From Candidatus Poseidoniales archaeon (GTDB lineage: Archaea > Thermoplasmatota > Poseidoniia > Poseidoniales > Poseidoniaceae), in the NCBI GenBank assembly GCA_003602415.1, contig QQSK01000013.1, positions 10,152 to 74,151 of the forward strand: a stretch of 64,000 bases of DNA, given 5' to 3'. The notes under the pieces were generated by a model. It searched no databases and was not told where the DNA came from. It saw only the letters and a program-made list of their open reading frames with translations. How positions within the stretch are numbered: position 1 is the first letter of the stretch; each line of letters begins with the position of its first letter. Below, one piece after another: positions 1 to 64,000 of the stretch. Made by a program: the position numbers and the translations under genes.

Positions 1-2
1 TA

Positions 3-1946
3 GGGGAGTTCGGTGGAGGATGGGTAGCTCGAGTAATTCTCGATGGAATGTCAATCGGCGAATCTACATGGCCTCCTTCTATTTCTTGGGTCGAAGAACA
101 ATTGAATAAATCAGAAACAAAAGGATCCTCAAATCTCGTATTCACTTCAAGTCTAACTCCAAATGAGAACATAACTGGCACATGGACTGCAAATCATGTC
201 TTCAATAATGGACTGGGCCTACCTTTCATTCCAGGTGTACAAGCAGGCATCGCGAGTCAGGTTGATAGATTCCTTGATGGAGATGTAAATCAGTTGGAAA
301 GTTTGCTAGAATCAATGATTTATCTAAATGGCCGAGAAGCTGTTTGTTGTGTCATTGATGATTCTGCGGTTATTTTTGAGACATTTAGTATCGATGCTGA
401 AATCGATTTTTCTTCCGAGTCTTGGGGATGGAATGAATCTGGCACCGTATCAGCATCTCGTTCACATATTGATTTAATGAGGCTGGAAGTTCCTTTCCAA
501 AACGACTTACGCCAATCTACGCCACTTACAATCACAACCGATGGCGGATGGCAATACTTGTCCAGTCCATTGAATGAATGGATCGAAGGTACAACTTCAG
601 AATTCACTTTACAACGTGACGAATCTTCAATTTCAGGGTTTTACACTATCACACTAGGACCTAACAGTGCCCCTGTTTTGTCCATGCAGGAAGATTATGC
701 TCTACCTTGGGATAATACGTCATACGATTTCAACGTAATAATCGACGATGCACCTCTATCTCAGCATAATTGTGAATGGAACATATCTGGAAGTAATAAC
801 AACCTCGGTGTTAATTTGTCAGCATATCCTCCTGATTCAATCCTGCCAATTTCAGTAATTTGTGTTGACGAGGGTGGTTTGAATGGAACTTGGAATGGTA
901 GTTTTGTTTTGGATGACGAATCTCCATGGATAAATGCTAGTGATGAGATTCAGATTATCCCTCCTGGAATGTTCTACTGGGATTTGATGGTTGGCGATGA
1001 CCATGATCAAAACCTCAGGGTGTATTGGACCAGCAACAAATCAGATGATTGGTGGTATACCGGAGATGTCCTTGATATCGTCTTCAATCCTGATTCAAAT
1101 TTGAATTCAATCAATGATAACATTAGTGAAAGACACAAGCAAAGAAACCCTGTGCAATATTGGTTATCGGCTGAAGTCTCCGATGATGTTGGCCACACAG
1201 TTTTTGGAAATTGGACAATCCAATTGACCGATGTTTCAGGGCCAGTTATTCTTGCATCGGTTGAAGATTATGACGTAGATGAAGGGTGGGGTGAAGCGGC
1301 ATTAGTCTCGAGGCCAGGAGATATATTACGACTGAATTTAACCGAATCCTTTGACGACCATTCTTCAATTGACAAAATTAATTTTTCAATTAGTTTATTG
1401 GATAAAGAATATAGTGATTTATCATGGTCTGAAGTTCAGTATTGGGAACTACCCGAATTGCCGGTTGGCTATCATCAAATCAATGTGATTGGATATGACG
1501 AACAAGGTAATGTGGCAGGTAATACATTTGGAGTAGCGGTAGCTCCTCCAATTACTAGAGATTTGGAAATCATCGATATCCAATCATCCTCAACAGAGAT
1601 TGAGCCGGGAGAAAACCACTTCTGGGTCACAGTTCAAAATAACGGTGCTAGCACGACCGAATTTATTTTGTGTAGCGGCAACGATTGTGTCGAATCAGTG
1701 GTAGGTCCTTCCAGTTACGCTCAGACTACAACATCGATAGTTTCTATGAAAGTAGATTTGGATTGGTTTGAAACATTCTCTGTAGAATTATCTTATCTTG
1801 ATGATTCCAATCAAACAGTGGTAAAACATTCCACAAGTGAATATGATGCTGGAGTCGGTTTAGGTGGACTGGAATTGTTCATCTTCGTTACTATTTCAGT
1901 ACTGGCAATAATATGGTTACGTTCAAGAAATGAACCGAGATTCTGA
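3..1946 (+). CDS. Secreted or cell-surface protein, 5'-truncated at the window edge, with a C-terminal transmembrane anchor
   Basis: The reading frame is open from nt 3 with no upstream stop, so the N-terminus lies outside the window. It is a beta-rich, Asn/Ser/Thr/Asp-rich sequence with a CARDB-like stretch (PGENHFWVTVQNNGAST). A hydrophobic helix (LELFIFVTISVLAIIWL) and a basic tail sit at the C-terminus. Confidence 0.5.
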   Translation, partial: GEFGGGWVARVILDGMSIGESTWPPSISWVEEQLNKSETKGSSNLVFTSSLTPNENITGTWTANHVFNNGLGLPFIPGVQAGIASQVDRFLDGDVNQLESLLESMIYLNGREAVCCVIDDSAVIFETFSIDAEIDFSSESWGWNESGTVSASRSHIDLMRLEVPFQNDLRQSTPLTITTDGGWQYLSSPLNEWIEGTTSEFTLQRDESSISGFYTITLGPNSAPVLSMQEDYALPWDNTSYDFNVIIDDAPLSQHNCEWNISGSNNNLGVNLSAYPPDSILPISVICVDEGGLNGTWNGSFVLDDESPWINASDEIQIIPPGMFYWDLMVGDDHDQNLRVYWTSNKSDDWWYTGDVLDIVFNPDSNLNSINDNISERHKQRNPVQYWLSAEVSDDVGHTVFGNWTIQLTDVSGPVILASVEDYDVDEGWGEAALVSRPGDILRLNLTESFDDHSSIDKINFSISLLDKEYSDLSWSEVQYWELPELPVGYHQINVIGYDEQGNVAGNTFGVAVAPPITRDLEIIDIQSSSTEIEPGENHFWVTVQNNGASTTEFILCSGNDCVESVVGPSSYAQTTTSIVSMKVDLDWFETFSVELSYLDDSNQTVVKHSTSEYDAGVGLGGLELFIFVTISVLAIIWLRSRNEPRF

Positions 1947-1972
1947 TATGTCCGATATATGGTGGCGATGAT

Positions 1973-3718
1973 ATGGATGGCTTTGTAGATCTAGATGGCG
2001 CAATCAAAGCCGAGGCCAAAAGTCGTGTAGATCGTATCGAGAAGTTGGCAGGGCTATCTGCATTGATTATGCTGTCTGCAGCAACTTGGCTTGCTTGGCC
2101 GTCTTTAGAATCAGCGATTAGCGGTGGTTCTATGACTTCTGATTTGAAGTATGCAATGGTCATCATTGCATGGGGAGTTTTTGTTCAAGATCTTGGAGTA
2201 ATGGACAAAAAAGCAAGGTCAAGAATAGGTACAGTGGCTACGATTTCTTGGTTACCAATTGTCATTATATCTGTTGATTATCTTGAAGGAAATGTTTCTC
2301 AAATCATTGGTATGCTGATTTTGTTAGGCGTATCTTCATCGCTTTTCGCAACTAGCAGGTCGATTCTGCAAGGCGATGTATCAGTGATGAAATATCGAGG
2401 CTTAATGGGAGGCTTGGGTCTAATTCTATCGATTTCTCTACTTACAACCACTACTATTGATGACAATTCATCATATATTCAGGTCGGCTTTTGTGCCATA
2501 GGTGCCTTATTGATTCTAATCGATTGGTTTGGTAGTGATGATATGAGGCCATTGAGAAAAGAGTTCGATGGAAGATTAAACTCCTTGGAAAGTCGTCTTT
2601 TAATTTTGAAGAGCCAAGGCTCAGCAGTCGATCAAGCAGCTAGCCTGGTTATGACTGCTAGAGAAGAAGGTCATAGAGACCCTGAATGGGGGATGCGTCT
2701 ACTCGATGAAGCCGATGAAGATATTGAGCGTTCACTATCTCTGGCAGGAGATGTTGAAGACATCAAGAAGGACTCTTTGGAATCTGTAGAGAAAGCAGAG
2801 TCCATTGCTCCAGTAGCCAAGCGCCCTAGAAAGGCGTGGGACATGGGTCAGAGAGAAGTTGAACTTGGGAGCCTTAGAGAAGGTGAAGCGCTTTTCAGAC
2901 AAGCCAAAAAGCGTGCAAATGAAGTTATTCAGTGGTGGCAACTAGCGGAAGAAGCCATCAGAGAAGGTGCCGCTTTGTTAGCAAAATCTCCTCATGCCCA
3001 AAGTAATCTAGAGGAAATTTTGGCAGATGCTCGAAAGAAATTATCTGCTGAAAAGCCAAAGAAAGCTTACGAGTTTGCAATGGTTATTCCAGAGCAACTA
3101 TCTGCTTCTGACGATGCTCTGGTTATTGCAGAATCAGCAGTCAAAGAAGCTGCTAGACAATTAAAATCAGCTGATGGCATAAACAAAGAATTGCTAGAAG
3201 AAAGACTCGAACATGCTGAGGAGGCATTAGAAAAAGGAAATTCAGCCCAAGCAAAGGGGCTTTCTGATGGAATCGTTAGAGAGATTCTCGCTGAAAGAGA
3301 AGCTATGGACGATGTTAGACGGGCTCTAAGACAGAAAGTGCATTTGGTTTCACGTTGGGCAGAGAGGGACGATGTTTCGGATTGGAATGCCAGATTATTA
3401 GAGATCGAAGAATCGGCGGATTCCTTGGAATGGACTCATGCAGCAACATTACTCGAGCGATTAACAACTGATTTGGATGCTGAAGGTAAGGCTAGTGATG
3501 AAGCAAATGAATTACTAGATTATGTCTTAGAGGAATGGGATATTCTCAGAAATCAATGTGATGCTAGCGGAATTAAAGTTGATGATGAAGATAGACGTTC
3601 CACTGAAGAAGCAATAGCATTGGCTAGTGAATCGCATAAGGCAGGAAGAATCGATGAATCTCTCGAATCTCTTGGCTTAGCAGATGGTTTCATGGAGAAA
3701 CTAAGGCGAAGAGTATGA
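1973..3718 (+). CDS. Polytopic membrane protein of about 6 TM helices, with a roughly 380-aa alpha-helical and coiled-coil C-terminal domain
   Basis: Six hydrophobic segments lie in the first 200 aa. The remainder is E/A/R/L/K-rich with heptad-like periodicity. No enzymatic motif was recognised. Confidence 0.45.
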   Translation: MDGFVDLDGAIKAEAKSRVDRIEKLAGLSALIMLSAATWLAWPSLESAISGGSMTSDLKYAMVIIAWGVFVQDLGVMDKKARSRIGTVATISWLPIVIISVDYLEGNVSQIIGMLILLGVSSSLFATSRSILQGDVSVMKYRGLMGGLGLILSISLLTTTTIDDNSSYIQVGFCAIGALLILIDWFGSDDMRPLRKEFDGRLNSLESRLLILKSQGSAVDQAASLVMTAREEGHRDPEWGMRLLDEADEDIERSLSLAGDVEDIKKDSLESVEKAESIAPVAKRPRKAWDMGQREVELGSLREGEALFRQAKKRANEVIQWWQLAEEAIREGAALLAKSPHAQSNLEEILADARKKLSAEKPKKAYEFAMVIPEQLSASDDALVIAESAVKEAARQLKSADGINKELLEERLEHAEEALEKGNSAQAKGLSDGIVREILAEREAMDDVRRALRQKVHLVSRWAERDDVSDWNARLLEIEESADSLEWTHAATLLERLTTDLDAEGKASDEANELLDYVLEEWDILRNQCDASGIKVDDEDRRSTEEAIALASESHKAGRIDESLESLGLADGFMEKLRRRV

Positions 3719-4678
3719 TTACATCATTCGCTCTTTCATTTCACAAGCCTTACAGACACTTCCGCTACACATCTGTCCACACTGTGGACAATTGATTGGT
3801 TTGATGGAATTCAAACTACTTCCAGCCATCTGTTGTAATCTTTTGACATCGTCTGCCATTCGCAGAAGCCCATGCCTTGTCCCTGGGACATCTGCTTCCA
3901 TCATGGCAATGGTTTCTCTATGCCTGAACCTTAGAGCTCCTTCGCCGTGAGGGCACTCTTCATGGTGGATGGGTAATCCTTTGTGTAATGCGTAAAGGTG
4001 AATCTCTTGTTCAGGGACCCATCGAAGTGGAACAATCCTTGGCGCCATGCCTTCCAACGGAGTATTTGTGTGAGGGGCTAATCTCAGTGTTCTTTCGAGA
4101 TCACCATTTTGCATATTCATCATTATGGTTTGAGCCATATCGTCAAGGTTGTGGCCTAGTGCGATAACATCAGCACCTACACGCGCTGCAAGATGATTGA
4201 TGCCTTGTCGTCTAAAAACTCCACAATAGGAGCAGGGCGCTTTCTTATCTCCTGTCTCGATAATTTTCTCTACCACTTCATCCATTTCTTTGAAACCCAA
4301 ATCTGGGTAAGAAACAGTTTCGAATTGAACACCAAGACTTTCACACAACTCTCTCGCACATTCTAGCGATGGTGGACGATATCCTTCAATGCCTTCATCT
4401 ACACAACCTCCAATGATTGTTACATCTCTTCGCTTTCCTAGATTTTCATGAATTCTTTCTAGGAGTACGGCAGAATCTTTACCTCCAGAAATAGCCACAA
4501 GAATGGTTGTATTCTCTCCTTTGCGGAGCACTAATTGTTCCCGCAAAGCCTTGGAAACTTTCTTTCTAACACTCTCAGCAAGATGTGCTCCACACATCAT
4601 ACGGCCTGAATAAACCTGGTGATGAATCGCCGGATTGCGACATTTGTCACAACTTGGGATATCAAACAGGTCGGCCAT
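3719..4678 (-). CDS. tRNA 2-thiolation PP-loop ATPase of the NcsA/TtuA family
   Basis: It carries the PP-loop motif SGGKDS. CxxC...CxxC zinc-finger pairs flank it at the N-terminus (CDKCRNPA...CGAHL) and the C-terminus (CPQCGQMCSGSVCKAC). I placed the start at MADLFD. The ORF track's longer start at 4762 would add 28 non-conserved residues. Confidence 0.6.
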   Translation of the reverse strand: MADLFDIPSCDKCRNPAIHHQVYSGRMMCGAHLAESVRKKVSKALREQLVLRKGENTTILVAISGGKDSAVLLERIHENLGKRRDVTIIGGCVDEGIEGYRPPSLECARELCESLGVQFETVSYPDLGFKEMDEVVEKIIETGDKKAPCSYCGVFRRQGINHLAARVGADVIALGHNLDDMAQTIMMNMQNGDLERTLRLAPHTNTPLEGMAPRIVPLRWVPEQEIHLYALHKGLPIHHEECPHGEGALRFRHRETIAMMEADVPGTRHGLLRMADDVKRLQQMAGSSLNSIKPINCPQCGQMCSGSVCKACEMKERMM

Positions 4679-4816
4679 GTTTGGTCCAAGAGGTTCTAGC
4701 CTTGATGTGAACGGTTGAAAAAAGCAATTGAAAAATTGATTTTTCAATTGGAATACGAGCATGATAATCCCCGTCCATCAAAAATTTAGTTGGCAAAATC
4801 AAAACACTCCACAAAT

Positions 4817-4829
4817 CGCCCTACGGGCG
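4817..4829. promoter_or_regulatory. Hairpin CGCCC-TAC-GGGCG in the divergent intergenic region between the tRNA thiolase and roadblock genes
   Basis: It has a 5-bp GC stem and the same TAC/GTA loop as the other copies. Confidence 0.25.
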
Positions 4830-4885
4830 TTGTAGAAAGCCAAACTTCTTGAAGCCGGTTTCAACCTGAAGCAATTTGAGCGCGC

Positions 4886-5227
4886 ATGATGCAACGCATT
4901 CTGGCCGGATTCTCAGCCCTACCAGGAGCTGACCAAGCATACATCATTTCTCGTAGAGATGGCTTGGTTGCTTCAGTTGGAAAGAGAGGTCGTGCACCGA
5001 TGGTTGAACATGCCACCCAAATAATCCAAGCGATGGAAAGACTTGGACAAAACAAAGCCGTTGGAAGAGGGTTGGAGTTTTGGACAGAAGGAGAGGGAAT
5101 GCTTCTAGTAACTCGATTGAGCGAAGATGCAAGCCTGATAGTTTCTGGTAAGAAGGGTGGCAGGATAGCCAGGTGGCGACACGCCGTAGAATGCGATGTT
5201 GAAATGCTAAACTCGTTGATGAGGTGA
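4886..5227 (+). CDS. Roadblock/LC7 (MglB-like) domain protein
   Basis: It is 113 aa and carries the roadblock signature ...AYIISRRDGLVASVG... . Its stop overlaps the start of the next ORF by 4 nt (ATGA), indicating operon coupling. Confidence 0.55.
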   Translation: MMQRILAGFSALPGADQAYIISRRDGLVASVGKRGRAPMVEHATQIIQAMERLGQNKAVGRGLEFWTEGEGMLLVTRLSEDASLIVSGKKGGRIARWRHAVECDVEMLNSLMR

Positions 5228-8200
5228 CGGACATGTTCGATCTACCATATGGAATGCTAATTGATAACGAAATTGATGTCAGTGATGGCTCAATCATGCC
5301 ATTTGAACACGGTTCAATATCTACGTATCTTGGACGTAGGTCTACTGCGAGCGGACATAGAATCGTCAGAGCGGGCAGAGTCGTAGGTTGGGTTGCTGAA
5401 CCTGCTAAAGGCAAAGTTTTGCTTTGTGGTCTAGCTGCTAAGCAAAGACTCGAGGAATTAGAATCTGATTCACATCGCTTAACTGCTAGAGCATGGACTC
5501 AATCGTCATTAGGCTCCGTTGCTGAGATTATTCCTGAAGCATTTGAGCACGCTGCAGACTTGCGAGGACTGATTGGTTCTGGCGATTCATTGGAGCGTTT
5601 ACTTTCTCGAGATCTATCTGCTGTCTTGGCGAATCTGGTTGTTAGGCCGGAGGTACGTGGAGGGATTGCGGTTGATTCTGGAATGTTAATCGACGATGCA
5701 GGAGACCTACCCTCTAGTGCAGAATCCTTAGCGGCACAGGTTGGAGAAACCTTGGCTGGAAGAAAAGCGATGGCTAGCGACTTAGGATTATCCGGTGCAG
5801 GCCACTGGACACTACACACAGACAATGGAGCATTATTGTTGGCGGAAGCCGGCGATGTCGCACTAGCAATTTGGACAGAATCAGATGTCGACCACGGTCG
5901 ACTGATTAGCCAAATCGCTGCTATGATGGACGGACAAATCGATGCAATGGGGTCTAGAGGTGAAGCACTTACCGATGGCCATGTAGTTAGAGAAGGAAGA
6001 GGCGGAACCGATGCAATCATTTCCATGCTAACCACCGCTGTAGAAGAAGGATTGACCGGCCATTTGACGGCCGGCAAATCCTCCAAAGCAATTCGTGTTG
6101 CACTGGTTAAGGGTGTACCTGTGGCCATGCAAGCGCCTGGAAAAACAAAGATTGTCGAGGCGGTAAACTCACTTTGTGAATCTCGACGCGTTCTATCATT
6201 GCATAGACTGCCTGTTGGAACAATTCTTGGAACAGAATCAGGTAATGTTCCCGATTTCAATTTAGAAACCTTCTGTGAGGAATTATCTACAACAAGAACT
6301 CGTTCTGAATCCCGCCAAACTCTAATCAGACAAACTATGAATCAGATATATGGTTTTGAAATAGGTCTACAAAAACTCAAGAAAGAGCGTACTAGGTTCG
6401 AATTCGCAATTTCAGTAGCAACTCCTTCAACAGGTTTGACTACCGTGGATACATCCACAGGAATTGATGATGGATTAAGAAGAAAATTAGAGAAATCTGA
6501 AATTCAACTCTCAGATGCGAATCAAGAGATTGCTTCACTTCGTGTTGCCCTTGATTCAGCACAGAAAGCAGAAACTGCAGCTAAAGTCAATGCTAACGAA
6601 GCCAATAGGCATACTTCAGATATTCAAGATAAAATTGCAGCGTATAACAAAACAATCGACCAGTTACAACTCGATTTATCCGCAGCACAATCCAGTTCCG
6701 AGAATGCAGAGGCTCGTAGTGATAGGTTGTCAAAGAGAGTGAACGAGTTAGAGCACCAACTCAGTGAAAGAGCGGTTGAATTGGCTAGAATTCTTGGAGA
6801 TAGTAAAGCGAGTAATGAATTGTCTTCCAAGATAGAAGAAATGGCATCCAAGGAAGCAGCATTATCCAGTGATATCGATTCACATTCTGCGACCTTGTCG
6901 AGTATTCGTTCAAGGATAGATGATGATCAACGCCGTCAGAGAATGATAGAAGAACAGGTAGAAGCTGCTAGAGACAAACATCGTCGTGCTCAAGGAGAAT
7001 TATCAGAATTGGAATCCAAGATCAATGACTCTCAATTGCGTCTAAAGCAAATTGAAGCGGAATCAAGAGTTGCTCGAGAGCGAACTCAAGAAGACCGAAT
7101 TAGGCTGAACGAACAAGAAAACCGTGCTGCTAACATCCAATCCGAGATGCGTGAATTAATGGATGAAAGAAGGCAAGTTCTGAAAGAACTAGGTGATTTA
7201 GGTGCTAGAAGAGGACAAGCTGAAGCTGAATTGTCGAACTTACTAGACCAAGCAGAAGCATTAGCATTCGCTCATGAAGAAGCGCTATCCGACATCAAAG
7301 AGGCAGAATTACTTCGCGCAAAATTATCTGAAGAACCCCTTGCTCAAGCATTGTTAGAAGATGGTGCTCAATTTGATGGACTAGGGCCAGTATTAGAACG
7401 CTTAGAACATGCTAGAACACTAGGATACTCGGTGTCATTGCTTGACCGTGCGGTAGAAAGAGCATTACAGGTCATTCAAGGATGCGTTGACCACGTTGCA
7501 ACAACGCCTAGACACCTATTATCGACAGAAGTAATGTCGTTATTGGAGAGACAGGTCCCACAAACTGCAGGAGCAGTTCGTGGATTAGCAAGATGGTCGG
7601 TTCAACAAAGACTCGAACATCAATTGGGTGAAACAGTAACTAATCTGGTTCTAGATTTAGAAAATCTTCTCGAAGATTACGACAGATCGATTACTATGCT
7701 TAGAAGAATCAGAAATGTTCTCGAGCAATTAGAGAAACTCGGCGCTCCTCCTGAACAGGTTCAGGCTTTGATGAACAATACAAGAAGACCTGAGTCTTTG
7801 CCGGTTCTTGCTCGCGAGACTCGTACTCTGATTCAGAAGGCTCTGGATGACATCCACCTAGAAGCAGACATGAGAGATGCAGGCTCTGCAGTCAAATTAG
7901 AAGCGACAACCAGCGCCCTCGAAGAACTTCTTACCCAATTAGATGCAAGTGGCTTTGTCAAGGGTGAAGTTCGTGGTGCGCTTTGGGATTTCAAGCGAGA
8001 AGGGATTCTACCTTTCGAGCGTGACTCTGTTCCTGCTGGAGAAAGAGAACCGGTCAATGATGCTGCAATAGAGCAAATGAAAGGCGAATTAATCGACGAG
8101 GAAGTTGCTGTTGCAGTTGAAGTTAGTGAAATTACTGAGGAATGGGAAGAATTGTCGACACCAGTGGACCAGGATGATAGTGAATCAGTATCTGAGGATG

Positions 8201-8358
8201 TATCGATCTCTCATAGTGATGAAAGAGCATCTCTAGAAGAAGAATTAGCTAGATTGGATGCTCGTTGGGAACGTCGAACCGACCCTGAAGAAATAACAGA
8301 ACTTTCAGATTCAACTCTTGACGAACTTGAAGATTCTCTAGATGGGATAGATCTCTGA
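5224..8358 (+). CDS. Large cytoplasmic protein with N-terminal roadblock/LC7-like domain(s), a long SMC-like coiled coil and an acidic C-terminus
   Basis: Residues ~130-240 (RGGIAVDSGMLIDDAGD...GALLLAEAGDVALAIWTESD) fit the roadblock fold. Residues ~420-720 have heptad periodicity and are rich in E/R/Q/L/A. No Walker A motif is present. The C-terminal 90 aa are strongly acidic and include EEWEEL. Confidence 0.5.
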   Translation: MTDMFDLPYGMLIDNEIDVSDGSIMPFEHGSISTYLGRRSTASGHRIVRAGRVVGWVAEPAKGKVLLCGLAAKQRLEELESDSHRLTARAWTQSSLGSVAEIIPEAFEHAADLRGLIGSGDSLERLLSRDLSAVLANLVVRPEVRGGIAVDSGMLIDDAGDLPSSAESLAAQVGETLAGRKAMASDLGLSGAGHWTLHTDNGALLLAEAGDVALAIWTESDVDHGRLISQIAAMMDGQIDAMGSRGEALTDGHVVREGRGGTDAIISMLTTAVEEGLTGHLTAGKSSKAIRVALVKGVPVAMQAPGKTKIVEAVNSLCESRRVLSLHRLPVGTILGTESGNVPDFNLETFCEELSTTRTRSESRQTLIRQTMNQIYGFEIGLQKLKKERTRFEFAISVATPSTGLTTVDTSTGIDDGLRRKLEKSEIQLSDANQEIASLRVALDSAQKAETAAKVNANEANRHTSDIQDKIAAYNKTIDQLQLDLSAAQSSSENAEARSDRLSKRVNELEHQLSERAVELARILGDSKASNELSSKIEEMASKEAALSSDIDSHSATLSSIRSRIDDDQRRQRMIEEQVEAARDKHRRAQGELSELESKINDSQLRLKQIEAESRVARERTQEDRIRLNEQENRAANIQSEMRELMDERRQVLKELGDLGARRGQAEAELSNLLDQAEALAFAHEEALSDIKEAELLRAKLSEEPLAQALLEDGAQFDGLGPVLERLEHARTLGYSVSLLDRAVERALQVIQGCVDHVATTPRHLLSTEVMSLLERQVPQTAGAVRGLARWSVQQRLEHQLGETVTNLVLDLENLLEDYDRSITMLRRIRNVLEQLEKLGAPPEQVQALMNNTRRPESLPVLARETRTLIQKALDDIHLEADMRDAGSAVKLEATTSALEELLTQLDASGFVKGEVRGALWDFKREGILPFERDSVPAGEREPVNDAAIEQMKGELIDEEVAVAVEVSEITEEWEELSTPVDQDDSESVSEDVSISHSDERASLEEELARLDARWERRTDPEEITELSDSTLDELEDSLDGIDL

Positions 8359-8367
8359 GGTGAATAT

Positions 8368-8568
8368 ATGAGTTCAGTCTATCCTTTGTGGATTGAAAAG
8401 ATGATTTTCTTAGTTTTGGTAGCATCATCAGTATACGCTGGTATCGAATTGCAAAATCATCTCACAGGAGCAATGCTTTGGTTGTCATGGGTATGTGGAT
8501 TGCCTTTGGTAGTTCTAGTCACTACTGAAGGAATTGGACGCATAGTCCAAAAAATCAACACAAGATAA
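8368..8568 (+). CDS. Small 2-TM membrane protein (hypothetical)
   Basis: It is 66 aa with two hydrophobic helices. It starts 10 nt after the preceding gene on the same strand. Confidence 0.3.
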   Translation: MSSVYPLWIEKMIFLVLVASSVYAGIELQNHLTGAMLWLSWVCGLPLVVLVTTEGIGRIVQKINTR

Positions 8569-9717
8569 TCATTCACGAGTAGTGAAAGAGGATTCGATAA
8601 GACCCCAGAATCTTTGCCACGGTACTACAAATCTTAGCAGTGCCATTATTCCAAGGAATAATAGAGCGGAAATCACTAATCCGTAGGTCAGAGTCAATTC
8701 GATTGATTCTCCTACTTGAGCAGCCCATTGTGAGCCCGTAATTCCACTTACCCAATCCAGTAAAACCGAATGGAACCCTAAAGCGATAGTCGTGGTTACT
8801 ACAGTCAGTGATAGGAAAATCGCAGTATGTCTTAGGTGTCCATTGAGAATGTTATCCATTTGTGCGACGTATTCAGGGTCCTTCTTGCAAGACTCAGGTA
8901 ATCTGTATGCATACTCCAACTGGCGAATAACTCCAAATGCAGACTCCTGGAAAACCATCATCAAACATGCGATTAGAATTAGAGAAATTTGTTCTGCGGT
9001 AACCAAACCGAAAACGGTAGGTTCTGAAACAATGATCTCAAGAGTTGTTAATTGACTTCCATAACTTCCCAATTGTGAACGGATAAGAGGGAATGTCAAA
9101 ATTGCGTGAACACCCAAGAATAGTAGTGTAAATCCGATAGACCATGCTACACCTCTTCGAGATAGTCCCCAGATACCCTTGGTTCCGGTGATAATTGGTA
9201 GTAGGTAGAATGTTAGAATGATGAATGAGAGCATCATCAACAATGGCCACTCTAGTAGTCGAAGGACATCATCACCTGGAGCACTCCATCCATCACTGAT
9301 TAGTTGCCATGCGTATCCGAAAACAAATCTTCCAGCTAGAATTAGAATCAAGGTAATGATGAATCCAAGTTTGACTCTTTGCTGTACCTTTGGGGTCTGG
9401 AAGGCCAATAATGCCATTGAACCACCAAGCCCCAATCCCAATGCCATAGGAACATAGAATCGAGCAAGACCTTCGCTTCCCCCTCCAGTTAACCAATCGC
9501 CAAGAGGCAACTCTGTTCCAAGTCCGGATTCGAGGGTGTCGAATAATTGAGTGTGGTCTATACTGCCGACAACATATGTTGAAACCACTTCTAAATACAT
9601 CCAAACCAATGCTAGGGTGGCAAGTACCTGTAATGTGACAATTTGCCATTGAACACGCAATTGGCGCAAGTGGAGCGAGCGTGCTCCTTCTCCTTGAGGT
9701 GTTACTTCTCCTGCCAT
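8569..9717 (-). CDS. Polytopic integral membrane protein of about 8 TM helices
   Basis: Hydrophobic helices occur throughout. It is the last gene of the co-directional DUF4350/DUF58 string, 9 nt from DUF58. Confidence 0.5.
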   Translation of the reverse strand: MAGEVTPQGEGARSLHLRQLRVQWQIVTLQVLATLALVWMYLEVVSTYVVGSIDHTQLFDTLESGLGTELPLGDWLTGGGSEGLARFYVPMALGLGLGGSMALLAFQTPKVQQRVKLGFIITLILILAGRFVFGYAWQLISDGWSAPGDDVLRLLEWPLLMMLSFIILTFYLLPIITGTKGIWGLSRRGVAWSIGFTLLFLGVHAILTFPLIRSQLGSYGSQLTTLEIIVSEPTVFGLVTAEQISLILIACLMMVFQESAFGVIRQLEYAYRLPESCKKDPEYVAQMDNILNGHLRHTAIFLSLTVVTTTIALGFHSVLLDWVSGITGSQWAAQVGESIELTLTYGLVISALLFLGIMALLRFVVPWQRFWGLIESSFTTRE

Positions 9718-9726
9718 GAAATCACC

Positions 9727-10980
9727 TCAATATCCTCTCACCTGTAGCAGGGCCTGTGATAGGTCCATGTCTGGCATCCAATCGATGACTTGACTTCCAA
9801 ATCCTGCTAGGGATGTCAGTCTGTTTTGTCTTTCAAGTTTCAAAACCTCGTAAGACATTCTTGGGATTCTACTGACCAGTCTCTCGAAGTCAATAGATGA
9901 TGGAGACAGTACAGTAACTTCGTGACCTCTTCCAACTAAATCCCTAATCGCTGAAGGAACAGTTCCATCTCCTTCACACGATGAGATGACGAATACAGGG
10001 CTTCCACGACTGAACCTTGCGGCTAAACTGTTGGTTACAGCTTGTAAAGGCATAGTTCCTCTTGGAGCAACCCCTGCAAGAGAAGATAAGATCTTGAAAT
10101 ACTGCTTATCTCCAGTATCAGGCGGTAAGAATGACAATTTTTCATCATAAATTGTTAGAGAGACCGAATCACGCCGCTTGATGAAGAAAGACGCGAGACT
10201 CGCTGCAGCCACAGTACCCATCTCTAACGGGTTCTTGAGAACTGTACCAATTCTTGCAATATCTCGACTATCTAGAATGATGTACAAATCAGTTACAGCA
10301 TCTCTACACTTCTCGTTAATCATCAAGTCCCCAGTTCTAGCAAATGCCTTCCAATTGATGTTCTTGAACGGGTCTCCTGGCACATATTCTCTTAGCGAAT
10401 AGAATTCTGTTCCAGGTCCAGGTGTTCTCAATGTGGTCGCACCAGTGTACATCTTAGCAGTTCTAGAACGGATGAACGCTTCTTCAACGTCACGAATCTG
10501 CGGGAAAATGATGATGTCGGAATGATGGTCAACATACATTTCATCAACAGAGAGATTGAATGTATTCCTATACCTAAGAGAAACAGGCCCTATCGAGTAA
10601 TGACCTCTTAGAGGACAGCGTAAGACATAGCGGATTCTAGCACTTTCTCCTGGCTTGAGATTGAGCCTCATTTGGTTGAGACCACTCCTCAACTTCATTT
10701 CGTGAGGAACGTTGTCATAAACTTCCAATTGCTGAGTTTTCCTTCTACTTCTATTGGTAACTAACAATTCAACGTAGAGGTCATCTCCCTTGTACAGGTT
10801 ATCTGCAGATAGAGTCCTCTGTACTTCGACATCACCATGCCCACTGACCCATGAGTTTACTACAATGAATGCGATAAATGCCAGACCTAGAATCATCATC
10901 TGATGGTTTGAAATCATCATACCTATGAGGATTAGAGCAATTCCTCCAGTGAATGTAAATGCTGCTTTACGTGTCCACAT
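9727..10980 (-). CDS. DUF58 family protein (vWA-like, associated with MoxR/Bat operons)
   Basis: It carries the DUF58 hallmark REYVPGDPFKNINWKAFARTGDLMINE (R-Y-xGD...I-W...AR). Two N-terminal TM helices are present. Confidence 0.65.
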   Translation of the reverse strand: MWTRKAAFTFTGGIALILIGMMISNHQMMILGLAFIAFIVVNSWVSGHGDVEVQRTLSADNLYKGDDLYVELLVTNRSRRKTQQLEVYDNVPHEMKLRSGLNQMRLNLKPGESARIRYVLRCPLRGHYSIGPVSLRYRNTFNLSVDEMYVDHHSDIIIFPQIRDVEEAFIRSRTAKMYTGATTLRTPGPGTEFYSLREYVPGDPFKNINWKAFARTGDLMINEKCRDAVTDLYIILDSRDIARIGTVLKNPLEMGTVAAASLASFFIKRRDSVSLTIYDEKLSFLPPDTGDKQYFKILSSLAGVAPRGTMPLQAVTNSLAARFSRGSPVFVISSCEGDGTVPSAIRDLVGRGHEVTVLSPSSIDFERLVSRIPRMSYEVLKLERQNRLTSLAGFGSQVIDWMPDMDLSQALLQVRGY

Positions 10981-10990
10981 CTAATTCACC

Positions 10991-12637
10991 TCATGTACGT
11001 CCCCAGACTTTTATTCGTTTCACGATAGCTACAGTCTGTTCTAAAGAATAATTCTTATTTTCAAATACGAACTTGACTAGTACTGGGTCATTGATCATGC
11101 CTTGCAATTCTCTAGCCGGTAAAGAGTCAAACTCTTCTCTAGTCAATCCATTTTGGTTTCTAACCTTAGAGAGGAAAACCTGTTTGATCTTGTTTGATTT
11201 TGCATAATACGTGTATCTATTAGCATCTCCAAATCCATAGTAAATGATACTGAAAACGTGCCTCCATGGCTCAGGGTCTTTCTTCTTGAGTAATACACCT
11301 TCAAATGCGATGAACAGAATCAGGAATAATAGTAGCATTGCCAATCCTTCACCAGTGAAGTAAACCAACAGGAAGTAAACGGTATTGTAGGATTCTGAAG
11401 CGATGCTAGGTTGGATATGGCGACTTTCATCAAAGATAACCATTGCATTAGGTGCAACACCGGGAACATCAACAGATTCACCATTTGCTTCAGGATTCAC
11501 CAAGGAATCAGCAATGTAGTCCATGGCCCATTTCCTGTTGTCGTTTCTAGGAATTGGCTTGTCTGCTTTGCCATATTTGCCATCGTTGTATGCTTCATAG
11601 TCATAGAGGGCATTGGTTAATGCAGAACCATCTGCGATGAAGGTAATCCTTCCACCATTGACGAAGTTACAATCTTGGGTGATACATACCTCGATTGAAA
11701 GGTTGAATTGACCCCAAAGGTCTGGAGTTTCGGAATTTTGTTCTGAACCAACCCATATTTCCCCATCACCGTTTACGTCAATCGTTGCTTCTGCTGAAGT
11801 AACGGCTCGAATCTGAGTTGCACCCATTCCAGTTTTTGCATTTTGAATGACATCAATTCCAGTAATGTTGTTCAGAAGAACTTGGTATGAAGCGTTATAC
11901 TGGATCTCTCCATCTTTCCAATGTTGTTCACATACACCTGAATTGGATTTTGAGACAGTTCTTCCATCATACAATTTGCAAATGTGAGCGCCATTGTCTT
12001 GTATATCCCAGCGACTATGGGTTTCAACTGTGCTTGTATCAATGCTTGTGCCATCCATGCCACAAGGAGATTCTTGAACACACATCCACACGAAATTGTA
12101 ATCCAATTCAGTTACGTAAACAGTATCAAACAATTGAACTCCTTTGAATCGAACTCCAAAAGCCTCAGCGATTGAAGACGAATATCCAAAGTCGTCCATG
12201 ACCAAAACGTCCCCTCCAGCAAATACGAATTCTTTGATGGCCTCGACTTCAGCAGGAGAATAACCATCTTCAGAAGCAAATGTTAGGAAACCATCGGATG
12301 AGAATTGAGGAATAGAAATGGTATCTCTTTCCACACCTGCAATGATGAATGTAGTATTCGCAGGGTCCTCGATATCAGCTAGTAGTAGTGGCGAAGAAAC
12401 CAGTGATTTAGTTTCAATTCCCATGTCGTTGATATCTTCACGGAAAGCAGACATATCATCCCAATCGCTCCCATAAGCCGATTGTCCGTCCTTGTTTCCA
12501 ATATTGATGACCTGTGATACCACTGTAGAAAGTAGCATCAAAAGAACAAACCAAAACGCAATTTGAAGACCTAGTCTTCGTTTGTTAAAGCGCGGTTTGT
12601 CGTCCAATTGAACACCCCTAGTACAAGATACAGACAA
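10991..12637 (-). CDS. DUF4350-like membrane protein (ThuA/GATase1-like fold)
   Basis: There is an N-terminal TM helix and a C-terminal TM helix. An extracytoplasmic stretch (...AEVEAIKEFVFAGGDVLVMDDFGYSSSIAEAFG...) matches the DUF4350 pattern. It sits 10 nt from DUF58. Confidence 0.5.
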   Translation of the reverse strand: MSVSCTRGVQLDDKPRFNKRRLGLQIAFWFVLLMLLSTVVSQVINIGNKDGQSAYGSDWDDMSAFREDINDMGIETKSLVSSPLLLADIEDPANTTFIIAGVERDTISIPQFSSDGFLTFASEDGYSPAEVEAIKEFVFAGGDVLVMDDFGYSSSIAEAFGVRFKGVQLFDTVYVTELDYNFVWMCVQESPCGMDGTSIDTSTVETHSRWDIQDNGAHICKLYDGRTVSKSNSGVCEQHWKDGEIQYNASYQVLLNNITGIDVIQNAKTGMGATQIRAVTSAEATIDVNGDGEIWVGSEQNSETPDLWGQFNLSIEVCITQDCNFVNGGRITFIADGSALTNALYDYEAYNDGKYGKADKPIPRNDNRKWAMDYIADSLVNPEANGESVDVPGVAPNAMVIFDESRHIQPSIASESYNTVYFLLVYFTGEGLAMLLLFLILFIAFEGVLLKKKDPEPWRHVFSIIYYGFGDANRYTYYAKSNKIKQVFLSKVRNQNGLTREEFDSLPARELQGMINDPVLVKFVFENKNYSLEQTVAIVKRIKVWGRT

Positions 12638-12689
12638 CCCACGTTATCAATTGGGTTTAGAAGGTTGTGGGCATATGATAAGAAATTGC

Positions 12690-12929
12690 TCAACGCCTTA
12701 ACACTATTTTCGAGCCAATTTTTGAAATTTCTTGGGCTGGGACATGACAAAAACCGTCCTCAGTGGGCCATGGAAGTTTGCTGATGTCGATCTCGGATAC
12801 AACATCAACCAAGATTTCAGTAATTTCACCACTTCTTGTGTCAATGACTATGTCCATCAGATGACCGAATAATTCGCCATTGTTGTCAACAACATCACGC
12901 TTGAGGAACTCACCGCTGAAACTCGACAT
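12690..12929 (-). CDS. PRC-barrel domain protein
   Basis: It is 79 aa, with LKRDVVDNNGELFGHLMDIVIDTRSGEITEILV typical of a PRC barrel. Confidence 0.5.
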   Translation of the reverse strand: MSSFSGEFLKRDVVDNNGELFGHLMDIVIDTRSGEITEILVDVVSEIDISKLPWPTEDGFCHVPAQEISKIGSKIVLRR

Positions 12930-12994
12930 GTTTGGCTCCTCCTGTCATTTAATGCAACTTCTTGTTTCACTTCAATTAACCGGCTACTGTCAGA

Positions 12995-15226
12995 TCACAT
13001 CGATTCCATTCCGTAACCAGTATCTCTGGTCCGTTTGATATTTGATAGACCAGAAGTTAGTCTCTCTTCCATCTTTGAGTAATACTCCAACATATCAGGA
13101 GTTACAGTTGGGCGAACTCTGGTAATCGCATCTTCAAAGTGTCCTTTTGTGACCTTCTTCTTTCCGGCTCTCATTGCAATCAGTGCGGCTTCTCTGCACA
13201 CCGCTTCAATATCTGCGCCAGTGAAACCTTCCATGCCTGTGAGGATATCTTTCATTGAGAAAGTGGATAATGGCATGCCAGCCGAATGGATTTCCATAAT
13301 CGCTTCTCTTGCTGGACGGTCTGGAGGCGGAACGTGTAGAACCCTTTCGAATCTACCACTTCTCAATAGAGCAGGGTCAATCATTTCTGGGCGATTTGTG
13401 GCTGCCACAATAATTACTCCGTCCAAGCTTTCCACACCATCCATACTTGCTAATAATTGATTGACAACTCTGTTAGCAACATCCGAACCTCCGCTTTGAG
13501 AGTTAGATGAACGCATTCCTGCGATAGATTCGAATTCATCAAGGAAGATGATTGAAGGTGAAGATTGCTTGGCCTTCTTGAAAATCTCCCTAATCGCTTT
13601 TTCAGATTCTCCAACCCATTTCGAGATTAACTCCGGTCCCTTGATTGAGATGAAATTGGCCTTTGCTTCATTGGCAATTGCTTTTGCAAGCAGAGTTTTT
13701 CCAGTACCAGGTGCTCCGAATAGAACAATTCCTCGTGGTGGTTTAATTCCAAAGTGGTCAAACAATTCTGGTTTGGTTAACGGCCATTCAACACTTTCCT
13801 TCAGCCTGTCCTTTATCTCGCTTAATCCACCAACACTTTCCCATGAAACATCGGGGATTTCGACGTAAATCTCTCTAAGGGCACTAGGTTCTATTTCTCT
13901 AATTGCAAGACGGAAGTCTTCCATACGGACTTCCATCTTTTCTAGAACTTCAGGAGGAATTGTATCTTCTTCCAAGTCAATTTCAGGCAGGTATCTGCGT
14001 AGAGCCTTCATTGCAGACTCTCTAACCAATGCAGCAAGATCAGCACCTACGAATCCGTATGAATTCTCCAGCACCCAATCTACATCGAAATCATCAGCAA
14101 TAGGCATCTGCCTAGTATGAACATCTAAGATTTCTTTGCGCCCTTCTCTGTCAGGAACTCCGATTTCGATTTCTCTATCGAATCTACCCGGTCTTCTCAA
14201 AGCAGGGTCCATGGCATCCCTTCTGTTAGTGGCTCCAATGACAATGACGTTGTCTCTGCCTTGCATTCCATCCATTAGTGTAAGCATCTGTGCTACGACT
14301 CTTCTTTCAACTTCGCCACTTACATCCTCTCTCTTTGGACAGATAGAGTCAATCTCGTCTACGAAGACGATTGCAGGAGCATTATTTGCGGCTTCATCGA
14401 AGATTTCTCTTAGCTGCTTCTCAGATTCTCCATAATATTTGGAAATGATTTCAGGACCGTTAATTGAGGTAAAATGTGCGTTGGTTTCAGTTGCCACCGC
14501 TTTAGCAATCATCGTTTTACCAGTACCAGGGGGTCCGTGAAGTAAAACTCCCTTTGGCGGGTCAATTCCTAGTCGCCTGAATAACTCAGGATGCTTCAAT
14601 GGTAACTCAATCATCTCTCGAACCTTCAATAATTGACTACCGATTCCTCCGATATCTTCGTAGGTTATGCCTTGAGATTGGCCCACATCATCATCATCGA
14701 TCGCTTCATCTTTGATCACAATGTCTGTGTCTGAATTAACTTGAACGATTCCTTTTGGAGTTGTTTGTAAAACAGCGAACGGCAATGCTTCAGCGAACAA
14801 GGTCATTCCTGGAATGAAAATTCTGTCTCCGGCTACTACCGGCCTTTTGTTTAATCCACGTCGAGCAAATCCTTCGATTCCTGGCCCGAATTTTACTTTC
14901 TGCTTGTTTGCCATTACGGGTGAAAGCACCAATTTTGTACAAATTTTCGCATCAACTTTGGAGACAGTAACTTTGTCACCTAGGCTCACACCAGCATTCT
15001 TTCTAATGATACCATCAACACGAATGATGTCCATCTTTGCATCTTCTGGGCGACTTCTCCAATAGATGGCGGCTGTTGAGCGCTTGTCGCCTTTGATTTC
15101 GATAATGTCGCCTGGCTTTAGCTCCAATCCATTTTCTCCACTAATGCGAGCTCTGCCGTGACCTACGTCACTTGGTATAGCCTTTGAGACTTTCAAAGAG
15201 ATTGATTCAGTATCATCATCAGACAT
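12995..15226 (-). CDS. cdc48: Cdc48/VCP-like AAA+ ATPase
   Basis: An N-domain is followed by two AAA modules, with Walker A motifs GPPGTGKT and GAPGTGKT. Walker B (DEID/DEFE) and SRH regions are present. The length is 743 aa. Confidence 0.85.
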
Positions 15227-15363
15227 GGGTTGCCCCCTCCGGTAATTTTACTTGACAGCAGCCATTCTTTAATCCATGGTATTTTTGCAAGTACAGAACT
15301 CAGATTAACAGAGAGTTACTATTCAAGGAAAGCATTCATGTTCTTTATCCTAGACGGAAGGTC

Positions 15364-16992
15364 ATGACGCACGTTTTAGAGGTCGGCCTAGAGTTTATGG
15401 AAAGCAATAATCCCCATTCCCTTCCTAAGGTAAAGGGTTACAATATCATCAATGGACAACTCAAGTCCTCATCGGATGGTTCTACACTGGTTAGTATCAA
15501 CCCAGCAATTCTTTCAGATGAAATCGGTGAATTCCCTATGTCAACCAGGGAAGATGTTCACGAAGCAATCGCTGCAGCAAGAATGGCTTTGTCTGGGTGG
15601 GCTTCTACTCCTGCTCCTACTCGCGGTCAGATAATTGGGAACATGGGAAGACTGCTGATGGAGCACAAGGATGAACTTGTGCGCCTACAGGCCCGTGAGA
15701 TTGGTAAGACTGTGAAAGAATGTGGAGGAGAAATCCAAGAAGCGATCGACACATGTCTCTTTTTCCAATCAGAAGGTCGCAGATTGTACGGCCAGACCGT
15801 TAATTCAGAATTACCGGACAAGGAATTGTTCACTTACCGTAGACCTCTTGGTGTGTGTGGAATTATCAACGCCTGTAATTTCCCATCAGCTGTTCCTTTC
15901 TGGAAAATGATCCCTGCAATTATTTGTGGTAATACCTGTGTCTGGAAATCACCTCAAGATTCTCCCCTTCTATCATTTGCTTTGGCTAGAATTATGCATC
16001 AAGCAGGATTGCCTAATGGTGTTATCAATTTAGTTCACGGTAAAGGAAGCGGAGCGGGACAATATATTGTAGATGCTGTCGATGAAGGTTTGATCAACAA
16101 AATTTCATTCACAGGCAGTACAGAAGTCGGCAAAGCAATTGGAGAAGTCTGTGGAAGAAACTTGGTTTCATGCAGTTTGGAACTAGGCGGAAAGAATCCA
16201 CTTGTAGTAATGCCATCCGCAAACATCGATAACGCGGTTGAAGGTGCATATTGGGGTGGCTTTGGAACAGCAGGTCAACGCTGTACCAGCTTGGGTAATT
16301 TGATTCTTCACGAGGAGATCTATGATGAATTCATGGAGAAGTTCATGATTAGAGTCAAGTCTACCAGAATCGGCGACTCTCTACACAACGAGAATGTCCT
16401 GTATGGCTCTATGCTTTCTGAAAAGTATGCAAAAGATTTCCTGAAGGGTATTGAAATGATTGAGGCGGATGGTGCAACCAAGGAATGGGGTAATGGCCGA
16501 ATCACTTCAGGAAATACTCCTGAGAATTTCATGGGAACTCCAGAAGAAGGAGTATTCATGTGGCCACACGTTTATTCTGGAGTAACTGAAGACATGAATT
16601 GCTTCCATGAGGAAGTATTTGGTCCTGCAATTACCATTGTTAAGGCAAAGGATTTCGATCACGCACTTCATCTAGCCAATGCATCTCCTTACGGTCTATC
16701 CAGTGCAATTTACACAAATGACCGCCTTGAAGCATACCGCTTCAAGACAGGAATTAAAGCGGGAATGACCGGCATTAACAACTCTACAACTGGAGCGGAA
16801 GCACACCTTCCATTTGGTGGTGTCAAGGGTAGCGGAAATGGAACCCGCGAATCTGGAATTTGGGTTATTGAAGCATACTCCTATTGGCATGCTGTAAACG
16901 ATGAATTATCTGGCAAATTACAACTCGCTCAGATGGATGTCGATGAAATTGAGATGGTTGAAGCAGAAGTAGACTACTCCTCATTGGCCTGA
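15364..16992 (+). CDS. NAD(P)-dependent aldehyde dehydrogenase family protein
   Basis: It has the ALDH catalytic motifs ELGGKNP and GQRCTS and the Rossmann motif GSTEVG. The start could instead be the internal Met at MESNNP. Confidence 0.75.
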   Translation: MTHVLEVGLEFMESNNPHSLPKVKGYNIINGQLKSSSDGSTLVSINPAILSDEIGEFPMSTREDVHEAIAAARMALSGWASTPAPTRGQIIGNMGRLLMEHKDELVRLQAREIGKTVKECGGEIQEAIDTCLFFQSEGRRLYGQTVNSELPDKELFTYRRPLGVCGIINACNFPSAVPFWKMIPAIICGNTCVWKSPQDSPLLSFALARIMHQAGLPNGVINLVHGKGSGAGQYIVDAVDEGLINKISFTGSTEVGKAIGEVCGRNLVSCSLELGGKNPLVVMPSANIDNAVEGAYWGGFGTAGQRCTSLGNLILHEEIYDEFMEKFMIRVKSTRIGDSLHNENVLYGSMLSEKYAKDFLKGIEMIEADGATKEWGNGRITSGNTPENFMGTPEEGVFMWPHVYSGVTEDMNCFHEEVFGPAITIVKAKDFDHALHLANASPYGLSSAIYTNDRLEAYRFKTGIKAGMTGINNSTTGAEAHLPFGGVKGSGNGTRESGIWVIEAYSYWHAVNDELSGKLQLAQMDVDEIEMVEAEVDYSSLA

Positions 16993-17041
16993 ACAAGAGC
17001 CGAACAGGTCAAAGACCCCTTGGTCACTGGGCCAGTTTATC

Positions 17042-17058
17042 CGCCCCCATAGGGGGCG
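17042..17058. promoter_or_regulatory. GC-clamp triloop hairpin CGCCCCC-ATA-GGGGGCG immediately upstream of the sdhC start
   Basis: It is a perfect 7-bp G/C stem with a 3-nt loop. It lies 3-15 nt upstream of the candidate starts. Confidence 0.3.
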
Positions 17059-17061
17059 CGG

Positions 17062-17886
17062 TTGGTGTACTTAATGGGCCAAGGACTCAAACTTCCAATG
17101 CTTAACGGAATGGGCCGTACTGATAGAATAGACAAGTGGTGGGCTCAACCAGCAGTAATGGCTCTTGGATTATTTTTAGCCATCCTGTGGACCGTTTGGA
17201 GAGTTGTATTCTTCTCTGACCATATCGATTACAATGTCAATGGAGCACATGTGATATCTCCTATGTTTTCTCCAAACGTGTTGGAGTGGGATATGTTCTC
17301 TGGATGGGATCATCCATCCTGGGTTAATGCGGCAGTTCTGATACTGTGGATTCCATTTTCGTTCAGGGGTACATGCTATTACATGCGCCGAGTCTACTAT
17401 CGAACTTTCTTCGCTAGCCCGGTGGCTTGTTGGGTCGATGAGCCAGAGATTAACAAGAAGATTGGATACAAAGGCGAAAAGCGATTATTCATCGTTAACA
17501 ATCTTCACCGATACTTCCTGTACATGGTGATTCCAATTCTACTCATCAAATGGTGGGATATCACTCACACAATGTCATTCTCCAACGACGGATATGGCAT
17601 ATCTGGAGGAACAATCATCTTGACACTAGAAGCGGTTTGTCTAACATTCTATGTGACTTCGTGTCACGCTTTGAGACATTTAGCTGGCGGTATGTTGGAT
17701 AGATGGGCAAGCGGGATTTCAAAGGTTAGAGGGGCATTATTCTCTAAGATTAGTATCATCAACAAAGACCATGGTTTTTGGTTCTGGATTTCACTTACGC
17801 TTGTTTTCGTAGGAGATGCTTGGACCATCGCATGTTCTAAAGGAATAATCAATGACTTCAGCTTAGTCTTAATCGGAGGTGTCTGA
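17062..17886 (+). CDS. sdhC: Putative succinate dehydrogenase membrane anchor or cytochrome b subunit
   Basis: It is a 5-TM protein with several conserved His residues and sits immediately upstream of sdhA/sdhB, in the Bacillus-type sdhCAB order. The call rests on context and hydropathy. The start is ambiguous between TTG at 17062 and ATG at 17074. Confidence 0.4.
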   Translation: MVYLMGQGLKLPMLNGMGRTDRIDKWWAQPAVMALGLFLAILWTVWRVVFFSDHIDYNVNGAHVISPMFSPNVLEWDMFSGWDHPSWVNAAVLILWIPFSFRGTCYYMRRVYYRTFFASPVACWVDEPEINKKIGYKGEKRLFIVNNLHRYFLYMVIPILLIKWWDITHTMSFSNDGYGISGGTIILTLEAVCLTFYVTSCHALRHLAGGMLDRWASGISKVRGALFSKISIINKDHGFWFWISLTLVFVGDAWTIACSKGIINDFSLVLIGGV

Positions 17887-19741
17887 AATGTCTGAGAATT
17901 ATACTTCTTACGAATACGATGTTGTGGTTATCGGTGCTGGAGGCGCTGGACTTAGGGCTGCTATCGAGGCTGCTCGTAGTGGTGCAAAAACTGCAATCAT
18001 CACCAAGTCTCTACTTGGTAAAGCACATACTGTAATGGCAGAAGGTGGTTGTGCAGCAGCACTCCAAAACGCAGACCCTCGTGATGGTTGGAAAGTTCAT
18101 TTCCATGACACAATGAAAGGAAGCAAATGGCTTGCTAACTGGAGAATGGCAGAATTCCATGCAAAGGAAGCACCAGACCGTGTCCGTGAATTAGAACAAT
18201 GGGGTGCTGTATTCGATAGAACTCCTAAGAATGTAATCAATCAAAGAAATTTTGGAGGTCACACATTCCCTAGACTTGCTCACGTTGGAGACGCTACAGG
18301 TCTAGAAATTATCAGAACACTTCAGGAAAGAGGAATCCATGAAGGAATAGATATGTTCACAGAATACACAGTTCGCAGTTTGTTAAAGGAAGGCGACCGT
18401 GTAACCGGATGTGTAGCATATACTAGAGTGGACGGAGATTTCCATGCATTCTCAGCAAAATCCGTAGTTCTAGCAACCGGCGGAATTACTCGATGTTGGT
18501 CTGTTTGTTCAGGTTCTTGGGAATATACCGGCGACGGCCATGCTCTAGCACTTTGGGCAGGAGCTGAACTCAGAGATATGGAATTCGTGCAATTCCATCC
18601 TACTGGGATGGTTTGGCCACCTTCTGTAAGAGGAATTCTGGTTACTGAAGGTGTACGTGGTGAAGGAGGACGATTGACTAATTCTGAAGGTAACAGATTC
18701 ATGTTTGATTATGTTCCTGAAATGTTCCAAGGCGACCATGCCGAGACAGAAGAGGAATCGGATCAATGGGTCGAAGAAGTAGTCTCTGGCAAATTAGCCA
18801 CAGTTCGCAGACCTCCCGAATTGCTTACTCGTGACGTTGTTGCCAAGGCAATCAACAGTGAAGTCAAAGCTGGTAGAGGTAGCCCTCATGGTGGCGCATT
18901 CCTAGATATATCTCACAGAGGAGAAGCCGCAATTTTGGCTAAATTACCTTCAATGCATCACCAATTCAAGGAATTAGCGGGCGTTGATATCGCCAAGGAG
19001 CCAATGGAAGTTGGCCCTACTGCTCACTATGTGATGGGCGGGGTTAGAGTAGATGCTGAAACCCAAGAAACTACCGTGCCAGGCTTGTATGCTTGCGGTG
19101 AAGTCGCAAGTGGTTTGCACGGTGCAAACAGACTTGGTGGTAACTCACTTTCAGACCTAATTGTATTCGGAAAGAGAGCCGGAGAGCACGCATCTAAGCG
19201 CGCTACAGACCTTGCTCAACCTAGTATTGACGATGGTCAAGTTCAGGCAGCAATCAAGGAAATGCTTGCTCCTCTAGAGAGAGGAGATGGAGAGAATCCA
19301 GGATTAATCTATGATGAAATGCGAGATATGATGCAAGAAAAGGTAGGCATCATTCGTGTCAAAGGAGAACTTGAATCAGCACTTGAGGATTTGAACGACT
19401 TTTCAAACAGAGAACAGAACTGTTTCCCTGGTACAAGCCGAAAATACAACTCAGGATGGCACCAAGCTCTTGATTTGAAGAACATGGTCGACATTTCCAG
19501 AGTTGCCACAATGGCGGCTCTAGCTCGAGAAGAGAGTCGTGGAGGGCACACTCGTGATGATTTCCCTGGCCACGAAGAAGAATTCTGGGGTAAGAATCTC
19601 AACATTTGTTGGATGGAAGATGGAGAGATAAAAATCCGTCAAGAAGAAATCGAAGAGATGCGAGACGACCTACAAGATGCGATCAAAGAAGTAAAGACAA
19701 TGATTGCTGAAAGGGCTGCACAACAAGGAGGTGGCAACTGA
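17879..19741 (+). CDS. sdhA: Succinate dehydrogenase/fumarate reductase flavoprotein subunit
   Basis: It has the FAD-binding motif VVVIGAGGAGLRAA, the active-site HYVMGG motif, and HPTG. The likely true start is ATG 17888, which is preceded by GGAGGT. Confidence 0.85.
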   Translation: MSEMSENYTSYEYDVVVIGAGGAGLRAAIEAARSGAKTAIITKSLLGKAHTVMAEGGCAAALQNADPRDGWKVHFHDTMKGSKWLANWRMAEFHAKEAPDRVRELEQWGAVFDRTPKNVINQRNFGGHTFPRLAHVGDATGLEIIRTLQERGIHEGIDMFTEYTVRSLLKEGDRVTGCVAYTRVDGDFHAFSAKSVVLATGGITRCWSVCSGSWEYTGDGHALALWAGAELRDMEFVQFHPTGMVWPPSVRGILVTEGVRGEGGRLTNSEGNRFMFDYVPEMFQGDHAETEEESDQWVEEVVSGKLATVRRPPELLTRDVVAKAINSEVKAGRGSPHGGAFLDISHRGEAAILAKLPSMHHQFKELAGVDIAKEPMEVGPTAHYVMGGVRVDAETQETTVPGLYACGEVASGLHGANRLGGNSLSDLIVFGKRAGEHASKRATDLAQPSIDDGQVQAAIKEMLAPLERGDGENPGLIYDEMRDMMQEKVGIIRVKGELESALEDLNDFSNREQNCFPGTSRKYNSGWHQALDLKNMVDISRVATMAALAREESRGGHTRDDFPGHEEEFWGKNLNICWMEDGEIKIRQEEIEEMRDDLQDAIKEVKTMIAERAAQQGGGN

Positions 19742-20508
19742 TGTCACTCAAAGGTAAGAATCAGAAGTTCAAGGTCCTTCGTGGCGAAGGGGAAGATGCT
19801 AAACTCGAAGAGTACGATCTAGAATTGGACGAAGGAATGGTCGTTCTAGATTGCATGCATAGGATTCAGTACGAACAAGAGCCTGATTTGGCGGTTCGTT
19901 GGAATTGTAAAGCAGGTAAGTGCGGTTCGTGTAGCGCAGAAATTAACGGAAGACCTCGTTTGATGTGTATGACTAGAATGTCAGATGTTGTTGCTGAAAC
20001 ACCAGAAGGCCAACCTATTGAAGTTAGACCGATGAAAACCTTCCCTCACATCAAAGACTTGGTTACTGACGTATCATGGAACTATGATGTCGCTCAGAAG
20101 ATTAAGCCTATCAAGGGGCCTGACGAACCAAACTGGGAATTCAATCAGCACGAAGCACATCGTGTTCAACAATTCAGAGAATGTATCGAATGTTTCCTTT
20201 GCGTAAATACATGTCACGTATTGAGAGACCACCAATTATTCGACGATTTCGCAGGACCACGTAACTTGGTTAGACTTGCACAATACGAAATGCACCCTCT
20301 TGATGAGGAAGACAGACTTCCAGAAATTAAGAAGGAGTTCGGAGTTGAATACTGTAACATCACTCGCTGCTGTACCGAAGTATGTCCTGCGGGAATTCAA
20401 ATTACTGACGATGCGATTATTCAATTGAAAGAAAGAGTAGTAGACAGATACTACGACCCACTTCAGAGAATCTGGAGAGCAATAACTGGAAAGAAGCCAA
20501 GAATGTGA
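19741..20508 (+). CDS. sdhB: Succinate dehydrogenase iron-sulfur subunit
   Basis: It has a 2Fe-2S motif (CKAGKCGSCSAEINGRPRLMC), a 4Fe-4S motif (CIECFLCVNTC) and a 3Fe-4S motif (CTEVCPAGI). Its start overlaps the sdhA stop by 1 nt. Confidence 0.85.
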   Translation: MSLKGKNQKFKVLRGEGEDAKLEEYDLELDEGMVVLDCMHRIQYEQEPDLAVRWNCKAGKCGSCSAEINGRPRLMCMTRMSDVVAETPEGQPIEVRPMKTFPHIKDLVTDVSWNYDVAQKIKPIKGPDEPNWEFNQHEAHRVQQFRECIECFLCVNTCHVLRDHQLFDDFAGPRNLVRLAQYEMHPLDEEDRLPEIKKEFGVEYCNITRCCTEVCPAGIQITDDAIIQLKERVVDRYYDPLQRIWRAITGKKPRM

Positions 20509-22001
20509 ATCAACCACTATTGGTGATTTTAATGTCCGAGGAAGTAGAGTCGTTCGATGATGATTCTATGTTTAGTGATTTATTCAAGCCAGGAAATAAT
20601 TTGCTTGGGTATGTATTGATTCTAACTTCATTGATTCTATGGTTTGAAGGAAATAATCTGCGTTCATTGAACATATTACTGGTGATCATTGCTGTGTTTT
20701 GGCTTGTGGTCAAGCTATTGGCAAAGACCAAATTATTTTCCAAAAAAGAAACCAATTTCGAGAAACCTAGCATCAAAAGAAAATTGAAATTATTGTCATT
20801 TATTCTAGTCATATTGGTTGCATTTTTGGTTTTGTCTACCACTTTTGCCCTCAACTTTGTAGATGACTTTGGAGGTGAACCATCTTCTCATGATTCTCCT
20901 AATTTTAATGATGGAACATTTGAGAATACAGAATCTACCATCATGCAATCTGATGAAGTATCAACTTGGGATTTGTTAGGCGACTACCTAGTCAGCGATG
21001 ATTGTAGGTCTCCCAATGAAGAATTACCTTCAGAGGAATTCAAATTAATTGATTTGGAGGATGGTGAGATTAGTGTTACTTGGTTTGGCCATTCAACCAT
21101 TTTACTACGCTCGAATAATGTCACTATAATCACTGATCCTGTGTTCGGAGATTCCGGAGCAGGACCCTTATCATTAGGGCCTAGTCCATTTCCTTTTGAG
21201 CATTCATACAGTTTAGATGATTTACCAGAAATCGATTATGTATTCATTTCACACGACCATTACGACCATTTGGATATGAACACGGTCAAGGAACTCGAGG
21301 ATTCGTTGTTCTTTGTCCCATTAGGAATCAAAAACCATCTTTTAGAATGGGATATCGAAGAAGAAAAAATTCAGGAATTAGATTGGTATGATGAAGTTGA
21401 CATTTCTCAAGATTTACATGCAGCTTTAACTCCAGCACGTCATTTTAGTGGAAGGGGGATTTCCGATAGTCATTCTACACTGTGGGGTTCTTGGGTATTC
21501 AATTTCCATGAAACGAGTATATACTTCAGTGGAGATACTGGTTATACTGATGAGTTTACAAATATCAGTGAAGCATTCGGTCCATTCGATATTGCATTCT
21601 TAGATTCAGGGCAGTATAATTTAGCATGGCAACAAGTCCACATGCTTCCTGATGAGGTCGTTCAAGCAGGAATAGATTTGAATGCATCATTAATCCTGCC
21701 AATTCATATTTCGAAGTATGAATTAGCGTTACACCACTGGTATGAGCCGATGGAATTGGTCTCTACACTTGGCGCAGAGAGGAATGTATCTGTGGCAACC
21801 CCGCTTCTTGGAAGCAGTTTCATTATTGGAAAGGAGATACCTGATGACCCATGGTGGAGAGGCATTTCAGAATGCACTGACCCATTCTTAGATGAATATC
21901 CTGCACTTGAATACGCGTTGTTCTATACTGGATTTGTAGGTGTTATGTGGATTGTAATACCTCGATTCAAGAAAACTAACCAGCCCTTCGAAGAAGAGTG
22001 A
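20505..22001 (+). CDS. Membrane-anchored MBL-fold metallo-hydrolase (NAPE-PLD/Lactamase_B_2-like)
   Basis: An N-terminal TM region is followed by the MBL motif HDHYDHLD. It overlaps the sdhB stop. An alternative start is ATG 20532. Confidence 0.55.
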   Translation: MNQPLLVILMSEEVESFDDDSMFSDLFKPGNNLLGYVLILTSLILWFEGNNLRSLNILLVIIAVFWLVVKLLAKTKLFSKKETNFEKPSIKRKLKLLSFILVILVAFLVLSTTFALNFVDDFGGEPSSHDSPNFNDGTFENTESTIMQSDEVSTWDLLGDYLVSDDCRSPNEELPSEEFKLIDLEDGEISVTWFGHSTILLRSNNVTIITDPVFGDSGAGPLSLGPSPFPFEHSYSLDDLPEIDYVFISHDHYDHLDMNTVKELEDSLFFVPLGIKNHLLEWDIEEEKIQELDWYDEVDISQDLHAALTPARHFSGRGISDSHSTLWGSWVFNFHETSIYFSGDTGYTDEFTNISEAFGPFDIAFLDSGQYNLAWQQVHMLPDEVVQAGIDLNASLILPIHISKYELALHHWYEPMELVSTLGAERNVSVATPLLGSSFIIGKEIPDDPWWRGISECTDPFLDEYPALEYALFYTGFVGVMWIVIPRFKKTNQPFEEE

Positions 22002-22024
22002 ATTTTCTACATAACATATGATGA

Positions 22025-23002
22025 CTAGAGAATGTGAGTTCTAACCTCGCATGATGATGGCTTTTTTGGGGCCTCGCTGAAGCCAAATTTACAAGGTTCG
22101 GAAATGTTGGAAAAATCTCCAACATTTTTGCCATCAATCAGTGCCTTAGCATCGGTGATTTTTGAAACCCTATCGATTGCATACCATTCTTTTCTATTGT
22201 TCTTGGTCATTCCATGAGTACGAGTTGAGAAGAATAACTTTGCAAAGATTAATTCGATTGTTGCGATGAAGAAAAGAGATCTTTTGAAGGGTATTTTCCA
22301 ACCCTTGTTCCAACCAAACTCTAGCTCCATCGCATCGCAGGTAACATTCATTCTTCTTTCATCTTGTGAAACTTGTATTTCTTGGATTATGATTTCATCA
22401 AACGTATACATCGAATCAACATAATCTGCAATCTTCTGATTGGGTGCAATTAGTGTTCTGTGGCCATCAGGTTTGGCCCACATAATGTCTGTGAATTGTC
22501 CAAAGATTGACTCATTCCATGAACCAACAACTATTCTATCACCACTTTGAAATCCACTAGAAGTAATTCTTCCTTTGAAAACATCCATCATATCTATGCC
22601 CTTTTCTTTACCTTTGAAAGGCGTTATTTCCCCGATCCATGCTATTACTAGAATTAGAATTACTTGGATAAGCAATCTTACAATATGCCAACCGTCTCCG
22701 TAATGGACTCCATCTAGCGGAATATCGTTGTACCACATATTGAAATTAGCCCAATACAGAACGATAAGCATCCAAGCGGCTCCTACAGAGGCCCATGTTC
22801 TTGTTAGTGGAATGATTAACAATAAACCAAATGCGATTTCGAAAAGCCCGCTTAGATGTACCCAGAAAGTGGGGTCTGGAAGAGTCTCAGGAACTATTGG
22901 TTCATACCATGATGGATTGATGAAATGGTCAATGCCCACATTGATGAATGCGATTCCAAGCACGAAGGCAGTGAAATCGCGTAAAGTGATTTTGACTTCC
23001 AC
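22025..23002 (-). CDS. DoxX-like membrane domain fused to a soluble C-terminal domain (hypothetical)
   Basis: The N-terminal ~130 aa contain 4 TM helices, followed by a ~190-aa hydrophilic domain. No motif was recognised. Confidence 0.35.
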   Translation of the reverse strand: MEVKITLRDFTAFVLGIAFINVGIDHFINPSWYEPIVPETLPDPTFWVHLSGLFEIAFGLLLIIPLTRTWASVGAAWMLIVLYWANFNMWYNDIPLDGVHYGDGWHIVRLLIQVILILVIAWIGEITPFKGKEKGIDMMDVFKGRITSSGFQSGDRIVVGSWNESIFGQFTDIMWAKPDGHRTLIAPNQKIADYVDSMYTFDEIIIQEIQVSQDERRMNVTCDAMELEFGWNKGWKIPFKRSLFFIATIELIFAKLFFSTRTHGMTKNNRKEWYAIDRVSKITDAKALIDGKNVGDFSNISEPCKFGFSEAPKKPSSCEVRTHIL

Positions 23003-23070
23003 AACTCCTCGAAATTAACTTCATTCAAAAAAGGATGTAATCAACCAACAACGAAGTTTGGTTATTGAAA

Positions 23071-23112
23071 TAAAAAAAGCCCCCCACAGAGCCGAAGTTC
23101 TGTGAGGGGCAA
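23071..23112 (-). terminator. Intrinsic terminator-like hairpin followed by a T-tract downstream of the MC1 gene
   Basis: On the minus strand the sequence reads CCCCTCACAGAACTTCGGCTCTGTGGGGGG followed by CTTTTTTT. It lies 45 nt after the MC1 stop. Confidence 0.5.
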
Positions 23113-23156
23113 AGTCCCGCGAGGGCGTATCAGCATTGCATCAATGCAACCTTAAT

Positions 23157-23420
23157 TCAAAGGTGCTCGATTCCTTGCTTCTTTACGTTAGCCTTCTTGA
23201 TCTTGTCAGGAAGCCACGCTGGGCCGTTTGCAGGCTTGTCTACAACGTCGATACGTCCGGTGAAGACGTGGACTCTCTTGGTTCCACGCTCACGCAGACG
23301 GATGTCTGTGTGTCCGCGTGTAGCTGCTTTTAGAGCTGCTCCACGTGGTTGTCGGCTTGCAAAAACTTGGCTTGTGTCTTTTCCGTTCTCCATGAGAACG
23401 AAGTACTTCTTTTCACCCAT
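23157..23420 (-). CDS. Archaeal chromosomal protein MC1
   Basis: The protein is 87 aa. The stretch FASRQPRGAALKAATRG...IRLRERGTKRVHVFTG...DKPANGPAWLPDKIKKANVKKQGIE matches my recollection of Methanosarcina MC1. Confidence 0.75.
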   Translation of the reverse strand: MGEKKYFVLMENGKDTSQVFASRQPRGAALKAATRGHTDIRLRERGTKRVHVFTGRIDVVDKPANGPAWLPDKIKKANVKKQGIEHL

Positions 23421-23445
23421 AGGTTATACCTCGTGCCGCCTACGG

Positions 23446-23454
23446 TTTTCTAAA
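23446..23454 (-). promoter_or_regulatory. Putative TATA box for the MC1 gene, implying a leaderless or short-leader transcript
   Basis: TTTAGAAAA lies at -34 to -26 relative to the MC1 ATG on the minus strand. Confidence 0.3.
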
Positions 23455-23558
23455 GGTTATAATGTTTCCTCCGCCAAACCGCTATACTGCAGTACATATT
23501 GGACGCAGTGGTGCTTTTCAGAAGCCACTTTAGAGCAGTATGGCGTTTTACAAACGAC

Positions 23559-23792
23559 CTAAAATTCAGCACCTGCAAGAGTTTTGGAACCTGTAACTCC
23601 TGGAACTTGGCGAATAATATCAACAACAGTTTTTGCAATGATTCCCAATGCTTCAGCTTCAAGTTTCACTATAATGTCATAATCACCAAACAAAAGAGTG
23701 GCATCCACGACATTGTCAATATCTTTGATCGTTTGAAACGCATCATACTCTTTGCCTGGTGAGACATTTACGAGGACATAACCAACTGCCAT
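23559..23792 (-). CDS. Stand-alone Lrp/AsnC C-terminal (RAM) domain protein
   Basis: It is 77 aa, with VNVSPGKEYDAFQTIKDIDNVVDATLLFGDYDIIVKLEAE typical of an AsnC C-terminal domain. Confidence 0.55.
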   Translation of the reverse strand: MAVGYVLVNVSPGKEYDAFQTIKDIDNVVDATLLFGDYDIIVKLEAEALGIIAKTVVDIIRQVPGVTGSKTLAGAEF

Positions 23793-23828
23793 AATTATCC
23801 CAACACCTCAACCCACAAGAAGTCTGCG

Positions 23829-26800
23829 TCACCTAAGGTCTTGCAAACTTTCTCTGTAAGTCTCCCATTGTTCTTCTTCCCATTCTTCAGGCATGGGTCC
23901 ATCAAGCCAGTCTAGGAATTCTTGGAGAGTCCAACCTTCTGGTATTCGTTCATCCTTTTGTGGAGTCTCATCTTCGGTTTCCCAAGTTTCAACGACTTCA
24001 TCATCGCCTCGATTTCTAAAGTATAATGTTGAGGAAATAATCACTACAACTAATATTATACCAAATATCATCAAAGGAAGTGACATCGATTCTGAAGATT
24101 CCTTCACTTCATCTTGAACTATGTCACAATCAGTTGAGCATTCTTCAACTCCTTCAACAATAATTAATCCGGTGTAGTTCACTTGGTTACCACTCCAATC
24201 CTCACATTCAACAATCGCTGAAATATTGCCTTCAAGGCTGGTAGGAAGCAACCATGAAGCACTCCAAATGCCAGTGCCATCAAGGTCGAGAACTTCACTA
24301 TTAGTTGTACTGAAAACCGAAGTATTACCACTGATTAAGTTGAGTTGACAAGTAGCATCGATGCCATCTGCATCCTCCATTTCAACCATTATTTCCAACA
24401 GCCCTTCATGGGATATGTTACTAGAGTGTGTGACTTCAATTTCAGGAGGAGAATGCATAAATTCGAAATCCAAGTTCGAAATTGACATTATTTCATCAAT
24501 ATCCACAACTCTCAACTGTAGACTTCCTTCTCCAGGAACGAATGAAGAATCTAATTGTATTCTAAAGTAGAAAGAATCAGTTTGTCCAGCAACATCATTT
24601 CCACATTCTGTCGGGGATTGGATTGGAGCTGTAACAATCCAGCCTAATTGCTCTAAACTCGCAGTAGTCTCTAGAATTGGTCTAGAAGAACGAATTCTTA
24701 CAACTGCGTCTGCAGTTTGTCCAAACATTAGTTCATCAATTGTATTGCCGTTTTGACACAAATCGATTGAAAGGATCTCTGGAGGGCTGAGTAAAATTGG
24801 TGCTTGAAGTTGAGAAGAATTACTTGCACCATTGGCGCCTGTAACAGCCACTTGGATTACCAAATCTCCGCTGTCTATGCTTTGAGAGGAGAATAATGGA
24901 ATAACTGCAATTCCATTTTCGAGTTCTATTGGTAGGGAATATTCACTCTGTCCTGGCCACTTTATGGTTAGGTCTCCATATGTACCTTCAATAGAATCGT
25001 CATTATCGATGACCTCAATTCTGAGATTTTCATCCCCGCCAGCAAGAATATTCTGAACAGGATTCATCGAAGCATCAACTATTGACAGGTTTACAATAGG
25101 AGCCTGGTCTGCAACTTGAATAGTTCTTCTAGTCAGGAAATTACCTTCAGAATCTCTTAATTCAATATCAAAAGAATCCAAACTTGAGCCGGGAGGTAAG
25201 TTGAATGACGCAATGTAACAATGTTGGTCTGAACTACTTCCTGTAATGTAAGTCAATCCATCAATCATGCCACGCGATGCACTGAATTGTGGCATCTGTG
25301 TCGCTAGGTCATGATCAGGGTCAAGCACACAGGCTTTGAGTGTCAAGATATGTCCTCGAATTACTCCTTTAACCGGTGATGAGGTAAGAACCGATGCACC
25401 GCCCCAGTCGTTTGCATCTACTCCTGAGATGTGAGTTCCAAACCAGAATGCTGGCGCATCTCGAATCGCAGCTATTGCTAGAGATTCTTGAATAGTAGAT
25501 AGATTGGATTCATCTGTTACATTAACTCTCAAATCCAATACTCCAAGCGGTATATCTGAAGGTAAGTCGATTGTCGTCCACCAAATCATGCCATCTTGAC
25601 TACCGGTATTCTGCCATGTCCACTCTGTACTATTATTGCCTTGAGTAATTCTCCATGCAATAGTAGCCGAAACCACACCACTATCATCAGAAGCATCGAT
25701 GCTACAAACGAATCTATCACCTCTACTATACTGGCTAGAATCACAGAAGATGTCATTTATTGTTGGTGCAATGTTTACCCACAGGGTAATGTCAAGCACA
25801 TTGTTATCGATATTTCTTTCAGGATTTAATAGTGAACTAGCTTCCCATTTGATCACTAGGTTGTTCCATCCTTCTCGTGATGAATTAAGTTGTACGGTAA
25901 TGATTTGCCGACTGCCATTTTGTGAACCGTCAGGCAAAGTTAACGATTGATTTACCAACACTACACTGCCCAATTTATCCAGCACTTTCAATTGACCAAC
26001 AGCATCGCCAGGCCCAATGTTTTGTAATGCAATTTCCATTTGGAAATCTTGGTCAATTGAAACATTATCCAAAATTCTGACATCAATAATTTCCACATCA
26101 TGAACAATGTCAGCATAAGGACTCATTTTTGGATCACCCACCACTACTCCCATCCAACTGGTGTACGTATTTGCAGCAGCATAGGATTCAGCGAGATTGA
26201 ATCCACTGGAATATGAAGAAAGCAATACGCTTGGAGATGATACTGCGGTCAGGTATGGTTCATACACATAGCCCTTGATTCCGCTGGCCCCATCTTCCAA
26301 GATATCCGCTACTAATGATTGACCGTATGTTGTGCCCCAATTGAAAGAACGAGCCCCTGTGCTAACCGCAGTTTCAACAATTGATCCATTGACCCACTCC
26401 ATGTGTGGCCTAATCACTCTAAGTACAGTTGAATCAACAAATAATGAACCTCCTGTTGAAGTAGGAACGATATCTAATGAAACTCTAATCTTCATCGATG
26501 TTGCATTTTCATGTGGTCTAAATCTCATGGTTTCTGAGTTCCATGCAGCAGTGAAATCTTGATTTGAGGATGTGTTAGTAAACAGAGTGGAACCATTTGA
26601 ATCAAGAGATGTAACTTGGATATTGTATTCTCCAAACACGTCTCCAGCTCTTTTACCATATGTGTAAACCACCCAAGCATGGTCGGTGAAGTTTTCATCG
26701 ATACTGTGAATTGTTTCTAGATAAGCAACACCTTGACCATTACCAGAATATGCAGTGCAATTATTGACTATATTTCTGTTCAAGACAGTGACTGAACTAT

Positions 26801-28946
26801 TGTTCAGTGCAGTATCCCAAATCATTACATTGTCGATTTTACCTTCGAAAAATGAGTTGCCAGCTCTATTTACTCCCAATTTGTACAAATCAAAATTGTT
26901 TACTGAACCGTTTGGATAAGTGTTGGTATTGACAAGTACTCCATCCATGTATTGTCTTGTTTGACCATTATCGAATACAGTGACTAAGTGACTCCATTTT
27001 TGGTTTATTACGTCACCAAATGATTTGGTCTGATTATTGTGTAATTTCCATTCACCACCCGAAATCATGTGCTGGAATGAATTGTTTGACCCTGCATTAT
27101 CGTCTATTGCAAATGTCGAAGCATAGGTGGATTGATTGGTGGTATTTGCCCATACCCATTGACTGATTGAGAAGTTACCAAGCCAGTCGTCGACATTCAC
27201 TTTCGCATAATCATTAGAACCATCAAACCAAAGACAATTTCCATCAATACAGGTTTGCCAGTTGCTCGAGTTCATTCCATAAAGAGTGAAATTTGAACCG
27301 TTAGCAACACTATCATTGGTTTGAGAACCAACCCCTTCTTCAAAATCCCACTGATGAATCAGGCTTTCAGATTGAGGAACATAATCTCCATGAACATAGA
27401 AGGCTGATGCAGGTATTGTTACTTTGGAAGTATTGGGGCCTTGCCAAGAAAAGCGTAATCCATGAGGCCCTCCTCCTTGGAAAAATTCGATTCTGAAATC
27501 ATGATGCCCTTCGGTTAGGTTCAAAGTAACAGAATACTCTCTCATTCCATGCATTCCGTAATTCTGAATTGCGCTTACCCCGTTAATCCATAACTCGGAT
27601 CCATCATCTGTGTTGAGATAAAATGTCCAATTTCCACTTTCTGGTATGTCTACCAGGCCACTAAATCGAGCTCCCCAATTGTGCTTGAAACGATCATCTA
27701 ATCCGGGGTATGGATTGTTTGAAGAGGAATAAGCCAGAGTGTTTTCTATTCTGGTATGGTCAGGTTCTCTATCAATCAAATCTGGCATTGATGCAGAATT
27801 GAAACTAATTCCTTCATTGTCGAAATACTCAGCATAAATACCAGATAACAAATAACCGGTTTCTTGGCTACACTCAGATGAAATCTCAGCTTCGAAAGCC
27901 CCATTACCGCCTTGTTTGGTCTGAGTTTGGTATGACCAATTGAATATGTCACCTGGTGATACAGTCGGTGAAGATATGTTCCAATATCTAGAACCGCTTG
28001 ACCATGCAGAATCGAGTGTATCAAAACCTCCATTTGAAAGGTAATTCTTGTTCCAATTACCGTCATTACTTCCCCATGATGCATATCCAATCACATTGGA
28101 GATATTGGTTATGAATTCGGTCTCTTCATCGAAATAAACTGGCAGATTCATTGAACCATTAAGCGTAGAATTAGCCACGTACAAGTCATCATTCCAGAAT
28201 TTGTAACCAGAGCCATTTCGATTTGTTGCTAAATCTAGAACATGAGTCCCTCTTGAACCGTATGAATTGTTGGCCTTCTCGATTAACTCCAAAGCGGTAT
28301 CTACAGTATATCCTGTCAATCTAGTGACAAGGAAGAATCCATATTCTTCCCGAGTAAATTCCTTCATCTGTTTACCCGCCAATGGCCCATAATCATGATT
28401 GCTCCACCAATTACCGCCAATATCGGCATCATAACTACCTCCTGCCAATGATATTTCTTGATCGAATGATGCCTTATCATTACCCCCATTTACTCGCAGT
28501 GGTATGCCTTTTGTAGTCACTAGATAGTTGATGTCTGTACCATTGTAAGAGGACAACATTGCTCTAAATGGCTCCAAAAAATATGTATCGAATTGATTTC
28601 TGTTTATTGTTTCTCCAGTAGGATTAGAAGAATTATTGAAGATGAAAACACGTTCAGCACTAATGTTCCTTGCTGTTACGAAGGCCCAACCAATCGTTCT
28701 ACTCGCCTCTGATTGGTTATTGATTAGAACGGCGACATCGCTGTAATCCACTGCCGTTGATAGGTTGAAACCACCAGGTACTGCTACAGTTTGCAAGGGA
28801 GTCTCATTCCAGATGTCAGTATCTATGCTGAATCCCTCAAACAATGAGTCCTCAAGGCTAACTTCCTCAACATCAGAGTTTGGAATCTGAACGCTTCCAA
28901 ACAGGAAAAGCGCGACCAGAATTAGCGCCTTCCGTTGGGAGGACAT
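23829..28946 (-). CDS. Giant secreted surface protein (1705 aa) with a LamG/ConA-like lectin domain, a C-terminal TM anchor and an acidic Trp-rich cytoplasmic tail
   Basis: It has an N-terminal signal peptide (ALILVALFLFGSVQ). A LamG-like segment reads DGSNDYAKVNVDDWLGNFSISQWVWANT...FEGKIDNVMIW. Beta-rich Asn/Ser/Thr-rich repeats follow. The C-terminus has a TM helix LPLMIFGIILVVVIISSTLYF and a tail rich in EEWEEEQWE. Confidence 0.6.
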   Translation of the reverse strand: MSSQRKALILVALFLFGSVQIPNSDVEEVSLEDSLFEGFSIDTDIWNETPLQTVAVPGGFNLSTAVDYSDVAVLINNQSEASRTIGWAFVTARNISAERVFIFNNSSNPTGETINRNQFDTYFLEPFRAMLSSYNGTDINYLVTTKGIPLRVNGGNDKASFDQEISLAGGSYDADIGGNWWSNHDYGPLAGKQMKEFTREEYGFFLVTRLTGYTVDTALELIEKANNSYGSRGTHVLDLATNRNGSGYKFWNDDLYVANSTLNGSMNLPVYFDEETEFITNISNVIGYASWGSNDGNWNKNYLSNGGFDTLDSAWSSGSRYWNISSPTVSPGDIFNWSYQTQTKQGGNGAFEAEISSECSQETGYLLSGIYAEYFDNEGISFNSASMPDLIDREPDHTRIENTLAYSSSNNPYPGLDDRFKHNWGARFSGLVDIPESGNWTFYLNTDDGSELWINGVSAIQNYGMHGMREYSVTLNLTEGHHDFRIEFFQGGGPHGLRFSWQGPNTSKVTIPASAFYVHGDYVPQSESLIHQWDFEEGVGSQTNDSVANGSNFTLYGMNSSNWQTCIDGNCLWFDGSNDYAKVNVDDWLGNFSISQWVWANTTNQSTYASTFAIDDNAGSNNSFQHMISGGEWKLHNNQTKSFGDVINQKWSHLVTVFDNGQTRQYMDGVLVNTNTYPNGSVNNFDLYKLGVNRAGNSFFEGKIDNVMIWDTALNNSSVTVLNRNIVNNCTAYSGNGQGVAYLETIHSIDENFTDHAWVVYTYGKRAGDVFGEYNIQVTSLDSNGSTLFTNTSSNQDFTAAWNSETMRFRPHENATSMKIRVSLDIVPTSTGGSLFVDSTVLRVIRPHMEWVNGSIVETAVSTGARSFNWGTTYGQSLVADILEDGASGIKGYVYEPYLTAVSSPSVLLSSYSSGFNLAESYAAANTYTSWMGVVVGDPKMSPYADIVHDVEIIDVRILDNVSIDQDFQMEIALQNIGPGDAVGQLKVLDKLGSVVLVNQSLTLPDGSQNGSRQIITVQLNSSREGWNNLVIKWEASSLLNPERNIDNNVLDITLWVNIAPTINDIFCDSSQYSRGDRFVCSIDASDDSGVVSATIAWRITQGNNSTEWTWQNTGSQDGMIWWTTIDLPSDIPLGVLDLRVNVTDESNLSTIQESLAIAAIRDAPAFWFGTHISGVDANDWGGASVLTSSPVKGVIRGHILTLKACVLDPDHDLATQMPQFSASRGMIDGLTYITGSSSDQHCYIASFNLPPGSSLDSFDIELRDSEGNFLTRRTIQVADQAPIVNLSIVDASMNPVQNILAGGDENLRIEVIDNDDSIEGTYGDLTIKWPGQSEYSLPIELENGIAVIPLFSSQSIDSGDLVIQVAVTGANGASNSSQLQAPILLSPPEILSIDLCQNGNTIDELMFGQTADAVVRIRSSRPILETTASLEQLGWIVTAPIQSPTECGNDVAGQTDSFYFRIQLDSSFVPGEGSLQLRVVDIDEIMSISNLDFEFMHSPPEIEVTHSSNISHEGLLEIMVEMEDADGIDATCQLNLISGNTSVFSTTNSEVLDLDGTGIWSASWLLPTSLEGNISAIVECEDWSGNQVNYTGLIIVEGVEECSTDCDIVQDEVKESSESMSLPLMIFGIILVVVIISSTLYFRNRGDDEVVETWETEDETPQKDERIPEGWTLQEFLDWLDGPMPEEWEEEQWETYRESLQDLR

Positions 28947-29063
28947 ATGTCTTGGGAGACATTATTACACAAAGTCACTTCGATTAGAAAATCTATTGAA
29001 AAATATGCATTTTTGGCAATTTTCGTCAATGTGTATATGAAGGACGGCCCCCCCTGCCGAAAC

Positions 29064-29690
29064 ATGGTCGAGTTGTATATGGCGCGAACTTGTCGCTGGG
29101 GTATACTCCGAGTCATTGGTGGGGACTTGCATTTGCAAGAAGCCGATGTCGTGATTACCCCTGCTAATAATCGCCTATCTGGGCGAGAAGGAATAGACGC
29201 TCAAATTCACAAAGCGGCTGGTGAAGAACTGAGGCAGTTTTGTCGAGATGTTAGCGTAGAGCAACGAAAATCCAACCTCCCTCCATGTCCAGTTACCACT
29301 AACGTGGTTTCCAAACCATACAACCTTGAGAACAAATTCAAGCACATCATTCACGTTGTCAGCCCAGATTGTAGAAGACCAAATCAGGATGAATCCAGAA
29401 GACAATTGCTACCTGAAGCATACTTCAACCTATTTGCAACACTCAAGGATATGAAAGATGTGAGCGTAGTTATGGCTCCTCCTCTCTCAATGGGAGTATT
29501 CGCTTATCCACACAGAGAAGGGGCTAGACTGACTCTTGAAACATTACTTGGAATTATGGATGGTGAAGAAGATCCTGGAATTAAGGAATACAACATTGTT
29601 GTAAAAGAAAGAAATTTCATCAAAAATATGAGAACGGTTTACAGAGAATCTGAAGACCAACTTCCAGGTACTGATACAACAATGGTTTGA
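29064..29690 (+). CDS. Macro domain protein (ADP-ribose binding or hydrolase)
   Basis: ILRVIGGDLHLQEADVVITPANNRLSGREGIDAQIHKAAG matches the Macro GD(I/L)T...D..V.AAN..L..G.GV..AI..AAG motif. The ORF track's start at 28935 overlaps the divergent gene start, so an internal Met at 29064 or 29079 is preferred. Confidence 0.6.
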   Translation: MVELYMARTCRWGILRVIGGDLHLQEADVVITPANNRLSGREGIDAQIHKAAGEELRQFCRDVSVEQRKSNLPPCPVTTNVVSKPYNLENKFKHIIHVVSPDCRRPNQDESRRQLLPEAYFNLFATLKDMKDVSVVMAPPLSMGVFAYPHREGARLTLETLLGIMDGEEDPGIKEYNIVVKERNFIKNMRTVYRESEDQLPGTDTTMV

Positions 29691-29699
29691 GGTGTTTGA

Positions 29700-30548
29700 A
29701 TGGTCGATCTGCCAAATATGGTGGCTTCGGCAATAGACAATGAACGCTCAGGCTTTTCCGTAGCAGTGTTGTTATCAAACAATTCTAGAACCGCTAAAAA
29801 GATCAGAGAAATTCTTCCTTCCAAACTTAGAATGGTAACTTTGACATCATCTACAAAGGTGTCTGATGCATTGAAAGATTCAGGAATCGAAACTAAACTG
29901 TTGGAGGATTCACTTTCTTCTCAAGGATTGTCAGTCCTTACTAATCTTCACGACATTATCTTGCAAGGTTTGGGTGAGGGGAGCTTCAAATCCAACGATC
30001 GAATTATTGCAATTTTAGCTGAACCAATGAATGGAATTATTGTAATCGAAGCCAGTTCCTTGACCTCCAATCGATTAGCAATCATGGCAAATGAGCACGA
30101 TATCGACATTGAGGTTTTGGCCCGCATGATGGAATTAGCACGACATATCGGGGGAAGGGGAAGAGAAGGACATGCTGTTGGTGCATTGTTTGCAATAGGC
30201 TCGGTTCCAAAATTACGACGCTACTCTACAGCACTAGTCCTGAATCCTTTCAAAGGGCACTCAGATTCGAAGAAAAGTGTAACCTCGCTAAACAATCACG
30301 AAACTTTGGCCGAATTTGCTTGGTTAGATGGGGCGATTTTATTCAACTCCAAAGGTATTGCAAGCGATGCAGGTAGATATGTGCAAGTTCCATCAGGAAT
30401 CAATCCTAAACCAGGAGAAGGGGGTCGCCATCTTGCAGCAAGAGCGATTAGCCAATTAGCAGAAGCTATCGCAATCTGTGTTTCATCTAGTGGAGTTATT
30501 ACCTTGTATTCCAATGGCAAAGAAAGATATCGCGTCAGGCTCTCCTGA
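29700..30548 (+). CDS. dacZ: Diadenylate cyclase (c-di-AMP synthase), archaeal DacZ type
   Basis: The C-terminal DAC domain carries LDGAILFN (the DGA motif) and GGRHLAARAIS (the RHR-type motif). The N-terminal regulatory domain and the 282-aa length fit DacZ. Confidence 0.6.
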   Translation: MVDLPNMVASAIDNERSGFSVAVLLSNNSRTAKKIREILPSKLRMVTLTSSTKVSDALKDSGIETKLLEDSLSSQGLSVLTNLHDIILQGLGEGSFKSNDRIIAILAEPMNGIIVIEASSLTSNRLAIMANEHDIDIEVLARMMELARHIGGRGREGHAVGALFAIGSVPKLRRYSTALVLNPFKGHSDSKKSVTSLNNHETLAEFAWLDGAILFNSKGIASDAGRYVQVPSGINPKPGEGGRHLAARAISQLAEAIAICVSSSGVITLYSNGKERYRVRLS

Positions 30549-31269
30549 TCGCTTCAAGCATTGATATCTCTCCACAGGCTACCATTCTAGCCAACTCGGT
30601 AGAGATAGTTAGGCCACCCAAACTCTGAATCCTAGACTGCCTTTGAATTTCTTTTAGGTCGCCGTCTGTGGGATTCAATTCTCGCTTTACATACACCTTT
30701 GCTCCTCCCATCAGTGCTATGCGTGTTGCAGCGTGAATATGCGCTTTTGAACGAGAACCAGAACTAGTTCTATATTCACTAACTTGAAGAGTTTCAATTT
30801 CTCTATCAAGCAATTGATTGATAATTCTGTCACGAATTAATGGCGCTCCATCTCCAACTTTGACATACAACCTTTGATGCTCAACAGCTGAAGACAATCC
30901 AACAACATGTTCAACCACATTGTCAATGCTCTCTAATTGAGCACTACCTACAACTATGCCGTCTGCTAACCATGCTAGTCCAGGTCTTGGGCCAGGGTCA
31001 ATTCCGAAAACTAATGTAATCGCAGAATCTAATCCACGAGATGCTTGTATCGCTCTTTCAACCGCGATTTCGATATTTTCTTCCATTGCCGGTATGCCGC
31101 CATCTGTGACTTCTTCGGGAGAAGTTAGCAATACGCCATCCCATGAATCTCCAGATGATAACATCACAAAATCACAATTTCTCCGCTTTAGTTCTCGCAT
31201 CAAATGGAACGAAAGACGAAAATCGTCGGTTCTAACCGCTATCCGGCGCACAGTCTCTCCTAGCATCAA
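30535..31269 (-). CDS. RNase H-like fold (RuvC/YqgF-like) putative nuclease with an N-terminal extension
   Basis: LVFGIDPGPRPGLAWLADGIVVG resembles the N-terminal motif of RuvC/YqgF resolvases. The protein is 244 aa. The assignment is weak. Confidence 0.3.
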   Translation of the reverse strand: MMLGETVRRIAVRTDDFRLSFHLMRELKRRNCDFVMLSSGDSWDGVLLTSPEEVTDGGIPAMEENIEIAVERAIQASRGLDSAITLVFGIDPGPRPGLAWLADGIVVGSAQLESIDNVVEHVVGLSSAVEHQRLYVKVGDGAPLIRDRIINQLLDREIETLQVSEYRTSSGSRSKAHIHAATRIALMGGAKVYVKRELNPTDGDLKEIQRQSRIQSLGGLTISTELARMVACGEISMLEAIRRA

Positions 31270-31333
31270 TCACGCTTCAATATGACGCGTAATCAGCGAT
31301 ATCATCAAAAGCACTTGACAACGATTCTCAATC

Positions 31334-31957
31334 GTGGCAAGCCAATACGAGAGAGAACTCCGTGCAGTTCTCGCAGGGATTCCAAAAGGAGTTGAAGCGG
31401 TAACAAGATCTTGTGACGCAATAGCCAAAGCTCGTGCTATGCAAGTCATTGAAAGGCCATTCCTAGTGGTAAGGGCAGCAGGCTCTGGAATGGAGGGAAG
31501 TGGTGACTTATTGGCACTTAGAGGAGACTTATGTTTCCCAATAGAAGTCAAATCTTCTAAAAAATCCAAATTGTATCTTTCCGGAAGAACTTGGGACCAA
31601 TACCAAGCGATGATATACGAGGGTAAACGTTGTCAATTGATGCCTTTGTATGCCTACCGTCTGAAAGGTGTGAGGGGCGACTCATGGAGAATATTTCGTG
31701 TCGAGGTTGGAAAATTAAGCGGCCGGCTCGGAATACTAACTCGCAGAATCCCTCCTCTTCCAAAAACAAGGAATGGTAAGCCTTTCCTTGATTGGGAGCA
31801 AGGCATGCCTCTGCACAAATTCTTGTCTCTAGTTTGTAGGAAAGAAGCAAGTCCAACATTGGAATCCTTGGATAAAAGGATCAAAACAGTTGACTTTTCT
31901 AAAGAGGAAAAGAAAGAACATTCACAACTAAGAATCACAGATATGGGGCTCCAATAA
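31334..31957 (+). CDS. hjc: Holliday junction resolvase Hjc-like nuclease with a C-terminal extension
   Basis: YERELRAVL...VVRAAGSGMEGSGDLLALRGDLCFPIEVKSSKK matches the Hjc/PD-(D/E)xK pattern GxxxEREL...RxxGSG...DIIA...IEVK. At 207 aa it is longer than the ~135 aa of canonical Hjc. Confidence 0.55.
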   Translation: MASQYERELRAVLAGIPKGVEAVTRSCDAIAKARAMQVIERPFLVVRAAGSGMEGSGDLLALRGDLCFPIEVKSSKKSKLYLSGRTWDQYQAMIYEGKRCQLMPLYAYRLKGVRGDSWRIFRVEVGKLSGRLGILTRRIPPLPKTRNGKPFLDWEQGMPLHKFLSLVCRKEASPTLESLDKRIKTVDFSKEEKKEHSQLRITDMGLQ

Positions 31958-33398
31958 GGATAACCATAACCATCAACAATAGCAATGAGGATAGTGTTGA
32001 GGCTTTACGTGTAACATGCTCAACCCAAAGTGGATGAATTTTGTACAGGCCGGTTTTCTTTCCGATATTCCTGATTCCTGACATCGTACCGTGAACGATG
32101 TCCTTGAACAAATGTCCTCCATCGAATGGAATCATTGGGAATAGATTGGTAAATCCAAGAAGAATGTTAACCCAAATTAACCAGAACAAGAGATTAACTA
32201 AAATCAATAATCCATCTAATCCAATCGTTGAAGCAAGCCATCCATCTCCAGAATCGAGCATTTCTTCTTGTGCAGGATGAATGGCAACCCCCTGATATTC
32301 AAACGGCGTAAACAGGATTTGCATTGTGTTGATTGGTACACTAATCACATATCCCAATGCATTACTTTCAAAATCAGGATGAGCCCAACCTGCTAGTCTG
32401 TCTACACCGGCGGTGCCTCCAGCTAGATTTTGAACCCCAAGGAATGCATCTCCCTTTTCGATGCCCATGTCTTCAATCAATTCTTCATCCCAGCCCAATT
32501 CGAGATAATGGTCGTACTTGTCGCTGAGGTTAACCATCAGAATTTCCGTACTACCGTCACTGTGGCGAATAACTTCCATAGGCACGGTTTGATTGGCAGA
32601 TAATCCATCCATTACTGTAGCAAAATCGTTTGCATCTTCAATGCCAGTTCCGTTGATTGTCGTAATGACATCCCACGCTTCTAGACCAGCATCATCTGCT
32701 CCAGAATCAATAACGATTTGGCTAGAGTGTACGCCAGGGTTTGCTGGAGAGAATTGTCCTGCCACTTGACCTAGGATAACAATGAGAATGAATGCTGCAA
32801 AAATATTGGTTGCAGGGCCTGCCGCAAACATTCGCTGGCGCTCTCTTCGAGGAGAATTTACAATCTCGTTATATTCTGGTTCTGCAAATGCACCTAGAGG
32901 CAATGGTCCGGCCATCAATAGTCCGAAATTTCGTACGCGCATGCCATGCGCCCGAGCTTGGATTCCGTGGCCAAATTCATGGATCACTAAACAAATTACG
33001 AATGCGATGACTCCCCATCCAAGAGGAATAATTGGACTAAGACCAGGTATGGCTACTAATTCAGAGACAGGCCTAGGCTCAGCGGTATTGCCCATGATTA
33101 TTGCAGAGATTATAGCAAGAATAATTCCAATTGCTACGATGAACATTGCACCCCAGCAAACCCATAGCGAAATCTCACCATAAATCCTCCAGAATTTCCT
33201 TGGACTGGAAATTTTCTCAAGGCTTTTTTTGCCCTTGGAGGTTCTAATCATCAACACCATTCCAAAGAAAACCCTTGAAGCGTCCCATTCGTCTAATTTT
33301 CCGCTATTCTCCCAATGACGTAATAGGAGATACCAACCAAATACGAGAATCAAAAATTCCGGCCAACCGAAATCGACCGCGAGAAAATTGCTTCCCAT
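31935..33398 (-). CDS. Site-2 protease (M50 family) with a PDZ domain
   Basis: It has the HExxH motif HEFGHG in a TM helix and the second metal-ligand motif FDGGH. A PDZ-like segment lies between TM segments. Confidence 0.75.
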   Translation of the reverse strand: MGSNFLAVDFGWPEFLILVFGWYLLLRHWENSGKLDEWDASRVFFGMVLMIRTSKGKKSLEKISSPRKFWRIYGEISLWVCWGAMFIVAIGIILAIISAIIMGNTAEPRPVSELVAIPGLSPIIPLGWGVIAFVICLVIHEFGHGIQARAHGMRVRNFGLLMAGPLPLGAFAEPEYNEIVNSPRRERQRMFAAGPATNIFAAFILIVILGQVAGQFSPANPGVHSSQIVIDSGADDAGLEAWDVITTINGTGIEDANDFATVMDGLSANQTVPMEVIRHSDGSTEILMVNLSDKYDHYLELGWDEELIEDMGIEKGDAFLGVQNLAGGTAGVDRLAGWAHPDFESNALGYVISVPINTMQILFTPFEYQGVAIHPAQEEMLDSGDGWLASTIGLDGLLILVNLLFWLIWVNILLGFTNLFPMIPFDGGHLFKDIVHGTMSGIRNIGKKTGLYKIHPLWVEHVTRKASTLSSLLLLMVMVILIGAPYL

Positions 33399-33471
33399 GA
33401 ACCCGCCAACAACTGATTACACTTCAACTCCGTGTCGTTTAGTTCTTCAATGACCGGCACCTGGCACTGAC

Positions 33472-34017
33472 ATGGACGCGACTAGCCCCGAAGTTGACAA
33501 CTGGATTTTAGAAGCGTTTGGCGAAGAACCTGATGCTGTATCAATCTGGTCTGAAGATGATGACATGGTACAGTTATTCTTTCGACTATCGGATAAAGTA
33601 GTAATTTCAGACCTCTCTTGGCAAGATGGGCAAATATTGGAAGAAGCTTCACTTGTTGTTAGGTTGACTAACTGGCACCCGAAGTCGATACAGACTAGGA
33701 GAATGCCAGATGGGTTTGTTAGATTCAGACACCGAAATAATGAAATTTTCTTAGCGCCAGAGGTGAAATCTGATGAGTGGGCTGCAGGTTTGCTTGAAGA
33801 TTGGTTGACTGAAATGCGAGGTCAAAATGCTATTCCAAAGAGTAGAGTGCAACGAATTTCTGGGATTAAGCGAATGCGAGATACTGTTAGCAAAATGCTC
33901 GATCAAGCGAATTTGTCGGTAATTCGCGATGAGATTAATTTCATTGAACACAGATTGAACACTGCAGACAATCGCCTTTCTGGTAAGAAGCCCAACTATT
34001 CTTCTTCCGAGGAATAA
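33472..34017 (+). CDS. Hypothetical protein
   Basis: It is a 181-aa ORF with no recognised motif. Confidence 0.3.
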   Translation: MDATSPEVDNWILEAFGEEPDAVSIWSEDDDMVQLFFRLSDKVVISDLSWQDGQILEEASLVVRLTNWHPKSIQTRRMPDGFVRFRHRNNEIFLAPEVKSDEWAAGLLEDWLTEMRGQNAIPKSRVQRISGIKRMRDTVSKMLDQANLSVIRDEINFIEHRLNTADNRLSGKKPNYSSSEE

Positions 34018-34955
34018 ATTTTGGCGATTGCATTCTCCCTTTCTGCTTCAATCATTTCAGGAGAGTTTCGTAAAATTCTGTTGAATAATGGTTCGATTAA
34101 CATTGGAGTAACAAGAATCACTCCAATGAAAGCGATCAAGAATACAAATGAAGGCCCAGGTACTTGACTTACTCCAGGAGAATCCCCTCCGCTAACCATC
34201 AATTTGACGGTTCCAAGCCATGGTATCTCAGCACCGGATATTCCGATTACCCATTCATTTTGAACAGGACGAATCATTCCGCTGTGAAGCGAAGAAAGCC
34301 CTTGTGCGAATTCAAAAACACCTTGGTCATCGTTACAATCATTATTGTCTCCAAGAGTGATATATCCTGGATTTGCTGGAGTATAATTTTCAACACTGAA
34401 CCATGAAGAACCATGTTGTGCAGCAACTCCTCCGCAACTGTATTTTCCAGCATCATCGCCGTCGAATGTGAAATTAATTTTTTCAACGCTAACTTGATTG
34501 GTCCCGGGGACGCTCCAAGTCAGTACGCAAATATCGCCCCATAGAGTGCCTGATTCACATTCTCCATCTACCGCATCTACATTTTCAGCTACAATTATGT
34601 TGAACAATGCTCGATGAATGATGGGTGTACTAGTCGTTTCCCCATTTCTTTCATAGATTATGACGTCACCTTCCATTCCTAATGATTCGTATCCATAATC
34701 CGGAGAATCAGGATTTGTAGCTTCAGCAAAAGTGATTATTTTTTTACTATCTGGGGAGTGAACTAAAACCAAGTCTCCTGCATCTATCGTTCCAATTTCA
34801 CCATTGGAATCATGCTGCATAGAGTTTGATTCGACAACGACCAGTGGGGGCATTGAACCGGTATGAGCCCACAATGCCATAACCAATATCGAAATCATAC
34901 CAATTGCCAATACAATCTCACGAAGGAGTGTTCGGACAGGGTCAGATTCTCCCAT
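33996..34955 (-). CDS. Signal peptidase I (archaeal Sec11/S26B-type) with a long C-terminal extension and C-terminal TM helix
   Basis: An N-terminal TM helix is followed by VVVESNSMQH...GDLVLV, which resembles the archaeal SPase box (VVLSGSMEP...GD). The extra ~150-aa beta-rich domain and second TM helix are atypical. Confidence 0.45.
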   Translation of the reverse strand: MGESDPVRTLLREIVLAIGMISILVMALWAHTGSMPPLVVVESNSMQHDSNGEIGTIDAGDLVLVHSPDSKKIITFAEATNPDSPDYGYESLGMEGDVIIYERNGETTSTPIIHRALFNIIVAENVDAVDGECESGTLWGDICVLTWSVPGTNQVSVEKINFTFDGDDAGKYSCGGVAAQHGSSWFSVENYTPANPGYITLGDNNDCNDDQGVFEFAQGLSSLHSGMIRPVQNEWVIGISGAEIPWLGTVKLMVSGGDSPGVSQVPGPSFVFLIAFIGVILVTPMLIEPLFNRILRNSPEMIEAERENAIAKIYSSEEE

Positions 34956-34971
34956 TGTTACATCCCAGTAG

Positions 34972-35343
34972 TCAACGCTTCTTCAATCCCTTCTCTTGAA
35001 GGAATGCATTCCACGCTTCTAAATGACCTCCACCTAGGATACGTGCTGCTTCATCACCATTGCCTTTCTGTTTACGAAGTTCAGATGTTGATTTAGTTGA
35101 CATGATTAAATCTAATGTTTTCGCTCTAGCATTCAGATTGATGAAGGCAGGCGCAGATAATGCAAGTCCAATAATTCCCACTACAATCAATACGATCGAT
35201 GCTCCAGTGTATTCTTGGAAGTCTGCATTATCTTGTAAAAACATTAACTGAAGAGCCGACATAGTTGTCAGAAGCGAAAATGCAAATGTCGCAGTACCTG
35301 AAATTTTCAGTTGTTTTCCGTGCTGATTATCCCACCAACCCAT
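34972..35343 (-). CDS. Small 2-TM membrane protein (hypothetical)
   Basis: It is 123 aa and lies 17 nt upstream of the signal peptidase on the same strand. Confidence 0.35.
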   Translation of the reverse strand: MGWWDNQHGKQLKISGTATFAFSLLTTMSALQLMFLQDNADFQEYTGASIVLIVVGIIGLALSAPAFINLNARAKTLDLIMSTKSTSELRKQKGNGDEAARILGGGHLEAWNAFLQEKGLKKR

Positions 35344-35439
35344 ACTCTCACCTGCTTAGCGTATAGCAGTCTTATTATTCGATTTTTGCTTTTTGCAAAA
35401 CTGACTTGACTGGGTATTATTGAAATGTGATGAACCTAC

Positions 35440-38400
35440 GTGGGCCGAAGGCCCATCAGGTGCAAAGGTGATGCAAAAGTGAAAAAATCAGTATTCTTAG
35501 TCACAGTTTTCGTCCTATCTGTTCTTTCGCCAATAGCAATGGCGGAGGTTACTGAGACCCAATTCCAAGGTGGTTCAACGTCATACACTCACTCCTTTTC
35601 AGGCACAGGTAGCGGCTTTGCGGGTAACCTAACATTCCCTTACGGAGCCGAAGTTACAGCAGCATCCTTCGAGGTTACAGGACATCCTTCTTCTACCACA
35701 TGGGGTAATCTTTCAACCAATTCTGATTTTGGTGGCGCAGGTAGCGGAACATGGGTTGGAACACCTCCTGGTTTCGCTTCTGGAAGCAGATCAAATTTGG
35801 AAGTAGGTAACGACCAAGTCAAGTTACGTGGTAACCCTACCAACAACTTGAATGGAATCGATAGGTCAGCAGAAGCAACCTCAACTGAAACAATTAACAA
35901 TACCGGAGGATTTGCCTCAAATGGCGATCAAGGATTCATTGGAGCGACTAGTAAGCAGACATCTTTCTCTCTAACTTCATCCACCTCAAATTACCGAGGA
36001 TTCATTATTGCACATGGAGATGAATATCATTCAGCATCATACTCGGGCTCATCTATGTACAGTACTCCTGTAGTGAAAAGATACAATTCAACGACTGGAG
36101 CATTCATAGGTTCAGCAAGTATTTCATCCGGCTCATGTTCTTATTCAACACCATTGTACTCAACTTATGATGCAACCAGTGATGGAGAGGGTAATGTCTG
36201 GACTGTTTCCTACAGTTACAGAGTTTTGTTCAAGTGGTCTGTTTCACCAACGACTGGAGCATGGACTTGCCTTGGCAGTTACACATACTCTAGCAGTTAC
36301 TACCCCGTAGGAGTTGATGTGGACGAAGATTCAGGTCGTCTGTTCTTGTTGATGTATCAATCATCATATCCAAATTACAACAGATATCTGTACGAGGTTA
36401 ACCCTAGTTCTCCTTCATCGATTAATGGAAGTTGGCTATTAGGTTCAAGAGAACAAATGGGAACAACTAGTACTACAGCAACCGGTCTTGTAGTAGATCT
36501 TCCTAGAATTATGACCAATGAATACTACAGTTCCTATGGATACCACAATTATTTCACAATGAATGGAATTTTCGTTGAGAAAATGGGTAAATTACAACTC
36601 AGCGAGGGCGGCCATTATGGAATGGATCAATTGGGAGATAACACAATTGGCTCCCAATGTCATTACAACGCTTATTGTTCTACTGCGAATAGGAACAAGA
36701 TTCTCAGAGAAGGCACAGGTGCGATTTACGATTATCGCACACCAACCTCAACATCTTCAGTTGTTACCAGCACTACAACCTCTCTTACGCGCCAAATCAC
36801 TGAAATTACCGTGTCTGGGATTGTAGGTTTCATTCCTGACAATACTAGTATTGAACTTGAAGTTTCAAATGATGGAGGAACAACTTGGATGAGCGGTCTG
36901 TTCAATCAGAAATTAATTTTCTCAACAGCCGGCTCTAACGTGTTATGGAAAGCTTACCTCAATGGAACAAGCTCAGAAACTCCTGTTCTAGACTTTGTAG
37001 TTCTAACATATTCAACGAGTTATACCACAAGTGGATATTTCCAATTGCGCTCGAACTATTATTCAGGTAACGCACCTGTAGCGATAACAGCATGGTGGAA
37101 TGCAACAACCCCTGCAGGCACAGGTCTGCAAGTTGAGTTCCAAGACAGTTCGACTAAAACTTTCCAATACAGTGGCGATTCAAAGACAGTAACTATGACC
37201 AGTGGTTACATCTACATTTACGTAAGATATACCTCAACAGGTTCTGATACTCCAGTTCTGGATGATTTGAACATAGCATTGCATTCTGATGCTCCAGAAC
37301 AGGTTGGAATTGACATTGGAGGAGTTAACGGATGGACTAGCCAAGGTGTCTTGCTTGGAACTACAACTCGTGGAGGCATTCAGTTCGTTAATGCATTCAA
37401 TTCACAAATTCCTGATGAGGGCAGTGGCAGTGTATCTATTCCAGTTAACTTGACTTCTCAAACATCGGGTATTGTTGTTCTAGAACGTTTCAGTGTCACT
37501 TACAAGATTAACACCGTAAACCTTGATATTTCAATTCCTGATGGTGAAATTTTGCATGAAAGAAATGAGCCATATGAGGTCGTAACTCGACATATTGTTG
37601 GAGATGGAGCCAATAATTACATTCAGTCAGCAACTCTCTCTTTCCTCGCCTCACCAGCATCTAGTGCACCTACATTAGAATGGCAAGATGGAGATATATT
37701 CCCATCCCCTAACGATCCTGATGATTGGGTCGACATTGATCAATCCTCTTGGTCAGTTTTGAATAATGGAATTTTAGAAATCCATTGGTTATTCTATGTG
37801 ACCTCTAATTTCCCAGACCAGCAAAATGTTCGTTTCTCAACCAACTGTTTGGACACATCTGGAAGTAACGGCTACTCGCCTTCTCCATTGTCTAGCGATA
37901 CTGGATTACGTGTCAACAATTCCTTCGGACTTGGTTGGATGAATATTCGAGATAATGATGGAGAAGTTACATCAAACGATGTTGAGGATGGCAGTTGGGT
38001 TGCTGCAGGAGAAACTTTGCACTTCCAAGGTGCAATGTGGTTTGCAGATTCAACCGATGCTCCAAAGGATAATGCATTCGACGTCAGGATTTCCCAGAAT
38101 GGATATGTCGACGCTGCCTGGAGAGATACTTCCAATGTTAATGGTTCATTCTTTATCTCAATTCAGATGCCAGATATCGATGTAGAGAGTGGACTTTCAT
38201 ATGAAGTTCAGACTTATAATGAAAGAGATTCAACCATGGTTTTGGATTCCAATTCAGATTGGTTCAGGACCTACAAGGTAGATGCAACAGCACCTGAAGC
38301 ATTGGACACATACCCTGAAAATGATGCATATGAAGCAGCAGATACTGACCAGAAAATCAGTATTAGTATTTCTGATAACGTTGGCGACCCTACTGAATTA

Positions 38401-40476
38401 AGCCTATTCTATTGGGTTGAAGCGGACCACGACTTGAACCGCAATGGTGAAGCAGACCCAAGTGAATATGCTGAGAAGATTGTCGTCAATCAAACCGAAG
38501 CAGACTTCAAGACATTCTCCACAACAATCGATCACTCAAGAAATCCGAATATGGGTCGAGTGTCCTACTACTGGGACGGTGGAGACAGAGCAGGTAATCC
38601 TCTACACTACTCTACCATTATCGATGACCAAGTGTATGATTGGGAAAGCGGACCTGGGTTCGATAGCGATGATGCTACGTTTAGAAGTCGGAAGGACTCA
38701 TCTGCAATTTTCACCGGATTAGATTGGGCTGGACACAATGATGGAGCTCCAATCTTTGCAGGAACCGAGCAGAAAATTTCTCTTGGATTAATCGATGCTA
38801 ATACTGCAATCGATTTCGAGTATATTGATTTGGTATTCGACTTCGAAGGCCCAGATAGCAATGTGGACCAGCAAAGAATCTCGTATTATGGAATTACAGA
38901 CTCGTTTGCTAGCAATTCTGAATTCATCAATCTTGCATCCAGTTCATCAATGGTCCAAACAACAAATGAATCTGGAATGCCTCTAATCTTAATCGATTTC
39001 GACTTCACAATTGGTTGGGATTGGCCTGATGAAGAGATATCTGACCTTGCTTTAGAATACAAAGAGAGAGGTGAAGATTCACCAACACGCCATATTATTG
39101 CTGAGCATACTTTCACTGTAGAGAATGATTTAGTTCTCGAAGCATCATCATTCTTGGTTGAAGATATCAGTGAGCCAAGAACGGGAATTGTTGCTGATGG
39201 TAGTAGAGTCAGAAATGATGACCGACTTGAATTTACAGGAAGGGTTGTTTACGAAGGAAGTAATGTCCCTGCTCCAAATGATGCGTCGATAGTAATCGAG
39301 GTATTCGATGGAGAAAGCATCTGGTCGGATGGCTCAATTGGCGAAGATGGTAGTTATTCAGTGGAAGTTCCACTATCACACGCAGAAACCCTTCAATCCT
39401 CACCAACTAGGACCTGTTTGATTTCTATTGGCGGGATCCCTGGCAAAGGAGAAGATATGACTGGCCAAACAGTATCTACTACTCTTAGAGTGGTTGTAGA
39501 CGACACAGCTCCTAGAGTTGTTAGTCGAACAGCCCCAATGAATGTAATCGATATTTCTGAAACTACTGACTTGACCAAAGTCCCAGTAGAATTCCATGGC
39601 ACAGAAGATGCTGACATGACAGGTTCTGAACAGGTTGTACATTGGGTCATGAGAGACTCAAGCCGTACTCTGACTATGGGTGCAGGCCAGTCTAAATTAG
39701 GAATGCAACAGGATGGTCAGAGTGTGATTTGGACTGGAACAGTTGACCTAACCGACAATGGAAGAATCACATTGCGTGAAGGTGATTGGGTTGGATTCTA
39801 CCTAACAGGTTACGATTCTGCAGGTAATGAATTCCCAGTTGTTTCTAATTCAGAAGCTAGCCCAATTGCAGAGATAGCAGCAGATGATACAGATTTCGAA
39901 CGTCAGTGGGTAAGGTTGGGTGCAATAGGTCCTCAATTGAAGATCGATTCGATTACTCTATCCGATGACCACGTTGCACCAGGCCAAGAGATTCAGATAA
40001 CTGCCGATGTTAGAAACGTTGGTGGAGCAACCAACTCGCAATTCAAGGTGTCATTCTATGCAGGAGATGCAATCGTGCCATTCGATTCATCAACTTTGAA
40101 CAAGATTGGTTCTGACCAAGTAATTCCAGTTTCAGTAACATGGAATGCAGAGGAAGGAGTCGATAGAATTCGAGTAGTAGTTGACCCTGATGATGTGATT
40201 GTAGAGGTCAATGACGATGATAATTCAGCCGAACACAAAGTCGAAATTGTCTATGTCTCATACATGGGATGGTTCGATTCTATTCGTGAGCAACCATTGA
40301 TTTGGTTATTCTCCATACTTTCAATTATCGTTCTTGTTGGAATTGGAATCACTGCAAATCGTACAGCGATCAATCATGGTGACGATTCGATCTATGATGA
40401 AGAATGGGAAGACGAAGAAGAAGAATGGGACGAAGACGACGAAGAGGATGACGACGATTACGATGAGGACTATTGA
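35440..40476 (+). CDS. Giant secreted surface protein (~1665-1678 aa) with CARDB-like and beta-rich domains, a C-terminal TM anchor and a poly-acidic tail
   Basis: A classical signal peptide KKSVFLVTVFVLSVLSPIAMA follows a candidate GTG start at 35479. The track's start at 35440 is also GTG. It has a Ser/Thr/Tyr-rich N-terminal region. A CARDB-like stretch (APGQEIQITADVRNVGGATNSQFKVSFYAGD) lies near the C-terminus. The TM helix is IWLFSILSIIVLVGIGI and the tail reads EEWEDEEEEWDEDDEEDDDDYDEDY. Confidence 0.6.
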   Translation: MGRRPIRCKGDAKVKKSVFLVTVFVLSVLSPIAMAEVTETQFQGGSTSYTHSFSGTGSGFAGNLTFPYGAEVTAASFEVTGHPSSTTWGNLSTNSDFGGAGSGTWVGTPPGFASGSRSNLEVGNDQVKLRGNPTNNLNGIDRSAEATSTETINNTGGFASNGDQGFIGATSKQTSFSLTSSTSNYRGFIIAHGDEYHSASYSGSSMYSTPVVKRYNSTTGAFIGSASISSGSCSYSTPLYSTYDATSDGEGNVWTVSYSYRVLFKWSVSPTTGAWTCLGSYTYSSSYYPVGVDVDEDSGRLFLLMYQSSYPNYNRYLYEVNPSSPSSINGSWLLGSREQMGTTSTTATGLVVDLPRIMTNEYYSSYGYHNYFTMNGIFVEKMGKLQLSEGGHYGMDQLGDNTIGSQCHYNAYCSTANRNKILREGTGAIYDYRTPTSTSSVVTSTTTSLTRQITEITVSGIVGFIPDNTSIELEVSNDGGTTWMSGLFNQKLIFSTAGSNVLWKAYLNGTSSETPVLDFVVLTYSTSYTTSGYFQLRSNYYSGNAPVAITAWWNATTPAGTGLQVEFQDSSTKTFQYSGDSKTVTMTSGYIYIYVRYTSTGSDTPVLDDLNIALHSDAPEQVGIDIGGVNGWTSQGVLLGTTTRGGIQFVNAFNSQIPDEGSGSVSIPVNLTSQTSGIVVLERFSVTYKINTVNLDISIPDGEILHERNEPYEVVTRHIVGDGANNYIQSATLSFLASPASSAPTLEWQDGDIFPSPNDPDDWVDIDQSSWSVLNNGILEIHWLFYVTSNFPDQQNVRFSTNCLDTSGSNGYSPSPLSSDTGLRVNNSFGLGWMNIRDNDGEVTSNDVEDGSWVAAGETLHFQGAMWFADSTDAPKDNAFDVRISQNGYVDAAWRDTSNVNGSFFISIQMPDIDVESGLSYEVQTYNERDSTMVLDSNSDWFRTYKVDATAPEALDTYPENDAYEAADTDQKISISISDNVGDPTELSLFYWVEADHDLNRNGEADPSEYAEKIVVNQTEADFKTFSTTIDHSRNPNMGRVSYYWDGGDRAGNPLHYSTIIDDQVYDWESGPGFDSDDATFRSRKDSSAIFTGLDWAGHNDGAPIFAGTEQKISLGLIDANTAIDFEYIDLVFDFEGPDSNVDQQRISYYGITDSFASNSEFINLASSSSMVQTTNESGMPLILIDFDFTIGWDWPDEEISDLALEYKERGEDSPTRHIIAEHTFTVENDLVLEASSFLVEDISEPRTGIVADGSRVRNDDRLEFTGRVVYEGSNVPAPNDASIVIEVFDGESIWSDGSIGEDGSYSVEVPLSHAETLQSSPTRTCLISIGGIPGKGEDMTGQTVSTTLRVVVDDTAPRVVSRTAPMNVIDISETTDLTKVPVEFHGTEDADMTGSEQVVHWVMRDSSRTLTMGAGQSKLGMQQDGQSVIWTGTVDLTDNGRITLREGDWVGFYLTGYDSAGNEFPVVSNSEASPIAEIAADDTDFERQWVRLGAIGPQLKIDSITLSDDHVAPGQEIQITADVRNVGGATNSQFKVSFYAGDAIVPFDSSTLNKIGSDQVIPVSVTWNAEEGVDRIRVVVDPDDVIVEVNDDDNSAEHKVEIVYVSYMGWFDSIREQPLIWLFSILSIIVLVGIGITANRTAINHGDDSIYDEEWEDEEEEWDEDDEEDDDDYDEDY
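35441..35455. promoter_or_regulatory. Hairpin TGGGCC-GAA-GGCCCA at the 5' end of the giant surface protein gene
   Basis: It has a 6-bp stem and a GAA loop. It lies 24 nt upstream of the signal-peptide GTG at 35479. Confidence 0.25.
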
Positions 40477-40517
40477 GTCCTCGAATCGTTGCCCTCTTGA
40501 ACCAGTGGCTTCGCCCT

Positions 40518-43500
40518 ATGCCCATGGCCGAAGGTGTCTTCTCTAAGCTCGAGCAGAGTTTGCAGAAGGCTCTTGAAGAGAGAAATTGGTCACCTACTCC
40601 TGTTCAGCAAGCGACGCAAGATGACATTGCTGCAGGTTTAGATAGACTAGTTGTTGCACCGACTGGCTCGGGTAAAACAATGGCAGCGGTTCTACCATTA
40701 TTGGACAGATGTCTTCGAGAAAAATGGACTGGTATGTCCATTCTGTATATCACACCACTTCGCGCACTCAACAGAGACGTGGATAGAAGATTGGAGGAGA
40801 TTACTAGTGCAGTAGGACTACGGTTAGGCCTTAGACATGGAGATACTCCTCAATCAGAACGAACCAAACACGTGAGGAACCCTCCCAATGTGATGATTAC
40901 CACTCCTGAAACATTCCAACTAATGTTCACAGGTTCTAAATTGAGAGAATTACTTCGAACCGTAGAAGCGGTAGTAATCGATGAAGTGCATGAGATGGCT
41001 GATGGTGAGAGGGGTTGGCAACTGTCGGTTGGCCTTTCTAGACTAGAGATTTTCAAAGGCTCAAAGGTCCAAAAAATTGGCCTATCTGCTACGGTAGGAA
41101 ACCCCGTACAAGTTTCTAGATGGTTGTCCAAAGAAGCCAAACCAATAGATGCAGTTGCTCCACGTACCACGGAATTGTCAGTGGATGCAATTATCCAGTC
41201 ACCTGAAGATGAAATCGGCTCTCTTGAATTAGCGATTTCACCTCGTGCCCATGCAACATTAAGAGGTCTAGCCGATATTGTTGCAAAAAAATCCCCTTGC
41301 TTAATTTTCGTAAATTCAAGAAATAGTGCGGAAACAGTTTCACAGCGTTTGCAGGCTATTGCCCCAGATTTGTCAATCGGAGTTCATCATGGCTCTTTAG
41401 CCAAAGAAACGCGAACCAAGATGGAAGATGATCTCAGAAACGGATCCTTACAAGGATTGGTTTGTACTTCAAGTCTAGAATTAGGAATCGATGTAGGAAG
41501 TGTGAATCACATCGTTCAGATTCGCTCACCGCGCTCTGTAGATCGTATGCTTCAGAGAGTTGGTCGTGCAGACCATCGATTAGGAGGTATTGGAAGCGGG
41601 CATTTGTTGAGTTGGGAATGCGATGATATATTCGAATCAGCGGTTATTGCTCGTAAAGCAGTATCGGGTGAAATCGAACCGGTTGAATGGAGAGATATGC
41701 CGCTTTCAGTCGCAGCAAATCAAATTGTAATGATGGTACATAGCCATGGAGCACTACCTATTGATTTGGTAACAGAATCTATCTCCGGTGCATTGCAATT
41801 TGAGAATTGGAATAGAAGCGATACAATTGCTATTGGTAACGTATTGGCTGACCGTTGGGTCATCAGGTGTGTTGAAGACACTTCCACAGTTCCTTGGTAT
41901 AGATGGCCTCACGATGTTTGGCAAGAATTGGTCAGAGTCTCAAAAAAAGCATTACCAGAGCAGCCTAAACTTGCCTTCGATGAAGAACCAAGTGAAGAAT
42001 TAGCAAGGCTGACATTCGAAGTTCCAGCTAAGTTTGCCAAGGGTTGGGTTAGCAGGTCTGGTAAGACTCGTCAGTGGGTTTCACATCATTTATCGATGAT
42101 TCCTGACAAGCAATCTTACAGGGTTCGAGATGCTGTGACACGACAGAGTTTGGGCAATGTGGATGAAGCGTTCGTTCTTTCTCTAAATGATGGAGGGGAA
42201 GACCAAGATGGCAGTCAGCGCAGGTTTGTTATGGCAGGACGTACTTGGATAGTAGTAGACGCAGACCCAGAACAAAACGAGTTACTTGTTGCGCCAGTAT
42301 CAGACCAGGGACATGCTCCACAATGGGTTGGAGAATTACCCCCTACGCCAGCAGATGTTGCTCGAGAAGCAGGGCGATTACGCAGATTGTTTGCAATCGA
42401 TTTAGGTCTCATCAGTGATGAAGAAATCGAAGAACTTGACCCTGCTGAACTCCTCAAAGGTCATTCAGAATTGGATGACTATCCGCTGAATGGAGAGGCT
42501 AAAGGTATTCTAGCAGATGTGATTACAACTCATTTTAATTCAGCAAAAATGATTCCAAGCGAACGTCTGATTACAATCGAAGATCGAGACGAGGCTTTAG
42601 TAATCAATTCATGTCAAGGTAACAGAATCAATGAAGCTCTTGGCCACTATCTCCTAGCTATGGCTAGTACTAGGTCGGGTAAGTGGGGCCGTTTGATAGT
42701 AGAACCATGCAGAATCTCTTTGCAAGTTGGGGGAGTAAGGCCTGCTGAATTGATAGAATGGCTATGCGAAACTCCTCCTGAAGCATTGGAAGGCGTACTT
42801 TCTGTAACACTACCTAATTCCAGAGAAGTAAGATGGAGGTTTGCTCAAATCGCCAAAATCTTTGGTATTTTACGCCACGGCGTGGATCCTCGAAAAATCA
42901 ACATTCAAGCATTGTTGAAAAAATATCGCGGCACGCCTGTAATGCAGGAGGTATTATCCAAACTGTTCCATGAAAGGATGGACATCGTCGGTGCTACAGA
43001 TGTAATGAGGGCGATTCAATCCGGATTGATTGGCCTAGAGGTAACCGCTACTGGACCTTTAGGAATCTCCAGTAGGTCAGAAAAAGATTTGTTGTTGCCC
43101 AATTTCAACAATCAACAGGTCAAAGCAAGATTAGAAGGGCGTTTGATGAACGAGAGAGCTGTTCTTTGTTGTCTCAGATGTACCTCAATCCGTAGGTTTA
43201 GAGTAGCTAGATATCCTGAAATCAACGATTCAAAGAAGTGTTTGAAATGTGGAGGCCAAATGTTGGCTTGTGCGAGAGAGGGGTTGGAGAAACAATTGAT
43301 TGATTGGGTTAAATCAGACGATGAAAAAGTCCGAGACCGTATGATGAAAAATGCCCAATCAGTCGCAAATAGAGGCATGGATGCAATCCTTGCACTCATG
43401 GGTCGTGGAATAGGGGAGGCAACTTGTCAAAGATTGATGCGAAAGGTTCAGCGTGGTGACAAGGATGGTTTGTTAGAAGCGATTCACATTGCAGAAATAG

Positions 43501-43532
43501 AATATGCCAGAACTCGTAGGTTCTGGGGTTAA
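40518..43532 (+). CDS. lhr: Lhr-like SF2 DEAD/DEAH-box helicase
   Basis: It has Walker A VVAPTGSGKT, motif II DEVH, and SAT and helicase C motifs. The C-terminal domain has a Cys4 zinc ribbon (CCLRCTS...CLKCGG). The track's start at 40473 overlaps the upstream gene, so Met 40518 is preferred. Confidence 0.75.
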   Translation: MPMAEGVFSKLEQSLQKALEERNWSPTPVQQATQDDIAAGLDRLVVAPTGSGKTMAAVLPLLDRCLREKWTGMSILYITPLRALNRDVDRRLEEITSAVGLRLGLRHGDTPQSERTKHVRNPPNVMITTPETFQLMFTGSKLRELLRTVEAVVIDEVHEMADGERGWQLSVGLSRLEIFKGSKVQKIGLSATVGNPVQVSRWLSKEAKPIDAVAPRTTELSVDAIIQSPEDEIGSLELAISPRAHATLRGLADIVAKKSPCLIFVNSRNSAETVSQRLQAIAPDLSIGVHHGSLAKETRTKMEDDLRNGSLQGLVCTSSLELGIDVGSVNHIVQIRSPRSVDRMLQRVGRADHRLGGIGSGHLLSWECDDIFESAVIARKAVSGEIEPVEWRDMPLSVAANQIVMMVHSHGALPIDLVTESISGALQFENWNRSDTIAIGNVLADRWVIRCVEDTSTVPWYRWPHDVWQELVRVSKKALPEQPKLAFDEEPSEELARLTFEVPAKFAKGWVSRSGKTRQWVSHHLSMIPDKQSYRVRDAVTRQSLGNVDEAFVLSLNDGGEDQDGSQRRFVMAGRTWIVVDADPEQNELLVAPVSDQGHAPQWVGELPPTPADVAREAGRLRRLFAIDLGLISDEEIEELDPAELLKGHSELDDYPLNGEAKGILADVITTHFNSAKMIPSERLITIEDRDEALVINSCQGNRINEALGHYLLAMASTRSGKWGRLIVEPCRISLQVGGVRPAELIEWLCETPPEALEGVLSVTLPNSREVRWRFAQIAKIFGILRHGVDPRKINIQALLKKYRGTPVMQEVLSKLFHERMDIVGATDVMRAIQSGLIGLEVTATGPLGISSRSEKDLLLPNFNNQQVKARLEGRLMNERAVLCCLRCTSIRRFRVARYPEINDSKKCLKCGGQMLACAREGLEKQLIDWVKSDDEKVRDRMMKNAQSVANRGMDAILALMGRGIGEATCQRLMRKVQRGDKDGLLEAIHIAEIEYARTRRFWG

Positions 43533-44683
43533 TCAGAATCTAGTTCCAACAAGTTAACTCTCTTGGCAGCCTCGACAACATCTCCTTCTTCCCACCAGTC
43601 CACAGCGATGAATGTAGGCCTCTTGCCATGGGTGTCAATACATTCGATGGCCCTATCGACCATGAAATCAACATCATTCGCCTCACCAGCACGGGTAGGG
43701 TCAGATAGTCCAGCTTGATTCTTCAACCAATTATTCATGTGAAATGCTGGTTGATTAGAATCTCCTCTCAATGGTTCACAATCCATAGACGCAGTGTCAT
43801 CATCCGCATAATTGGTAGTCCAACTGTGAGTCAAGAAATCATGGAAATATGGGTGTGCTGAATCACCAGGTTGTTCCCAGAATACAACCAATCGCTTGTC
43901 CATGTTTATCATTTCAATCAATGTAGGCCATTCTGCATTCATCTCATGTATATACATTTGATCCGTAAGTCCCACGTCATCAAAAATTTCCTTCAGGTGG
44001 TCTCCTTCTACGTGATTCTCAATAAGTAAAGTCACGATGTCACGGTCTTCGCTACTCATTTCAGATTCTAATTTGTTCAACCAGTTCCAAGGGTCGACAG
44101 CGCCATATGTACAGGGGCTAAATCCTCTATCTGAATCTCCATGACAGAATCGAACTTGAGACACGCTTTGGTCTGCAGTTGTTAGATAATGTGTATCGAG
44201 CATGAATGCTCTCATTCCAGCATTCCATTGTGCTTGGAAGCCAGTTCGATGATTGCTTGCAGGGTAGTAGATATTATCCTCATGTGTCGAGAAGGAATTA
44301 TGAGTTTCAGGGAAAGTCACTTGGTCGTATGTTCTGTGACAAAGAATAACCAAACCGTTACACGGGATGGTCTCTAGATATTGACAGGTACCATCGTCTT
44401 GGGTAGCGTTTGAATCATAATTTTCTGCTTCAGAATCTGTGCATCCTAGAACAGGTTCGGGTTCAGGCTCCTCATATTCGCACGAACCATCATCTTCCTC
44501 TGCCTCCGGATTGTAATTTTCAGCATCGGAGTCCGTACAACCTCGTATGATTTCAGCCTCAACGATTTCTTCGTTTTGCGAATCATCTTCACTATTCAAA
44601 TCGTCAAGATAAGTACATCCAGGTAGAAGTAGCAAACTTATCGCTACCAGAACCTTGAATGTGTCCATAGTACACATGGCCAC
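43529..44683 (-). CDS. Secreted lipoprotein with N-terminal tandem Cys-containing acidic repeats and a PI-PLC X-box-like phosphodiesterase domain
   Basis: It has a signal and lipobox (LLLLPGCTY). Two ~25-aa repeats read GCTDSDAENYNPEAEEDDGSCEYEE and GCTDSEAENYDSNATQDDGTCQYLE. FPETHNSFSTH...RAFMLDTHY resembles the PLC-like catalytic His motifs. Confidence 0.4.
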   Translation of the reverse strand: MAMCTMDTFKVLVAISLLLLPGCTYLDDLNSEDDSQNEEIVEAEIIRGCTDSDAENYNPEAEEDDGSCEYEEPEPEPVLGCTDSEAENYDSNATQDDGTCQYLETIPCNGLVILCHRTYDQVTFPETHNSFSTHEDNIYYPASNHRTGFQAQWNAGMRAFMLDTHYLTTADQSVSQVRFCHGDSDRGFSPCTYGAVDPWNWLNKLESEMSSEDRDIVTLLIENHVEGDHLKEIFDDVGLTDQMYIHEMNAEWPTLIEMINMDKRLVVFWEQPGDSAHPYFHDFLTHSWTTNYADDDTASMDCEPLRGDSNQPAFHMNNWLKNQAGLSDPTRAGEANDVDFMVDRAIECIDTHGKRPTFIAVDWWEEGDVVEAAKRVNLLELDSD

Positions 44684-44706
44684 GGTATTGGATTTGAAAC
44701 CACCGT

Positions 44707-45189
44707 CTAAAATCGTGGGTCTTTAGGCCCATCTGTGCGTCTAATAGCAACTCCATGCTCAATCAGATAGTCCACCCCATTGACTCCACCAAAACCGCCA
44801 TCGACGATTATGACTTGTCCTATTCCTGCGTGATGAATTAGTTTAGCACACATCATACAAGGTTCTCCAGTAACCAACAACCATGCGTTATTGGTAGGAA
44901 CTCCATTAGCGGCTGCGTTGCAGATAAGATTCATTTCGGCATGGTGGCATCCTATTTCGACTCTAGTGCCAGATTCGACTTGCATAGTATCTCGTAGACA
45001 CTCATCGCCTCCACAAAGTTCTCCTCCGCCTCGAGGGCCACCATTGTATCCATCCATCAGAACTACGTTTCTTTTTGGATCTACCAAAAGAGCTCCAAAT
45101 TTTCGTCGAGGACAGTTACTAGCCTTTGCTAGGGCAAGACATTGTTCGATACGAATAGCAAGATGCTTGTCCTTCATCGGTTGACCCAA
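44707..45189 (-). CDS. dCMP/CMP deaminase family zinc enzyme
   Basis: It has the zinc-binding motifs HAEMNLI and PCMMCAKLI. The upstream Cys-rich region fits dCMP deaminase. TadA-like tRNA deaminase is not excluded. Confidence 0.55.
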   Translation of the reverse strand: MGQPMKDKHLAIRIEQCLALAKASNCPRRKFGALLVDPKRNVVLMDGYNGGPRGGGELCGGDECLRDTMQVESGTRVEIGCHHAEMNLICNAAANGVPTNNAWLLVTGEPCMMCAKLIHHAGIGQVIIVDGGFGGVNGVDYLIEHGVAIRRTDGPKDPRF

Positions 45190-45203
45190 ACCGATTCACT
45201 TCA

Positions 45204-46361
45204 TCAAATTATGTCGGCATCTAATCCAAGGTGAGATAGGATATTTCCACATAAGTAAAGTGAGCCAGTTACTAGAATCAAATCACATTCTGCGGTAAAT
45301 GATTCTATTGCAGTGCTAGGTTTTTCAATATGTTTAGCACCCTCTATTGGTGCTATAACTCCAGGGTATCTGCCTTCCTGAGGTTCAGTAGTAATCACTT
45401 CGACAGGAGGATGTTCAATCATCAGCCGAAATAGAGGATTTAGAAATGAATTCATATCTTGCTGAGGGGATGTTCCAAACAATAACGACCATCTTTCTGG
45501 CAAAACCTTGGCAATTTCAGGAATCGCTCTTAGCATACCACTTGGATTATGTGCGGCTTCTAGTAGATAGTTCGGATTCCCAGGAACAAATTGCATTCTA
45601 GCCGGCCATTGTATGGGTCTCCTAACAAATGAATACCCAATCATCGCACAGAGCCTTTCAGCTAAATCGCCGGCTTCTTCCATGAAAGTAGTTGATTGAG
45701 GAGAGTAAAATCTTGCACTAATCGCCTCTTCTCTCATCGCATTTCTCACTCTGGGAGAACCAGGGTCTCTGATGAGCATAGGGACACCACTTCTCCATAT
45801 CGCCGCTTTTTCTCGAGCGACTTTTTCGATAGTATCGCCCAATATGTCGCTATGCTCTAAACTAACAGAAGTGACCAAGCAACCTACGACCTCTGCACTT
45901 CTTGTGGCATCTAATCTGCCACCTAATCCTGTTTCAAGTACCATTATCGATGCTCCGGCATCTCTGCATGAAAGCAATGAAACAAGATAGGTAATCTCGA
46001 AGAAAGTCAATTCCATTTCTAAAGCTCTAACCGTTTCTAGAGCCTTGTCAAATTCCTCACTGGAAATCGATTTTCCATTCATTCGAACTCTTTCTTCAAT
46101 TTTGATTAAATGAGGCGAAGAAAACAGTCCTACCCTATATCCGGCTCTAACCAATCCCGCAACCAGTTGAGCACAAGCACTTCCTTTGCCATTCGACCCA
46201 GCAACATGGATGCAATCCATGCTCTTATCTGGGCGGCCAAGGGCTTCGAGTGCATCGTTTACTCTTTCTAATCCAAGCGACATACCCTTGGATTTTGAAG
46301 AGAATAACCACTCTCTAACTTCCTGCATAGTGTTTGGCCCCGTAGGGGCCAGACCATCCAA
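45204..46361 (-). CDS. folC: Folylpolyglutamate/dihydrofolate synthase-like Mur ligase (FolC)
   Basis: It has the P-loop HVAGSNGKGS and the FolC-like N-terminus ...WLF...LGLERV. The start may be the internal Met at 46328. Confidence 0.6.
   Translation of the reverse strand: MDGLAPTGPNTMQEVREWLFSSKSKGMSLGLERVNDALEALGRPDKSMDCIHVAGSNGKGSACAQLVAGLVRAGYRVGLFSSPHLIKIEERVRMNGKSISSEEFDKALETVRALEMELTFFEITYLVSLLSCRDAGASIMVLETGLGGRLDATRSAEVVGCLVTSVSLEHSDILGDTIEKVAREKAAIWRSGVPMLIRDPGSPRVRNAMREEAISARFYSPQSTTFMEEAGDLAERLCAMIGYSFVRRPIQWPARMQFVPGNPNYLLEAAHNPSGMLRAIPEIAKVLPERWSLLFGTSPQQDMNSFLNPLFRLMIEHPPVEVITTEPQEGRYPGVIAPIEGAKHIEKPSTAIESFTAECDLILVTGSLYLCGNILSHLGLDADII
46336..46350. promoter_or_regulatory. 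Hairpin GGCCCC-GTA-GGGGCC at the folC 5' end and upstream of the presenilin-like gene
   Basis: It has a 6-bp stem. It lies either inside the first 9 codons of folC (with start 46361) or 8 nt upstream of it (with start 46328). It is 47 nt upstream of the + strand gene at 46397. Confidence 0.25.
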
Positions 46362-46396
46362 TGATTAGAAAACCACCCTCACTCTCGGTGTAAAGC

Positions 46397-48652
46397 ATGG
46401 GAGAGTCTGCATCACAGGACCATGTCAAGCGCGTAGAACGTGAATTGGCTAAAGAAGAGAGTCTTCTATCGAAAATGATTGAGCAGGCTCCGGGCATGTT
46501 AGGCATGGCTGGAATGTTCATCGTCACCATATTGTTGGGCATTTGGTTACAACCTTGGTTCAATTCTGCAGGGTTACAAGCCTTTGGTGAATCCGGTTCA
46601 ACACAAGTTCGGTGGATTGCTCTTGAATTGGTAGCAATTTTTGCCTTCACTTTCCTAATCCTGTGGCTTGCAAAAAACCATCTTCAGCATTTGATTAAGT
46701 ATGGTTTGTTATTCGTTTTATTCCTAGCACTTTGCTATACAACTGTGCCAGGAGCACATATCTTGCTAGTTCCTGAAATCGAAACCGAAGCCTTCGTTTT
46801 CTCTGAAGAAAATGAAATCGAAGAAGAGTTGATTGCAGTAATTTCTGATGGTTCTACAATTACTCACAAGGCCATCTATGCTGAAAATGCATCCAACCAT
46901 AGCCTACAAGTTTCGAAGAGGGGGATTGATTCATCTCTCAATTGGACCATAGAATTGAATGCCTTCCCCGGCGTTCCAAATCAATTCGCAATCACTGAAG
47001 GCGAGTATGGATTTACTGTCAACAATAATGCTTGGATTTGGACACTTGACAAATCAACAGGCACAGTTCTCAGCAAATATGCGTGCTTTGAGTTAGAAAA
47101 CTGGAATGGAACATTCGTAAATGCTACTGAGGACCCATCGATTGGGGCTTGTGTCACGGCTCTCGAAGTTATCGAAGATCCTGATGCTGATGTAGGGCAG
47201 GCCAAAGGTGCACTGTACATCACTACCGCTGCAAACACAATAGTTAGGACAGCAACATTTGCCGACTCTTTTGTGGATAACGAATTCGTAGATGACGCTG
47301 GCATTCACCGCTTTGAAGCACAGTGGTCATTCCCTCAATTGCAATTAAACGACAAAATTATTGAAAACCGTCAATATGATGAAGACAGTTTGTTACTAGC
47401 AACTCCAGTTGGGGTTGCTATGATTGAATTAGAACAATCTGCAGCTATATTCCCAGGCCCTGGGCCTGCGCCAAGCGGTTGGGTCGATCAATGCAGTCTA
47501 GAATGGATTTACACTGCTGATTCTAATCCAATAACTGCATTTGAAGTTGTTACTAGCCCATGGGATGATGAACAAAACCTAGCAATGGTTGGCCAACTGC
47601 AAGGAGAGATTAGTGCATGGATTATCGATGATGATATCGATGAGTTCTTCGAAGAAGAAGAACGGTTTCGTGGAGATGATGCATTTACTGGCCCAATCAT
47701 CGATATTGTAGGTGCCGACTTAGACGGAGAATTTGGGGATGAACTTTGGATTGCAGACGGAGATGGAATTCACGGTTTGTTCTATTCCTCACTCATCGAA
47801 TATGTTACCATCGATGCTGAACTTGAAGTAAATGATTCGATTTCAGTAAATGGCTTTGATGTTCAGACAATCAGTTATGGTGAATATAACGACTCTCAAG
47901 GAAACCCATTGTTCTCAATGGAAGTTTCAAGCGGAGTATTCGACCCAGATACAATGTACAACTCATACGGAATTGAGTGGGATAATACTGCATTCTTCCT
48001 TGGAATCGGTTTAGCAGTGTTACTAATGGTGGCTTTGATCATTAGGCCAGAATGGTATGTGGTGAATACGGTCGGCGTTCTTGTTGGTGCAGGTGTAATC
48101 GTAATGCTAGGAGTAACATTTGTTCCTACTTTGATTGTAATCTTCATGGTACTAGCAGCGATTTATGACGCATGGGCGGTCTACCGTTCCAAGCACATGC
48201 TCGACCTTGCAGATACAATGATTGGACTAAATCTTCCAATCTTATTGGTTGCTCCTCAAGAGTCTGGATATTCGATGCTAGATAACAATGAGAGCATCAG
48301 GCCATCTGAAGATACCGTTATTGTAAGCGAGAAAACAGATGCTCCTGTCAAGAAAACCATGGTCAAGCGAAAGAAGCCAAAGGAAGCGATGTTCATGGGA
48401 TTGGGCGACGTTATATTCCCTGGTATGCTGGTAATTTCTTGTGTAAATTTCATTGCGACCGATGGCTTGGCTATTGGAATTTCAGCCTTGATTGGAGGTC
48501 TCGTAGGATATCTAGTATTGATGGGATATGTAGCATCGGGTAGACCACAAGCCGGACTACCTCTCTTGAACGGCGGTGCGATACTTGGTTACATCATCGG
48601 AGGCTTACTCTTCGTTGGTAGTGCGGCCTTTTCGTTTGGTATTTCTTTGTAG
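46397..48652 (+). CDS. Presenilin/signal-peptide-peptidase-like (A22) intramembrane aspartyl protease with a ~400-aa ectodomain insertion
   Basis: The catalytic YD motif (LAAIYDAWAVY) and GLGD motif (FMGLGDVIFPGM) sit in consecutive TM helices. A charged cytoplasmic loop (KKTMVKRKKPKE) separates them. A PAL-like motif (QAGLPLL) lies in the final TM region. A large hydrophilic domain lies between the N-terminal TM helices and the catalytic core. Confidence 0.55.
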   Translation: MGESASQDHVKRVERELAKEESLLSKMIEQAPGMLGMAGMFIVTILLGIWLQPWFNSAGLQAFGESGSTQVRWIALELVAIFAFTFLILWLAKNHLQHLIKYGLLFVLFLALCYTTVPGAHILLVPEIETEAFVFSEENEIEEELIAVISDGSTITHKAIYAENASNHSLQVSKRGIDSSLNWTIELNAFPGVPNQFAITEGEYGFTVNNNAWIWTLDKSTGTVLSKYACFELENWNGTFVNATEDPSIGACVTALEVIEDPDADVGQAKGALYITTAANTIVRTATFADSFVDNEFVDDAGIHRFEAQWSFPQLQLNDKIIENRQYDEDSLLLATPVGVAMIELEQSAAIFPGPGPAPSGWVDQCSLEWIYTADSNPITAFEVVTSPWDDEQNLAMVGQLQGEISAWIIDDDIDEFFEEEERFRGDDAFTGPIIDIVGADLDGEFGDELWIADGDGIHGLFYSSLIEYVTIDAELEVNDSISVNGFDVQTISYGEYNDSQGNPLFSMEVSSGVFDPDTMYNSYGIEWDNTAFFLGIGLAVLLMVALIIRPEWYVVNTVGVLVGAGVIVMLGVTFVPTLIVIFMVLAAIYDAWAVYRSKHMLDLADTMIGLNLPILLVAPQESGYSMLDNNESIRPSEDTVIVSEKTDAPVKKTMVKRKKPKEAMFMGLGDVIFPGMLVISCVNFIATDGLAIGISALIGGLVGYLVLMGYVASGRPQAGLPLLNGGAILGYIIGGLLFVGSAAFSFGISL

Positions 48653-48662
48653 GTGAAATGAA

Positions 48663-49946
48663 ATGTTGAGCATTGATTTATTTCGCAATGAATCCGATAA
48701 GATTCGTGCTGACCATGATAAACGTGGTTTGCCGCACGATAGAATCGATCAGGTAATCGATTTAGATCAGCAATGGCGAAATGCTCTCAAGGACATGGAA
48801 GATGGTCGTAGAGAGAGAAATCAAGCGGCCAAAGGAATCGCTGAAGCAAAAAAGAGCGGTAACAAGGAAGAAGCGGATAGAATCATGGCACAAGTCAAAG
48901 ATTTGGGAGATAGGATTTCTGCTCTTGATGAGAAAGCAAACAGTTTGCTTGAACAGAGAGATAGCATTAGAATGCGAATCCCAAACCTTCTGCATCAAGC
49001 CGTCCCAGTTGGCGATGATGAATCAGGAAATACTCAGCATTCCTTACATGGTGAAAAGCCAGAATTCACTTTTGAGCCTAGAACTCATAATGAATTGATA
49101 GAGATGAACAAATGGGTCGATTTAGAAAGAGCTGCAAAGATAGCAGGCAGCCGTTTCTTCTTTTTGAAAGGTGATTTAGCACGTCTTGAATTAGCCCTTC
49201 AATCCTATGCGGTTGATTTCTTGATAAACCGCGGTTTCACCTTTGTGCAGCCACCGGTTATGATGAATAGAGCGGCTTACGAAGGAGTTACTGATTTATC
49301 AGATTTCGAGACTGTGATGTACGGTATTACTCCAGACCCTCTATACATGATTGCTACCAGCGAACACCCACTGACTTCAATGTACATGGACGAGGTATTG
49401 GAGCCAAGTTTACTTCCAATCAAGATGGTTGGAGTTAGCCCTTGTTTCCGCAGAGAAGTAGGCGCACACGGTCTTTCAGACAGAGGTATTTGGCGTGTTC
49501 ACCAGTTCACCAAGATCGAGCAAATTGTCATCACTCATCCAGATGATTCTTGGGATCATCATGAGGATTTATTACAGAACTGTGTCGACCTTTGGGATGC
49601 ATTAGGTTTGCATTATGAAGTTGTCAACATTTGTACAGGAGATATGGGTACAGTGGCTGCTAGAAAGTACGACCTAGAAGCTTGGCTACCTGGTGCTAAA
49701 GCATTCAAGGAGATTGTATCATGTTCAAATTGCACAGACTATCAAGCGAATCGATTGAGAATGCGTTATCGCACTAGCGAGGGCAATGAGGCAGTCCACA
49801 CACTAAATTCTACAGCAGTTGCTACAAGCCGTGCATTGGTTGCAATTATGGAACAGAACCAACAGGAAGATGGCAGAGTCAAGATTCCCGAATGTCTAGT
49901 TTCATTGATGGGAGGTAAAACCCATCTCGAACCAAGTAGGTGGTGA
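48663..49946 (+). CDS. serS: Seryl-tRNA synthetase
   Basis: It has an N-terminal coiled-coil arm and class II aaRS core motifs (FRRE..., GLSDRGIWRVHQF). The length is 427 aa. Confidence 0.8.
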   Translation: MLSIDLFRNESDKIRADHDKRGLPHDRIDQVIDLDQQWRNALKDMEDGRRERNQAAKGIAEAKKSGNKEEADRIMAQVKDLGDRISALDEKANSLLEQRDSIRMRIPNLLHQAVPVGDDESGNTQHSLHGEKPEFTFEPRTHNELIEMNKWVDLERAAKIAGSRFFFLKGDLARLELALQSYAVDFLINRGFTFVQPPVMMNRAAYEGVTDLSDFETVMYGITPDPLYMIATSEHPLTSMYMDEVLEPSLLPIKMVGVSPCFRREVGAHGLSDRGIWRVHQFTKIEQIVITHPDDSWDHHEDLLQNCVDLWDALGLHYEVVNICTGDMGTVAARKYDLEAWLPGAKAFKEIVSCSNCTDYQANRLRMRYRTSEGNEAVHTLNSTAVATSRALVAIMEQNQQEDGRVKIPECLVSLMGGKTHLEPSRW

Positions 49947-49950
49947 TGAA

Positions 49951-51300
49951 ATGCGTAGTGCGGTCTTCATAATTTTGACATTCTTCCTCGCATCATTCAG
50001 TGGATGTTTTGGTGAAGACTTAGAAGAAGAATCAGTAATTCCTAAAATCACAGTTGATGATGTTTCTAGTGCAATACGAGGGCAATACATGTCTATTGCA
50101 GTAGACTCAACTGTAGATTGGACCGTAAACCGTTCACCAGGTCTATTCCTTATGGATGAGTTTGGTGTATTGAGAGATGCAGACGTGATGACATTCCCGG
50201 CATCTCAAGAAACACTTAATTTCCTTGTCATGGATTCTGAAAGAGATGACATTCAGCTGGAATTTACAGCGGGTGAGGAAATATGGAATGTAACTCTGAT
50301 GTTGGAAGATAGTTCAGAAATGATGTTAGTAGATGGTCGCAGGGCATACGAAACCGCAGATATGTTGACCTCACAATACAACAATCGTTGGTGTGCATCA
50401 GCATCCATACACGAAGGTGGTGCAGCATATGAGAATGCAGCCGAAGCTATGGAAGATAAGATGTGGGATATGGGTTTTGATCACGTAGAAATAACTCGAT
50501 ACCCAGATGATCCAGACCAATTGAATATTGTAGGCTACAATTGGGGAAGAGTAAACCCTGATGAATACATTGTAATTGGCGGGCATTTCGATATTGCATA
50601 CATGTTCACTCCACCAGGAGGAGGGACTAATGAAGGTGCAAATGATGACACTTCTGGTTCTACAGTATCCTTGGAGATGGCTCAAGCATTAGCACAAATG
50701 GAGTTTGACCACACAGTTGTTGCTGGACTGTGGGCATGTGAGGAAGAAGGCCTGTTGGGAACCAGAGCATACGTAGCCAATCTACCAGAGAATGTCTCGG
50801 TCCGAGCATACATGAACTTCGATATGGTAGCGTTAAATTATCCAATCACTCCACTCACCGAACCAGTAATAGGTCCAGCAGGAGAAATTTTCGAGCCAAC
50901 AAAGTATGATTGGTCTATCAGTGTCGCTGGAGCAAGCCAGGAAAATATGGAAAGAATGCATGATTGGGTTGGTACGACTATCGAAGAAGATTTGGCATAC
51001 GAGCCAACAGAAGGAAATCCGATTTACTGGCAGATAGCAGAGTCTTGTGCTTCTGACCATTGCTCTTTCTTCCAAGCAGGTTATCCAACTTTCAATTTCT
51101 TTAGCCCAGGAGGAGACATTTCATTCTGGCAAGAATGGCATTCACCTTCAGATACCTTCGAATTCATGACGGCCAAAGCAGGTGGCCCAGATGGAATGGC
51201 CAGTGGGTTCAACAGTCTTGTGTGGGCAGCCCTTGACCTATTCGTCAGAGTCGACAACGCAGAAAACTTCCACGGCAATTGGAAAGAATCCACTGAATAG
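49951..51300 (+). CDS. Secreted M28-family zinc aminopeptidase (lipoprotein)
   Basis: It has a signal and lipobox (FSGCFGE). M28 metal ligands are present: GGHFDIAY, NDDTSGS, CEEEGLLGT. Confidence 0.65.
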   Translation: MRSAVFIILTFFLASFSGCFGEDLEEESVIPKITVDDVSSAIRGQYMSIAVDSTVDWTVNRSPGLFLMDEFGVLRDADVMTFPASQETLNFLVMDSERDDIQLEFTAGEEIWNVTLMLEDSSEMMLVDGRRAYETADMLTSQYNNRWCASASIHEGGAAYENAAEAMEDKMWDMGFDHVEITRYPDDPDQLNIVGYNWGRVNPDEYIVIGGHFDIAYMFTPPGGGTNEGANDDTSGSTVSLEMAQALAQMEFDHTVVAGLWACEEEGLLGTRAYVANLPENVSVRAYMNFDMVALNYPITPLTEPVIGPAGEIFEPTKYDWSISVAGASQENMERMHDWVGTTIEEDLAYEPTEGNPIYWQIAESCASDHCSFFQAGYPTFNFFSPGGDISFWQEWHSPSDTFEFMTAKAGGPDGMASGFNSLVWAALDLFVRVDNAENFHGNWKESTE

Positions 51301-51378
51301 TTGTTGCAAATAATCTAACGCTAGGTCCCAACTTAGGCGCTATGAACTGAATCGGATTTCAGTTAAAGAAAGATAAAT

Positions 51379-52815
51379 TCACAATGTTTGTTGTCCACCA
51401 ATTGGCATTGGAGTCAGCATTGAGATACTTTCTCCACGTAGGCTTGGTCCTGTACTGAAAGTTCCAAAGATTCCAATGTCTGCTATGTTATGAGATAGGG
51501 AGAACCAAGTTCTACCGTATGCATCAACTCGAATATCCAAGAAGTCTCCTAATCCTCCGCATCGATTGTATCCACAATCCACTTCGATATCGAGTGGGTC
51601 ATCATCTCCATTTAGTTGAACAGTTGTCAGTAATGGCGTTTCATTGAAAGCATCAGTAGCATAGGTCAGGTAAGCATTCCAAGTCTCGTCTTCACCTTCG
51701 GTCTCACCAACGTAACCGAATGCAACAGTTCCAGCATCTCCTGCTACAACTACTGGGAATCCAGTGCCTGAGAGGTTGATAGGCGGGGCGATCATTGTTG
51801 CATTGGACCAAGTGTCTCCTTGGTCCACCGAATAGGACCAGTATGGCATGTTGTCTAATCCCATCCACATAGCGTGAACATTACCTTCACTATCCACTTC
51901 CACTTGGGCTTCTTCAGCATTCCATGTGTCTGCAATTCCAGTTTCAGTAGTAGGTAAAACATGTTCAGTCCAACTAATTCCTGCGTTTGTTGTTCGGAAT
52001 ACAGAGTATCCATCGCCAGTGCATCCCTTGTTGCCACGGTAGAAATTTCCGTCTATACTTCCAACTAAGTGTGCTGAAAGGCCACCAGAGTTGCAAGATA
52101 TAGGAGCGCCTGATGTTTCAGGACCCCATGTTGCTCCTCCATCTTGGCTAGATGAACAGAGTGGATGTGGCGCATTTCCGTTGATACAGAACATCCAGGT
52201 TGTTGGATGGAATAGGGCAGGCATGTTGCTACTAGCAATCGTTTGATGGTCTTGGACGGAGTAAATTTGTGTGGCCACACTAGGACCATTCCAACTTGCT
52301 CCTTCATCATCCGACCATTCTACAGTCATTCCAAGCAAGGCATGCATATCGAATTTCATGATTCTGCTTGTCCATAGATCGACATAGATGTAGGGGTCGT
52401 TAGAGTTAGCAATCGGTGGATAATCAGGGTCGTAGATATTTTCGCAACTGTAATCCAATACGTCATGCATTCCAATTAGGTCACAAGAAATGATTGCTGT
52501 GGAGCCTGCAGGTCCATTGCCGTAGGAACTCATCATCATCATGTCACTTTGTGTTATTCCCATCGTTGGCTCAAAAGTTGATATTCCAATACCGTAGTAT
52601 GTGCCCATTGCTTCAAACGGCATATTACGCCCATCGAAACCGAATTCCTCATTGCCCCATGCATCTACTGCATCAGGGAAGTGATACCATGTTAATTCGG
52701 GTCTTTCAAAATCCCAAACAGGGGATGCTTCTACAACAACTTCACTTTCTTCCTCTCCAAAGCATCCAGCAAATGAAGCGCTGAGCATTAGCAATGTGAG
52801 GAATATAGGGCGCAA
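51379..52815 (-). CDS. Secreted BNR/Asp-box repeat protein (sialidase-like beta-propeller)
   Basis: It has a signal and lipobox (FAGCFGE). At least four Asp-box repeats are present: SDDEGASW, SQDGGATW, TTNAGISW, SVDQGDTW. Confidence 0.6.
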   Translation of the reverse strand: MRPIFLTLLMLSASFAGCFGEEESEVVVEASPVWDFERPELTWYHFPDAVDAWGNEEFGFDGRNMPFEAMGTYYGIGISTFEPTMGITQSDMMMMSSYGNGPAGSTAIISCDLIGMHDVLDYSCENIYDPDYPPIANSNDPYIYVDLWTSRIMKFDMHALLGMTVEWSDDEGASWNGPSVATQIYSVQDHQTIASSNMPALFHPTTWMFCINGNAPHPLCSSSQDGGATWGPETSGAPISCNSGGLSAHLVGSIDGNFYRGNKGCTGDGYSVFRTTNAGISWTEHVLPTTETGIADTWNAEEAQVEVDSEGNVHAMWMGLDNMPYWSYSVDQGDTWSNATMIAPPINLSGTGFPVVVAGDAGTVAFGYVGETEGEDETWNAYLTYATDAFNETPLLTTVQLNGDDDPLDIEVDCGYNRCGGLGDFLDIRVDAYGRTWFSLSHNIADIGIFGTFSTGPSLRGESISMLTPMPIGGQQTL

Positions 52816-53859
52816 TCAATCACCTCTGAACAAATCAGCACCCAATAATGGAAGAAGAACGGAGGCATCACCTTCAACACAAACATTTGGTGCTTCAGGA
52901 CGCATTTTGCCCCAACTGATAGCTTCTCTTAGACGAGCACCTGACAGACTACCGTCGTGTTCTGGGGCCGTTGTAATGTAAATTGCAGAATCTAAGCCTC
53001 CACGGTATTGATTCCACCAAATGACGTGGTGTTTGGAAATACCTCCTCCCACCATTAGTGCATTTGACTTTTCAACATCCCATGTAAGGTCGCTCATTAC
53101 CTGCTCATCGGCAAGTGTGTCGATATGGAAATCACGATATTTCTGTCTAAACATGAACAACTGCGCTCCAATACTGCCGTCTGTGATTCCAGGGATACAG
53201 ACTGGGATTTTGTTCTTGTAGGCCCAGTAAATTAGCGAATCTGGAGTTCCTATTCTCTTACCCAGCTCCCAAACTAGGTGAATTGAGCCGAAACCGATCC
53301 AGGCATCTGCACCTTCTTTTCCAGTCTCTTTTATTCTGTCATTTCGAATATCTTCGAGCACCGGCATTACGACGGCCTCGATAATTTCCCCATAACTAGA
53401 GTTGGGAACAATTACGTTTCCTAAACGCATTAGTTGATGCTCTCCAAGTTCGATATCATCCAATTCAAATGCGCCATGGTAATAGTGCTTGTAAGCTCTA
53501 GCGATATCATGGTCAAGCATTCCACATGTTGTTGAAACAACATTGAACATTTTCCTCTTTATCGATTCAACGAAAAAACCTCTGGTACCAGTTGCACACA
53601 GGCATGCAGGGAAAGATAACCAGTTTGTTACCTTGCTAGCATCAGCATCGACTTCATCGATTTCAGATTTCATGTCTTTGAGAATATCTCTAGCATAAGC
53701 TAGTTTGGTTGCAGTGAAACCGCCTGCGGTTGCCATTTGATCGATTAGCGATTTTGGATCGCTCAACTCTTGGAAGTTGTAGTCCTTGACCGGCTCGTCG
53801 AAAGACTCTGGGTCGATTGTCATGTGTCTAGCCGTGAGGCTTTCGCATATGAAACCCAT
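52816..53859 (-). CDS. dhs: Deoxyhypusine synthase
   Basis: Long stretches align by eye to human DHPS: [80 protein letters not shown] and AISWGK. Confidence 0.8.
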   Translation of the reverse strand: [347 protein letters not shown]

Positions 53860-53866
53860 GACTATG

Positions 53867-56152
53867 TCATGAGGATTCCATCTCGAGGATTTTATCTCTC
53901 AAAATTGCGGCCCTTTCGAAGTCTAATTCTAGTGCTGCTTGTTGCATCATGGCCTTTAATTCTTCAATTGAATAATTAATTTCTTCAATTGGTTGAGAAA
54001 TGTTGCTTGTAACCGATTCTGATGCGGTCCATTTACCTGCGCCTACCTTCAAATTACTAGCCCAATCTCCATCCTTCCGGCCGCCTTTAGATGCCACCAA
54101 TCTTTTGCCACCAGATGTTCCTGCAATGAGTTCATCAACATCGCTACCCATCTTGGGTAGAGCCTTCTGAATGGTAACTGGTGTGATGTCGTGTTTTTGA
54201 TTGTGAGCCATTTGTCTCTGTCGCCTTTCGAGAGTTTGTCTTATCGAAGCGGTCATTGGTGGACTCATTGAATCAGCATACAAAATTACAGTTCCATTAG
54301 AATTTCTAGCCGCTCTTCCAATCGTCTGAAGCAGACTTCTTTCATTTCTAAGGAAACCTTGTCGATCAGCATCGAAAATTGCAACTAAACTAACTTCAGG
54401 TATATCCAATCCTTCTCGTAACAGATTGATTCCTACAATGGCATCTATGTGGCCAATTCTTAGAGCATTGATAATTTCGGTTCTCTCAATGGTATCGATT
54501 TCAGAATGTAGGTAGTGGGCTTTGATTCCCATTTTGTTTAGATATTGAGAGACTTCTTCTGCAAATTTAATGGTTAATACAGTGACTAAGGCTCTTTCAC
54601 CTTTAGCAATTCTAGCATTTATTTCAGAGAGAAGGTCTGCTACTTGTCCTTCAGTGCCTCGAACTTCAATTGTAGGGTCCAAAAGTCCAGTAGGTCTAAT
54701 CTCCATTCTTGGAATGTCTTCAATCATCTGAAGCATATCGTACATGCTTTCAGCATCTGGATGTTTTTTGCTATATTCTGGCTCTTCAACACCGCCGCCT
54801 CCGGCAGCATGTCGAAGTCCTAATGGTGCATCTTGTCCTGTCGTTTCACACAAGTGGAGTAATTCTCTTTCACCTGGAGTTGCGCTAACATAAACCATCT
54901 GTGGGACTAAACTCTGAAACTCTCTAATTTTTAATGGCCGATTATCAGCGGCAGAAGGTAATCTAAATCCATGTTCAATGAGATTCAATTTTCTACTGCG
55001 GTCCCCTCCATACATCCCTCCAACTTGAGGTAAAGTGACGTGAGACTCGTCCATTATCACAAGGAACTTTTCAGGGTCACCGTGGAATTGTTTAGCTGCA
55101 GCAGCAAAGAAGTCTAGTAAGCAGTACGGTCTTTCACCAGGTTGTCTGCCGTCGAAGTGCATAGAATAATTTTCTACAGCAGTGCAATGCCCTATTTCTC
55201 GTAGCATTTCGAGGTCATATTGAGTACGTTGTTCTAAGCGATGCGCCTCGAGTTCCTTCCCTTCACTTTTCAGTTCAGCAACTCTGCCATCAAGTTCATC
55301 CTCTATGCTTTCAAGTGCATTCTCAAATCTCTCTGGACTGACCATGAAGAATTCTTTGGGATGGATCCATGCTTCATCTAATTCGTCCAATACTTCCCAT
55401 GTCACAGGGTCACAAATTTGGATATGCTCGACTCCATCAAAACCAAACCTTACTCTCAAAGGGTCGTCACGACTCGGCATCCATACGTCTAGATTTTCTC
55501 CTCGTAATCTCACCTGTCCTCTCTCTAAATCAGTTGAGGTTCGCCCATATTGGAGCCCTACCAACTCTCGAATTAGGTCGATGGGTTCTATCGATTGTCC
55601 TACGTGTATTCTACAATGGTAAGAAAGGAAGGTTTCTGGCGCGTTAAGTCCGTAGATACAAGATACAGAAGAAACAACAATACAATCGGGTCTGCTAACC
55701 AAGCTAGCCACAGTTGCAAATCTTTCTTGTTCAATTCTTTCATTGATTGACAACTCTTTGTCAATATACAAATCTCGTTTAGGGAGGTATGCCTCTGGTT
55801 GATAATAGTCGTAGTGGGAGACAAAATATTCAACGCCATTCTCAGGAAACAATCCTGCCATTTCTTGATACAATTGTCTAGCCAATGTTTTGTTGTGACT
55901 CATGATCAAAGTTGGAATATTTAGTCTCTCAATTAGGTGCGCCATTGCGAATGTTTTACCCGACCCAGTGACGCCTAAAAGCACACATCTTTCTTGTGAA
56001 TTTTCCAATTGAGAAATCAATTTTCCAATTGCTTTTTCTTGGTCACCTGCAGGCTGATGTTCTGAGTGAATTTTGAACTTTGAAACACTAGGAGATAGCT
56101 GGTCCTTGACCGCCCCTTCTAGGGCCTTCGAGATGTCGAAGGGATCGCTCAT
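53867..56152 (-). CDS. uvrB: Excinuclease ABC subunit B (UvrB)
   Basis: It has Walker A LLGVTGSGKTF, helicase motifs, and a C-terminal UVR domain (ELDFERAAILRDKILE). At 761 aa it is longer than E. coli UvrB. The linker before the UVR domain is extended. Confidence 0.85.
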   Translation of the reverse strand: MSDPFDISKALEGAVKDQLSPSVSKFKIHSEHQPAGDQEKAIGKLISQLENSQERCVLLGVTGSGKTFAMAHLIERLNIPTLIMSHNKTLARQLYQEMAGLFPENGVEYFVSHYDYYQPEAYLPKRDLYIDKELSINERIEQERFATVASLVSRPDCIVVSSVSCIYGLNAPETFLSYHCRIHVGQSIEPIDLIRELVGLQYGRTSTDLERGQVRLRGENLDVWMPSRDDPLRVRFGFDGVEHIQICDPVTWEVLDELDEAWIHPKEFFMVSPERFENALESIEDELDGRVAELKSEGKELEAHRLEQRTQYDLEMLREIGHCTAVENYSMHFDGRQPGERPYCLLDFFAAAAKQFHGDPEKFLVIMDESHVTLPQVGGMYGGDRSRKLNLIEHGFRLPSAADNRPLKIREFQSLVPQMVYVSATPGERELLHLCETTGQDAPLGLRHAAGGGGVEEPEYSKKHPDAESMYDMLQMIEDIPRMEIRPTGLLDPTIEVRGTEGQVADLLSEINARIAKGERALVTVLTIKFAEEVSQYLNKMGIKAHYLHSEIDTIERTEIINALRIGHIDAIVGINLLREGLDIPEVSLVAIFDADRQGFLRNERSLLQTIGRAARNSNGTVILYADSMSPPMTASIRQTLERRQRQMAHNQKHDITPVTIQKALPKMGSDVDELIAGTSGGKRLVASKGGRKDGDWASNLKVGAGKWTASESVTSNISQPIEEINYSIEELKAMMQQAALELDFERAAILRDKILEMESS

Positions 56153-56163
56153 ATTCTCAAATC

Positions 56164-56889
56164 CTAAGGTAAGTATAATCCACCGTTGACATGGATAACC
56201 GAGCCGGTGATGTAGTTCGATTTTTCACTAACTAAGAACGAAACAGTTCCTGCAATATCTTCGGGCGTTCCAATTCTTTTCAAAGGAACTTCCTGTATTC
56301 TACTCGCTCTCTTTTCAGGACTATCTCCTGCCAAAATATCAGTGTCCACAAATCCTGGTGCTACAATATTTACTCGCTTTCCTTCAGGTCCAAGTGCCTG
56401 TGCTAATGAGCGAGCCCAAAGTGCTAGAGCAGCTTTTGATGCTGAGTAATCTGCACCATGCGCCGAGCCTCTGGTTCCTAACTGGCTGCCAATTACGCAA
56501 ATCCTTGCATTATCTCTAAGGCTGGATTTTACTGACTCCCACACAAGAAAGGCTCCTTCGAAATTAGTTGCCATGGTTCTACGCAGATGTTCAAAATCGA
56601 GTGATTTAGCATCTATTCTATCATAGCGTCCATGATTCAAGACCAAAACATCCACTCCTTCACTAACCCATGGGTGAGTGGCTAACAATGCGACTTCTCT
56701 AGCATCCGTCACATCGCAGTTAGCAGCTACAGCATCAACTCCTGAATCTCTTATCTCATCAACTACCATTTCTGCAGGTTTGGATGAATTGCAATATGTG
56801 AGTAGGATTCTGTATCCATCTTTTGCTAAGCGCTTGGAAATCGCAGCTCCAATGCCGCGGCCCCCTCCGGTCACAATTGCGGTGCGCAT
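56164..56889 (-). CDS. Short-chain dehydrogenase/reductase (SDR)
   Basis: It has the Rossmann motif TGGGRGIGAAI and the catalytic YSASK motif. Confidence 0.7.
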   Translation of the reverse strand: MRTAIVTGGGRGIGAAISKRLAKDGYRILLTYCNSSKPAEMVVDEIRDSGVDAVAANCDVTDAREVALLATHPWVSEGVDVLVLNHGRYDRIDAKSLDFEHLRRTMATNFEGAFLVWESVKSSLRDNARICVIGSQLGTRGSAHGADYSASKAALALWARSLAQALGPEGKRVNIVAPGFVDTDILAGDSPEKRASRIQEVPLKRIGTPEDIAGTVSFLVSEKSNYITGSVIHVNGGLYLP

Positions 56890-56919
56890 GTACTCCGTAC
56901 GAAGGCATCTCTCAATAAC

Positions 56920-57297
56920 TCACTGGAGGAATTGTGCAAGTTGAGGAGGTTGCCATCCTTCTGGCTTCAGAACCTTTCCATCATCTCTTCGAATGACTTT
57001 TCCATCGACAAGTTTGGCCATGTTGGACCTATGGACTTCATTGAAAGCATCGTCATAGATGTCTTGCATTCCATGATTGATTATCGTTCCAGCAAGGATG
57101 TATCCTATGTCTGCTAATGCGTCCAAAACTTCGACTAAATCTCCGGCCCTAGCCGCTTCAGCATACTCTTGAACTTCTTCAGTTAGCAATTTAATTCTCA
57201 ATTCAATCAACTCATCCGGTCCTAATCCTGGGCTTTCTAGACGAGGGATTTCGAAGGCTTGATTGAATTCTAGCAATGACTTCACTATTGGATTCAT
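56920..57297 (-). CDS. MazG-like / all-alpha NTP pyrophosphohydrolase domain protein
   Basis: IELRIKLLTEEVQEYAEAARAGDLVEVLDALADIGYIL resembles the MazG/HisE EExxE...D motifs. The ORF track's start at 57483 overlaps the UbiA-family gene by 163 nt, so the internal Met (MNPIVK) at 57297 is preferred. Confidence 0.4.
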   Translation of the reverse strand: MNPIVKSLLEFNQAFEIPRLESPGLGPDELIELRIKLLTEEVQEYAEAARAGDLVEVLDALADIGYILAGTIINHGMQDIYDDAFNEVHRSNMAKLVDGKVIRRDDGKVLKPEGWQPPQLAQFLQ

Positions 57298-57320
57298 AGT
57301 GTAAGGGGGTGCTCGCCGCT

Positions 57321-58127
57321 CTATGAAAGTTGCATTGCCATTAGGAGAATCCATCCGGTGGCAGCGTGTGAACGGAACCACCAATTCTGGAACTGAGAAC
57401 CGGATGCTACCAAAACGCCAACAACCAAGGCCAGTGAGGCGACTGTACCGATCACGGAAATGGTTGAGAATGCAAAAGCCCATACCGGAATCGAAAGCAA
57501 CATCACAGTCATTGTGACAGGTGGTTGGAATCTAGCAGGGAATGAATTTACTCCGTTTTCCCTATCGCTATCTATGTCCATTTGTGCATAACCCAAATCG
57601 AATGCAGCGATCCATACCAAAACTCCTAGAGATACGAGCATTAAATCTGGATACCAGGAATTTGATGAAATCTCTCCGGTGATTGCTACCCATGCACCTG
57701 CAGGCGCTAAAGCAAGACAACCACCTAGCCACCAATGACAAAGCCAAGTGAATCTTTTGAGGTACGGATAAATCACAAATGCTGCGACAGGAATCGGTGA
57801 CAAGTACAAGCAGAGAGGATTTAGCATCCATGCTCCTCCAACTAACATAATTAAGAAAATAGCACAAAGACTCCAAGCGGTTTGAAGAGACATAGTGCCG
57901 GATGCAAGATGTCTTCCAGCAGTCCTTGGGTTTGCAGCATCGATATCTCTATCGATAATACGATTCAATCCCATAGCCAACCCCCTAGCTCCAACAGCAG
58001 CAATCATTATCCAGGTCAATTGGAGAATAGTTGGATCTCCTGCCATGTACGCGCCAATGAATACAAATGGTAGGCTGAATAAAGTATGCTCAATCTTGAC
58101 GAATGATGCTACTTGTTTCAAGTCCAT
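57321..58127 (-). CDS. UbiA-family aromatic or isoprenoid prenyltransferase
   Basis: It is an 8-TM protein with an Asp-rich motif LNRIIDRDIDAANPRTAGR (NDxxDxxxD). Its start overlaps the upstream UbiD-family stop (ATGA). Confidence 0.65.
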   Translation of the reverse strand: MDLKQVASFVKIEHTLFSLPFVFIGAYMAGDPTILQLTWIMIAAVGARGLAMGLNRIIDRDIDAANPRTAGRHLASGTMSLQTAWSLCAIFLIMLVGGAWMLNPLCLYLSPIPVAAFVIYPYLKRFTWLCHWWLGGCLALAPAGAWVAITGEISSNSWYPDLMLVSLGVLVWIAAFDLGYAQMDIDSDRENGVNSFPARFQPPVTMTVMLLSIPVWAFAFSTISVIGTVASLALVVGVLVASGSQFQNWWFRSHAATGWILLMAMQLS

Positions 58128-60103
58128 TACATCACCAAATTATTCGGCCAAGGCGGCAAATCAAATCTCTCGATTGATTGCAAAGTCTCTGGGTCGTGCA
58201 TAGTAATTGCTGGCCAACGTCTTACAGGAGTTGGTCCATCATTAGATGGGATTGGTGTTGTTGCATCCCAGAAAATTCTACCATCTTCGACGATGAAATC
58301 TCTCTCAACAGCGAACCTTGAAGTGAGTTGCCAAAGCAGTCTGCGATTGGCTCCCTCGCCGTGTAAATCAAGGTCATTATCGGTAACAAATAACCATCGT
58401 AATTCATTTTTGGAGTCCAATTGCCAAATTGAATTTCTCAATTGGTTTATTTTCTCTCTTTGGGCCTTTGCATCTTCCTCATTTGGCCATTGTGCACCAG
58501 TTCTTGGTTCTGGTCTTCCTTGTATGTCTGTAGTTACAACGAGCATTGATTTTCGAAGCAATAAACAATCTTCAACATCTTCAAGTTTTGATATTTCCGA
58601 GAGTAGTGAATCACTAATTCCGGGGACCTCAGCTTCTCCCTTTCTCCAGGGAGGACACTCATCGATAGAAGAGCCTTCCAATGGCGTTCCGCTACGAGGA
58701 TCCGCCGGCACCAATTTGGTGGCATCGATGATTAACTTCGAATGTACATTTTCAAATGTAGATGCGGGTTCAAGTGAATCACTAACCATTCCATCGATTA
58801 TTGTGATGTCACTATTGGGATCTACTCTATCATTGAGAGCATCAAGTAATGCTTCTAAATCTCCAGGCTTATCATCGGTAGCGATTAAGATCTTCAAGAA
58901 CATCATTTGACCAGCGCCTAGAAGTCCCAAACAGGTTTTGCGAGCTTGTCTTGGATATCGCTGCTTACTTTTGACGATGGCTAAATTGTGGAAGCCGGTC
59001 TCAAGTGGTAAATGCAAGTCAAGAACGTCTCTGTGTTGGAATGACAGAATCGGTCTGAATTGCTTACCAATAGCCTCTCCCAAATATCCATCTTCCATAG
59101 GAGGTTGACCTACGATGGTTGCGGGAAGAACAGCGTTTTTCCTTCTGGTTATCGCAGTGACATTCAGTACTGGGTATTGGCCGGTAAGAGAATAGAATCC
59201 AAAATGGTCTCCAAAAGGACCTTCAGTTCTAGTTTGGGTTGCATCGACCCATCCTTCAATTACAATATCTGCATCTGCAGGTACCAACAAATCTTGAGTT
59301 AGCGCTTTTGTAATCCTTAGTCTTCTTTTACCTAAGAATCCGGCAAACATGTATTCCTCTAAATTATCTGGCAGTGGCGCGATTGCAGAGAAGATGAGTT
59401 CTGGAGGGCCTCCAATACAAATGGCAACGGGCATTTTTCCATCAGGCCAGGCGGCAGCATGGTCTGCTCCATGTTTGTGAATTTGCCAATGAAGGCCCAC
59501 TTCTTTGGGACCGTAAATTTGACTACGATACATGCCCAAGTTGTGTTCTCCTGATTTTGGGTCTTTGGTCACAACTAATGGTAAGGTGATATATCTGCCA
59601 CCGTCCATTGGCCAGGTTTTGGGGATTGGTAATTTTGTGACGTCAGTTTCCATTTTTACACGTTGGCATGAACCTTTCCTGACCCTTTTAGGAGGCATAG
59701 AAATGGCGTCTCTGAGTAGTGGCAATCCAGTCCAAGGCCTCTTCACAATTCCTCCGATATCAGGTTTCATCAATGCAACCAATCTATCACCGACTTCTGT
59801 TGAATGAGATGCTCCAAGTGCACGCAGAGTTCGATCATGAGATCCAAACAGATTCATTGCAAGAGGTATTTCACTGATGTCACCGTTTGGAAGGCGTGGT
59901 TTTTCAAAAATTACGGCCGGTCCGCCAGTTTTCACTAACTTGTCCGCAATGGCTCCGGCCTCAAGTTCTACGTCTACGGGTTCTTCGATGCGTAGTAACT
60001 CGCCATTCTTCTCCAAATGTGCGAGCCAGCGCGTCAGATTTACCCAGGCCATGCCTATTCCTGTGATATCTGCTTCATGAATACTTGTTCTCTGCCGACT
60101 CAT
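58127..60103 (-). CDS. UbiD-family (prFMN-dependent) decarboxylase with a ~170-aa C-terminal extension
   Basis: The N-terminal ~490 aa look like UbiD (VDVELEAGAIADKLVKTGGPAVIFEKP...). At 658 aa it is longer than typical UbiD enzymes. Confidence 0.65.
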   Translation of the reverse strand: MSRQRTSIHEADITGIGMAWVNLTRWLAHLEKNGELLRIEEPVDVELEAGAIADKLVKTGGPAVIFEKPRLPNGDISEIPLAMNLFGSHDRTLRALGASHSTEVGDRLVALMKPDIGGIVKRPWTGLPLLRDAISMPPKRVRKGSCQRVKMETDVTKLPIPKTWPMDGGRYITLPLVVTKDPKSGEHNLGMYRSQIYGPKEVGLHWQIHKHGADHAAAWPDGKMPVAICIGGPPELIFSAIAPLPDNLEEYMFAGFLGKRRLRITKALTQDLLVPADADIVIEGWVDATQTRTEGPFGDHFGFYSLTGQYPVLNVTAITRRKNAVLPATIVGQPPMEDGYLGEAIGKQFRPILSFQHRDVLDLHLPLETGFHNLAIVKSKQRYPRQARKTCLGLLGAGQMMFLKILIATDDKPGDLEALLDALNDRVDPNSDITIIDGMVSDSLEPASTFENVHSKLIIDATKLVPADPRSGTPLEGSSIDECPPWRKGEAEVPGISDSLLSEISKLEDVEDCLLLRKSMLVVTTDIQGRPEPRTGAQWPNEEDAKAQREKINQLRNSIWQLDSKNELRWLFVTDNDLDLHGEGANRRLLWQLTSRFAVERDFIVEDGRIFWDATTPIPSNDGPTPVRRWPAITMHDPETLQSIERFDLPPWPNNLVM

Positions 60104-60112
60104 TCAAGTCCC

Positions 60113-60131
60113 GCCTCCCCTACGGGGAGGC
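60113..60131. promoter_or_regulatory. GC-clamp triloop hairpin GCCTCCCC-TAC-GGGGAGGC between divergent UbiD-family and GGR genes
   Basis: It has an 8-bp stem. It ends 1 nt before the GGR ATG and lies 10 nt upstream of the UbiD-family start on the other strand. Confidence 0.3.
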
Positions 60132-61358
60132 ATGGCGAGTTGCGATGTTCTGGTTATCGGGGCTGGGCCCGGGGGAGGTTCAGCCGCCCTTCATTCAGCA
60201 AGGTCTGGCCTCAGTACAATGATAGTTGAAGCAGACCCGGAGGTAGGGGTGCCGGTTCATTGTGGCGAATGTTTGTCACAGATGGCTATCGATAATCTGG
60301 ATCTAGATTTACCCGAGCACGTTGTAGCCCTTGATTGCAAGGGTATACGGGTAATTTTCCCTGACGGTACTGCAAAACTATTGACGGAGAAAGGATATGT
60401 TTTGGAGAAGCATAAGTTCGAACAATGGTTGTGTGATGAAGCTGTAAATCAAGGTGCAAGTTTGCACTTATCACACAAGGTTACTTCTATGGAAAGAATT
60501 TACAATAGCGAAAATCAATTTGTCAATTGGAAAATAGACGGTAAAGGAAATGAATTTCCAATTGAATGTAAAGCGGTTATTGACGCTTCTGGAGTCACAG
60601 GAGCAGCCACAAAATTACTCGATATGGGTACTGAAGTAGAAGTGATTGCAGGGTTCCAATATGAAATGACGGATGTTGAAAATGACGGTTATCTGGACTT
60701 TTATTTGTGGCCAGAATATTCACCTCATGGATATGTATGGATGATACCTAAGAAAGGTGAAAGAGCGAATGTTGGTTTGGTGACAACCGACAAAAAAGGA
60801 GCGATAAAATATCTCGACAAATTTGTTGAAGATACTTACCTGAAAGGCAAGGGAATCCAGAACCCAGAATGGCGAAAGCCTGGAGTCAAACCAAGACCAT
60901 TTGGAGGGACTATTCCAATTTCAGGGCCTCGTGAAATCACAACGGGAGATGGACTAATTCTTGTTGGTGACGCTGCTGGCTTTACTTCTCCATTATTCGA
61001 AGGAGGCTCTCATCTGGCATTGTGGTCTGGAAGACAAGCCGCATTGACAATTGCTGCTGCAATCGAAGAAGGCGACTTATCCGATTCTAGAATGCAAAGT
61101 TATGTCAAAGCCTGGAAGAAACGATTCCCTCCTTACCACAAAATACTGAAGGGCAAAACATCGCTTTATGATTTGAGCGATCAGGAGTTGTCAAACATGG
61201 CACATTGTCTTCCAGAAGAGCTAGGCTCCATGTCTGTGCTCGATAAGATTTGGATTGGCCTGAAAATTTTGGTTAAACATCCATTCCTCTACACCAAAGG
61301 CGTGATTAGTGTACTACTTTCATTCGGTTACTCAAGGGCTAAGCATTTCGGTTGGTGA
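60132..61358 (+). CDS. Geranylgeranyl reductase (FAD-dependent digeranylgeranylglycerophospholipid reductase family)
   Basis: It has the FAD motif CDVLVIGAGPGGGSAA and the GD motif GDAAGF. Its 408-aa length is typical of archaeal GGR. Confidence 0.7.
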   Translation: MASCDVLVIGAGPGGGSAALHSARSGLSTMIVEADPEVGVPVHCGECLSQMAIDNLDLDLPEHVVALDCKGIRVIFPDGTAKLLTEKGYVLEKHKFEQWLCDEAVNQGASLHLSHKVTSMERIYNSENQFVNWKIDGKGNEFPIECKAVIDASGVTGAATKLLDMGTEVEVIAGFQYEMTDVENDGYLDFYLWPEYSPHGYVWMIPKKGERANVGLVTTDKKGAIKYLDKFVEDTYLKGKGIQNPEWRKPGVKPRPFGGTIPISGPREITTGDGLILVGDAAGFTSPLFEGGSHLALWSGRQAALTIAAAIEEGDLSDSRMQSYVKAWKKRFPPYHKILKGKTSLYDLSDQELSNMAHCLPEELGSMSVLDKIWIGLKILVKHPFLYTKGVISVLLSFGYSRAKHFGW

Positions 61359-61362
61359 ATTA

Positions 61363-63669
61363 ATGGAATCTTTGTTGATGCCATTGGCTGTTTTTGTTGC
61401 AGCATGGGTCACATTCCGTCCGGATGCTAGATTCACATGGATTCTAGCATTACCATTCTTAGTTCTTGCAATGATGTTTACAATGAATTATGATTCGATT
61501 CATTTGGTTGCTTGGTATGGAGGAGAAGAATTACCTCTAAGATACAGGTTTGCAGCAACTTGGGCAGCAAGAGAAGGTCCAATTTTACTCTGGGTAGCAT
61601 GGATGGCATTGTTGTCAATTATTTGGAGAAAACCACTGCAAGAAGAATCTCCAGATGCTCATTTATTCAGATTAAGACTGATGAACGGGTTTGCACTAAC
61701 CTTGCTGTTAGTAGCTTGGATATTGCAGCCCTTCAAAGCAGCAGAAGGTAGAGGTCCTGGGCTCAATGAGTTATTACAGACCGACTTGATGGTCATTCAT
61801 CCTCCCCTAATTTTCCTTGCATACTCACTTTGTCTGACTCTGACTTTTATTGCAATTTCTTCAATTTTCACAAATTTTGATGGAATCAAGAAACGTTTGA
61901 TACAAGTCGCAAGACCTGCATTCTTCTTCTCAACATTAGGTATCGGATTAGGTGGTCTATGGGCGTATTTGATACTGGATTGGGGGGGATATTGGGCTTG
62001 GGACCCAGTTGAAACCGGCTCACTGCTACCATGGATCTGCTTAGTGATGTTACTACATCTCCGAACTAGGCCTGGCAAAACCTCAGACCATATGTGGGCT
62101 GGAGTTGCAATGGCATGCGGTGCCCTTGCATTATTCGCCACGATGGTTACTAGAGCAGGTGGTGTATGGGCGGTTAGCGTCCATACATTCGTAGTAAATT
62201 CAGCAGGAACACCTCCAAATGATGTATTTGGGAGGATGATGGTCATACTTTCAGATATCAGCGGGATAGAAGTGATGGTTTATCTGCTCGGAATTATTCA
62301 ACTAATCGGAATTTTCCTTGCATCCAGACTTGGTTTTGAGTTCTCAAAATATTGGTTATTTTTACTTCCAATAACTGCAGTATTAGGGGTTATTGGAGGA
62401 GGAGATGTCTTGGATGGTATCCCTCCAACCTTGTTGGTGGTTATCGCTTTAGGTCCATTTGTAGAATCGGGGATCAAGTCATTGCCCGAGGGTCATGATT
62501 GGATTTGGTTTGCTATTCCTGCAGTAATGGTTGCTCTCAGATTTATACACGGTATGGTATTGTTTGAATTGCTATCTTTGCTCTTCGCCTTTGGATTAAT
62601 TTTCGAAGAAGACAGATTCAAAGCATGGGGTTGGGCTACAGCAGGAATTACATTGTTCCTTGCAGCATCTTGGTCTGGAATGTTAGATATTTGGATATGC
62701 GCAATCGGCATGTTAGCTTTCATCTCTCCGTGGTTCTTTGTCGAAGAATCAGAAGATAGCAAATTTTCATTCAAAGAGAGAAAGTTTCAGCAAAGAATTG
62801 CTCTATGGACTCCGGTTGTAGCTGTCGGATTGTATCTAATTCTGACTCTTGTAATCTTAATGTCAAGTATAGATTCAATTCAATTTGCAGCGCATGAATT
62901 GTATGGCGCCCCATTCCTAGCAGCGATGATGTTTGGTTTAGTCATGTGGAGCATGCGTAAGAACCCAACTAGGGTATTCTACCTGATGTTGTCTTTGCCA
63001 CTTATTCTGATATTTGCTTGGCTCTTTGGTAATTCATTAGGATATGATTCGACAGATATTCTGGGTGCTTCATTGAGCCGAGGACAAATAGGCATGGTAG
63101 TTTTAATTCCAGCCCTATTGGCTTTACCTGCAACGATTTCTTTGGTGAAAGAAAATACAGGAAAGAATCAGATTTCGATGTTGGCTCACCTGATACACTT
63201 AGGGTTGGTATTGATGATTATCGGGCATGTCATGAGTACGACAATCATCGACAGAGGGACATTTTCTCACAGTGTAACTCTGATTAAAGATGAGAAGGTC
63301 GAATGGGAAGGTTATGAATTTGAATTTGTTGAAGTAGTGACCGAAACAGATGATCTGGAAGTCGGTGATGGCTATCTTGGTGCCGTAATCAATGTGTATG
63401 AAGATGGTGAGTTAATCGAAACCGTTGAACCAGGTGTGATTAGGTTCGATACTCGTTCACGCTCAGAAGTCGACAGAGTCAGTATGTGGCATGGAGATTT
63501 GGTTTTGATTATGGATGGCACTCAAGCCCGCTCTTTGATGGAGGGTAGTGATTTGGTTAGAATCATGGTTTACGATTTGCCAGGAATACATCTAGTGTGG
63601 GGTGGTTGGACTCTCATGTTATTGTCTAGTTTGTCAATTTGGATTAACCGTGGAGACCCAACTGATTGA
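61363..63669 (+). CDS. Cytochrome c-type biogenesis / heme-handling protein of the CcmF/CcsA family
   Basis: It is a polytopic membrane protein with the Trp-rich WWD signature WGGYWAWDPVE. The ORF track's start at 61309 overlaps GGR, so Met 61363 is preferred. Confidence 0.55.
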   Translation: MESLLMPLAVFVAAWVTFRPDARFTWILALPFLVLAMMFTMNYDSIHLVAWYGGEELPLRYRFAATWAAREGPILLWVAWMALLSIIWRKPLQEESPDAHLFRLRLMNGFALTLLLVAWILQPFKAAEGRGPGLNELLQTDLMVIHPPLIFLAYSLCLTLTFIAISSIFTNFDGIKKRLIQVARPAFFFSTLGIGLGGLWAYLILDWGGYWAWDPVETGSLLPWICLVMLLHLRTRPGKTSDHMWAGVAMACGALALFATMVTRAGGVWAVSVHTFVVNSAGTPPNDVFGRMMVILSDISGIEVMVYLLGIIQLIGIFLASRLGFEFSKYWLFLLPITAVLGVIGGGDVLDGIPPTLLVVIALGPFVESGIKSLPEGHDWIWFAIPAVMVALRFIHGMVLFELLSLLFAFGLIFEEDRFKAWGWATAGITLFLAASWSGMLDIWICAIGMLAFISPWFFVEESEDSKFSFKERKFQQRIALWTPVVAVGLYLILTLVILMSSIDSIQFAAHELYGAPFLAAMMFGLVMWSMRKNPTRVFYLMLSLPLILIFAWLFGNSLGYDSTDILGASLSRGQIGMVVLIPALLALPATISLVKENTGKNQISMLAHLIHLGLVLMIIGHVMSTTIIDRGTFSHSVTLIKDEKVEWEGYEFEFVEVVTETDDLEVGDGYLGAVINVYEDGELIETVEPGVIRFDTRSRSEVDRVSMWHGDLVLIMDGTQARSLMEGSDLVRIMVYDLPGIHLVWGGWTLMLLSSLSIWINRGDPTD

Positions 63670-63694
63670 AATAGGGACGGTTGGTCGCCGAATT

Positions 63695-63709
63695 GCCCCC
63701 GTAGGGGGC
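63695..63709. promoter_or_regulatory. GC-clamp triloop hairpin GCCCCC-GTA-GGGGGC upstream of the FKBP gene
   Basis: It has a 6-bp stem. It lies 16 nt upstream of ATG 63725 and 26 nt after the CcmF-like stop. Confidence 0.3.
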
Positions 63710-63724
63710 GATAGGTGAAATACC

Positions 63725-64000
63725 ATGGAAGAAGGAACAATTGTCCATGTCGAATATGATTTGTATAACGCAGATTCAGGCGATTTGATTGAAACTACTA
63801 GAGAAGACGTCGCAAAGGAGCATGATATGCACCAAGAGGGTCGCAGTTACACTCCTTTGGTTTGTGTTGTAGGTGCTGGAAACTTAATTTCAGGATTTGA
63901 AGCAAGCCTTTTGGAAGCTAAAGCTGACAAGGATATTTCCCTAGAAATTGCACCTGCTGATGCATATGGTGAGAAAGACCCTGACCAAATCGAGACAATT
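63725..64000 (+). CDS. FKBP-type peptidyl-prolyl cis-trans isomerase (SlyD-like), 3'-truncated at the window edge
   Basis: The ATG at 63725 opens MEEGTIVHVEYDLYNADSGDLIETT...LISGFEASLLEAKADKDISLEIAPADAYGEKDPDQ, which resembles SlyD/FKBP. It is absent from the ORF track because there is no stop codon within the window. Confidence 0.55.
   Translation, partial: MEEGTIVHVEYDLYNADSGDLIETTREDVAKEHDMHQEGRSYTPLVCVVGAGNLISGFEASLLEAKADKDISLEIAPADAYGEKDPDQIETI

Follow-up and report, generated by a model that had tools for sequence, protein, structure and literature searches.

Why should an archaeal genome of moderate base composition carry short palindromes built almost purely of G and C, and why should they lie ahead of genes? 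This is the question raised by the window, the whole 64,000-nt stretch of DNA analysed here, which derives from a Candidatus Poseidoniaceae (Marine Group II) archaeon and has a G+C content of 43%. Poseidoniales rank with the most abundant surface-ocean archaea. With no member in culture that is open to genetic work, what is known of their promoters, leaders and mRNA metabolism comes only from inference, and the hairpins offer a specific, testable way into how their messages start or are protected. A first-pass annotation had listed six near-perfect palindromes; perfect palindromes are indeed found at all six positions, one of which, given as 46336-46350, is present and truly extends one pair further on each side. 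The gene context assigned to the six copies proved essentially correct in ORF and protein family checks. In the thiolase/roadblock gap the TtuA-like thiolase neighbour stands, whereas Pfam does not confirm the 113-aa gene as "roadblock". The hairpins are as follows, the last being possibly related, weaker and AT-richer.

4817-4829, no strand assigned: hairpin CGCCC TAC GGGCG, in the middle of a 123-nt divergent gap between a TtuA-like thiolase gene (minus strand) and a 113-aa gene (plus strand)
17042-17058, plus strand: hairpin CGCCCCC ATA GGGGGCG, between an aldehyde dehydrogenase gene and the gene of the membrane subunit ahead of sdhA
35441-35455, plus strand: hairpin TGGGCC GAA GGCCCA, between a 123-aa gene and a CARDB gene
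46335-46351, no strand assigned: hairpin TGGCCCC GTA GGGGCCA, in the divergent gap between a FolC-like gene (minus strand) and a signal-peptide peptidase gene (plus strand)
60113-60131, no strand assigned: hairpin GCCTCCCC TAC GGGGAGGC, in the divergent gap between UbiD and geranylgeranyl reductase (GGR)
63695-63709, plus strand: hairpin GCCCCC GTA GGGGGC, in the gap from a CcsA-like gene to FKBP
53855-53873, minus strand: hairpin CTCATGAC ATA GTCATGGG, at the junction of UvrB and deoxyhypusine synthase (DS)

Palindromes of this kind are far commoner than chance would provide. If hairpins are required to have a triloop and a stem of 5 bp or more whose four inner pairs are G/C, the window contains 7 of them, compared to 0.84 +/- 0.93 (maximum 4) in 200 dinucleotide-preserving shuffles, so that the shuffled control proposed earlier reveals an approximately 8-fold excess. 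The seventh, CAGGCC CTG GGCCTG at 47454-47468, is intragenic and apparently unrelated to the other six. These six, with predicted RNA stabilities of -7.7 to -18.6 kcal/mol, all fall in the non-coding DNA that makes up about 3-4% of the window, and the family is found at approximately 40% (about 6 of 15) of the promoter-bearing gaps. For two of them the non-coding status depends on correcting over-extended ORF starts; the CARDB gene start was corrected to a GTG at 35479, with a signal peptide, and that of FolC to 46328 or 46283. The motif CCCNNNGGG occurs only six times in the 64 kb, five times as part of a family member. Of the CCCC-GTA/TAC-GGGG core originally described, the CCC/GGG part is common, but the true range of loops and stems is wider: other loops are GAA/TTC, ATA/TAT, TAA/TTA, TTTA, TTAA and TATA, and other stems GTTCCC, ATATCCC and TGGGCC. 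The GTA/TAC, GAA/TTC and ATA/TAT loops account for 19 of 30 unique intergenic triloop hairpins. No Rfam family matches any part of the window at gathering score, and a description of the hairpin family was not found in the literature.

Across about 120 related loci totalling 2.2 Mb, the distribution of the hairpins ties them to gene starts. Far from being equally dense in coding regions, they are about ten times denser outside genes than within, and all six window sites are kept at orthologous positions. Outside genes their polarity is strict, with the C-run 5' of the G-run in 103 cases versus 0 reversed, compared to 57 versus 44 within genes. Gaps that carry them are divergent (49) or tandem (44), the median distance to the downstream ATG in the tandem gaps being 15 nt, and not one C-first hairpin is present in 99 convergent gaps (18.1 kb) for about 15 expected. 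Some lineages have lost a hairpin with the length unchanged. DPANN control loci of similar G+C exhibit no intergenic hairpin enrichment. The dispersed cis-element postulated by the first-pass annotation is thus borne out as one confined to gene 5' regions and kept at orthologous sites.

Across lineages, the pairing is retained as the sequence drifts. For nine triloop orthologues of the sdh site, RNAalifold reports seven pairs, three of them compensatory and none broken, the outermost pair running through a C-G, U.G, U-A series on the sense strand. When 32 orthologues of this site are considered, about 12 differing but complementary stems are seen (for instance CGCCCCC, CGACCCC/GGGGTCG, GTTCCC/GGGAAC, ATATCCC/GGGATAT, CTCCCC/GGGGAG and TCCCAG/CTGGGA). 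Orthologues of the CARDB site add two compensatory pairs and two sense-strand G.U pairs, and more compensatory variants are seen at the FKBP, FolC and TtuA sites; the covariation to be looked for in relatives therefore exists, with no broken pair at sdh or CARDB. Pairs 6 and 7 from the loop, on which the search imposed no requirement, follow Watson-Crick pairing in 60% and 53%, respectively, of the 58 unique hairpins, where about 25% is expected. Over all sites, G.T and A.C at stem extensions are neutral at 4 versus 4. Loop length ranges over 3-7 nt among sdh orthologues and over 3-4 nt among those of the GGR, FKBP, TtuA and FolC sites, and the loop flips between orthologues (GTA to TAC at FKBP in L040, ATA to TAT at sdh), both orientations being found relative to one and the same gene. 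Variable loop lengths and flips are compatible with a stem and not with a dimeric protein site. Collectively, these comparisons show the elements to be short nucleic-acid stem-loops selected for pairing rather than for a particular sequence. Because evolution keeps the base pairing, the C-run/AT-loop/G-run hairpins upstream of many Poseidoniaceae genes are a real and hitherto undescribed gene-start signal.

Individual sites illustrate how stems are rebuilt within a slot. The TtuA/113-aa slot is kept in 36 lineages, over which the module aligns without gaps. Its variants include CGCCC TAC GGGCG, (AT)CCCCC TTTA GGGGG(AT), CCCCC TTAA GGGGG and TCCCCCC GTA GGGGGGA, and about nine lineages have lost the hairpin with the length unaltered. 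Ahead of the CARDB gene, which encodes a secreted protein of 1665 aa, orthologues read GTGGGCC GAA GGCCCAC, GTAGGCC GAA GGCCTAC, CGTGGGCC ATA GGCCCACG and AGGGCC ATA GGCCCT, and the hairpin is missing in L143 and L147. The FolC/peptidase hairpin is identical to the window copy in L140-L142, reads CGGCCC CAAG GGGCCG with a compensatory outer pair in L143 and is missing in L144, and L145, in which the genes are rearranged, has CCCCC TTTA GGGGG 6 nt 5' of the peptidase ATG. Of 39 Poseidoniaceae species, about 28 have the GGR hairpin, its loop reading TAC, TTC, TTA or TTAC; the slot is non-palindromic and of equal length in L032, 33, 35, 37, 40 and 47. The FKBP hairpin is kept in 27 of 27 orthologues, among them TCCCC GTA GGGGA (L030, compensatory), CCCCCC TAC GGGGGG (L040, flipped loop), a GTT loop (L034) and a tetraloop (L046). 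At the UvrB/DS junction the UvrB stop lies in the 5' arm and the DS start codon in the 3' arm, and L036, L038 and L039 have the GC-clamp forms CATGTCCC TAA GGGACATG and CATGTCCCC CCTA/TAT GGGGACATG.

The position of the hairpins relative to translation and transcription signals falls into two arrangements. Shine-Dalgarno (SD) motifs peak at -20 to -1 and occur in about half of genes, and at FKBP, sdh and CARDB the SD lies outside the stem, 3-10 nt after it. The FKBP hairpin starts 25 nt past the stop of the CcsA-like gene and is followed after 3 nt by the SD AGGTGA (63713-63718) and after 15 nt by the ATG at 63725. The sdh hairpin begins 49 nt past the aldehyde dehydrogenase stop, with 5 nt to the SD GGTG (17064-17067) and 15 nt to the membrane-subunit ATG at 17074. 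The CARDB hairpin ends 10 nt before the SD AGGTGAT (35466-35472) and 23 nt before the GTG at 35479. At sdh and FKBP, the order hairpin, 0-5 nt, SD, ATG is maintained across lineages. The stem instead adjoins or contains the ATG at GGR, where it directly abuts position 60132, and at DS in L038. Three putative promoter boxes accompany these sites.

17009-17016, plus strand: box TCAAAGAC, putative TATA-like promoter element 27-33 nt 5' of the sdh hairpin start
60102-60109: box ATTCAAGT, 3 nt upstream of the GGR hairpin
63665-63672, plus strand: TATA-like box ATTGAAAT, with the hexamer TTGAAA from 63666

In leaderless genes of these genomes, classical TATA hexamers are found 27-30 nt ahead of the ATG, and these genes provide the calibration that the hexamer start plus 29 marks the transcription start site (TSS); TATA assignments were made by eye with this one calibration, and all TSS positions are predicted. 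The sdh box has the form C[CG]TCAAAGACC in all lineages, is invariant over 32 of them while the spacer varies, and yields a predicted TSS near 17038. For FKBP, 63666 + 29 gives 63695, the first nucleotide of the hairpin, and the L040 slot has a canonical GATATATT 27-29 nt 5' of its own hairpin. The predicted TSS is thus located 0-4 nt before the hairpin at FKBP and sdh, and likewise at the peptidase site if GAATAA is the TATA element. At GGR and the 113-aa gene the same rule leaves the hairpin upstream of the predicted TSS. Since a TATA-like hexamer occurs exactly 29 nt 5' of the GGR and UbiD ATGs with the hairpin present or not, and no SD is found there in hairpin-less species, the sequence suggests that these mRNAs may be leaderless, with the hairpin in an untranscribed -19 to -1 spacer. 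In the TtuA/113-aa gap, a likely BRE/TATA (GCGCAAAAC-TTCTTGAAG) and the initiator TTGAGC (TATA + 29) lie downstream of the hairpin, which would place it at about -61 to -49.

Our preferred reading, held tentatively at a probability of roughly 0.45, is that of a transcribed RNA stem-loop, in the 5' leader or between cistrons, that directly adjoins the ribosome-binding site and probably serves to protect or insulate the 5' end of the mRNA. The comparisons above show a structure that is under selection, specific to 5' regions, adjacent to the ribosome-binding site and distinct from a terminator; from these we infer transcription at every site and an effect on mRNA stability or translation. The hairpin would be the 5'-most segment of the leader or, where transcription continues from the preceding gene, would lie between cistrons; since the FKBP and sdh hairpins follow their preceding genes with no T-run in between, read-through transcripts would include them. 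It would be positioned 0-10 nt 5' of an SD (FKBP, the sdh operon, CARDB) or 0-6 nt 5' of, and sometimes overlapping, an SD-less start codon (GGR; UbiD, FolC, DS and PRC-barrel in relatives). Such a stable 5' "plug" would present 5'-to-3' exonucleases, and nucleases that depend on the 5' end, with hardly any single-stranded tail or none at all, and could also insulate the ribosome-binding site against upstream sequence, and the fixed C-run-first order would keep the C-rich, anti-Shine-Dalgarno-like arm distant from the purine-rich SD. Stabilization of mRNA by 5' roadblocks is known against the 5' exonuclease RNase J1 (PMC3997798), and archaea possess beta-CASP 5'-3' exonucleases, namely aCPSF1, aCPSF2 and aRNase J (PMC8501993). 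Several points count against an RNA leader hairpin, and the even balance of G.T and A.C at stem extensions does not favour it. The complement-closed loop classes look like a property of DNA, or like the absence of selection on an RNA loop; very stable hairpins adjoining or including the start codon, as at GGR and DS, are expected to hinder translation; and the predicted TATA geometry at GGR/UbiD and TtuA/113-aa suggests that the hairpin there may remain in untranscribed DNA.

The last of these points leads to a DNA-level alternative, a serious rival though a less probable one, in which a GC-rich, structure-prone palindrome in or beside core promoters tunes initiation, start-site choice or directionality. 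It would occupy the TATA-to-TSS spacer of leaderless genes, surround the TSS or separate back-to-back TATA boxes, and it could act through melting resistance, hairpin or cruciform formation, or as the target of a structure-recognising chromatin protein. GGR, UbiD (L036-40) and FolC (window, L140, L141) share a suitable layout of an 8-nt box, 3 nt, a 17-19-nt hairpin, 0-6 nt and the ATG, the box hexamer lying 27-30 nt before the ATG at GGR and UbiD and about 33 nt before that of the window FolC, and the spacer length is exactly retained in hairpin-less orthologues. In the TtuA/113-aa and FolC/peptidase gaps the hairpin is midway between two conserved boxes, the loop classes are closed under complementation and flip, and MC1, a protein that prefers bent DNA and four-way junctions, is encoded in the same window. 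However, the register to the predicted TSS ranges from about -60 to +20, unlike that of established promoter elements with a fixed position; the arms, of 5-8 bp, are on the short side for a cruciform to extrude from duplex DNA; and a GC clamp inside the melting region would weaken a promoter. Moreover, the sense-strand C-G/U.G/U-A series and G.U pairs correspond to A.C mismatches on the opposite strand, and hairpins also occur at the UvrB stop/DS start junction, where there is little promoter room. Function may also be dispensed with altogether, if template switching ("quasipalindrome correction") makes or perfects palindromes and inverts their loops harmlessly in length-constrained 5' intergenic DNA. 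Loop inversions at the orthologous FKBP (L040) and sdh sites, length-preserving gain and loss with partly palindromic remnants in hairpin-less species, stems more perfect than mere stability demands and flanking genes without a common function would all fit. Such a by-product is nevertheless improbable, as a 103-to-0 polarity outside genes lacks a mutational explanation, 18 kb of convergent gaps are devoid of C-first copies against about 15 expected, the slot is kept with differing stems where flanking proteins are only 31-65% identical, and the DPANN loci of similar G+C lack the intergenic enrichment.

Recognition as duplex CCCC-N3-GGGG near the TSS by a global homodimeric regulator, the palindromic transcription-factor site of the earlier proposal, is already disfavoured and highly improbable. 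The CCC...GGG core and polarity are common to nearly all copies, which lie at about -60 to +20 of the predicted TSS, where archaeal regulators bind. Still, the two half-sites are 3 to 7 nt apart depending on the sdh orthologue, non-core positions vary freely and remain symmetric within each copy, so that the outer stem covaries, some copies have GGCC or TTCCC cores, and the functionally unrelated neighbours (tRNA thiolase, sdh operon, CARDB surface protein, FolC/peptidase, UbiD/GGR and FKBP) form no coherent regulon. These sequence patterns argue against a fixed-spacing dimeric site, and likewise against mobile repeats. A MITE-like element was rejected on the gapless alignment of hairpin-bearing and hairpin-less orthologues and the dissimilarity of the copies to one another. 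REP/BIME sequences were dismissed as the copies are perfect, 13-19 nt long and alike only in CCC/GGG, with GTAG present only across the loop and 3' arm of some; the part of the window proteins scanned for families included no transposase of the kind that accompanies REPs. An RNA thermometer or switch sequestering the ribosome-binding site was also discarded, the SD lying outside perfect, G+C-rich stems at the SD-led sites; an AUG is contained within the hairpin only at the UvrB/DS junction. Finally, it is scarcely credible that the hairpins are terminators or 3'-end stabilisers of upstream genes, even though C-first, G+C-rich stems with 3-4-nt loops resemble bacterial intrinsic terminators and two window copies lie 25 and 49 nt past a stop codon. 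The first-pass annotation had denied them Rho-independent termination, and the absence of a T-run after any of the six and of C-first hairpins from all 99 convergent gaps excludes intrinsic terminators. Four of the six reside in divergent gaps without an upstream gene, a terminator scan of 45000-64000 listed none of the six, and a true hairpin-plus-T7 element is found, for comparison, after the MC1 gene. Archaeal termination requires U-tracts, not hairpins (PMC8501993).

It is conceivable, if rather unlikely, that Marine Group II possesses a structure-defined gene-start signal outside current models, either a cap-like 5' hairpin or a core-promoter DNA hairpin or cruciform. The cap-like form would protect SD-less mRNAs by making them "pseudo-leaderless" messages whose AUG lies at a double/single-strand junction; the DNA form, possibly read by MC1, would set start-site choice or promoter directionality. 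Either, if true, would constitute a general layer of expression control spanning the lineage, discovered from sequence alone in a group that is uncultivated and abundant worldwide, and a DNA-level mode of action would represent an unusual structure-dependent core-promoter element in archaea. Practical yields include a calibrated promoter geometry, improved start-codon calls and a 5' gene-boundary marker for metagenome-assembled genomes.

Several known systems resemble the hairpins in part. Like REP/BIME elements, they are short G+C-rich palindromes dispersed between the genes of a moderate-G+C genome, many reading C GTA G. REPs, however, are imperfect palindromes of 20-40 nt, tagged by GTAG or CGTC on one side, that form high-copy families associated with RAYT transposases (PMC3733652). 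They lie mostly at gene 3' ends, whereas the present hairpins are confined to 5' regions, share nothing past CCC/GGG and evolve in place at orthologous slots. Intrinsic terminators are alike in stem composition, polarity and loop size, but the hairpins have no U-tract and populate divergent promoter gaps, with none in convergent ones. Archaeal regulator operators are likewise palindromes near the predicted TSS, unlike which the hairpins display variable spacing, covarying symmetric outer positions and no regulon. Extra-stable DNA mini-hairpins of the d(GCGAAGC) type exist with C-GNA-G triloops, and on one strand most of the triloops here are GTA or GAA closed by C-G; ATA, TAA and tetraloops are also common, however, in a family known as sequence only and not as single-stranded DNA. 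In archaea generally, perfect inverted repeats are enriched some 50 bp ahead of start codons (PMC13155455); that survey covered arms of at least 10 bp in all taxa and did not describe the short-armed, polar, AT-looped family or its conservation. From bacterial 5' stabilisers the hairpins differ in their archaeal host, their lineage-wide occurrence, their strict polarity from C-run to G-run and their AT-rich loops of 3-4 nt, and in that many copies adjoin or include an SD-less start codon, 5'-end position and stabilization being predictions here. Like ompA-type leaders and the RNase J1 roadblocks of Bacillus, nonetheless, the FKBP, sdh and CARDB copies place a stable G+C-rich hairpin at or near the predicted 5' end and leave the SD free, in a domain of life that has a 5'-3' exonuclease family.

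The six palindromes that the first-pass annotation had picked out ahead of start codons are all present, and all are perfect when read from the sequence. They belong to a family of short hairpins at gene 5' ends in which a C-run, an AT-rich loop and a G-run follow one another.

Hairpins of the family in the window (coordinates; neighbouring genes, with strand for divergent pairs; 5' arm, loop, 3' arm)
4817-4829; TtuA-like thiolase (-) and 113-aa protein (+); CGCCC TAC GGGCG
17042-17058; aldehyde dehydrogenase, then a membrane subunit ahead of sdhA (the sdh site); CGCCCCC ATA GGGGGCG
35441-35455; 123-aa protein (-) and CARDB protein (+); TGGGCC GAA GGCCCA
46335-46351; FolC-like protein (-) and signal-peptide peptidase (+); TGGCCCC GTA GGGGCCA
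60113-60131; UbiD (-) and geranylgeranyl reductase, GGR (+); GCCTCCCC TAC GGGGAGGC
63695-63709; CcsA-like protein, then FKBP; GCCCCC GTA GGGGGC

Of the six, four occupy divergent gaps and the remaining two tandem gaps, with convergent gaps empty, in a very compact genome whose non-coding share within the window is about 3-4%; the flanking genes have no functional theme in common. With two overlong ORFs trimmed, all six are non-coding: the CARDB protein, which has a signal peptide, starts at GTG 35479, and FolC at 46328 or 46283. The window has a G+C content of 43%, and by scan seven hairpins in it have stems of 5 bp or longer with G/C at the four inner pairs and 3-nt loops, against 0.84 +/- 0.93 (maximum 4) in 200 dinucleotide-preserving shuffles. 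The seventh match, at 47454-47468, has a CTG loop, lies deep within a gene and looks like a chance occurrence. The family accounts for five of the six occurrences of CCCNNNGGG in the window. As RNA, the six hairpins have predicted stabilities of -7.7 to -18.6 kcal/mol; scanning the window for Rfam families and tRNAs gave no match.

Some gene calls in the window deserve comment. FolC may start at 46283 (MSLGLERV) instead of 46328 or 46361. For UbiD, called from ATG 60103, the start is probably ATG 60052 (minus strand; region 60050-60103), which gives a protein beginning MAW that is conserved in relatives; TTCATG stands exactly 29 nt upstream of it. The GGR gene and the downstream gene for a 786-aa CcsA-like protein (Cytochrom_C_asm) overlap by 50 nt as called (61309-61358), and the true start of the latter may be further downstream. 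An unlisted plus-strand ORF of about 66 aa, hydrophobic-looking and with GAGGTGAATAT upstream, occupies 8369-8569 in a nominal 210-nt 'convergent gap' and is probably the gene of a small membrane protein.

The exact GGR protein was found on marine metagenome contigs. A one-genome-per-species scan supplied 39 loci labelled Candidatus Poseidoniaceae or Poseidoniales (GGR identity 79-94%) and 10 DPANN loci used as controls; a further 80 loci, spanning the 4817 and 17042 sites, came from metagenomes scanned with CDC48, and eight loci around the Lhr helicase span the 35441 and 46335 sites. Perfect G+C-clamped hairpins with 3-4-nt loops were counted in the window and 119 Marine Group II (MGII) loci (2.2 Mb, about 7.5% non-coding). 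Outside genes, 103 were C-run first, none G-run first and 4 mixed, and inside genes 57, 44 and 26, respectively, several of the 'inside' C-first hairpins actually lying upstream of mis-called starts; these counts take in orthologous copies and describe the lineage, not independent events. Extragenic polarity is absolute across these loci and the window, and density is about tenfold higher outside genes than inside them, bearing out the expectation that coding and intergenic densities would differ. Divergent gaps hold 49 hairpins (1.57 per kb) and tandem gaps 44 (0.63 per kb), the latter at a median position 25 nt past the upstream stop and 15 nt ahead of the downstream ATG, and no C-first hairpin falls in the 99 convergent gaps (18.1 kb). 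The intergenic enrichment is absent from the DPANN control loci, which are of similar G+C. Relatives also carry hairpins at slots that are empty in the window: ahead of the PRC-barrel gene, ahead of a conserved AACCTTCTAAACC block, and at the starts of PRA-PH and deoxyhypusine synthase (DS).

At 53855-53873 on the minus strand, a hairpin, CTCATGAC ATA GTCATGGG, places the stop codon of UvrB in the 5' arm and the start codon of DS in the 3' arm. It contains one sense-strand U.G pair and reads CATGAC NNN GTCATG in close relatives; three loci (L036, L038 and L039) have G+C-clamped versions instead. This hairpin could mediate translational coupling.

Conservation at orthologous positions, the other expectation of the first-pass annotation, was found at every window site. 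The FKBP hairpin is kept in 27 of 27 orthologues, with a compensatory variant (TCCCC GTA GGGGA), a version with flipped loop and swapped outer pair (CCCCCC TAC GGGGGG), a GTT loop and a tetraloop. The GGR hairpin occurs in about 28 of 39 species as GCCTCCCC and GGGGAGGC around TAC, TTC, TTA or TTAC; six carry unrelated sequence of exactly equal length in the slot, and in four the UbiD start is abutted by an additional hairpin, ATGCCCC TAC GGGGCAT. The module between TtuA and the 113-aa gene persists even in lineages whose 113-aa protein retains only 31-39% identity, and all 36 versions align gap-free, the slot holding CGCCC TAC GGGCG, ATCCCCC TTTA GGGGGAT, CCCCC TTAA GGGGG, TCCCCCC GTA GGGGGGA or, in about nine lineages, non-hairpin sequence. 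The 32 sdh orthologues present about 12 distinct complementary stems, and their loops, 3-7 nt long, occur in both orientations. MAFFT alignment of the whole sdh leader left the stems out of register, so loop-centred windows were used to count covariation; RNAalifold on nine triloop versions gave seven pairs, three compensatory and none broken, and the outermost pair forms a sense-strand series C-G, U.G, U-A. At CARDB, five stem variants include two compensatory and two sense-strand G.U pairs, with none broken, and two loci lack the hairpin. The FolC/peptidase hairpin is identical in four loci, has a compensatory outer pair in one and is missing from one; a rearranged genome has CCCCC TTTA GGGGG 6 nt ahead of the peptidase ATG.

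Among 58 unique hairpins, stem positions 6 and 7, which the search did not demand, are paired in 60% and 53%, and the loops of 30 unique intergenic triloop hairpins include GTA/TAC (9), GAA/TTC (5), ATA/TAT (5) and TAA/TTA (2). Folding energies at sdh give weak z-scores (mean -1.3) against dinucleotide shuffles, a poor null that retains the C- and G-runs. Comparison of sense with antisense folding energy (20 versus 10) is suggestive only, and the first unpaired position over all sites is evenly split between G.T and A.C (4 versus 4). Two extended outer helices were dropped: TCGCC/GGTGA, which would sequester the FKBP Shine-Dalgarno (SD) sequence, lacks covariation in relatives, as does ATT/GAT, which is mismatched in 12 of 27 orthologues. 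Taken together, these data indicate selection for pairing within the strand, under a fixed C-to-G polarity and around an AT-rich loop.

In these genomes, clear SD sequences (GGTGA/GAGGTG type) precede internal operon genes and several first genes, and classical TATA hexamers (TTTATA, TTTAAA) begin 27-30 nt ahead of the ATG of many SD-less genes, which points to leaderless mRNAs with a transcription start site (TSS) near hexamer start + 29. Orthologous redundancy swamped the k-mer enrichment and positional profiles of promoter words, which were used only qualitatively; canonical TATA words upstream of hairpins are too few for a distance histogram, the one clear case being FKBP in locus L040, where GATATATT stands 27-29 nt upstream of the hairpin. 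In the window, TTGAAA at 63666 + 29 gives 63695, the first base of the FKBP hairpin. The sdh hairpin is preceded at 27-33 nt, in every lineage, by an invariant TCAAAGAC box and is followed within 0-5 nt by the SD. By predicted TSS, the FKBP and sdh hairpins would form the 5' end of an SD-led leader. GGR and UbiD lack an SD and have a TATA-like hexamer 29 nt before the ATG itself, hairpin present or not, a geometry that suggests leaderless mRNAs with the hairpin in the -19 to -1 spacer. The hairpin between TtuA and the 113-aa gene lies upstream of both a BRE/TATA-like GCGCAAAAC-TTCTTGAAG and, at TATA + 29, a conserved TTGAGC, and at CARDB the TATA + 29 rule lands in the loop. The idea that the loop is the initiator fits these last two sites and fails at GGR and FKBP. 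Other AT-rich boxes 29-34 nt upstream of hairpins for which the rule points elsewhere, such as GAATACTT at 60079 and GAATAA at 46302, are indistinguishable from chance. The short Logan contig L148, considered as a source of a transcript-like 5' end, begins within the CARDB gene and is uninformative.

Several further elements were noted in the window and its relatives. The 22 nt from a ATTGAAAT box to the FKBP hairpin (AGGGAYGGTTGGTCGCCGRAWT; 63673-63694) are conserved like the hairpin itself in 25 species, which is unusual for a TATA-to-TSS spacer, and may be a regulator site. The TtuA/113-aa module (4788-4800, 4842-4856 and 4876-4881; L084-L139) aligns gap-free into very distant MGII lineages in the order CAGTTGG(A/C)AAAAT, hairpin, GCGCAAAAC-TTCTTGAAGGC, TTGAGC, ATG; its right half resembles a BRE, a TATA box and an initiator serving a leader of 8 nt. 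Palindromic repeats, TTTCAATTGAAAA(T)TTTAAAT...GCAATTGG, place a TATA word between CAATTG flanks about 28 nt before SD-less ATGs, upstream of TtuA (L084, L088, L095, L100, L102, L106, L123, L125 and others) and of an enoyl-CoA hydratase gene (L014-L049, near 17.3 kb); they have the appearance of strong leaderless promoters that may work in both directions. Between TtuA and the 113-aa gene, only the long-gap (200-270 nt) lineages among L084-L139 have a stem with a T-run behind it, GCGCGGAAAAC...(about 20 nt)...CCGCGC, possibly a terminator or the gene of a small RNA.

Several explanations of the family can be weighed against these observations. Transcription termination is the least probable: the copies have no T-run and convergent gaps are empty, in agreement with the earlier judgement that these are not Rho-independent terminators. 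Mobile repeats are excluded, since copies have no common sequence and come and go without a change in length. The palindromic transcription-factor site that the first-pass annotation had offered as one option does not survive as a fixed-spacing dimeric operator, given variable spacing, covarying outer positions and no regulon, and an operator is very unlikely; that the hairpins are a by-product of mutation is improbable too, if a little less so. A DNA-level promoter element ranks second and is a possible, rather doubtful, reading, favoured by the box, 3 nt, hairpin, ATG arrangement repeated at three genes, by the fixed spacer length, and by loops that flip within classes closed under complementation.

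The archaeal chromatin protein MC1 is encoded by an 87-aa ORF (23157-23420, minus strand; Pfam 1.9e-27) at which the longest-ORF map erroneously put plus-strand ORFs. On its strand the gene is followed by a long C-first hairpin (GCCCC-TCACAGA...TCTGTG-GGGGGC; 23079-23110) and then T7 (23072-23078), which together make a terminator of the bacterial hairpin-plus-T-run kind and differ from the present family. A small CCC GCGA GGG stem lies nearby at 23113-23126.

The first-ranked reading, at a probability of roughly 45%, is that the hairpin would be a transcribed RNA leader or intercistronic stem-loop. Short stems fold readily in RNA and scarcely at all in duplex DNA, which favours RNA. The hairpins follow the ribosome-binding site and not one promoter register, and wobble intermediates on the sense strand would be mismatches on the opposite one; both point the same way. 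No T-run separates upstream genes from the tandem-gap hairpins, so read-through RNA would include them, and the related hairpin spanning the UvrB stop and DS start sits at a junction with scant room for a promoter. An RNA role is also consistent with the 5' roadblocks that shield bacterial mRNAs against a 5' exonuclease (PMC3997798) and with the beta-CASP 5'-3' exonucleases of archaea, in which termination depends on U-tracts, not hairpins (PMC8501993).

The hairpin family is solid as an observation, its mechanism being a matter of candidate readings that transcript 5'-end data can test directly. Literature searches on hairpins, palindromes, promoters and leaderless mRNAs of Marine Group II/Poseidoniales turned up no relevant paper and no mention of it, nor is it described in a 2026 survey that found long perfect inverted repeats to be generally enriched at a distance of about 50 bp ahead of start codons in archaea (PMC13155455). 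Its closest analogues are REP elements, terminator stems, archaeal operators and bacterial 5' stabiliser hairpins. When tested, the family lacked the defining features of the first three, and it shares in part those of the bacterial 5' stabiliser hairpins.

Follow-up and report, generated by a model that had tools for sequence, protein, structure and literature searches.

Roadblock proteins are of ancient origin and serve as platforms for nucleotide switches. For example, MglB, which adopts the roadblock fold, acts in Myxococcus xanthus and Thermus thermophilus as the GAP for MglA, a Ras-like GTPase, and the PATAN/DUF4388 domain is one of its genomic associates. FrzS and AglZ, two Myxococcus proteins of MglA-dependent polarity, combine a regulatory domain with a long coiled coil; these bacterial proteins contain receiver domains, not roadblock domains. 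In the Ragulator (LAMTOR1-5)/Rag system, a scaffold tied to the membrane by lipidated LAMTOR1 carries several roadblock modules. CvnB of the Streptomyces conservon is a single-domain protein of ~130 aa, encoded alongside a histidine kinase and a GTPase in an operon of four genes (PMC4316618). Studies have shown that roadblock and longin proteins serve as dimeric or heteromeric platforms (PMC10933270, PMC9481161). By the published definition, an MglA/MglB module is coupled when a Ras-like GTPase is encoded no more than four genes away from the roadblock protein, and 328 of 749 MglB homologues (~44%) are orphans without a neighbouring GTPase; as of 2014, orphan prokaryotic roadblock proteins were without experimental study (PMC4316618).

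Organization of the Operon

The window, which is the whole 64-kb stretch of DNA that was analysed, carries three closely spaced genes on its forward strand. Gene 1 (4886–5227) encodes a small roadblock/MglB-fold protein of 113 aa, the second gene (5233–8358) encodes a large protein of 1041 aa, and gene 3 (8368–8568) encodes a two-TM protein of 66 aa. The reading frames lie where the initial annotation had placed them, the large one in its longest form from GTG 5224 (5224–8358). The same annotation had described a 4-nt overlap of the small and large genes. The ATG at 5233 (MFDLP...) is conserved, the codons upstream of it are often non-start codons in orthologues, and an SD-like GAGGTGA motif read from the sequence (5221–5227) lies 5 nt before it and overlaps the TGA of the small gene. 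We consider ATG 5233 to be probably the true start of the large protein, which would place the two genes 5 nt apart instead of overlapping. A second GAGGTGA, read in the same way (8357–8363), lies 4 nt before ATG 8368 and overlaps the TGA of the large gene. Intergenic gaps of 5 and 9 nt, together with the GAGGTGA motifs, are operon signals. The residue numbers of the large protein given below are counted from 5224.

The Small Roadblock Protein

The AF2 model of the small protein (pLDDT 87.6) has the topology a-b-b-a-b-b-b-a, which is exactly that of the roadblock fold. Its best Foldseek matches were MglB, Asgard roadblock proteins and LAMTOR (TM 0.83, E 4e-7, prob 1.00); among 118 PDB matches at E ≤ 1e-3, the top 50 listed were all roadblock, MglB, MglC or LAMTOR chains. 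The likeness to MglB (TM ~0.83) includes the C-terminal helix; both are single-domain proteins of ~110–130 aa, and the small protein is expected to dimerise too. In contrast to this structural agreement, the small protein is only 14–18% identical to MglB, is coupled to a giant coiled-coil protein and has no MglA-type GTPase within the 64 kb. It also falls below the cut-off of Pfam PF03259 (Robl_LC7), which gave no match at E ≤ 10 for the protein of the window and was found sub-threshold in 3 of 24 orthologues (best E 0.0052). One JGI record labels an orthologue as 'Roadblock/LC7/MglB family'. From the predicted structure, we are confident that the product of gene 1 is a stand-alone roadblock/MglB-fold protein, as had been proposed from the letters alone. 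The small protein diverges much faster than the large one (17–33% versus 34–58% identity).

Domains of the Large Protein

The large protein is soluble, without TM segments. Its N-terminal domain (5233–5583, residues 4–120) has no relative found in Pfam or the PDB, and the AF2 model is poor over the N-terminal part (pLDDT 42.5) and unreliable in this domain. The roadblock/LC7 domain follows (5596–5928, residues ~125–235). A profile of 17 diverse family members searched against the PDB matched CvnB5 (3leq) with an E-value of 1.8e-5 over the full domain length (profile positions 35–135 against chain residues 8–112), with weaker matches to 7yh1, 7f8m, Rv3364c, LAMTOR4 and 7f8f, and in four divergent members Pfam Robl_LC7 gave a sub-threshold match at this place (best E 6e-4). 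CvnB and other stand-alone roadblock proteins of bacteria and archaea (7f8m, 7yh1 and 9jue) are the nearest known likeness of this domain by profile; the difference is that here it is embedded in a multidomain protein of ~1040 aa, with neither kinase nor GTPase nearby. The roadblock segment is collinear with the small-protein family (131–231 against 2–111), and since the profile–profile P is only 0.085, this similarity is not significant alone. When residues 1–100, 245–350 and 720–945 were compared by hhalign with the small-protein family and with the roadblock segment, P was 0.16–0.5 and no extra roadblock domain was recovered. By these profile comparisons, the large protein carries one detectable roadblock domain, which is internal. 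The initial annotation, which had the protein begin with one or more roadblock domains, was right about the presence of such a domain and wrong about its number and place, because the single domain stands behind a domain of ~120 aa. A roadblock module was thus detected in both proteins of the pair, as a fold by Foldseek in the small one and as a domain by profile against the PDB in the large one.

The middle alpha/beta domain (5959–6258, residues ~246–345) was modelled by AF2 with a pLDDT of only 60–70 and gave no PDB or Pfam match. A resemblance in pattern to PATAN/DUF4388 (PF14332) was not supported: the Pfam model matched none of 26 (11 + 15) segment sequences at E ≤ 10 and none of 9 full-length members at E ≤ 1, and the PDB gave no relative.

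The coiled coil (6475–7323, residues ~418–700) is a heptad-periodic stretch almost free of Pro and Gly (0–1 Pro/Gly per 56 aa), with a length of ~250–280 aa and conserved breaks near residues 522–530 and 655–664. A long, SMC-like coiled coil had been annotated here, and the coiled coil stands. The matches to SMC, Rad50 and LmuB are confined to it (residues ~403–723), without an ATPase head, so the SMC-like part of the description does not extend beyond the coiled coil. FrzS and AglZ may be compared with the large protein in layout, and no sequence relationship between them and it was detected.

The C-terminal helical domain (7324–8058, residues ~701–945) is the best-conserved part of the protein, with a mean identity of 58% to divergent members versus 34–38% for the other domains. 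No PDB relative of it was found, and the sequence search returned only the large-protein family. It is followed by a variable acidic linker (8059–8313, residues ~946–1030), whose length differs between lineages (62 to 130 aa) and which contains 16–35% D/E versus 3–10% K/R. The acidic tail noticed earlier is borne out by the last 104 aa of the protein, which hold 37 D/E versus 7 K/R. At the very end is a conserved peptide (8314–8355), L-x-x-L-E-x-x-L-x-x-[ILF]-[DE]-[LIFMY]-COOH, whose Leu, Leu, Glu and Leu positions are 89–98% conserved in all lineages. From a conserved terminal peptide behind a variable linker, we infer the design that is typical of a tethered docking motif. Taken together, the operon exposes three predicted, conserved domains without detectable relatives. 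More than half of the large protein is in this state, and the real activity may therefore reside in those domains.

The Two-TM Protein

The 66-aa product of gene 3 has two hydrophobic segments, in keeping with the small 2-TM protein annotated at this place, and its counterparts in other lineages have 73–86 aa. The motifs YP(L/I)W(I/L)ER and AE.IGR..Q are conserved between lineages, and the protein is kept even where an FG-GAP gene intervenes.

Conservation and Neighbourhood

The small and large genes are adjacent in all 36 genome loci that are long enough to show both, and the small gene adjoins the large gene in 4 of 5 divergent lineages with an examinable upstream region, so the pair is conserved as neighbours; with the roadblock modules of both proteins, this supports the initial reading. 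All three genes occur together in 38 genome loci as well as in divergent lineages. Intact large-protein orthologues of 1042–1062 aa were found in 33 genome loci, and the members from divergent lineages (1020–1089 aa) keep the whole architecture. In a search of 1.84 billion representatives, the large-protein family was confined to Poseidoniales, and neither the N-terminal module nor the C-terminal domain was recovered in other architectures or lineages. Judged from these sequences, the three-gene operon is conserved and specific to Poseidoniales (Marine Group II archaea). In lineage P0100 (L043-45), the large and TM genes are kept and the small gene is a 38-codon remnant; the small partner is thus dispensable there, which suggests that any pairing of the small and large roadblocks would not be obligatory. 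Our literature search found no description of this architecture, as the initial annotation had supposed for a roadblock joined to a long coiled coil, nor of roadblock/GTPase biology in Poseidoniales.

The neighbours were followed over the ±10 kb flanking the locus in related genomes. A membrane and coiled-coil protein of 581 aa (1973–3718) had been noted just upstream, and it proved an unstable neighbour outside the conserved unit, since several related genomes have it in the opposite orientation, at another place or not at all. Neither it nor an upstream 632-aa protein was accepted as part of the module: both lie inverted or elsewhere in L023, L033, L034, L036 and L037, are missing from the surrounding 10 kb in L028 and L032, and give way to other genes in the divergent lineages. 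Next to the operon lies a convergently transcribed block that encodes a 382-aa membrane protein, DUF58, DUF4350, PRC-barrel and a CDC48 AAA+ ATPase. In all Poseidoniales genomes sampled, the large gene keeps the same place in the syntenic core instead of lying in a variable island.

The GTPase Question

No Ras-like GTPase was found within four genes of the roadblock gene, and no small P-loop protein or GTPase was found in the 64 kb or by Pfam scans of the neighbour genes and related loci. Across the 64 kb, Walker-A was matched only by CDC48, by a second large ATPase and by a pseudo-motif of the large protein that is not conserved. This last string, GHLTAGKS, was rejected as a cryptic P-loop: orthologues have Q or S in place of its Lys, and DxxG and NKxD are missing. 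The earlier remark that no GTPase is encoded nearby thus agrees with our scans. Because ~44% of MglB homologues are orphans, a missing neighbour GTPase is unremarkable alone.

Proposed Mechanism and Alternatives

We tentatively propose that the operon encodes a roadblock-based, membrane-linked coiled-coil scaffold, and we put the probability of this reading at about 0.4. The large protein would dimerise via its coiled coil, and its roadblock domain may pair or stack with the small roadblock protein. Such pairing, of which the tight coupling of the genes in the operon is an indirect hint, would give a two-fold roadblock platform like those of MglB, MglB/MglC and Ragulator. The C-terminal domain, the tethered peptide or both may dock the assembly on the two-TM protein or on another membrane partner. 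The platform would then recruit or regulate a partner whose gene lies elsewhere in the genome; to judge from the rest of the superfamily, a nucleotide-dependent switch is the most probable candidate. Overall, the assembly would act as a membrane-linked positioning or organising scaffold, and the polarity, cytoskeletal or tethering role of the initial annotation is likewise a putative one. The proposed assembly would resemble Ragulator in setting several roadblock modules on a membrane-anchored scaffold, and the structural and profile matches include LAMTOR2, 3 and 4. The differences are that the operon has no Rag-type GTPase, that the would-be anchor is a two-TM protein instead of lipidated LAMTOR1, and that nothing in Ragulator corresponds to the long coiled coil and the two large domains; homology is not implied beyond the roadblock fold. 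Several points speak against the scaffold model, namely the loss of the small gene in P0100, the fast evolution of the small protein, the lack of a GTPase or candidate client in the 64 kb, the large share of the big protein that has no relatives and may hold its true activity, and the poor N-terminal model.

A somewhat unlikely explanation is that the large protein is a GTPase-independent structural element, a filament- or lattice-forming coiled-coil protein likened to bacterial coiled-coil-rich cytoskeletal proteins, in which the roadblocks serve only for oligomerisation or capping and nothing is regulated. The long conserved coiled coil with its conserved breaks, the lack of a GTPase within 64 kb and the retention of the large gene where the small one was lost all fit it, and many roadblock proteins are orphans whose function is not known (PMC4316618). 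However, the best-conserved part is the globular helical C-terminal domain, with a docking-type peptide, and not the coiled coil; every characterised roadblock dimer is a binding platform (PMC10933270, PMC9481161), and polymerisation is without supporting evidence.

The scaffold reading can also be taken further, and we regard this extension as unlikely. The operon would be a so far unrecognised, lineage-specific cell-organising system with a roadblock platform at the end of a ~40-nm membrane-anchored coiled coil, either GTPase-free or with a non-canonical NTPase client. The roadblock-scaffold principle, known in eukaryotes from Ragulator and dynein, would then have been elaborated independently outside the Asgard archaea.

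It is quite improbable that the operon regulates the convergent CDC48/DUF58 block or acts as its adaptor, with the platform controlling that NTPase machinery instead of a small GTPase. Operon and block are neighbours in all lineages examined, even the most divergent, and the roadblock superfamily was first proposed as general NTPase regulators, according to the account of Koonin and Aravind (2000) given in PMC4316618. In our opinion, the acidic peptide conserved at the C-terminus could serve as an adaptor motif. No recognised CDC48-adaptor domain was detected in Pfam scans. In L028, ~4.6 kb is inserted between the two units, and because they are convergent they are not co-transcribed. Gene order is also collinear well past the block, with NcsA upstream and aldehyde dehydrogenase beyond CDC48 conserved, so that the adjacency of operon and block is weak evidence.

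An SMC/Rad50-like chromosome organiser, or an anti-phage system of the Lamassu or Wadjet type, in which one component is SMC-like, is effectively refuted, since the weak matches to SMC_prok_B, Rad50 and LmuB (46 bits versus a curated NCBIfam cut-off of 567), like the only PADLOC defence models found (LmuB, DruC and PD-T4-10_B, E 1e-4 to 3e-3), all lie within the coiled coil, the ABC ATPase head motifs are absent, the lone Walker-A-like string is not conserved, and the large gene sits in the syntenic core.

Poseidoniales are abundant, still uncultured marine archaea and the most abundant planktonic Euryarchaeota of the ocean. In this study, an orphan roadblock protein gains fixed, conserved partners in them, a giant roadblock/coiled-coil protein and a two-TM protein, and a membrane-tethered roadblock scaffold throughout Poseidoniales can now be offered as a concrete hypothesis. 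If the module is GTPase-free, it would widen the view of what roadblock platforms do. If a distant GTPase partner exists, GTPase/roadblock signalling would extend to a major euryarchaeal lineage in which it has not been described before.

Organization and Conservation of the Three-Gene Unit

The three forward-strand ORFs of the initial annotation were reproduced exactly: gene 1 (4886-5227, small protein, 113 aa), gene 2 (5224-8358, large protein, 1044 aa as the longest ORF, with a GTG start) and gene 3 (8368-8568, two-TM protein, 66 aa). We believe that ATG 5233 is the likely translation start of gene 2, because MFDLP is the conserved N-terminus of the large-protein orthologues, the three codons 5' of it are often non-start codons (GDK-, GEK-, CDI-), and a Shine-Dalgarno-like GAGGTGA motif (5221-5227, forward strand), which overlaps the TGA stop of gene 1, lies 5 nt before this ATG. 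Genes 1 and 2 would therefore be separated by a 5-nt gap, and the 4-nt overlap first proposed is probably incorrect. A second, identical motif (8357-8363, forward strand) overlaps the TGA stop of gene 2 and lies 4 nt before the ATG of gene 3. Such motifs, overlapping the preceding stops, are consistent with a co-translated three-gene operon. Gene 1 (ATG 4886) has no GAGGTGA-like motif, and given this its transcript may be leaderless or have a short leader.

The operon is flanked upstream by a divergent NcsA/TtuA-like tRNA 2-thiolation gene (3719-4762, reverse strand) and downstream by a convergent block encoding a 382-aa polytopic membrane protein, a DUF58 protein, DUF4350, a PRC-barrel protein and CDC48. 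By its homologues the window is assigned to Candidatus Poseidoniaceae (Marine Group II archaea). Searches with the small protein yielded 39 genome loci, and in each one whose contig is long enough to cover both positions the small gene adjoins the large gene, which supports the coupling first proposed. The order NcsA(-)/small/large/two-TM/membrane(-)/DUF58(-) is kept across these loci, and the large ORF is intact in 33 of them (1042-1062 aa). One archaeal locus with unchanged gene order and 82-99% protein identity (NZFX01000057.1) was deposited as 'MAG: Phycisphaerae bacterium isolate MED703' and is almost certainly a mis-binned Poseidoniales contig.

Divergent large proteins (1020-1089 aa) came from 1.84 billion representatives, searched exhaustively with an HMM, and from 38 related genome loci. 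Their upstream gene (100-114 aa) aligns with the small protein, a two-TM gene (73-86 aa) lies downstream, and the arrangement is unchanged apart from two lineages, P0100 and P0112. In the P0100 lineage (three samples), the small gene is reduced to a 38-codon remnant, MMQRMVASFC...stop (contigs L043:7691-8000, L044:2589-2898 and L045:2296-2605). Contigs from the three sources share an identical remnant, and the large and two-TM genes are intact there. In the P0112 lineage, the most divergent, an FG-GAP gene is inserted between the large and two-TM genes (L040:11221-12567, also in contigs L041 and L042); it begins within the 3' end of the large gene and encodes an FG-GAP-repeat protein of 448 aa whose termini carry hydrophobic segments. 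The three-gene unit is real and conserved.

Two family-less proteins are encoded further upstream on the forward strand. The 632-aa protein (48-1946) looks like a surface protein, because it is very acidic, Asn/Ser-rich and has a single C-terminal TM anchor. The 581-aa protein (1973-3718), noted initially as a second membrane and coiled-coil protein, does contain several TM segments, and also a long helical region of acidic character, but it is an unstable neighbor. The two genes stay paired, but from genome to genome they lie at different places and in different directions with respect to the roadblock operon; both were rejected as members of the unit, being inverted, displaced or absent in several related genomes. 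The DUF58 protein (9727-10980, reverse strand, 417 aa, hydrophobic N-terminal segments) stands out by a wide margin as the best-conserved gene product of the neighborhood, with 95-99% identity across Poseidoniaceae genomes whose neighboring proteins reach only 60-90%, and still 83-88% in Poseidonia-type loci. The window also holds three very large ORFs (23829-28946, reverse, 1705 aa; 35440-40476, forward, 1678 aa; 40473-43532, forward, 1019 aa). A protein with a DisA-type diadenylate cyclase domain (29700-30548, forward) adjoins a macro-domain protein (28935-29690, forward), which hints at c-di-AMP signaling in this archaeon.

The Small Protein

The small protein had no match in Pfam or NCBIfam, even at E<=1, and with a profile of 24 orthologues a match to a Robl_LC7 protein of solved structure came only at E 0.37. 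The AlphaFold2 model built from the same 24-orthologue alignment was confident (pLDDT 87.6, pTM 0.83), with the topology a-b-b-a-b-b-b-a. Foldseek against the PDB gave 118 matches at E<=1e-3, headed by Myxococcus xanthus MglB, Asgard roadblocks, Thermus thermophilus MglB and LAMTOR2/3 (TM ~0.8, probability 1.00). Pfam Robl_LC7 was matched below threshold by 3/24 orthologues, and one orthologue's JGI record already carries the name 'Roadblock/LC7/MglB family'. On this predicted structure the small protein belongs to the roadblock proteins, as had been called from its MglB-like appearance: an ordinary though very divergent orphan of a well-known fold family.

The reported absence of a nearby GTPase also held. 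A six-frame motif scan of the 64 kb gave four Walker-A matches, of which CDC48 accounts for two, a ~760-aa protein for one and the large protein for the last, a pseudo-motif. Pfam scans of 29 neighboring proteins found no GTPase, and none was found among the genes called in the related loci. GHLTAGKS, at residues 279-286 of the large protein (6058-6081; numbered from GTG 5224), fits the Walker-A regular expression; as a P-loop it is false, since orthologues have Q, S or G in place of its Lys, and no other G-motifs come after it. A survey of 1,611 genomes classed 328 of 749 MglB homologues as 'orphans', none of them characterized (PMC4316618), so the absence of a GTPase near the operon is not unusual.

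Architecture of the Large Protein

For residues 1-400 AlphaFold2 gave a poor model (pLDDT 42.5), and sequence profiles were therefore used instead. A profile built over residues 100-245 with 17 diverse family members matched Streptomyces CvnB5 (3leq), a conservon MglB homologue, over its full length (E 1.8e-5), followed by Asgard roadblocks, Rv3364c and LAMTOR4. Pfam Robl_LC7 gave sub-threshold matches at the equivalent position in four divergent members (best P0100, E 6e-4, model positions 4-89 of 91) and also matched 2/11 close orthologues. By these profile matches, there is one roadblock domain in the large protein. This protein had been described as beginning with one or more such domains; the fold stands, but the domain is not N-terminal, and internal hhalign comparisons indicated no further cryptic copies. 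PDB and Pfam searches found no relatives of residues 4-120 or 246-345, and a suspected resemblance of the latter to PATAN/DUF4388 gained no support from Pfam.

The long coiled coil noted earlier spans residues ~418-700, which are nearly free of Pro and Gly, have a raised heptad a/d score and are interrupted by two conserved breaks, near ILGDSKAS (522-530) and ELGDLGARRG (655-664). The C-terminal domain (~701-945; motifs include EEPLAQALL, LLDRAVER and VRGL.RWSVQQRLE) is the slowest-evolving part, with a mean identity to divergent members of 58% compared with 34-38% for the other domains; searches found neither homologues outside the large-protein family nor a solved relative. The acidic tail seen initially is a variable linker of 62-130 aa, after which the protein ends in the conserved peptide L-x-x-L-E-x-x-L-x-x-[ILF]-[DE]-[LIFMY]-COOH. 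No TM segments were seen in the large protein. In exhaustive searches, this architecture and two of the three unassigned domains occurred only in Poseidoniales, and literature searches found no paper describing the architecture, in agreement with the initial annotation.

Possible Function of the Unit

Studies have shown that roadblock and longin proteins form dimeric or heteromeric platforms (PMC10933270; PMC9481161). For the function of the unit we can only hypothesize, and the parsimonious reading is most likely a roadblock-platform scaffold. The coiled coil would dimerize the large protein, and the small protein would pair or stack with its roadblock domain; the C-terminal domain, the tethered terminal peptide or both may dock onto the two-TM protein or another membrane partner, and the platform would then recruit a client encoded elsewhere. 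Against this mechanism, the small gene has been lost from the P0100 lineage and evolves more rapidly than the large one, no client candidate was found within 64 kb, and for the greater part of the large protein no relatives could be detected. A structural coiled-coil element acting independently of any GTPase is a plausible alternative. An adaptor for the neighboring CDC48/DUF58 machinery is a weak one: the block adjoins the operon in all loci examined, but collinearity extends well beyond it, so the adjacency says little about function. An SMC-like or defense function was rejected, because the SMC, Rad50 and LmuB matches are confined to the coiled coil, far below curated cut-offs, and the Walker-A-like motif is not conserved.

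What appears undescribed is the partnership of roadblock, coiled-coil and two-TM proteins, not the fold family. Through the unit, a roadblock of the orphan type is placed in a defined setting, in an uncultured lineage that is ecologically dominant.

Follow-up and report, generated by a model that had tools for sequence, protein, structure and literature searches.

A DUF4350-DUF58-membrane protein cassette without MoxR in cis, located downstream of a Cdc48-PRC-barrel gene pair in Marine Group II archaea

The window, the whole 64-kb stretch of DNA that was analyzed, originates from Poseidoniales (Marine Group II, MGII). The five open reading frames proposed by an earlier sequence-only reading were all present on the minus strand, and the gaps of 9, 10, 52 and 65 nt given for them match the window as annotated. 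The genes and associated features are as follows.

8549..8554, minus strand: T6 run, 15 nt past the stop codon of the membrane protein gene
8569-9717, minus strand: membrane protein, 382 aa, about 8 TM segments, last component of the cassette
9727-10980, minus strand: DUF58 protein, 417 aa
10991-12637, minus strand: DUF4350 protein as first called, 548 aa, TTG start
10991..12607, minus strand: DUF4350 protein, revised, 538 aa, TTG start at 12607
12654..12668, minus strand: promoter-like box ACAACCTTCTAAACC, conserved, non-coding
12685..12691, minus strand: second box, GAGCA[AT]T, overlapping the PRC stop codon in the window
12690-12929, minus strand: PRC-barrel protein, 79 aa, stand-alone
12995-15226, minus strand: Cdc48/VAT-type double-ring AAA+ ATPase, 743 aa

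The family assignments were borne out by Pfam, with PF01882 matching the DUF58 protein (E 2.3e-18, 66.6 bits, cut-off 23.4) and PF14258 matching the DUF4350 protein (E 8.7e-9, 36.3 bits, cut-off 30.4). The DUF4350 gene lies where it had been placed and belongs to the family proposed, but its start was revised: in other MGII lineages the homologous start is an ATG located 6-8 nt 3' of a GAGGTGA-type Shine-Dalgarno sequence, indicating that the TTG at 12607 is most likely the start in the window and that the protein has 538 rather than 548 aa. The 52-nt spacer between the PRC-barrel gene and the DUF4350 gene holds with the annotated start and becomes 82 nt with the revised one. The DUF4350 protein begins with a TM anchor, after which come a large domain of the DUF4350 (GldG/IFT52-like) type, a second TM segment and a conserved tail of ~100 aa. 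The alignment with outgroup orthologues revealed a common DESRH motif and a common tail motif, DPExWxHxFD.

The DUF58 protein combines a TM hairpin at its N-terminus with an Ig-like beta-sandwich and a VWA-like alpha/beta domain. A Foldseek search with its AlphaFold2 model (pLDDT 79.8) brought up TRAP-beta domains, complement MG domains and VWA domains from CMG2, Rpn10, MDN1-MIDAS and CLCA1. The DxSxS MIDAS motif is absent from the VWA-like domain, where D237-x-R239 was found instead. DUF58 identity is 78-100% across the order (78% between the two MGII families), and in the loci compared for the upstream box, DUF58 is 89% identical while DUF4350 reaches only ~63%. The 382-aa membrane protein contains 7-8 hydrophobic segments and had no match in Pfam or NCBIfam; in hhalign it matched the outgroup proteins encoded 3' of DUF58 (95.7%, E 9.7e-9), with E-x6-R and ES[IV]E-x4-[YI]G as shared motifs. 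The T6 run beyond its stop codon could be an archaeal oligo-T terminator, judging by the sequence, and is not conserved in other MGII loci.

In 85 MGII loci, the two gaps within this three-gene cassette (hereafter cassette B) are 0-13 nt and 1-27 nt. The order DUF4350 - MoxR (AAA_3) - DUF58 - membrane protein was observed in 6/7 outgroup Thermoplasmatota contexts (L096, L097, L099, L100, L102, and L105; in L097 the gene at the DUF4350 position has no recorded Pfam match), in agreement with the earlier statement that DUF4350 and DUF58 genes normally share an operon with MoxR. One of these, L099, is Marine Group III going by the names of its cluster members, and a giant protein precedes the cassette in L096, L097, L099, L100, and L102. 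In other lineages, DUF4350 and DUF58 are fused (P0194, P0203, P0231, P0256, and P0270). A chance string of functionally unlinked genes, in favor of which one can cite only that MGII genomes are in general highly syntenic, would leave unexplained the uniformly short gaps, and it is effectively refuted by these fusions and by the way the same three families recur, identically ordered, across orders, in Marine Group III, other Thermoplasmatota and a second MGII cassette.

The MoxR slot of the outgroup cassettes corresponds to the 10-nt gap in the window. As had been proposed, MoxR is missing in cis: Pfam scans of most ORFs of at least 120 aa found no AAA_3 in the window, and tblastn with two outgroup MoxR queries in six frames found nothing at E <= 0.01.

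The second MGII cassette (cassette A) was found in 80 marine loci, with a DUF58 ~40% identical to that of the window. MoxR lies directly 5' of this DUF58 in 78/80 loci, which are all those whose contig reaches that far, and among the loci that extend far enough upstream, only a few show no DUF4350-like sequence beyond MoxR. In the cassette A locus L152, the gene between the DUF4350-like and DUF58 genes gave 213 bits with AAA_3 (Pfam), and DUF58 is followed by the membrane protein and then by a convergent aroC. The label attached to the exact cassette A DUF58 sequence and to the genes around it is Candidatus Thalassarchaeaceae or Poseidoniales. Both cassettes occur in one MGII MAG, SIMO Bin 19-2, and match MG2_0574/0575 and MG2_1601-1604 of the Iverson genome. 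The MoxR-bearing cassette is also found in an MGII table (Damashek 2021, Table S3), and moxR is present in 156/158 and 92/92 MGII MAGs (core-gene table of Tully 2019). This evidence on cassette A comes from other MGII loci, MAGs and published tables.

Cassettes A and B are homologous part for part, and their three shared components agree in order and orientation. The two DUF4350 proteins matched in hhalign with 100% probability (E 3e-40), and the cassette A membrane protein matched the same outgroup profile as that of the window (95.6%, E 1.2e-8). The TM architecture, the DUF4350 tail motif and the D-x-R in place of the MIDAS in DUF58 are likewise shared. In contrast to cassette A (giant DUF4129-type protein - DUF4350 - MoxR - DUF58 - membrane protein), cassette B has neither MoxR nor the giant upstream protein, and it sits downstream of the Cdc48-PRC pair. 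MGII archaea thus hold two copies of a three-protein membrane module, one with MoxR and one without it beside a housekeeping Cdc48.

Bat/aerotolerance operons of Bacteroides and Leptospira are composed of MoxR - DUF58 - BatA-E. What the window shares with them is a membrane-associated operon encoding a TM-anchored DUF58 that has a VWA-like domain, but it has neither the VWA proteins BatA/BatB, nor the TPR proteins BatC/BatE, nor MoxR in cis; neither DUF4350 nor the 8-TM protein is a known Bat component. The likeness to Bat-type systems proposed earlier is not upheld by the gene content of the locus, where no BatA-E (VWA/TPR) genes were found, and the cassette should not be classed as Bat-type. 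Also comparable are the MoxR - DUF58 - transglutaminase/DUF4129 (TgpA-type) triads of haloarchaeal plasmids, whose DUF58 is of the same subfamily (24-29% identity, tblastn), with a polytopic membrane protein (DUF7519) encoded after it. Unlike the window, these cassettes have DUF4129 or transglutaminase together with DUF7269, not DUF4350, and MoxR, where present, is convergent and downstream (L103 and L104).

These cassettes bear on whether cassette B needs an AAA+ partner at all; it could have a structural or regulatory role as a paralogue of cassette A, for instance as an alternative membrane complex for which remodelling is no longer required, and have lost a dispensable MoxR. Two of the four haloarchaeal plasmid cassettes examined are MoxR-less, and these (DUF4129-DUF7269-DUF58-DUF7519, L094 and L095) have neither MoxR nor Cdc48 within 8 kb. 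The Thermoplasmata locus L098 comprises DUF58 and the membrane protein only, the DUF4350-DUF58 fusions have no intervening ATPase domain, and the VWA-like domain without a DxSxS MIDAS is consistent with the same view. However, D-x-R is also invariant in the MoxR-linked DUF58 orthologues, so that the loss of the MIDAS is uninformative on the need for an ATPase. All 36 invariant DUF58 columns (36/36) are common to the MoxR-linked orthologues, and this retention, together with the unusually high conservation of DUF58, suggests several conserved partners. Moreover, MoxR adjoins the haloarchaeal cassettes L103 and L104 convergently, indicating that absence in cis does not mean an absent partnership. 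An ATPase-free cassette B is considered less likely than one served by MoxR.

The Cdc48 protein matched TIGR01243 with 965 bits (cut-off 803) and contains CDC48_N, CDC48_2 and two AAA domains. It also matched Thermoplasma acidophilum VAT (PDB 5G4F) with 855 bits over residues 7-721, which is a full-length match covering the N-domain, D1 and D2. Unlike VAT, its C-terminus reads ...GYGMESM, without a penultimate tyrosine. HbYX is the proteasome-docking type of motif, and no such motif was seen in the window Cdc48 since the penultimate residue is not tyrosine. The PRC-barrel protein matched PF05239 (E 3.6e-8), and its best PDB matches were the archaeal PRC-barrel proteins 8QZO and 8ONW, both weak (E 0.03-0.08). 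A ~79-aa ORF occupies the PRC position in 77/85 MGII loci as counted with an ATG-only ORF finder, which found none in the remaining 8; tblastn recovered a PRC homologue in 7 of these 8, the exception being L085. The Cdc48-PRC gap is 1-72 nt in nearly all MGII loci and 8 nt in MGIIb. Cdc48 adjoining a small stand-alone PRC-barrel gene is a frequent archaeal pair, for which no link to DUF58 or DUF4350 has been reported, and among archaeal PRC-barrel proteins a role in cell division has been shown only for haloarchaeal CdpB (Zhao et al. 2023, bioRxiv 10.1101/2023.03.28.534520). The Cdc48-PRC pair of the window is probably a separate unit of this already known kind, and Cdc48 a neighbour rather than a replacement motor.

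The sequence-only reading had offered, as one of two options, that Cdc48 takes the MoxR role. All five genes would then work together and be transcribed as one unit, and the PRC-barrel protein might serve as adaptor. The Cdc48 and PRC genes adjoin cassette B on the same strand in every MGII locus examined that has enough flank, in both families, and in one MAG the adjacency is kept upstream although the downstream flank differs. Around the 7 outgroup loci and the 4 haloarchaeal plasmid cassettes, no Cdc48 was found in 6-10 kb of flank, as far as the contigs extend. Cdc48 adjacency and the loss of MoxR in cis coincide in one lineage (0/7 outgroup loci), as a replacement would predict, yet this is a single evolutionary event. 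Of the observations that the earlier reading had expected to count against Cdc48, a MoxR elsewhere in MGII genomes was found, while the adjacency turned out to be conserved order-wide. This adjacency carries little weight because the unrelated flanking genes ALDH, SDH and TtuA are equally conserved across the order, indicating background synteny.

Further evidence stands against a takeover by Cdc48. MoxR is a core MGII gene inside a complete paralogous cassette, and Cdc48 is a single core VAT homologue with canonical domains whose pairing with PRC is common in archaea without this cassette alongside. VWA/MIDAS partners typify the MoxR, chelatase, midasin and dynein-type AAA+ clade and not the classic-clade Cdc48, which recruits its substrates via the N-domain. 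VCP/CDC48 makes up essentially a single gene cluster of the MGII core genome. Together with the promoter-like box and the transcript coverage described below, these points make the replacement unlikely.

The box ACAACCTTCTAAACC occurs once in the window, between the PRC-barrel and DUF4350 genes and thus between the two units. Its core CCTTCTAAA was present in 80/80 distinct Poseidoniaceae DUF4350 upstream regions and was not found upstream of cassette A. In the 49 regions with an assignable start codon, it precedes that codon by 54-61 nt, in most cases by 55-59 nt. The second box, GAGCA[AT]T, lies 5' of the core in 63/80 distinct regions, wherever the PRC stop codon falls. From its sequence, ACAACCTTCTAAACC resembles a BRE/TATA promoter element that would serve the operon of DUF4350, DUF58 and the membrane protein, and cassette B probably has its own promoter there. 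Two field metatranscriptomes gave a signal; in them, Cdc48 was covered 3-8 times as deeply as those cassette B genes that were covered at all, so that coverage drops 3' of Cdc48; DUF58 and the membrane protein had zero coverage in one of the two samples. Since oligo-T runs are absent from both spacers (Cdc48-PRC and PRC-DUF4350) in most MGII loci, which would suit a single unit, some read-through transcription from Cdc48 may occur.

The most likely explanation is that cassette B is a MoxR-less paralogue of a Thermoplasmatota cassette with its own promoter, that Cdc48-PRC is separate, and that MoxR acting in trans would be the likeliest AAA+ partner of cassette B. The parent type would be the Thermoplasmatota-wide (giant surface protein) - DUF4350 - MoxR - DUF58 - membrane protein cassette, retained complete as cassette A at the separate MGII locus beside aroC. 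The three cassette B proteins are predicted to form one membrane complex, in which DUF4350 probably places its large domain outside the cell and its ~100-aa tail in the cytoplasm, the TM hairpin of DUF58 would anchor the Ig-like and MIDAS-less VWA-like domains in the cytoplasm, and the polytopic protein would be the remaining membrane part. Transcription appears to start from the conserved box, and the Cdc48-PRC pair was probably placed beside cassette B in the MGII ancestor, with general regional synteny preserving the adjacency. If the VWA-like domain still needs an AAA+ partner, the cassette A MoxR would be the likeliest one.

Cassette B may have arisen by duplication with MoxR loss, as an older paralogue, or by transfer; the DUF58 paralogue tree has a bootstrap of only 13-57 at its deep nodes. 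Pairwise identity of the cassette B DUF58 is 35-44% to cassette A, Marine Group III and other orthologues, and down to 32% to the MoxR-less L098 type. In the field metatranscriptomes, the highest transcript coverage was that of the cassette A MoxR.

The five consecutive minus-strand ORFs recognised in the sequence-only reading, separated by gaps of 65, 52, 10 and 9 nt, were borne out in the window and are as follows.

12995-15226, minus strand: Cdc48, 743 aa
12690-12929, minus strand: PRC-barrel protein, 79 aa
10991-12637 as first called, minus strand: DUF4350 protein, 548 aa
9727-10980, minus strand: DUF58 protein, 417 aa
8569-9717, minus strand: polytopic membrane protein, 382 aa, no Pfam or NCBIfam family match

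The family calls of that reading also held when HMM searches were run, as DUF58 (PF01882, 66.6 bits, cut-off 23.4, E 2.3e-18, residues 196-347) and DUF4350 (PF14258, 36.3 bits, cut-off 30.4, E 8.7e-9) were both over the gathering score in Pfam. The PRC-barrel protein is a stand-alone domain of about 80 aa (PF05239, 33.7 bits, cut-off 21.2, Pfam), and Cdc48 carries the CDC48_N and CDC48_2 N-domain and two AAA domains (TIGR01243, 965 bits, likewise over its cut-off; Pfam/NCBIfam) and gives a full-length match to Thermoplasma VAT (855 bits). The start of DUF4350 was corrected by comparison with relatives from TTG 12637 (548 aa) to TTG 12607 (538 aa), which is preceded by the Shine-Dalgarno sequence AGGGGTG and is replaced by ATG at the same site in several other lineages, so that the spacer between the PRC gene and DUF4350 is 82 nt. 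The ATG start proposed by gene callers (515 aa) was dropped, since it would truncate the N-terminal TM helix. The DUF4350, DUF58 and membrane protein genes are referred to below as cassette B.

For the comparison of gene order, seven orthologous loci from Thermoplasmatota outside Marine Group II (MGII) were inspected, with up to 10 kb on each side where the sequence allowed.

5 of 7 loci: giant protein of 1200-2000 aa, DUF4350, MoxR (AAA_3), DUF58, polytopic protein of 277-459 aa
1 of 7 loci, on a short contig: DUF4350, MoxR, DUF58, downstream protein
1 of 7 loci: DUF58 and membrane protein alone

One of the five giant-bearing loci belongs to Marine Group III, judging from the names of cluster members, and the giant protein of two of the five contains a DUF4129 domain. 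Cassette B shares with this Thermoplasmatota cassette type the order of DUF4350, DUF58 and a homologous polytopic protein. The gap between its DUF4350 and DUF58 genes is 10 nt, and the MoxR (AAA_3) gene is absent from that slot. The absence of MoxR from the window, as previously read, was upheld by a Pfam search of most ORFs of at least 120 aa, which gave no AAA_3 match; tblastn of two MoxR proteins and five outgroup giant cassette proteins against all frames of the 64-kb window likewise gave no match. There is no giant DUF4129-type protein upstream of cassette B, where the PRC and Cdc48 genes occupy that side. The earlier Bat-type label had to be given up: of the components of the Bat-type aerotolerance operon (MoxR, DUF58, BatA/BatB VWA proteins, TPR proteins BatC/BatE), cassette B shares DUF58 only, and no VWA_2, TPR or AAA_3 match was found in the ORFs neighbouring it (Pfam). 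On haloarchaeal plasmids, DUF4129-DUF7269-DUF58-DUF7519 cassettes were found with no MoxR within 8 kb, indicating that the lack of MoxR in cis is not peculiar to MGII; in sister haloarchaeal cassettes a convergent MoxR gene follows immediately.

The AlphaFold2 model of the DUF58 protein (pLDDT 79.8) predicts an N-terminal TM hairpin, an Ig-like sandwich and a VWA-like alpha/beta domain. In Foldseek, this model matched the VWA domains of CMG2, Rpn10, MDN1-MIDAS and CLCA1 with target TM-scores of about 0.4-0.65, and Ig-like/MG domains were matched too. The canonical MIDAS motif DxSxS...T...D is absent from the DUF58 protein, the position being D237-S-R239-D; neither D237 nor R239 varies among 24 orthologues, MoxR-linked ones among them, and D-x-R replaces MIDAS throughout the subfamily. 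DUF58 is conserved at the level of Cdc48 and far above its operon partners, with 89% identity in loci where the figures for DUF4350, the membrane protein and PRC are 63%, 66% and about 41%. The DUF4350 protein aligned over its full length with outgroup DUF4350 proteins, the DESRH motif being common to both, and its architecture is as complete as in the outgroups, including a conserved tail beyond the second TM helix that is predicted to be cytoplasmic; its sequence matches to IFT52 were marginal (E about 0.1). The membrane protein is homologous to the outgroup proteins located 3' of DUF58 (hhalign 95.7%, E 9.7e-9).

A library-wide search with the DUF58 protein returned relatives at 30-42% identity. 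Five library proteins (P0194, P0203, P0231, P0256 and P0270) are single-chain DUF4350-DUF58 fusions of about 730-758 aa, which is a strong argument that both proteins act together. A fusion of DUF58 to the membrane protein was also sought, and in BLASTP the C-terminal extension of P0251 (799 aa) showed no similarity to the 382-aa protein.

At the genome level, a search for MoxR, as the sequence-only reading had proposed, located it elsewhere in MGII inside a full paralogous cassette, here called cassette A. In a survey of MGII MAGs, 'moxR; MoxR-like ATPase' is a core gene present in 156/158 and 92/92 MAGs and distributed over six gene clusters, and 'VCP, CDC48' forms essentially one cluster present in 152/158 and 87/92 MAGs (Tully 2019, PMC6336850, Supplementary Data 10). 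Both loci occur in one MGII MAG (Damashek 2021, PMC9723583, Table S3). The first consists of Cdc48 (best match MG2_1601), a small ORF, a 546-aa protein, DUF58 (MG2_1604, arCOG02742) and a 402-aa protein, and the second, on another contig, consists of a 533-aa protein (weak PF09822), MoxR (MG2_0574, K03924), DUF58 (MG2_0575, arCOG02742), a 312-aa protein and convergent aroC (PMC9723583). The supplements of Rinke 2019 contain no MoxR or DUF58 entries.

In a metagenome scan with P0122, a DUF58 protein 42% identical to that of the window, cassette A was found in 80 marine loci. MoxR lies just 5' of DUF58 in 78 of them, that is, on every contig extending that far, and DUF4350-like sequence lies beyond MoxR in almost all loci with enough upstream sequence. 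On the 227-kb contig of L152, a cassette A locus, an AAA_3 protein (213 bits, Pfam) is encoded between a DUF4350-like gene and DUF58, followed by a membrane protein gene and convergent aroC. The label carried by this exact DUF58 sequence, and by several genes around it, is Candidatus Thalassarchaeaceae or Poseidoniales. A DUF4350 alignment that includes the window protein was matched by the DUF4350-like protein of L152 (hhalign 100%, E 3e-40), and the membrane protein of this locus matched the outgroup membrane-protein profile also matched by that of the window (hhalign 95.6%, E 1.2e-8). Together with the published loci, these homologies indicate that MGII holds a pair of paralogous cassettes, of which A has MoxR and B lacks it. 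Like cassette B, cassette A of L152 differs from the outgroup type in having no giant protein, a 320-aa protein being directly upstream instead. The two cassettes were separated in a neighbour-joining tree with 100% support each, the deep nodes having bootstrap values of 13-57.

The best 120 matches of a MoxR profile built from the outgroup cassettes were taken up by closer Thermoplasmatota and Marine Group III sequences. One cluster member, HIM86677.1, has the label 'Candidatus Poseidoniales archaeon'; the representative of its 90%-identity cluster, on a 5-kb contig, shares 88% identity with the MoxR of outgroup locus L099, which is of Marine Group III type. HIM86677.1 was therefore dropped as an MGII MoxR and treated as Marine Group III-type or mis-binned. 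On the 5' side of cassette A in L152 (2394-7109), genes encode xanthine-dehydrogenase-like molybdenum cofactor and FAD subunits and the 320-aa protein, which has no Pfam match; on the 3' side are the convergent shikimate-pathway genes aroC, shikimate kinase and DHQS II.

Cassette B is thus best explained as a MoxR-less paralogue of the canonical DUF4350-MoxR-DUF58-membrane protein cassette. ATPases of the MoxR clade pair with VWA/MIDAS proteins, as in RavA-ViaA, CbbQ-CbbO, NorQ-NorD, BchI-BchD and midasin. Given this established pairing, cassette A's MoxR, working in trans, would be the most economical candidate for an AAA+ partner, should the VWA-like domain of DUF58 need one. The main rival is a function of cassette B that is independent of any ATPase; in the five fusion proteins no ATPase domain separates the DUF4350 and DUF58 parts. 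Against this rival, the DUF58 protein of cassette B retains every residue invariant in MoxR-linked orthologues.

The exact proteins of the window recur on many marine metagenome contigs labelled Candidatus Poseidoniales at NCBI. Across 80 genome loci from GTDB, which with few exceptions bear the label Poseidoniaceae, Poseidoniales or unclassified archaea, SDH, ALDH, the Cdc48-PRC-DUF4350-DUF58-membrane protein string, an SMC-like protein and TtuA are syntenic where the contig suffices, and Thalassarchaeaceae (MGIIb) have the same block order with a Cdc48-PRC gap of 8 nt. The adjacency of Cdc48 is therefore kept across the order, but unrelated neighbours are kept too, so that this adjacency alone tells little. 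No Cdc48 gene was found near the seven outgroup cassettes (0/7 loci, within the available sequence of up to 10 kb on either side) or close to the haloarchaeal cassettes examined. Many archaeal PRC-barrel genes adjoin Cdc48 genes (Zhao et al. 2023, bioRxiv 10.1101/2023.03.28.534520), and Cdc48-PRC is accordingly a known, independent neighbourhood. A role in FtsZ/SepF-based cell division is known only for the Haloferax CdpB proteins, and not every stand-alone PRC-barrel protein takes part in division (Zhao et al. 2023). The PRC-barrel protein of the window gave weak matches to PDB 8QZO and 8ONW.

Among 85 MGII loci, DUF4350 and DUF58, and likewise DUF58 and the membrane protein gene, are 0-27 nt apart. 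Length and variability are greatest in the spacer between PRC and DUF4350, which measures 51-158 nt in all but one locus. Oligo-T counts were used as a terminator proxy, since scans for sigma-70 promoters and intrinsic terminators are inapplicable to archaea, and runs of T5-T7 were present in this spacer in some lineages only. Two conserved boxes were observed.

12654-12668, minus strand: conserved box ACAACCTTCTAAACC, in the PRC-DUF4350 spacer
12685-12691, minus strand: second conserved box GAGCA[AT]T, between the PRC gene and DUF4350

The core of ACAACCTTCTAAACC was found in 80/80 distinct Poseidoniaceae upstream regions, mostly 55-59 nt 5' of the start codon, and the box has diverged in MGIIb. 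Its spacing fits a putative archaeal BRE/TATA element with a short leader carrying a Shine-Dalgarno sequence. Sharing of the box with cassette A, which would have suggested co-regulation, was rejected as it did not occur consistently upstream of cassette A, and a hairpin ACAACC...GGTTGT in the spacer was discarded because the pairing is not kept in the MGII loci L024 or L036. In the two field metatranscriptomes with signal, both of low depth, Cdc48 coverage was 0.22 and 0.41 and that of the cassette B genes 0-0.11, a 3-8-fold difference where the latter had any coverage, and cassette A MoxR reached 1.7 and 3.0, well above both; at this depth the ranking, with cassette B below Cdc48 and cassette A MoxR highest, is only suggestive. 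Cassette B is probably driven by its own promoter beside a separate Cdc48-PRC pair.

The opposite arrangement, in which Cdc48 and PRC as its adaptor are co-transcribed with cassette B and act on a DUF4350-DUF58-membrane protein complex in MGII, is unlikely. If it were true, a classic-clade AAA+ unfoldase would either fill the role that MoxR has for cassette A, as put forward in the sequence-only reading, or would assemble or extract the membrane complex.

MGII are among the most abundant surface-ocean archaea, cassette B was present in every MGII genome region sampled, and the DUF4350/MoxR/DUF58 neighbourhood is widespread in bacteria and archaea. Two parallel cassettes in one genome, with and without MoxR, form a natural experiment, and comparison of their DUF58, DUF4350 and membrane proteins should separate ATPase-serving from membrane-complex-serving surfaces. 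The finding is comparative and incremental, and it cautions that conserved adjacency does not equal functional coupling where whole neighbourhoods are syntenic.

Several further features were observed. The C-terminus of Cdc48 (12995-13030, minus strand) reads ...GYGMESM, with a terminal ESM in most MGII loci shown, no penultimate tyrosine and no obvious HbYX-type proteasome-docking motif. In the Cdc48-PRC spacer (12930-12994, minus strand), a motif of roughly CCGRYNNNTTGAWGKG recurs across Poseidoniaceae loci, for example as AGCCGGTTAATTGAAGTG and CGACGCATTGATG. Full MGII cassettes were also found in two GTDB representative MAGs with bacterial names, 'Phycisphaerae bacterium' (L026, NZFX01000057.1, DUF58 99% identical) and 'Pseudobdellovibrionaceae bacterium' (L042, PBRN01000106.1, DUF58 92% identical), probably through archaeal contamination of bacterial bins.

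Convergent to cassette B, a coiled-coil protein of 1044 aa (5224-8358, plus strand) resembles SMC/Rad50 weakly and has no Pfam domain; it and its 113-aa partner (4886-5227, plus strand) are conserved in GTDB loci extending that far, and in the MGII MAG SIMO Bin 19-2 nothing was called in the 370-nt gap found there instead. Two giants of about 1700 aa are encoded at 23829-28946 (minus strand) and 35440-40476 (plus strand); PA14 and laminin-G-like domains occur in one of them and a CARDB domain in the other, and neither is similar to the outgroup giant DUF4129-type cassette proteins. At 28935-30548 (plus strand), a Macro-domain gene directly precedes a gene for a protein with a DAC (diadenylate cyclase) domain, and a DAC gene is also located near the cassette on the outgroup contig L096. 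Just 3' of the cassette in another outgroup locus, L102, a type I restriction-modification system and a DarT-Macro (DarTG-like) pair (12753-21248) form what looks like a defence island.
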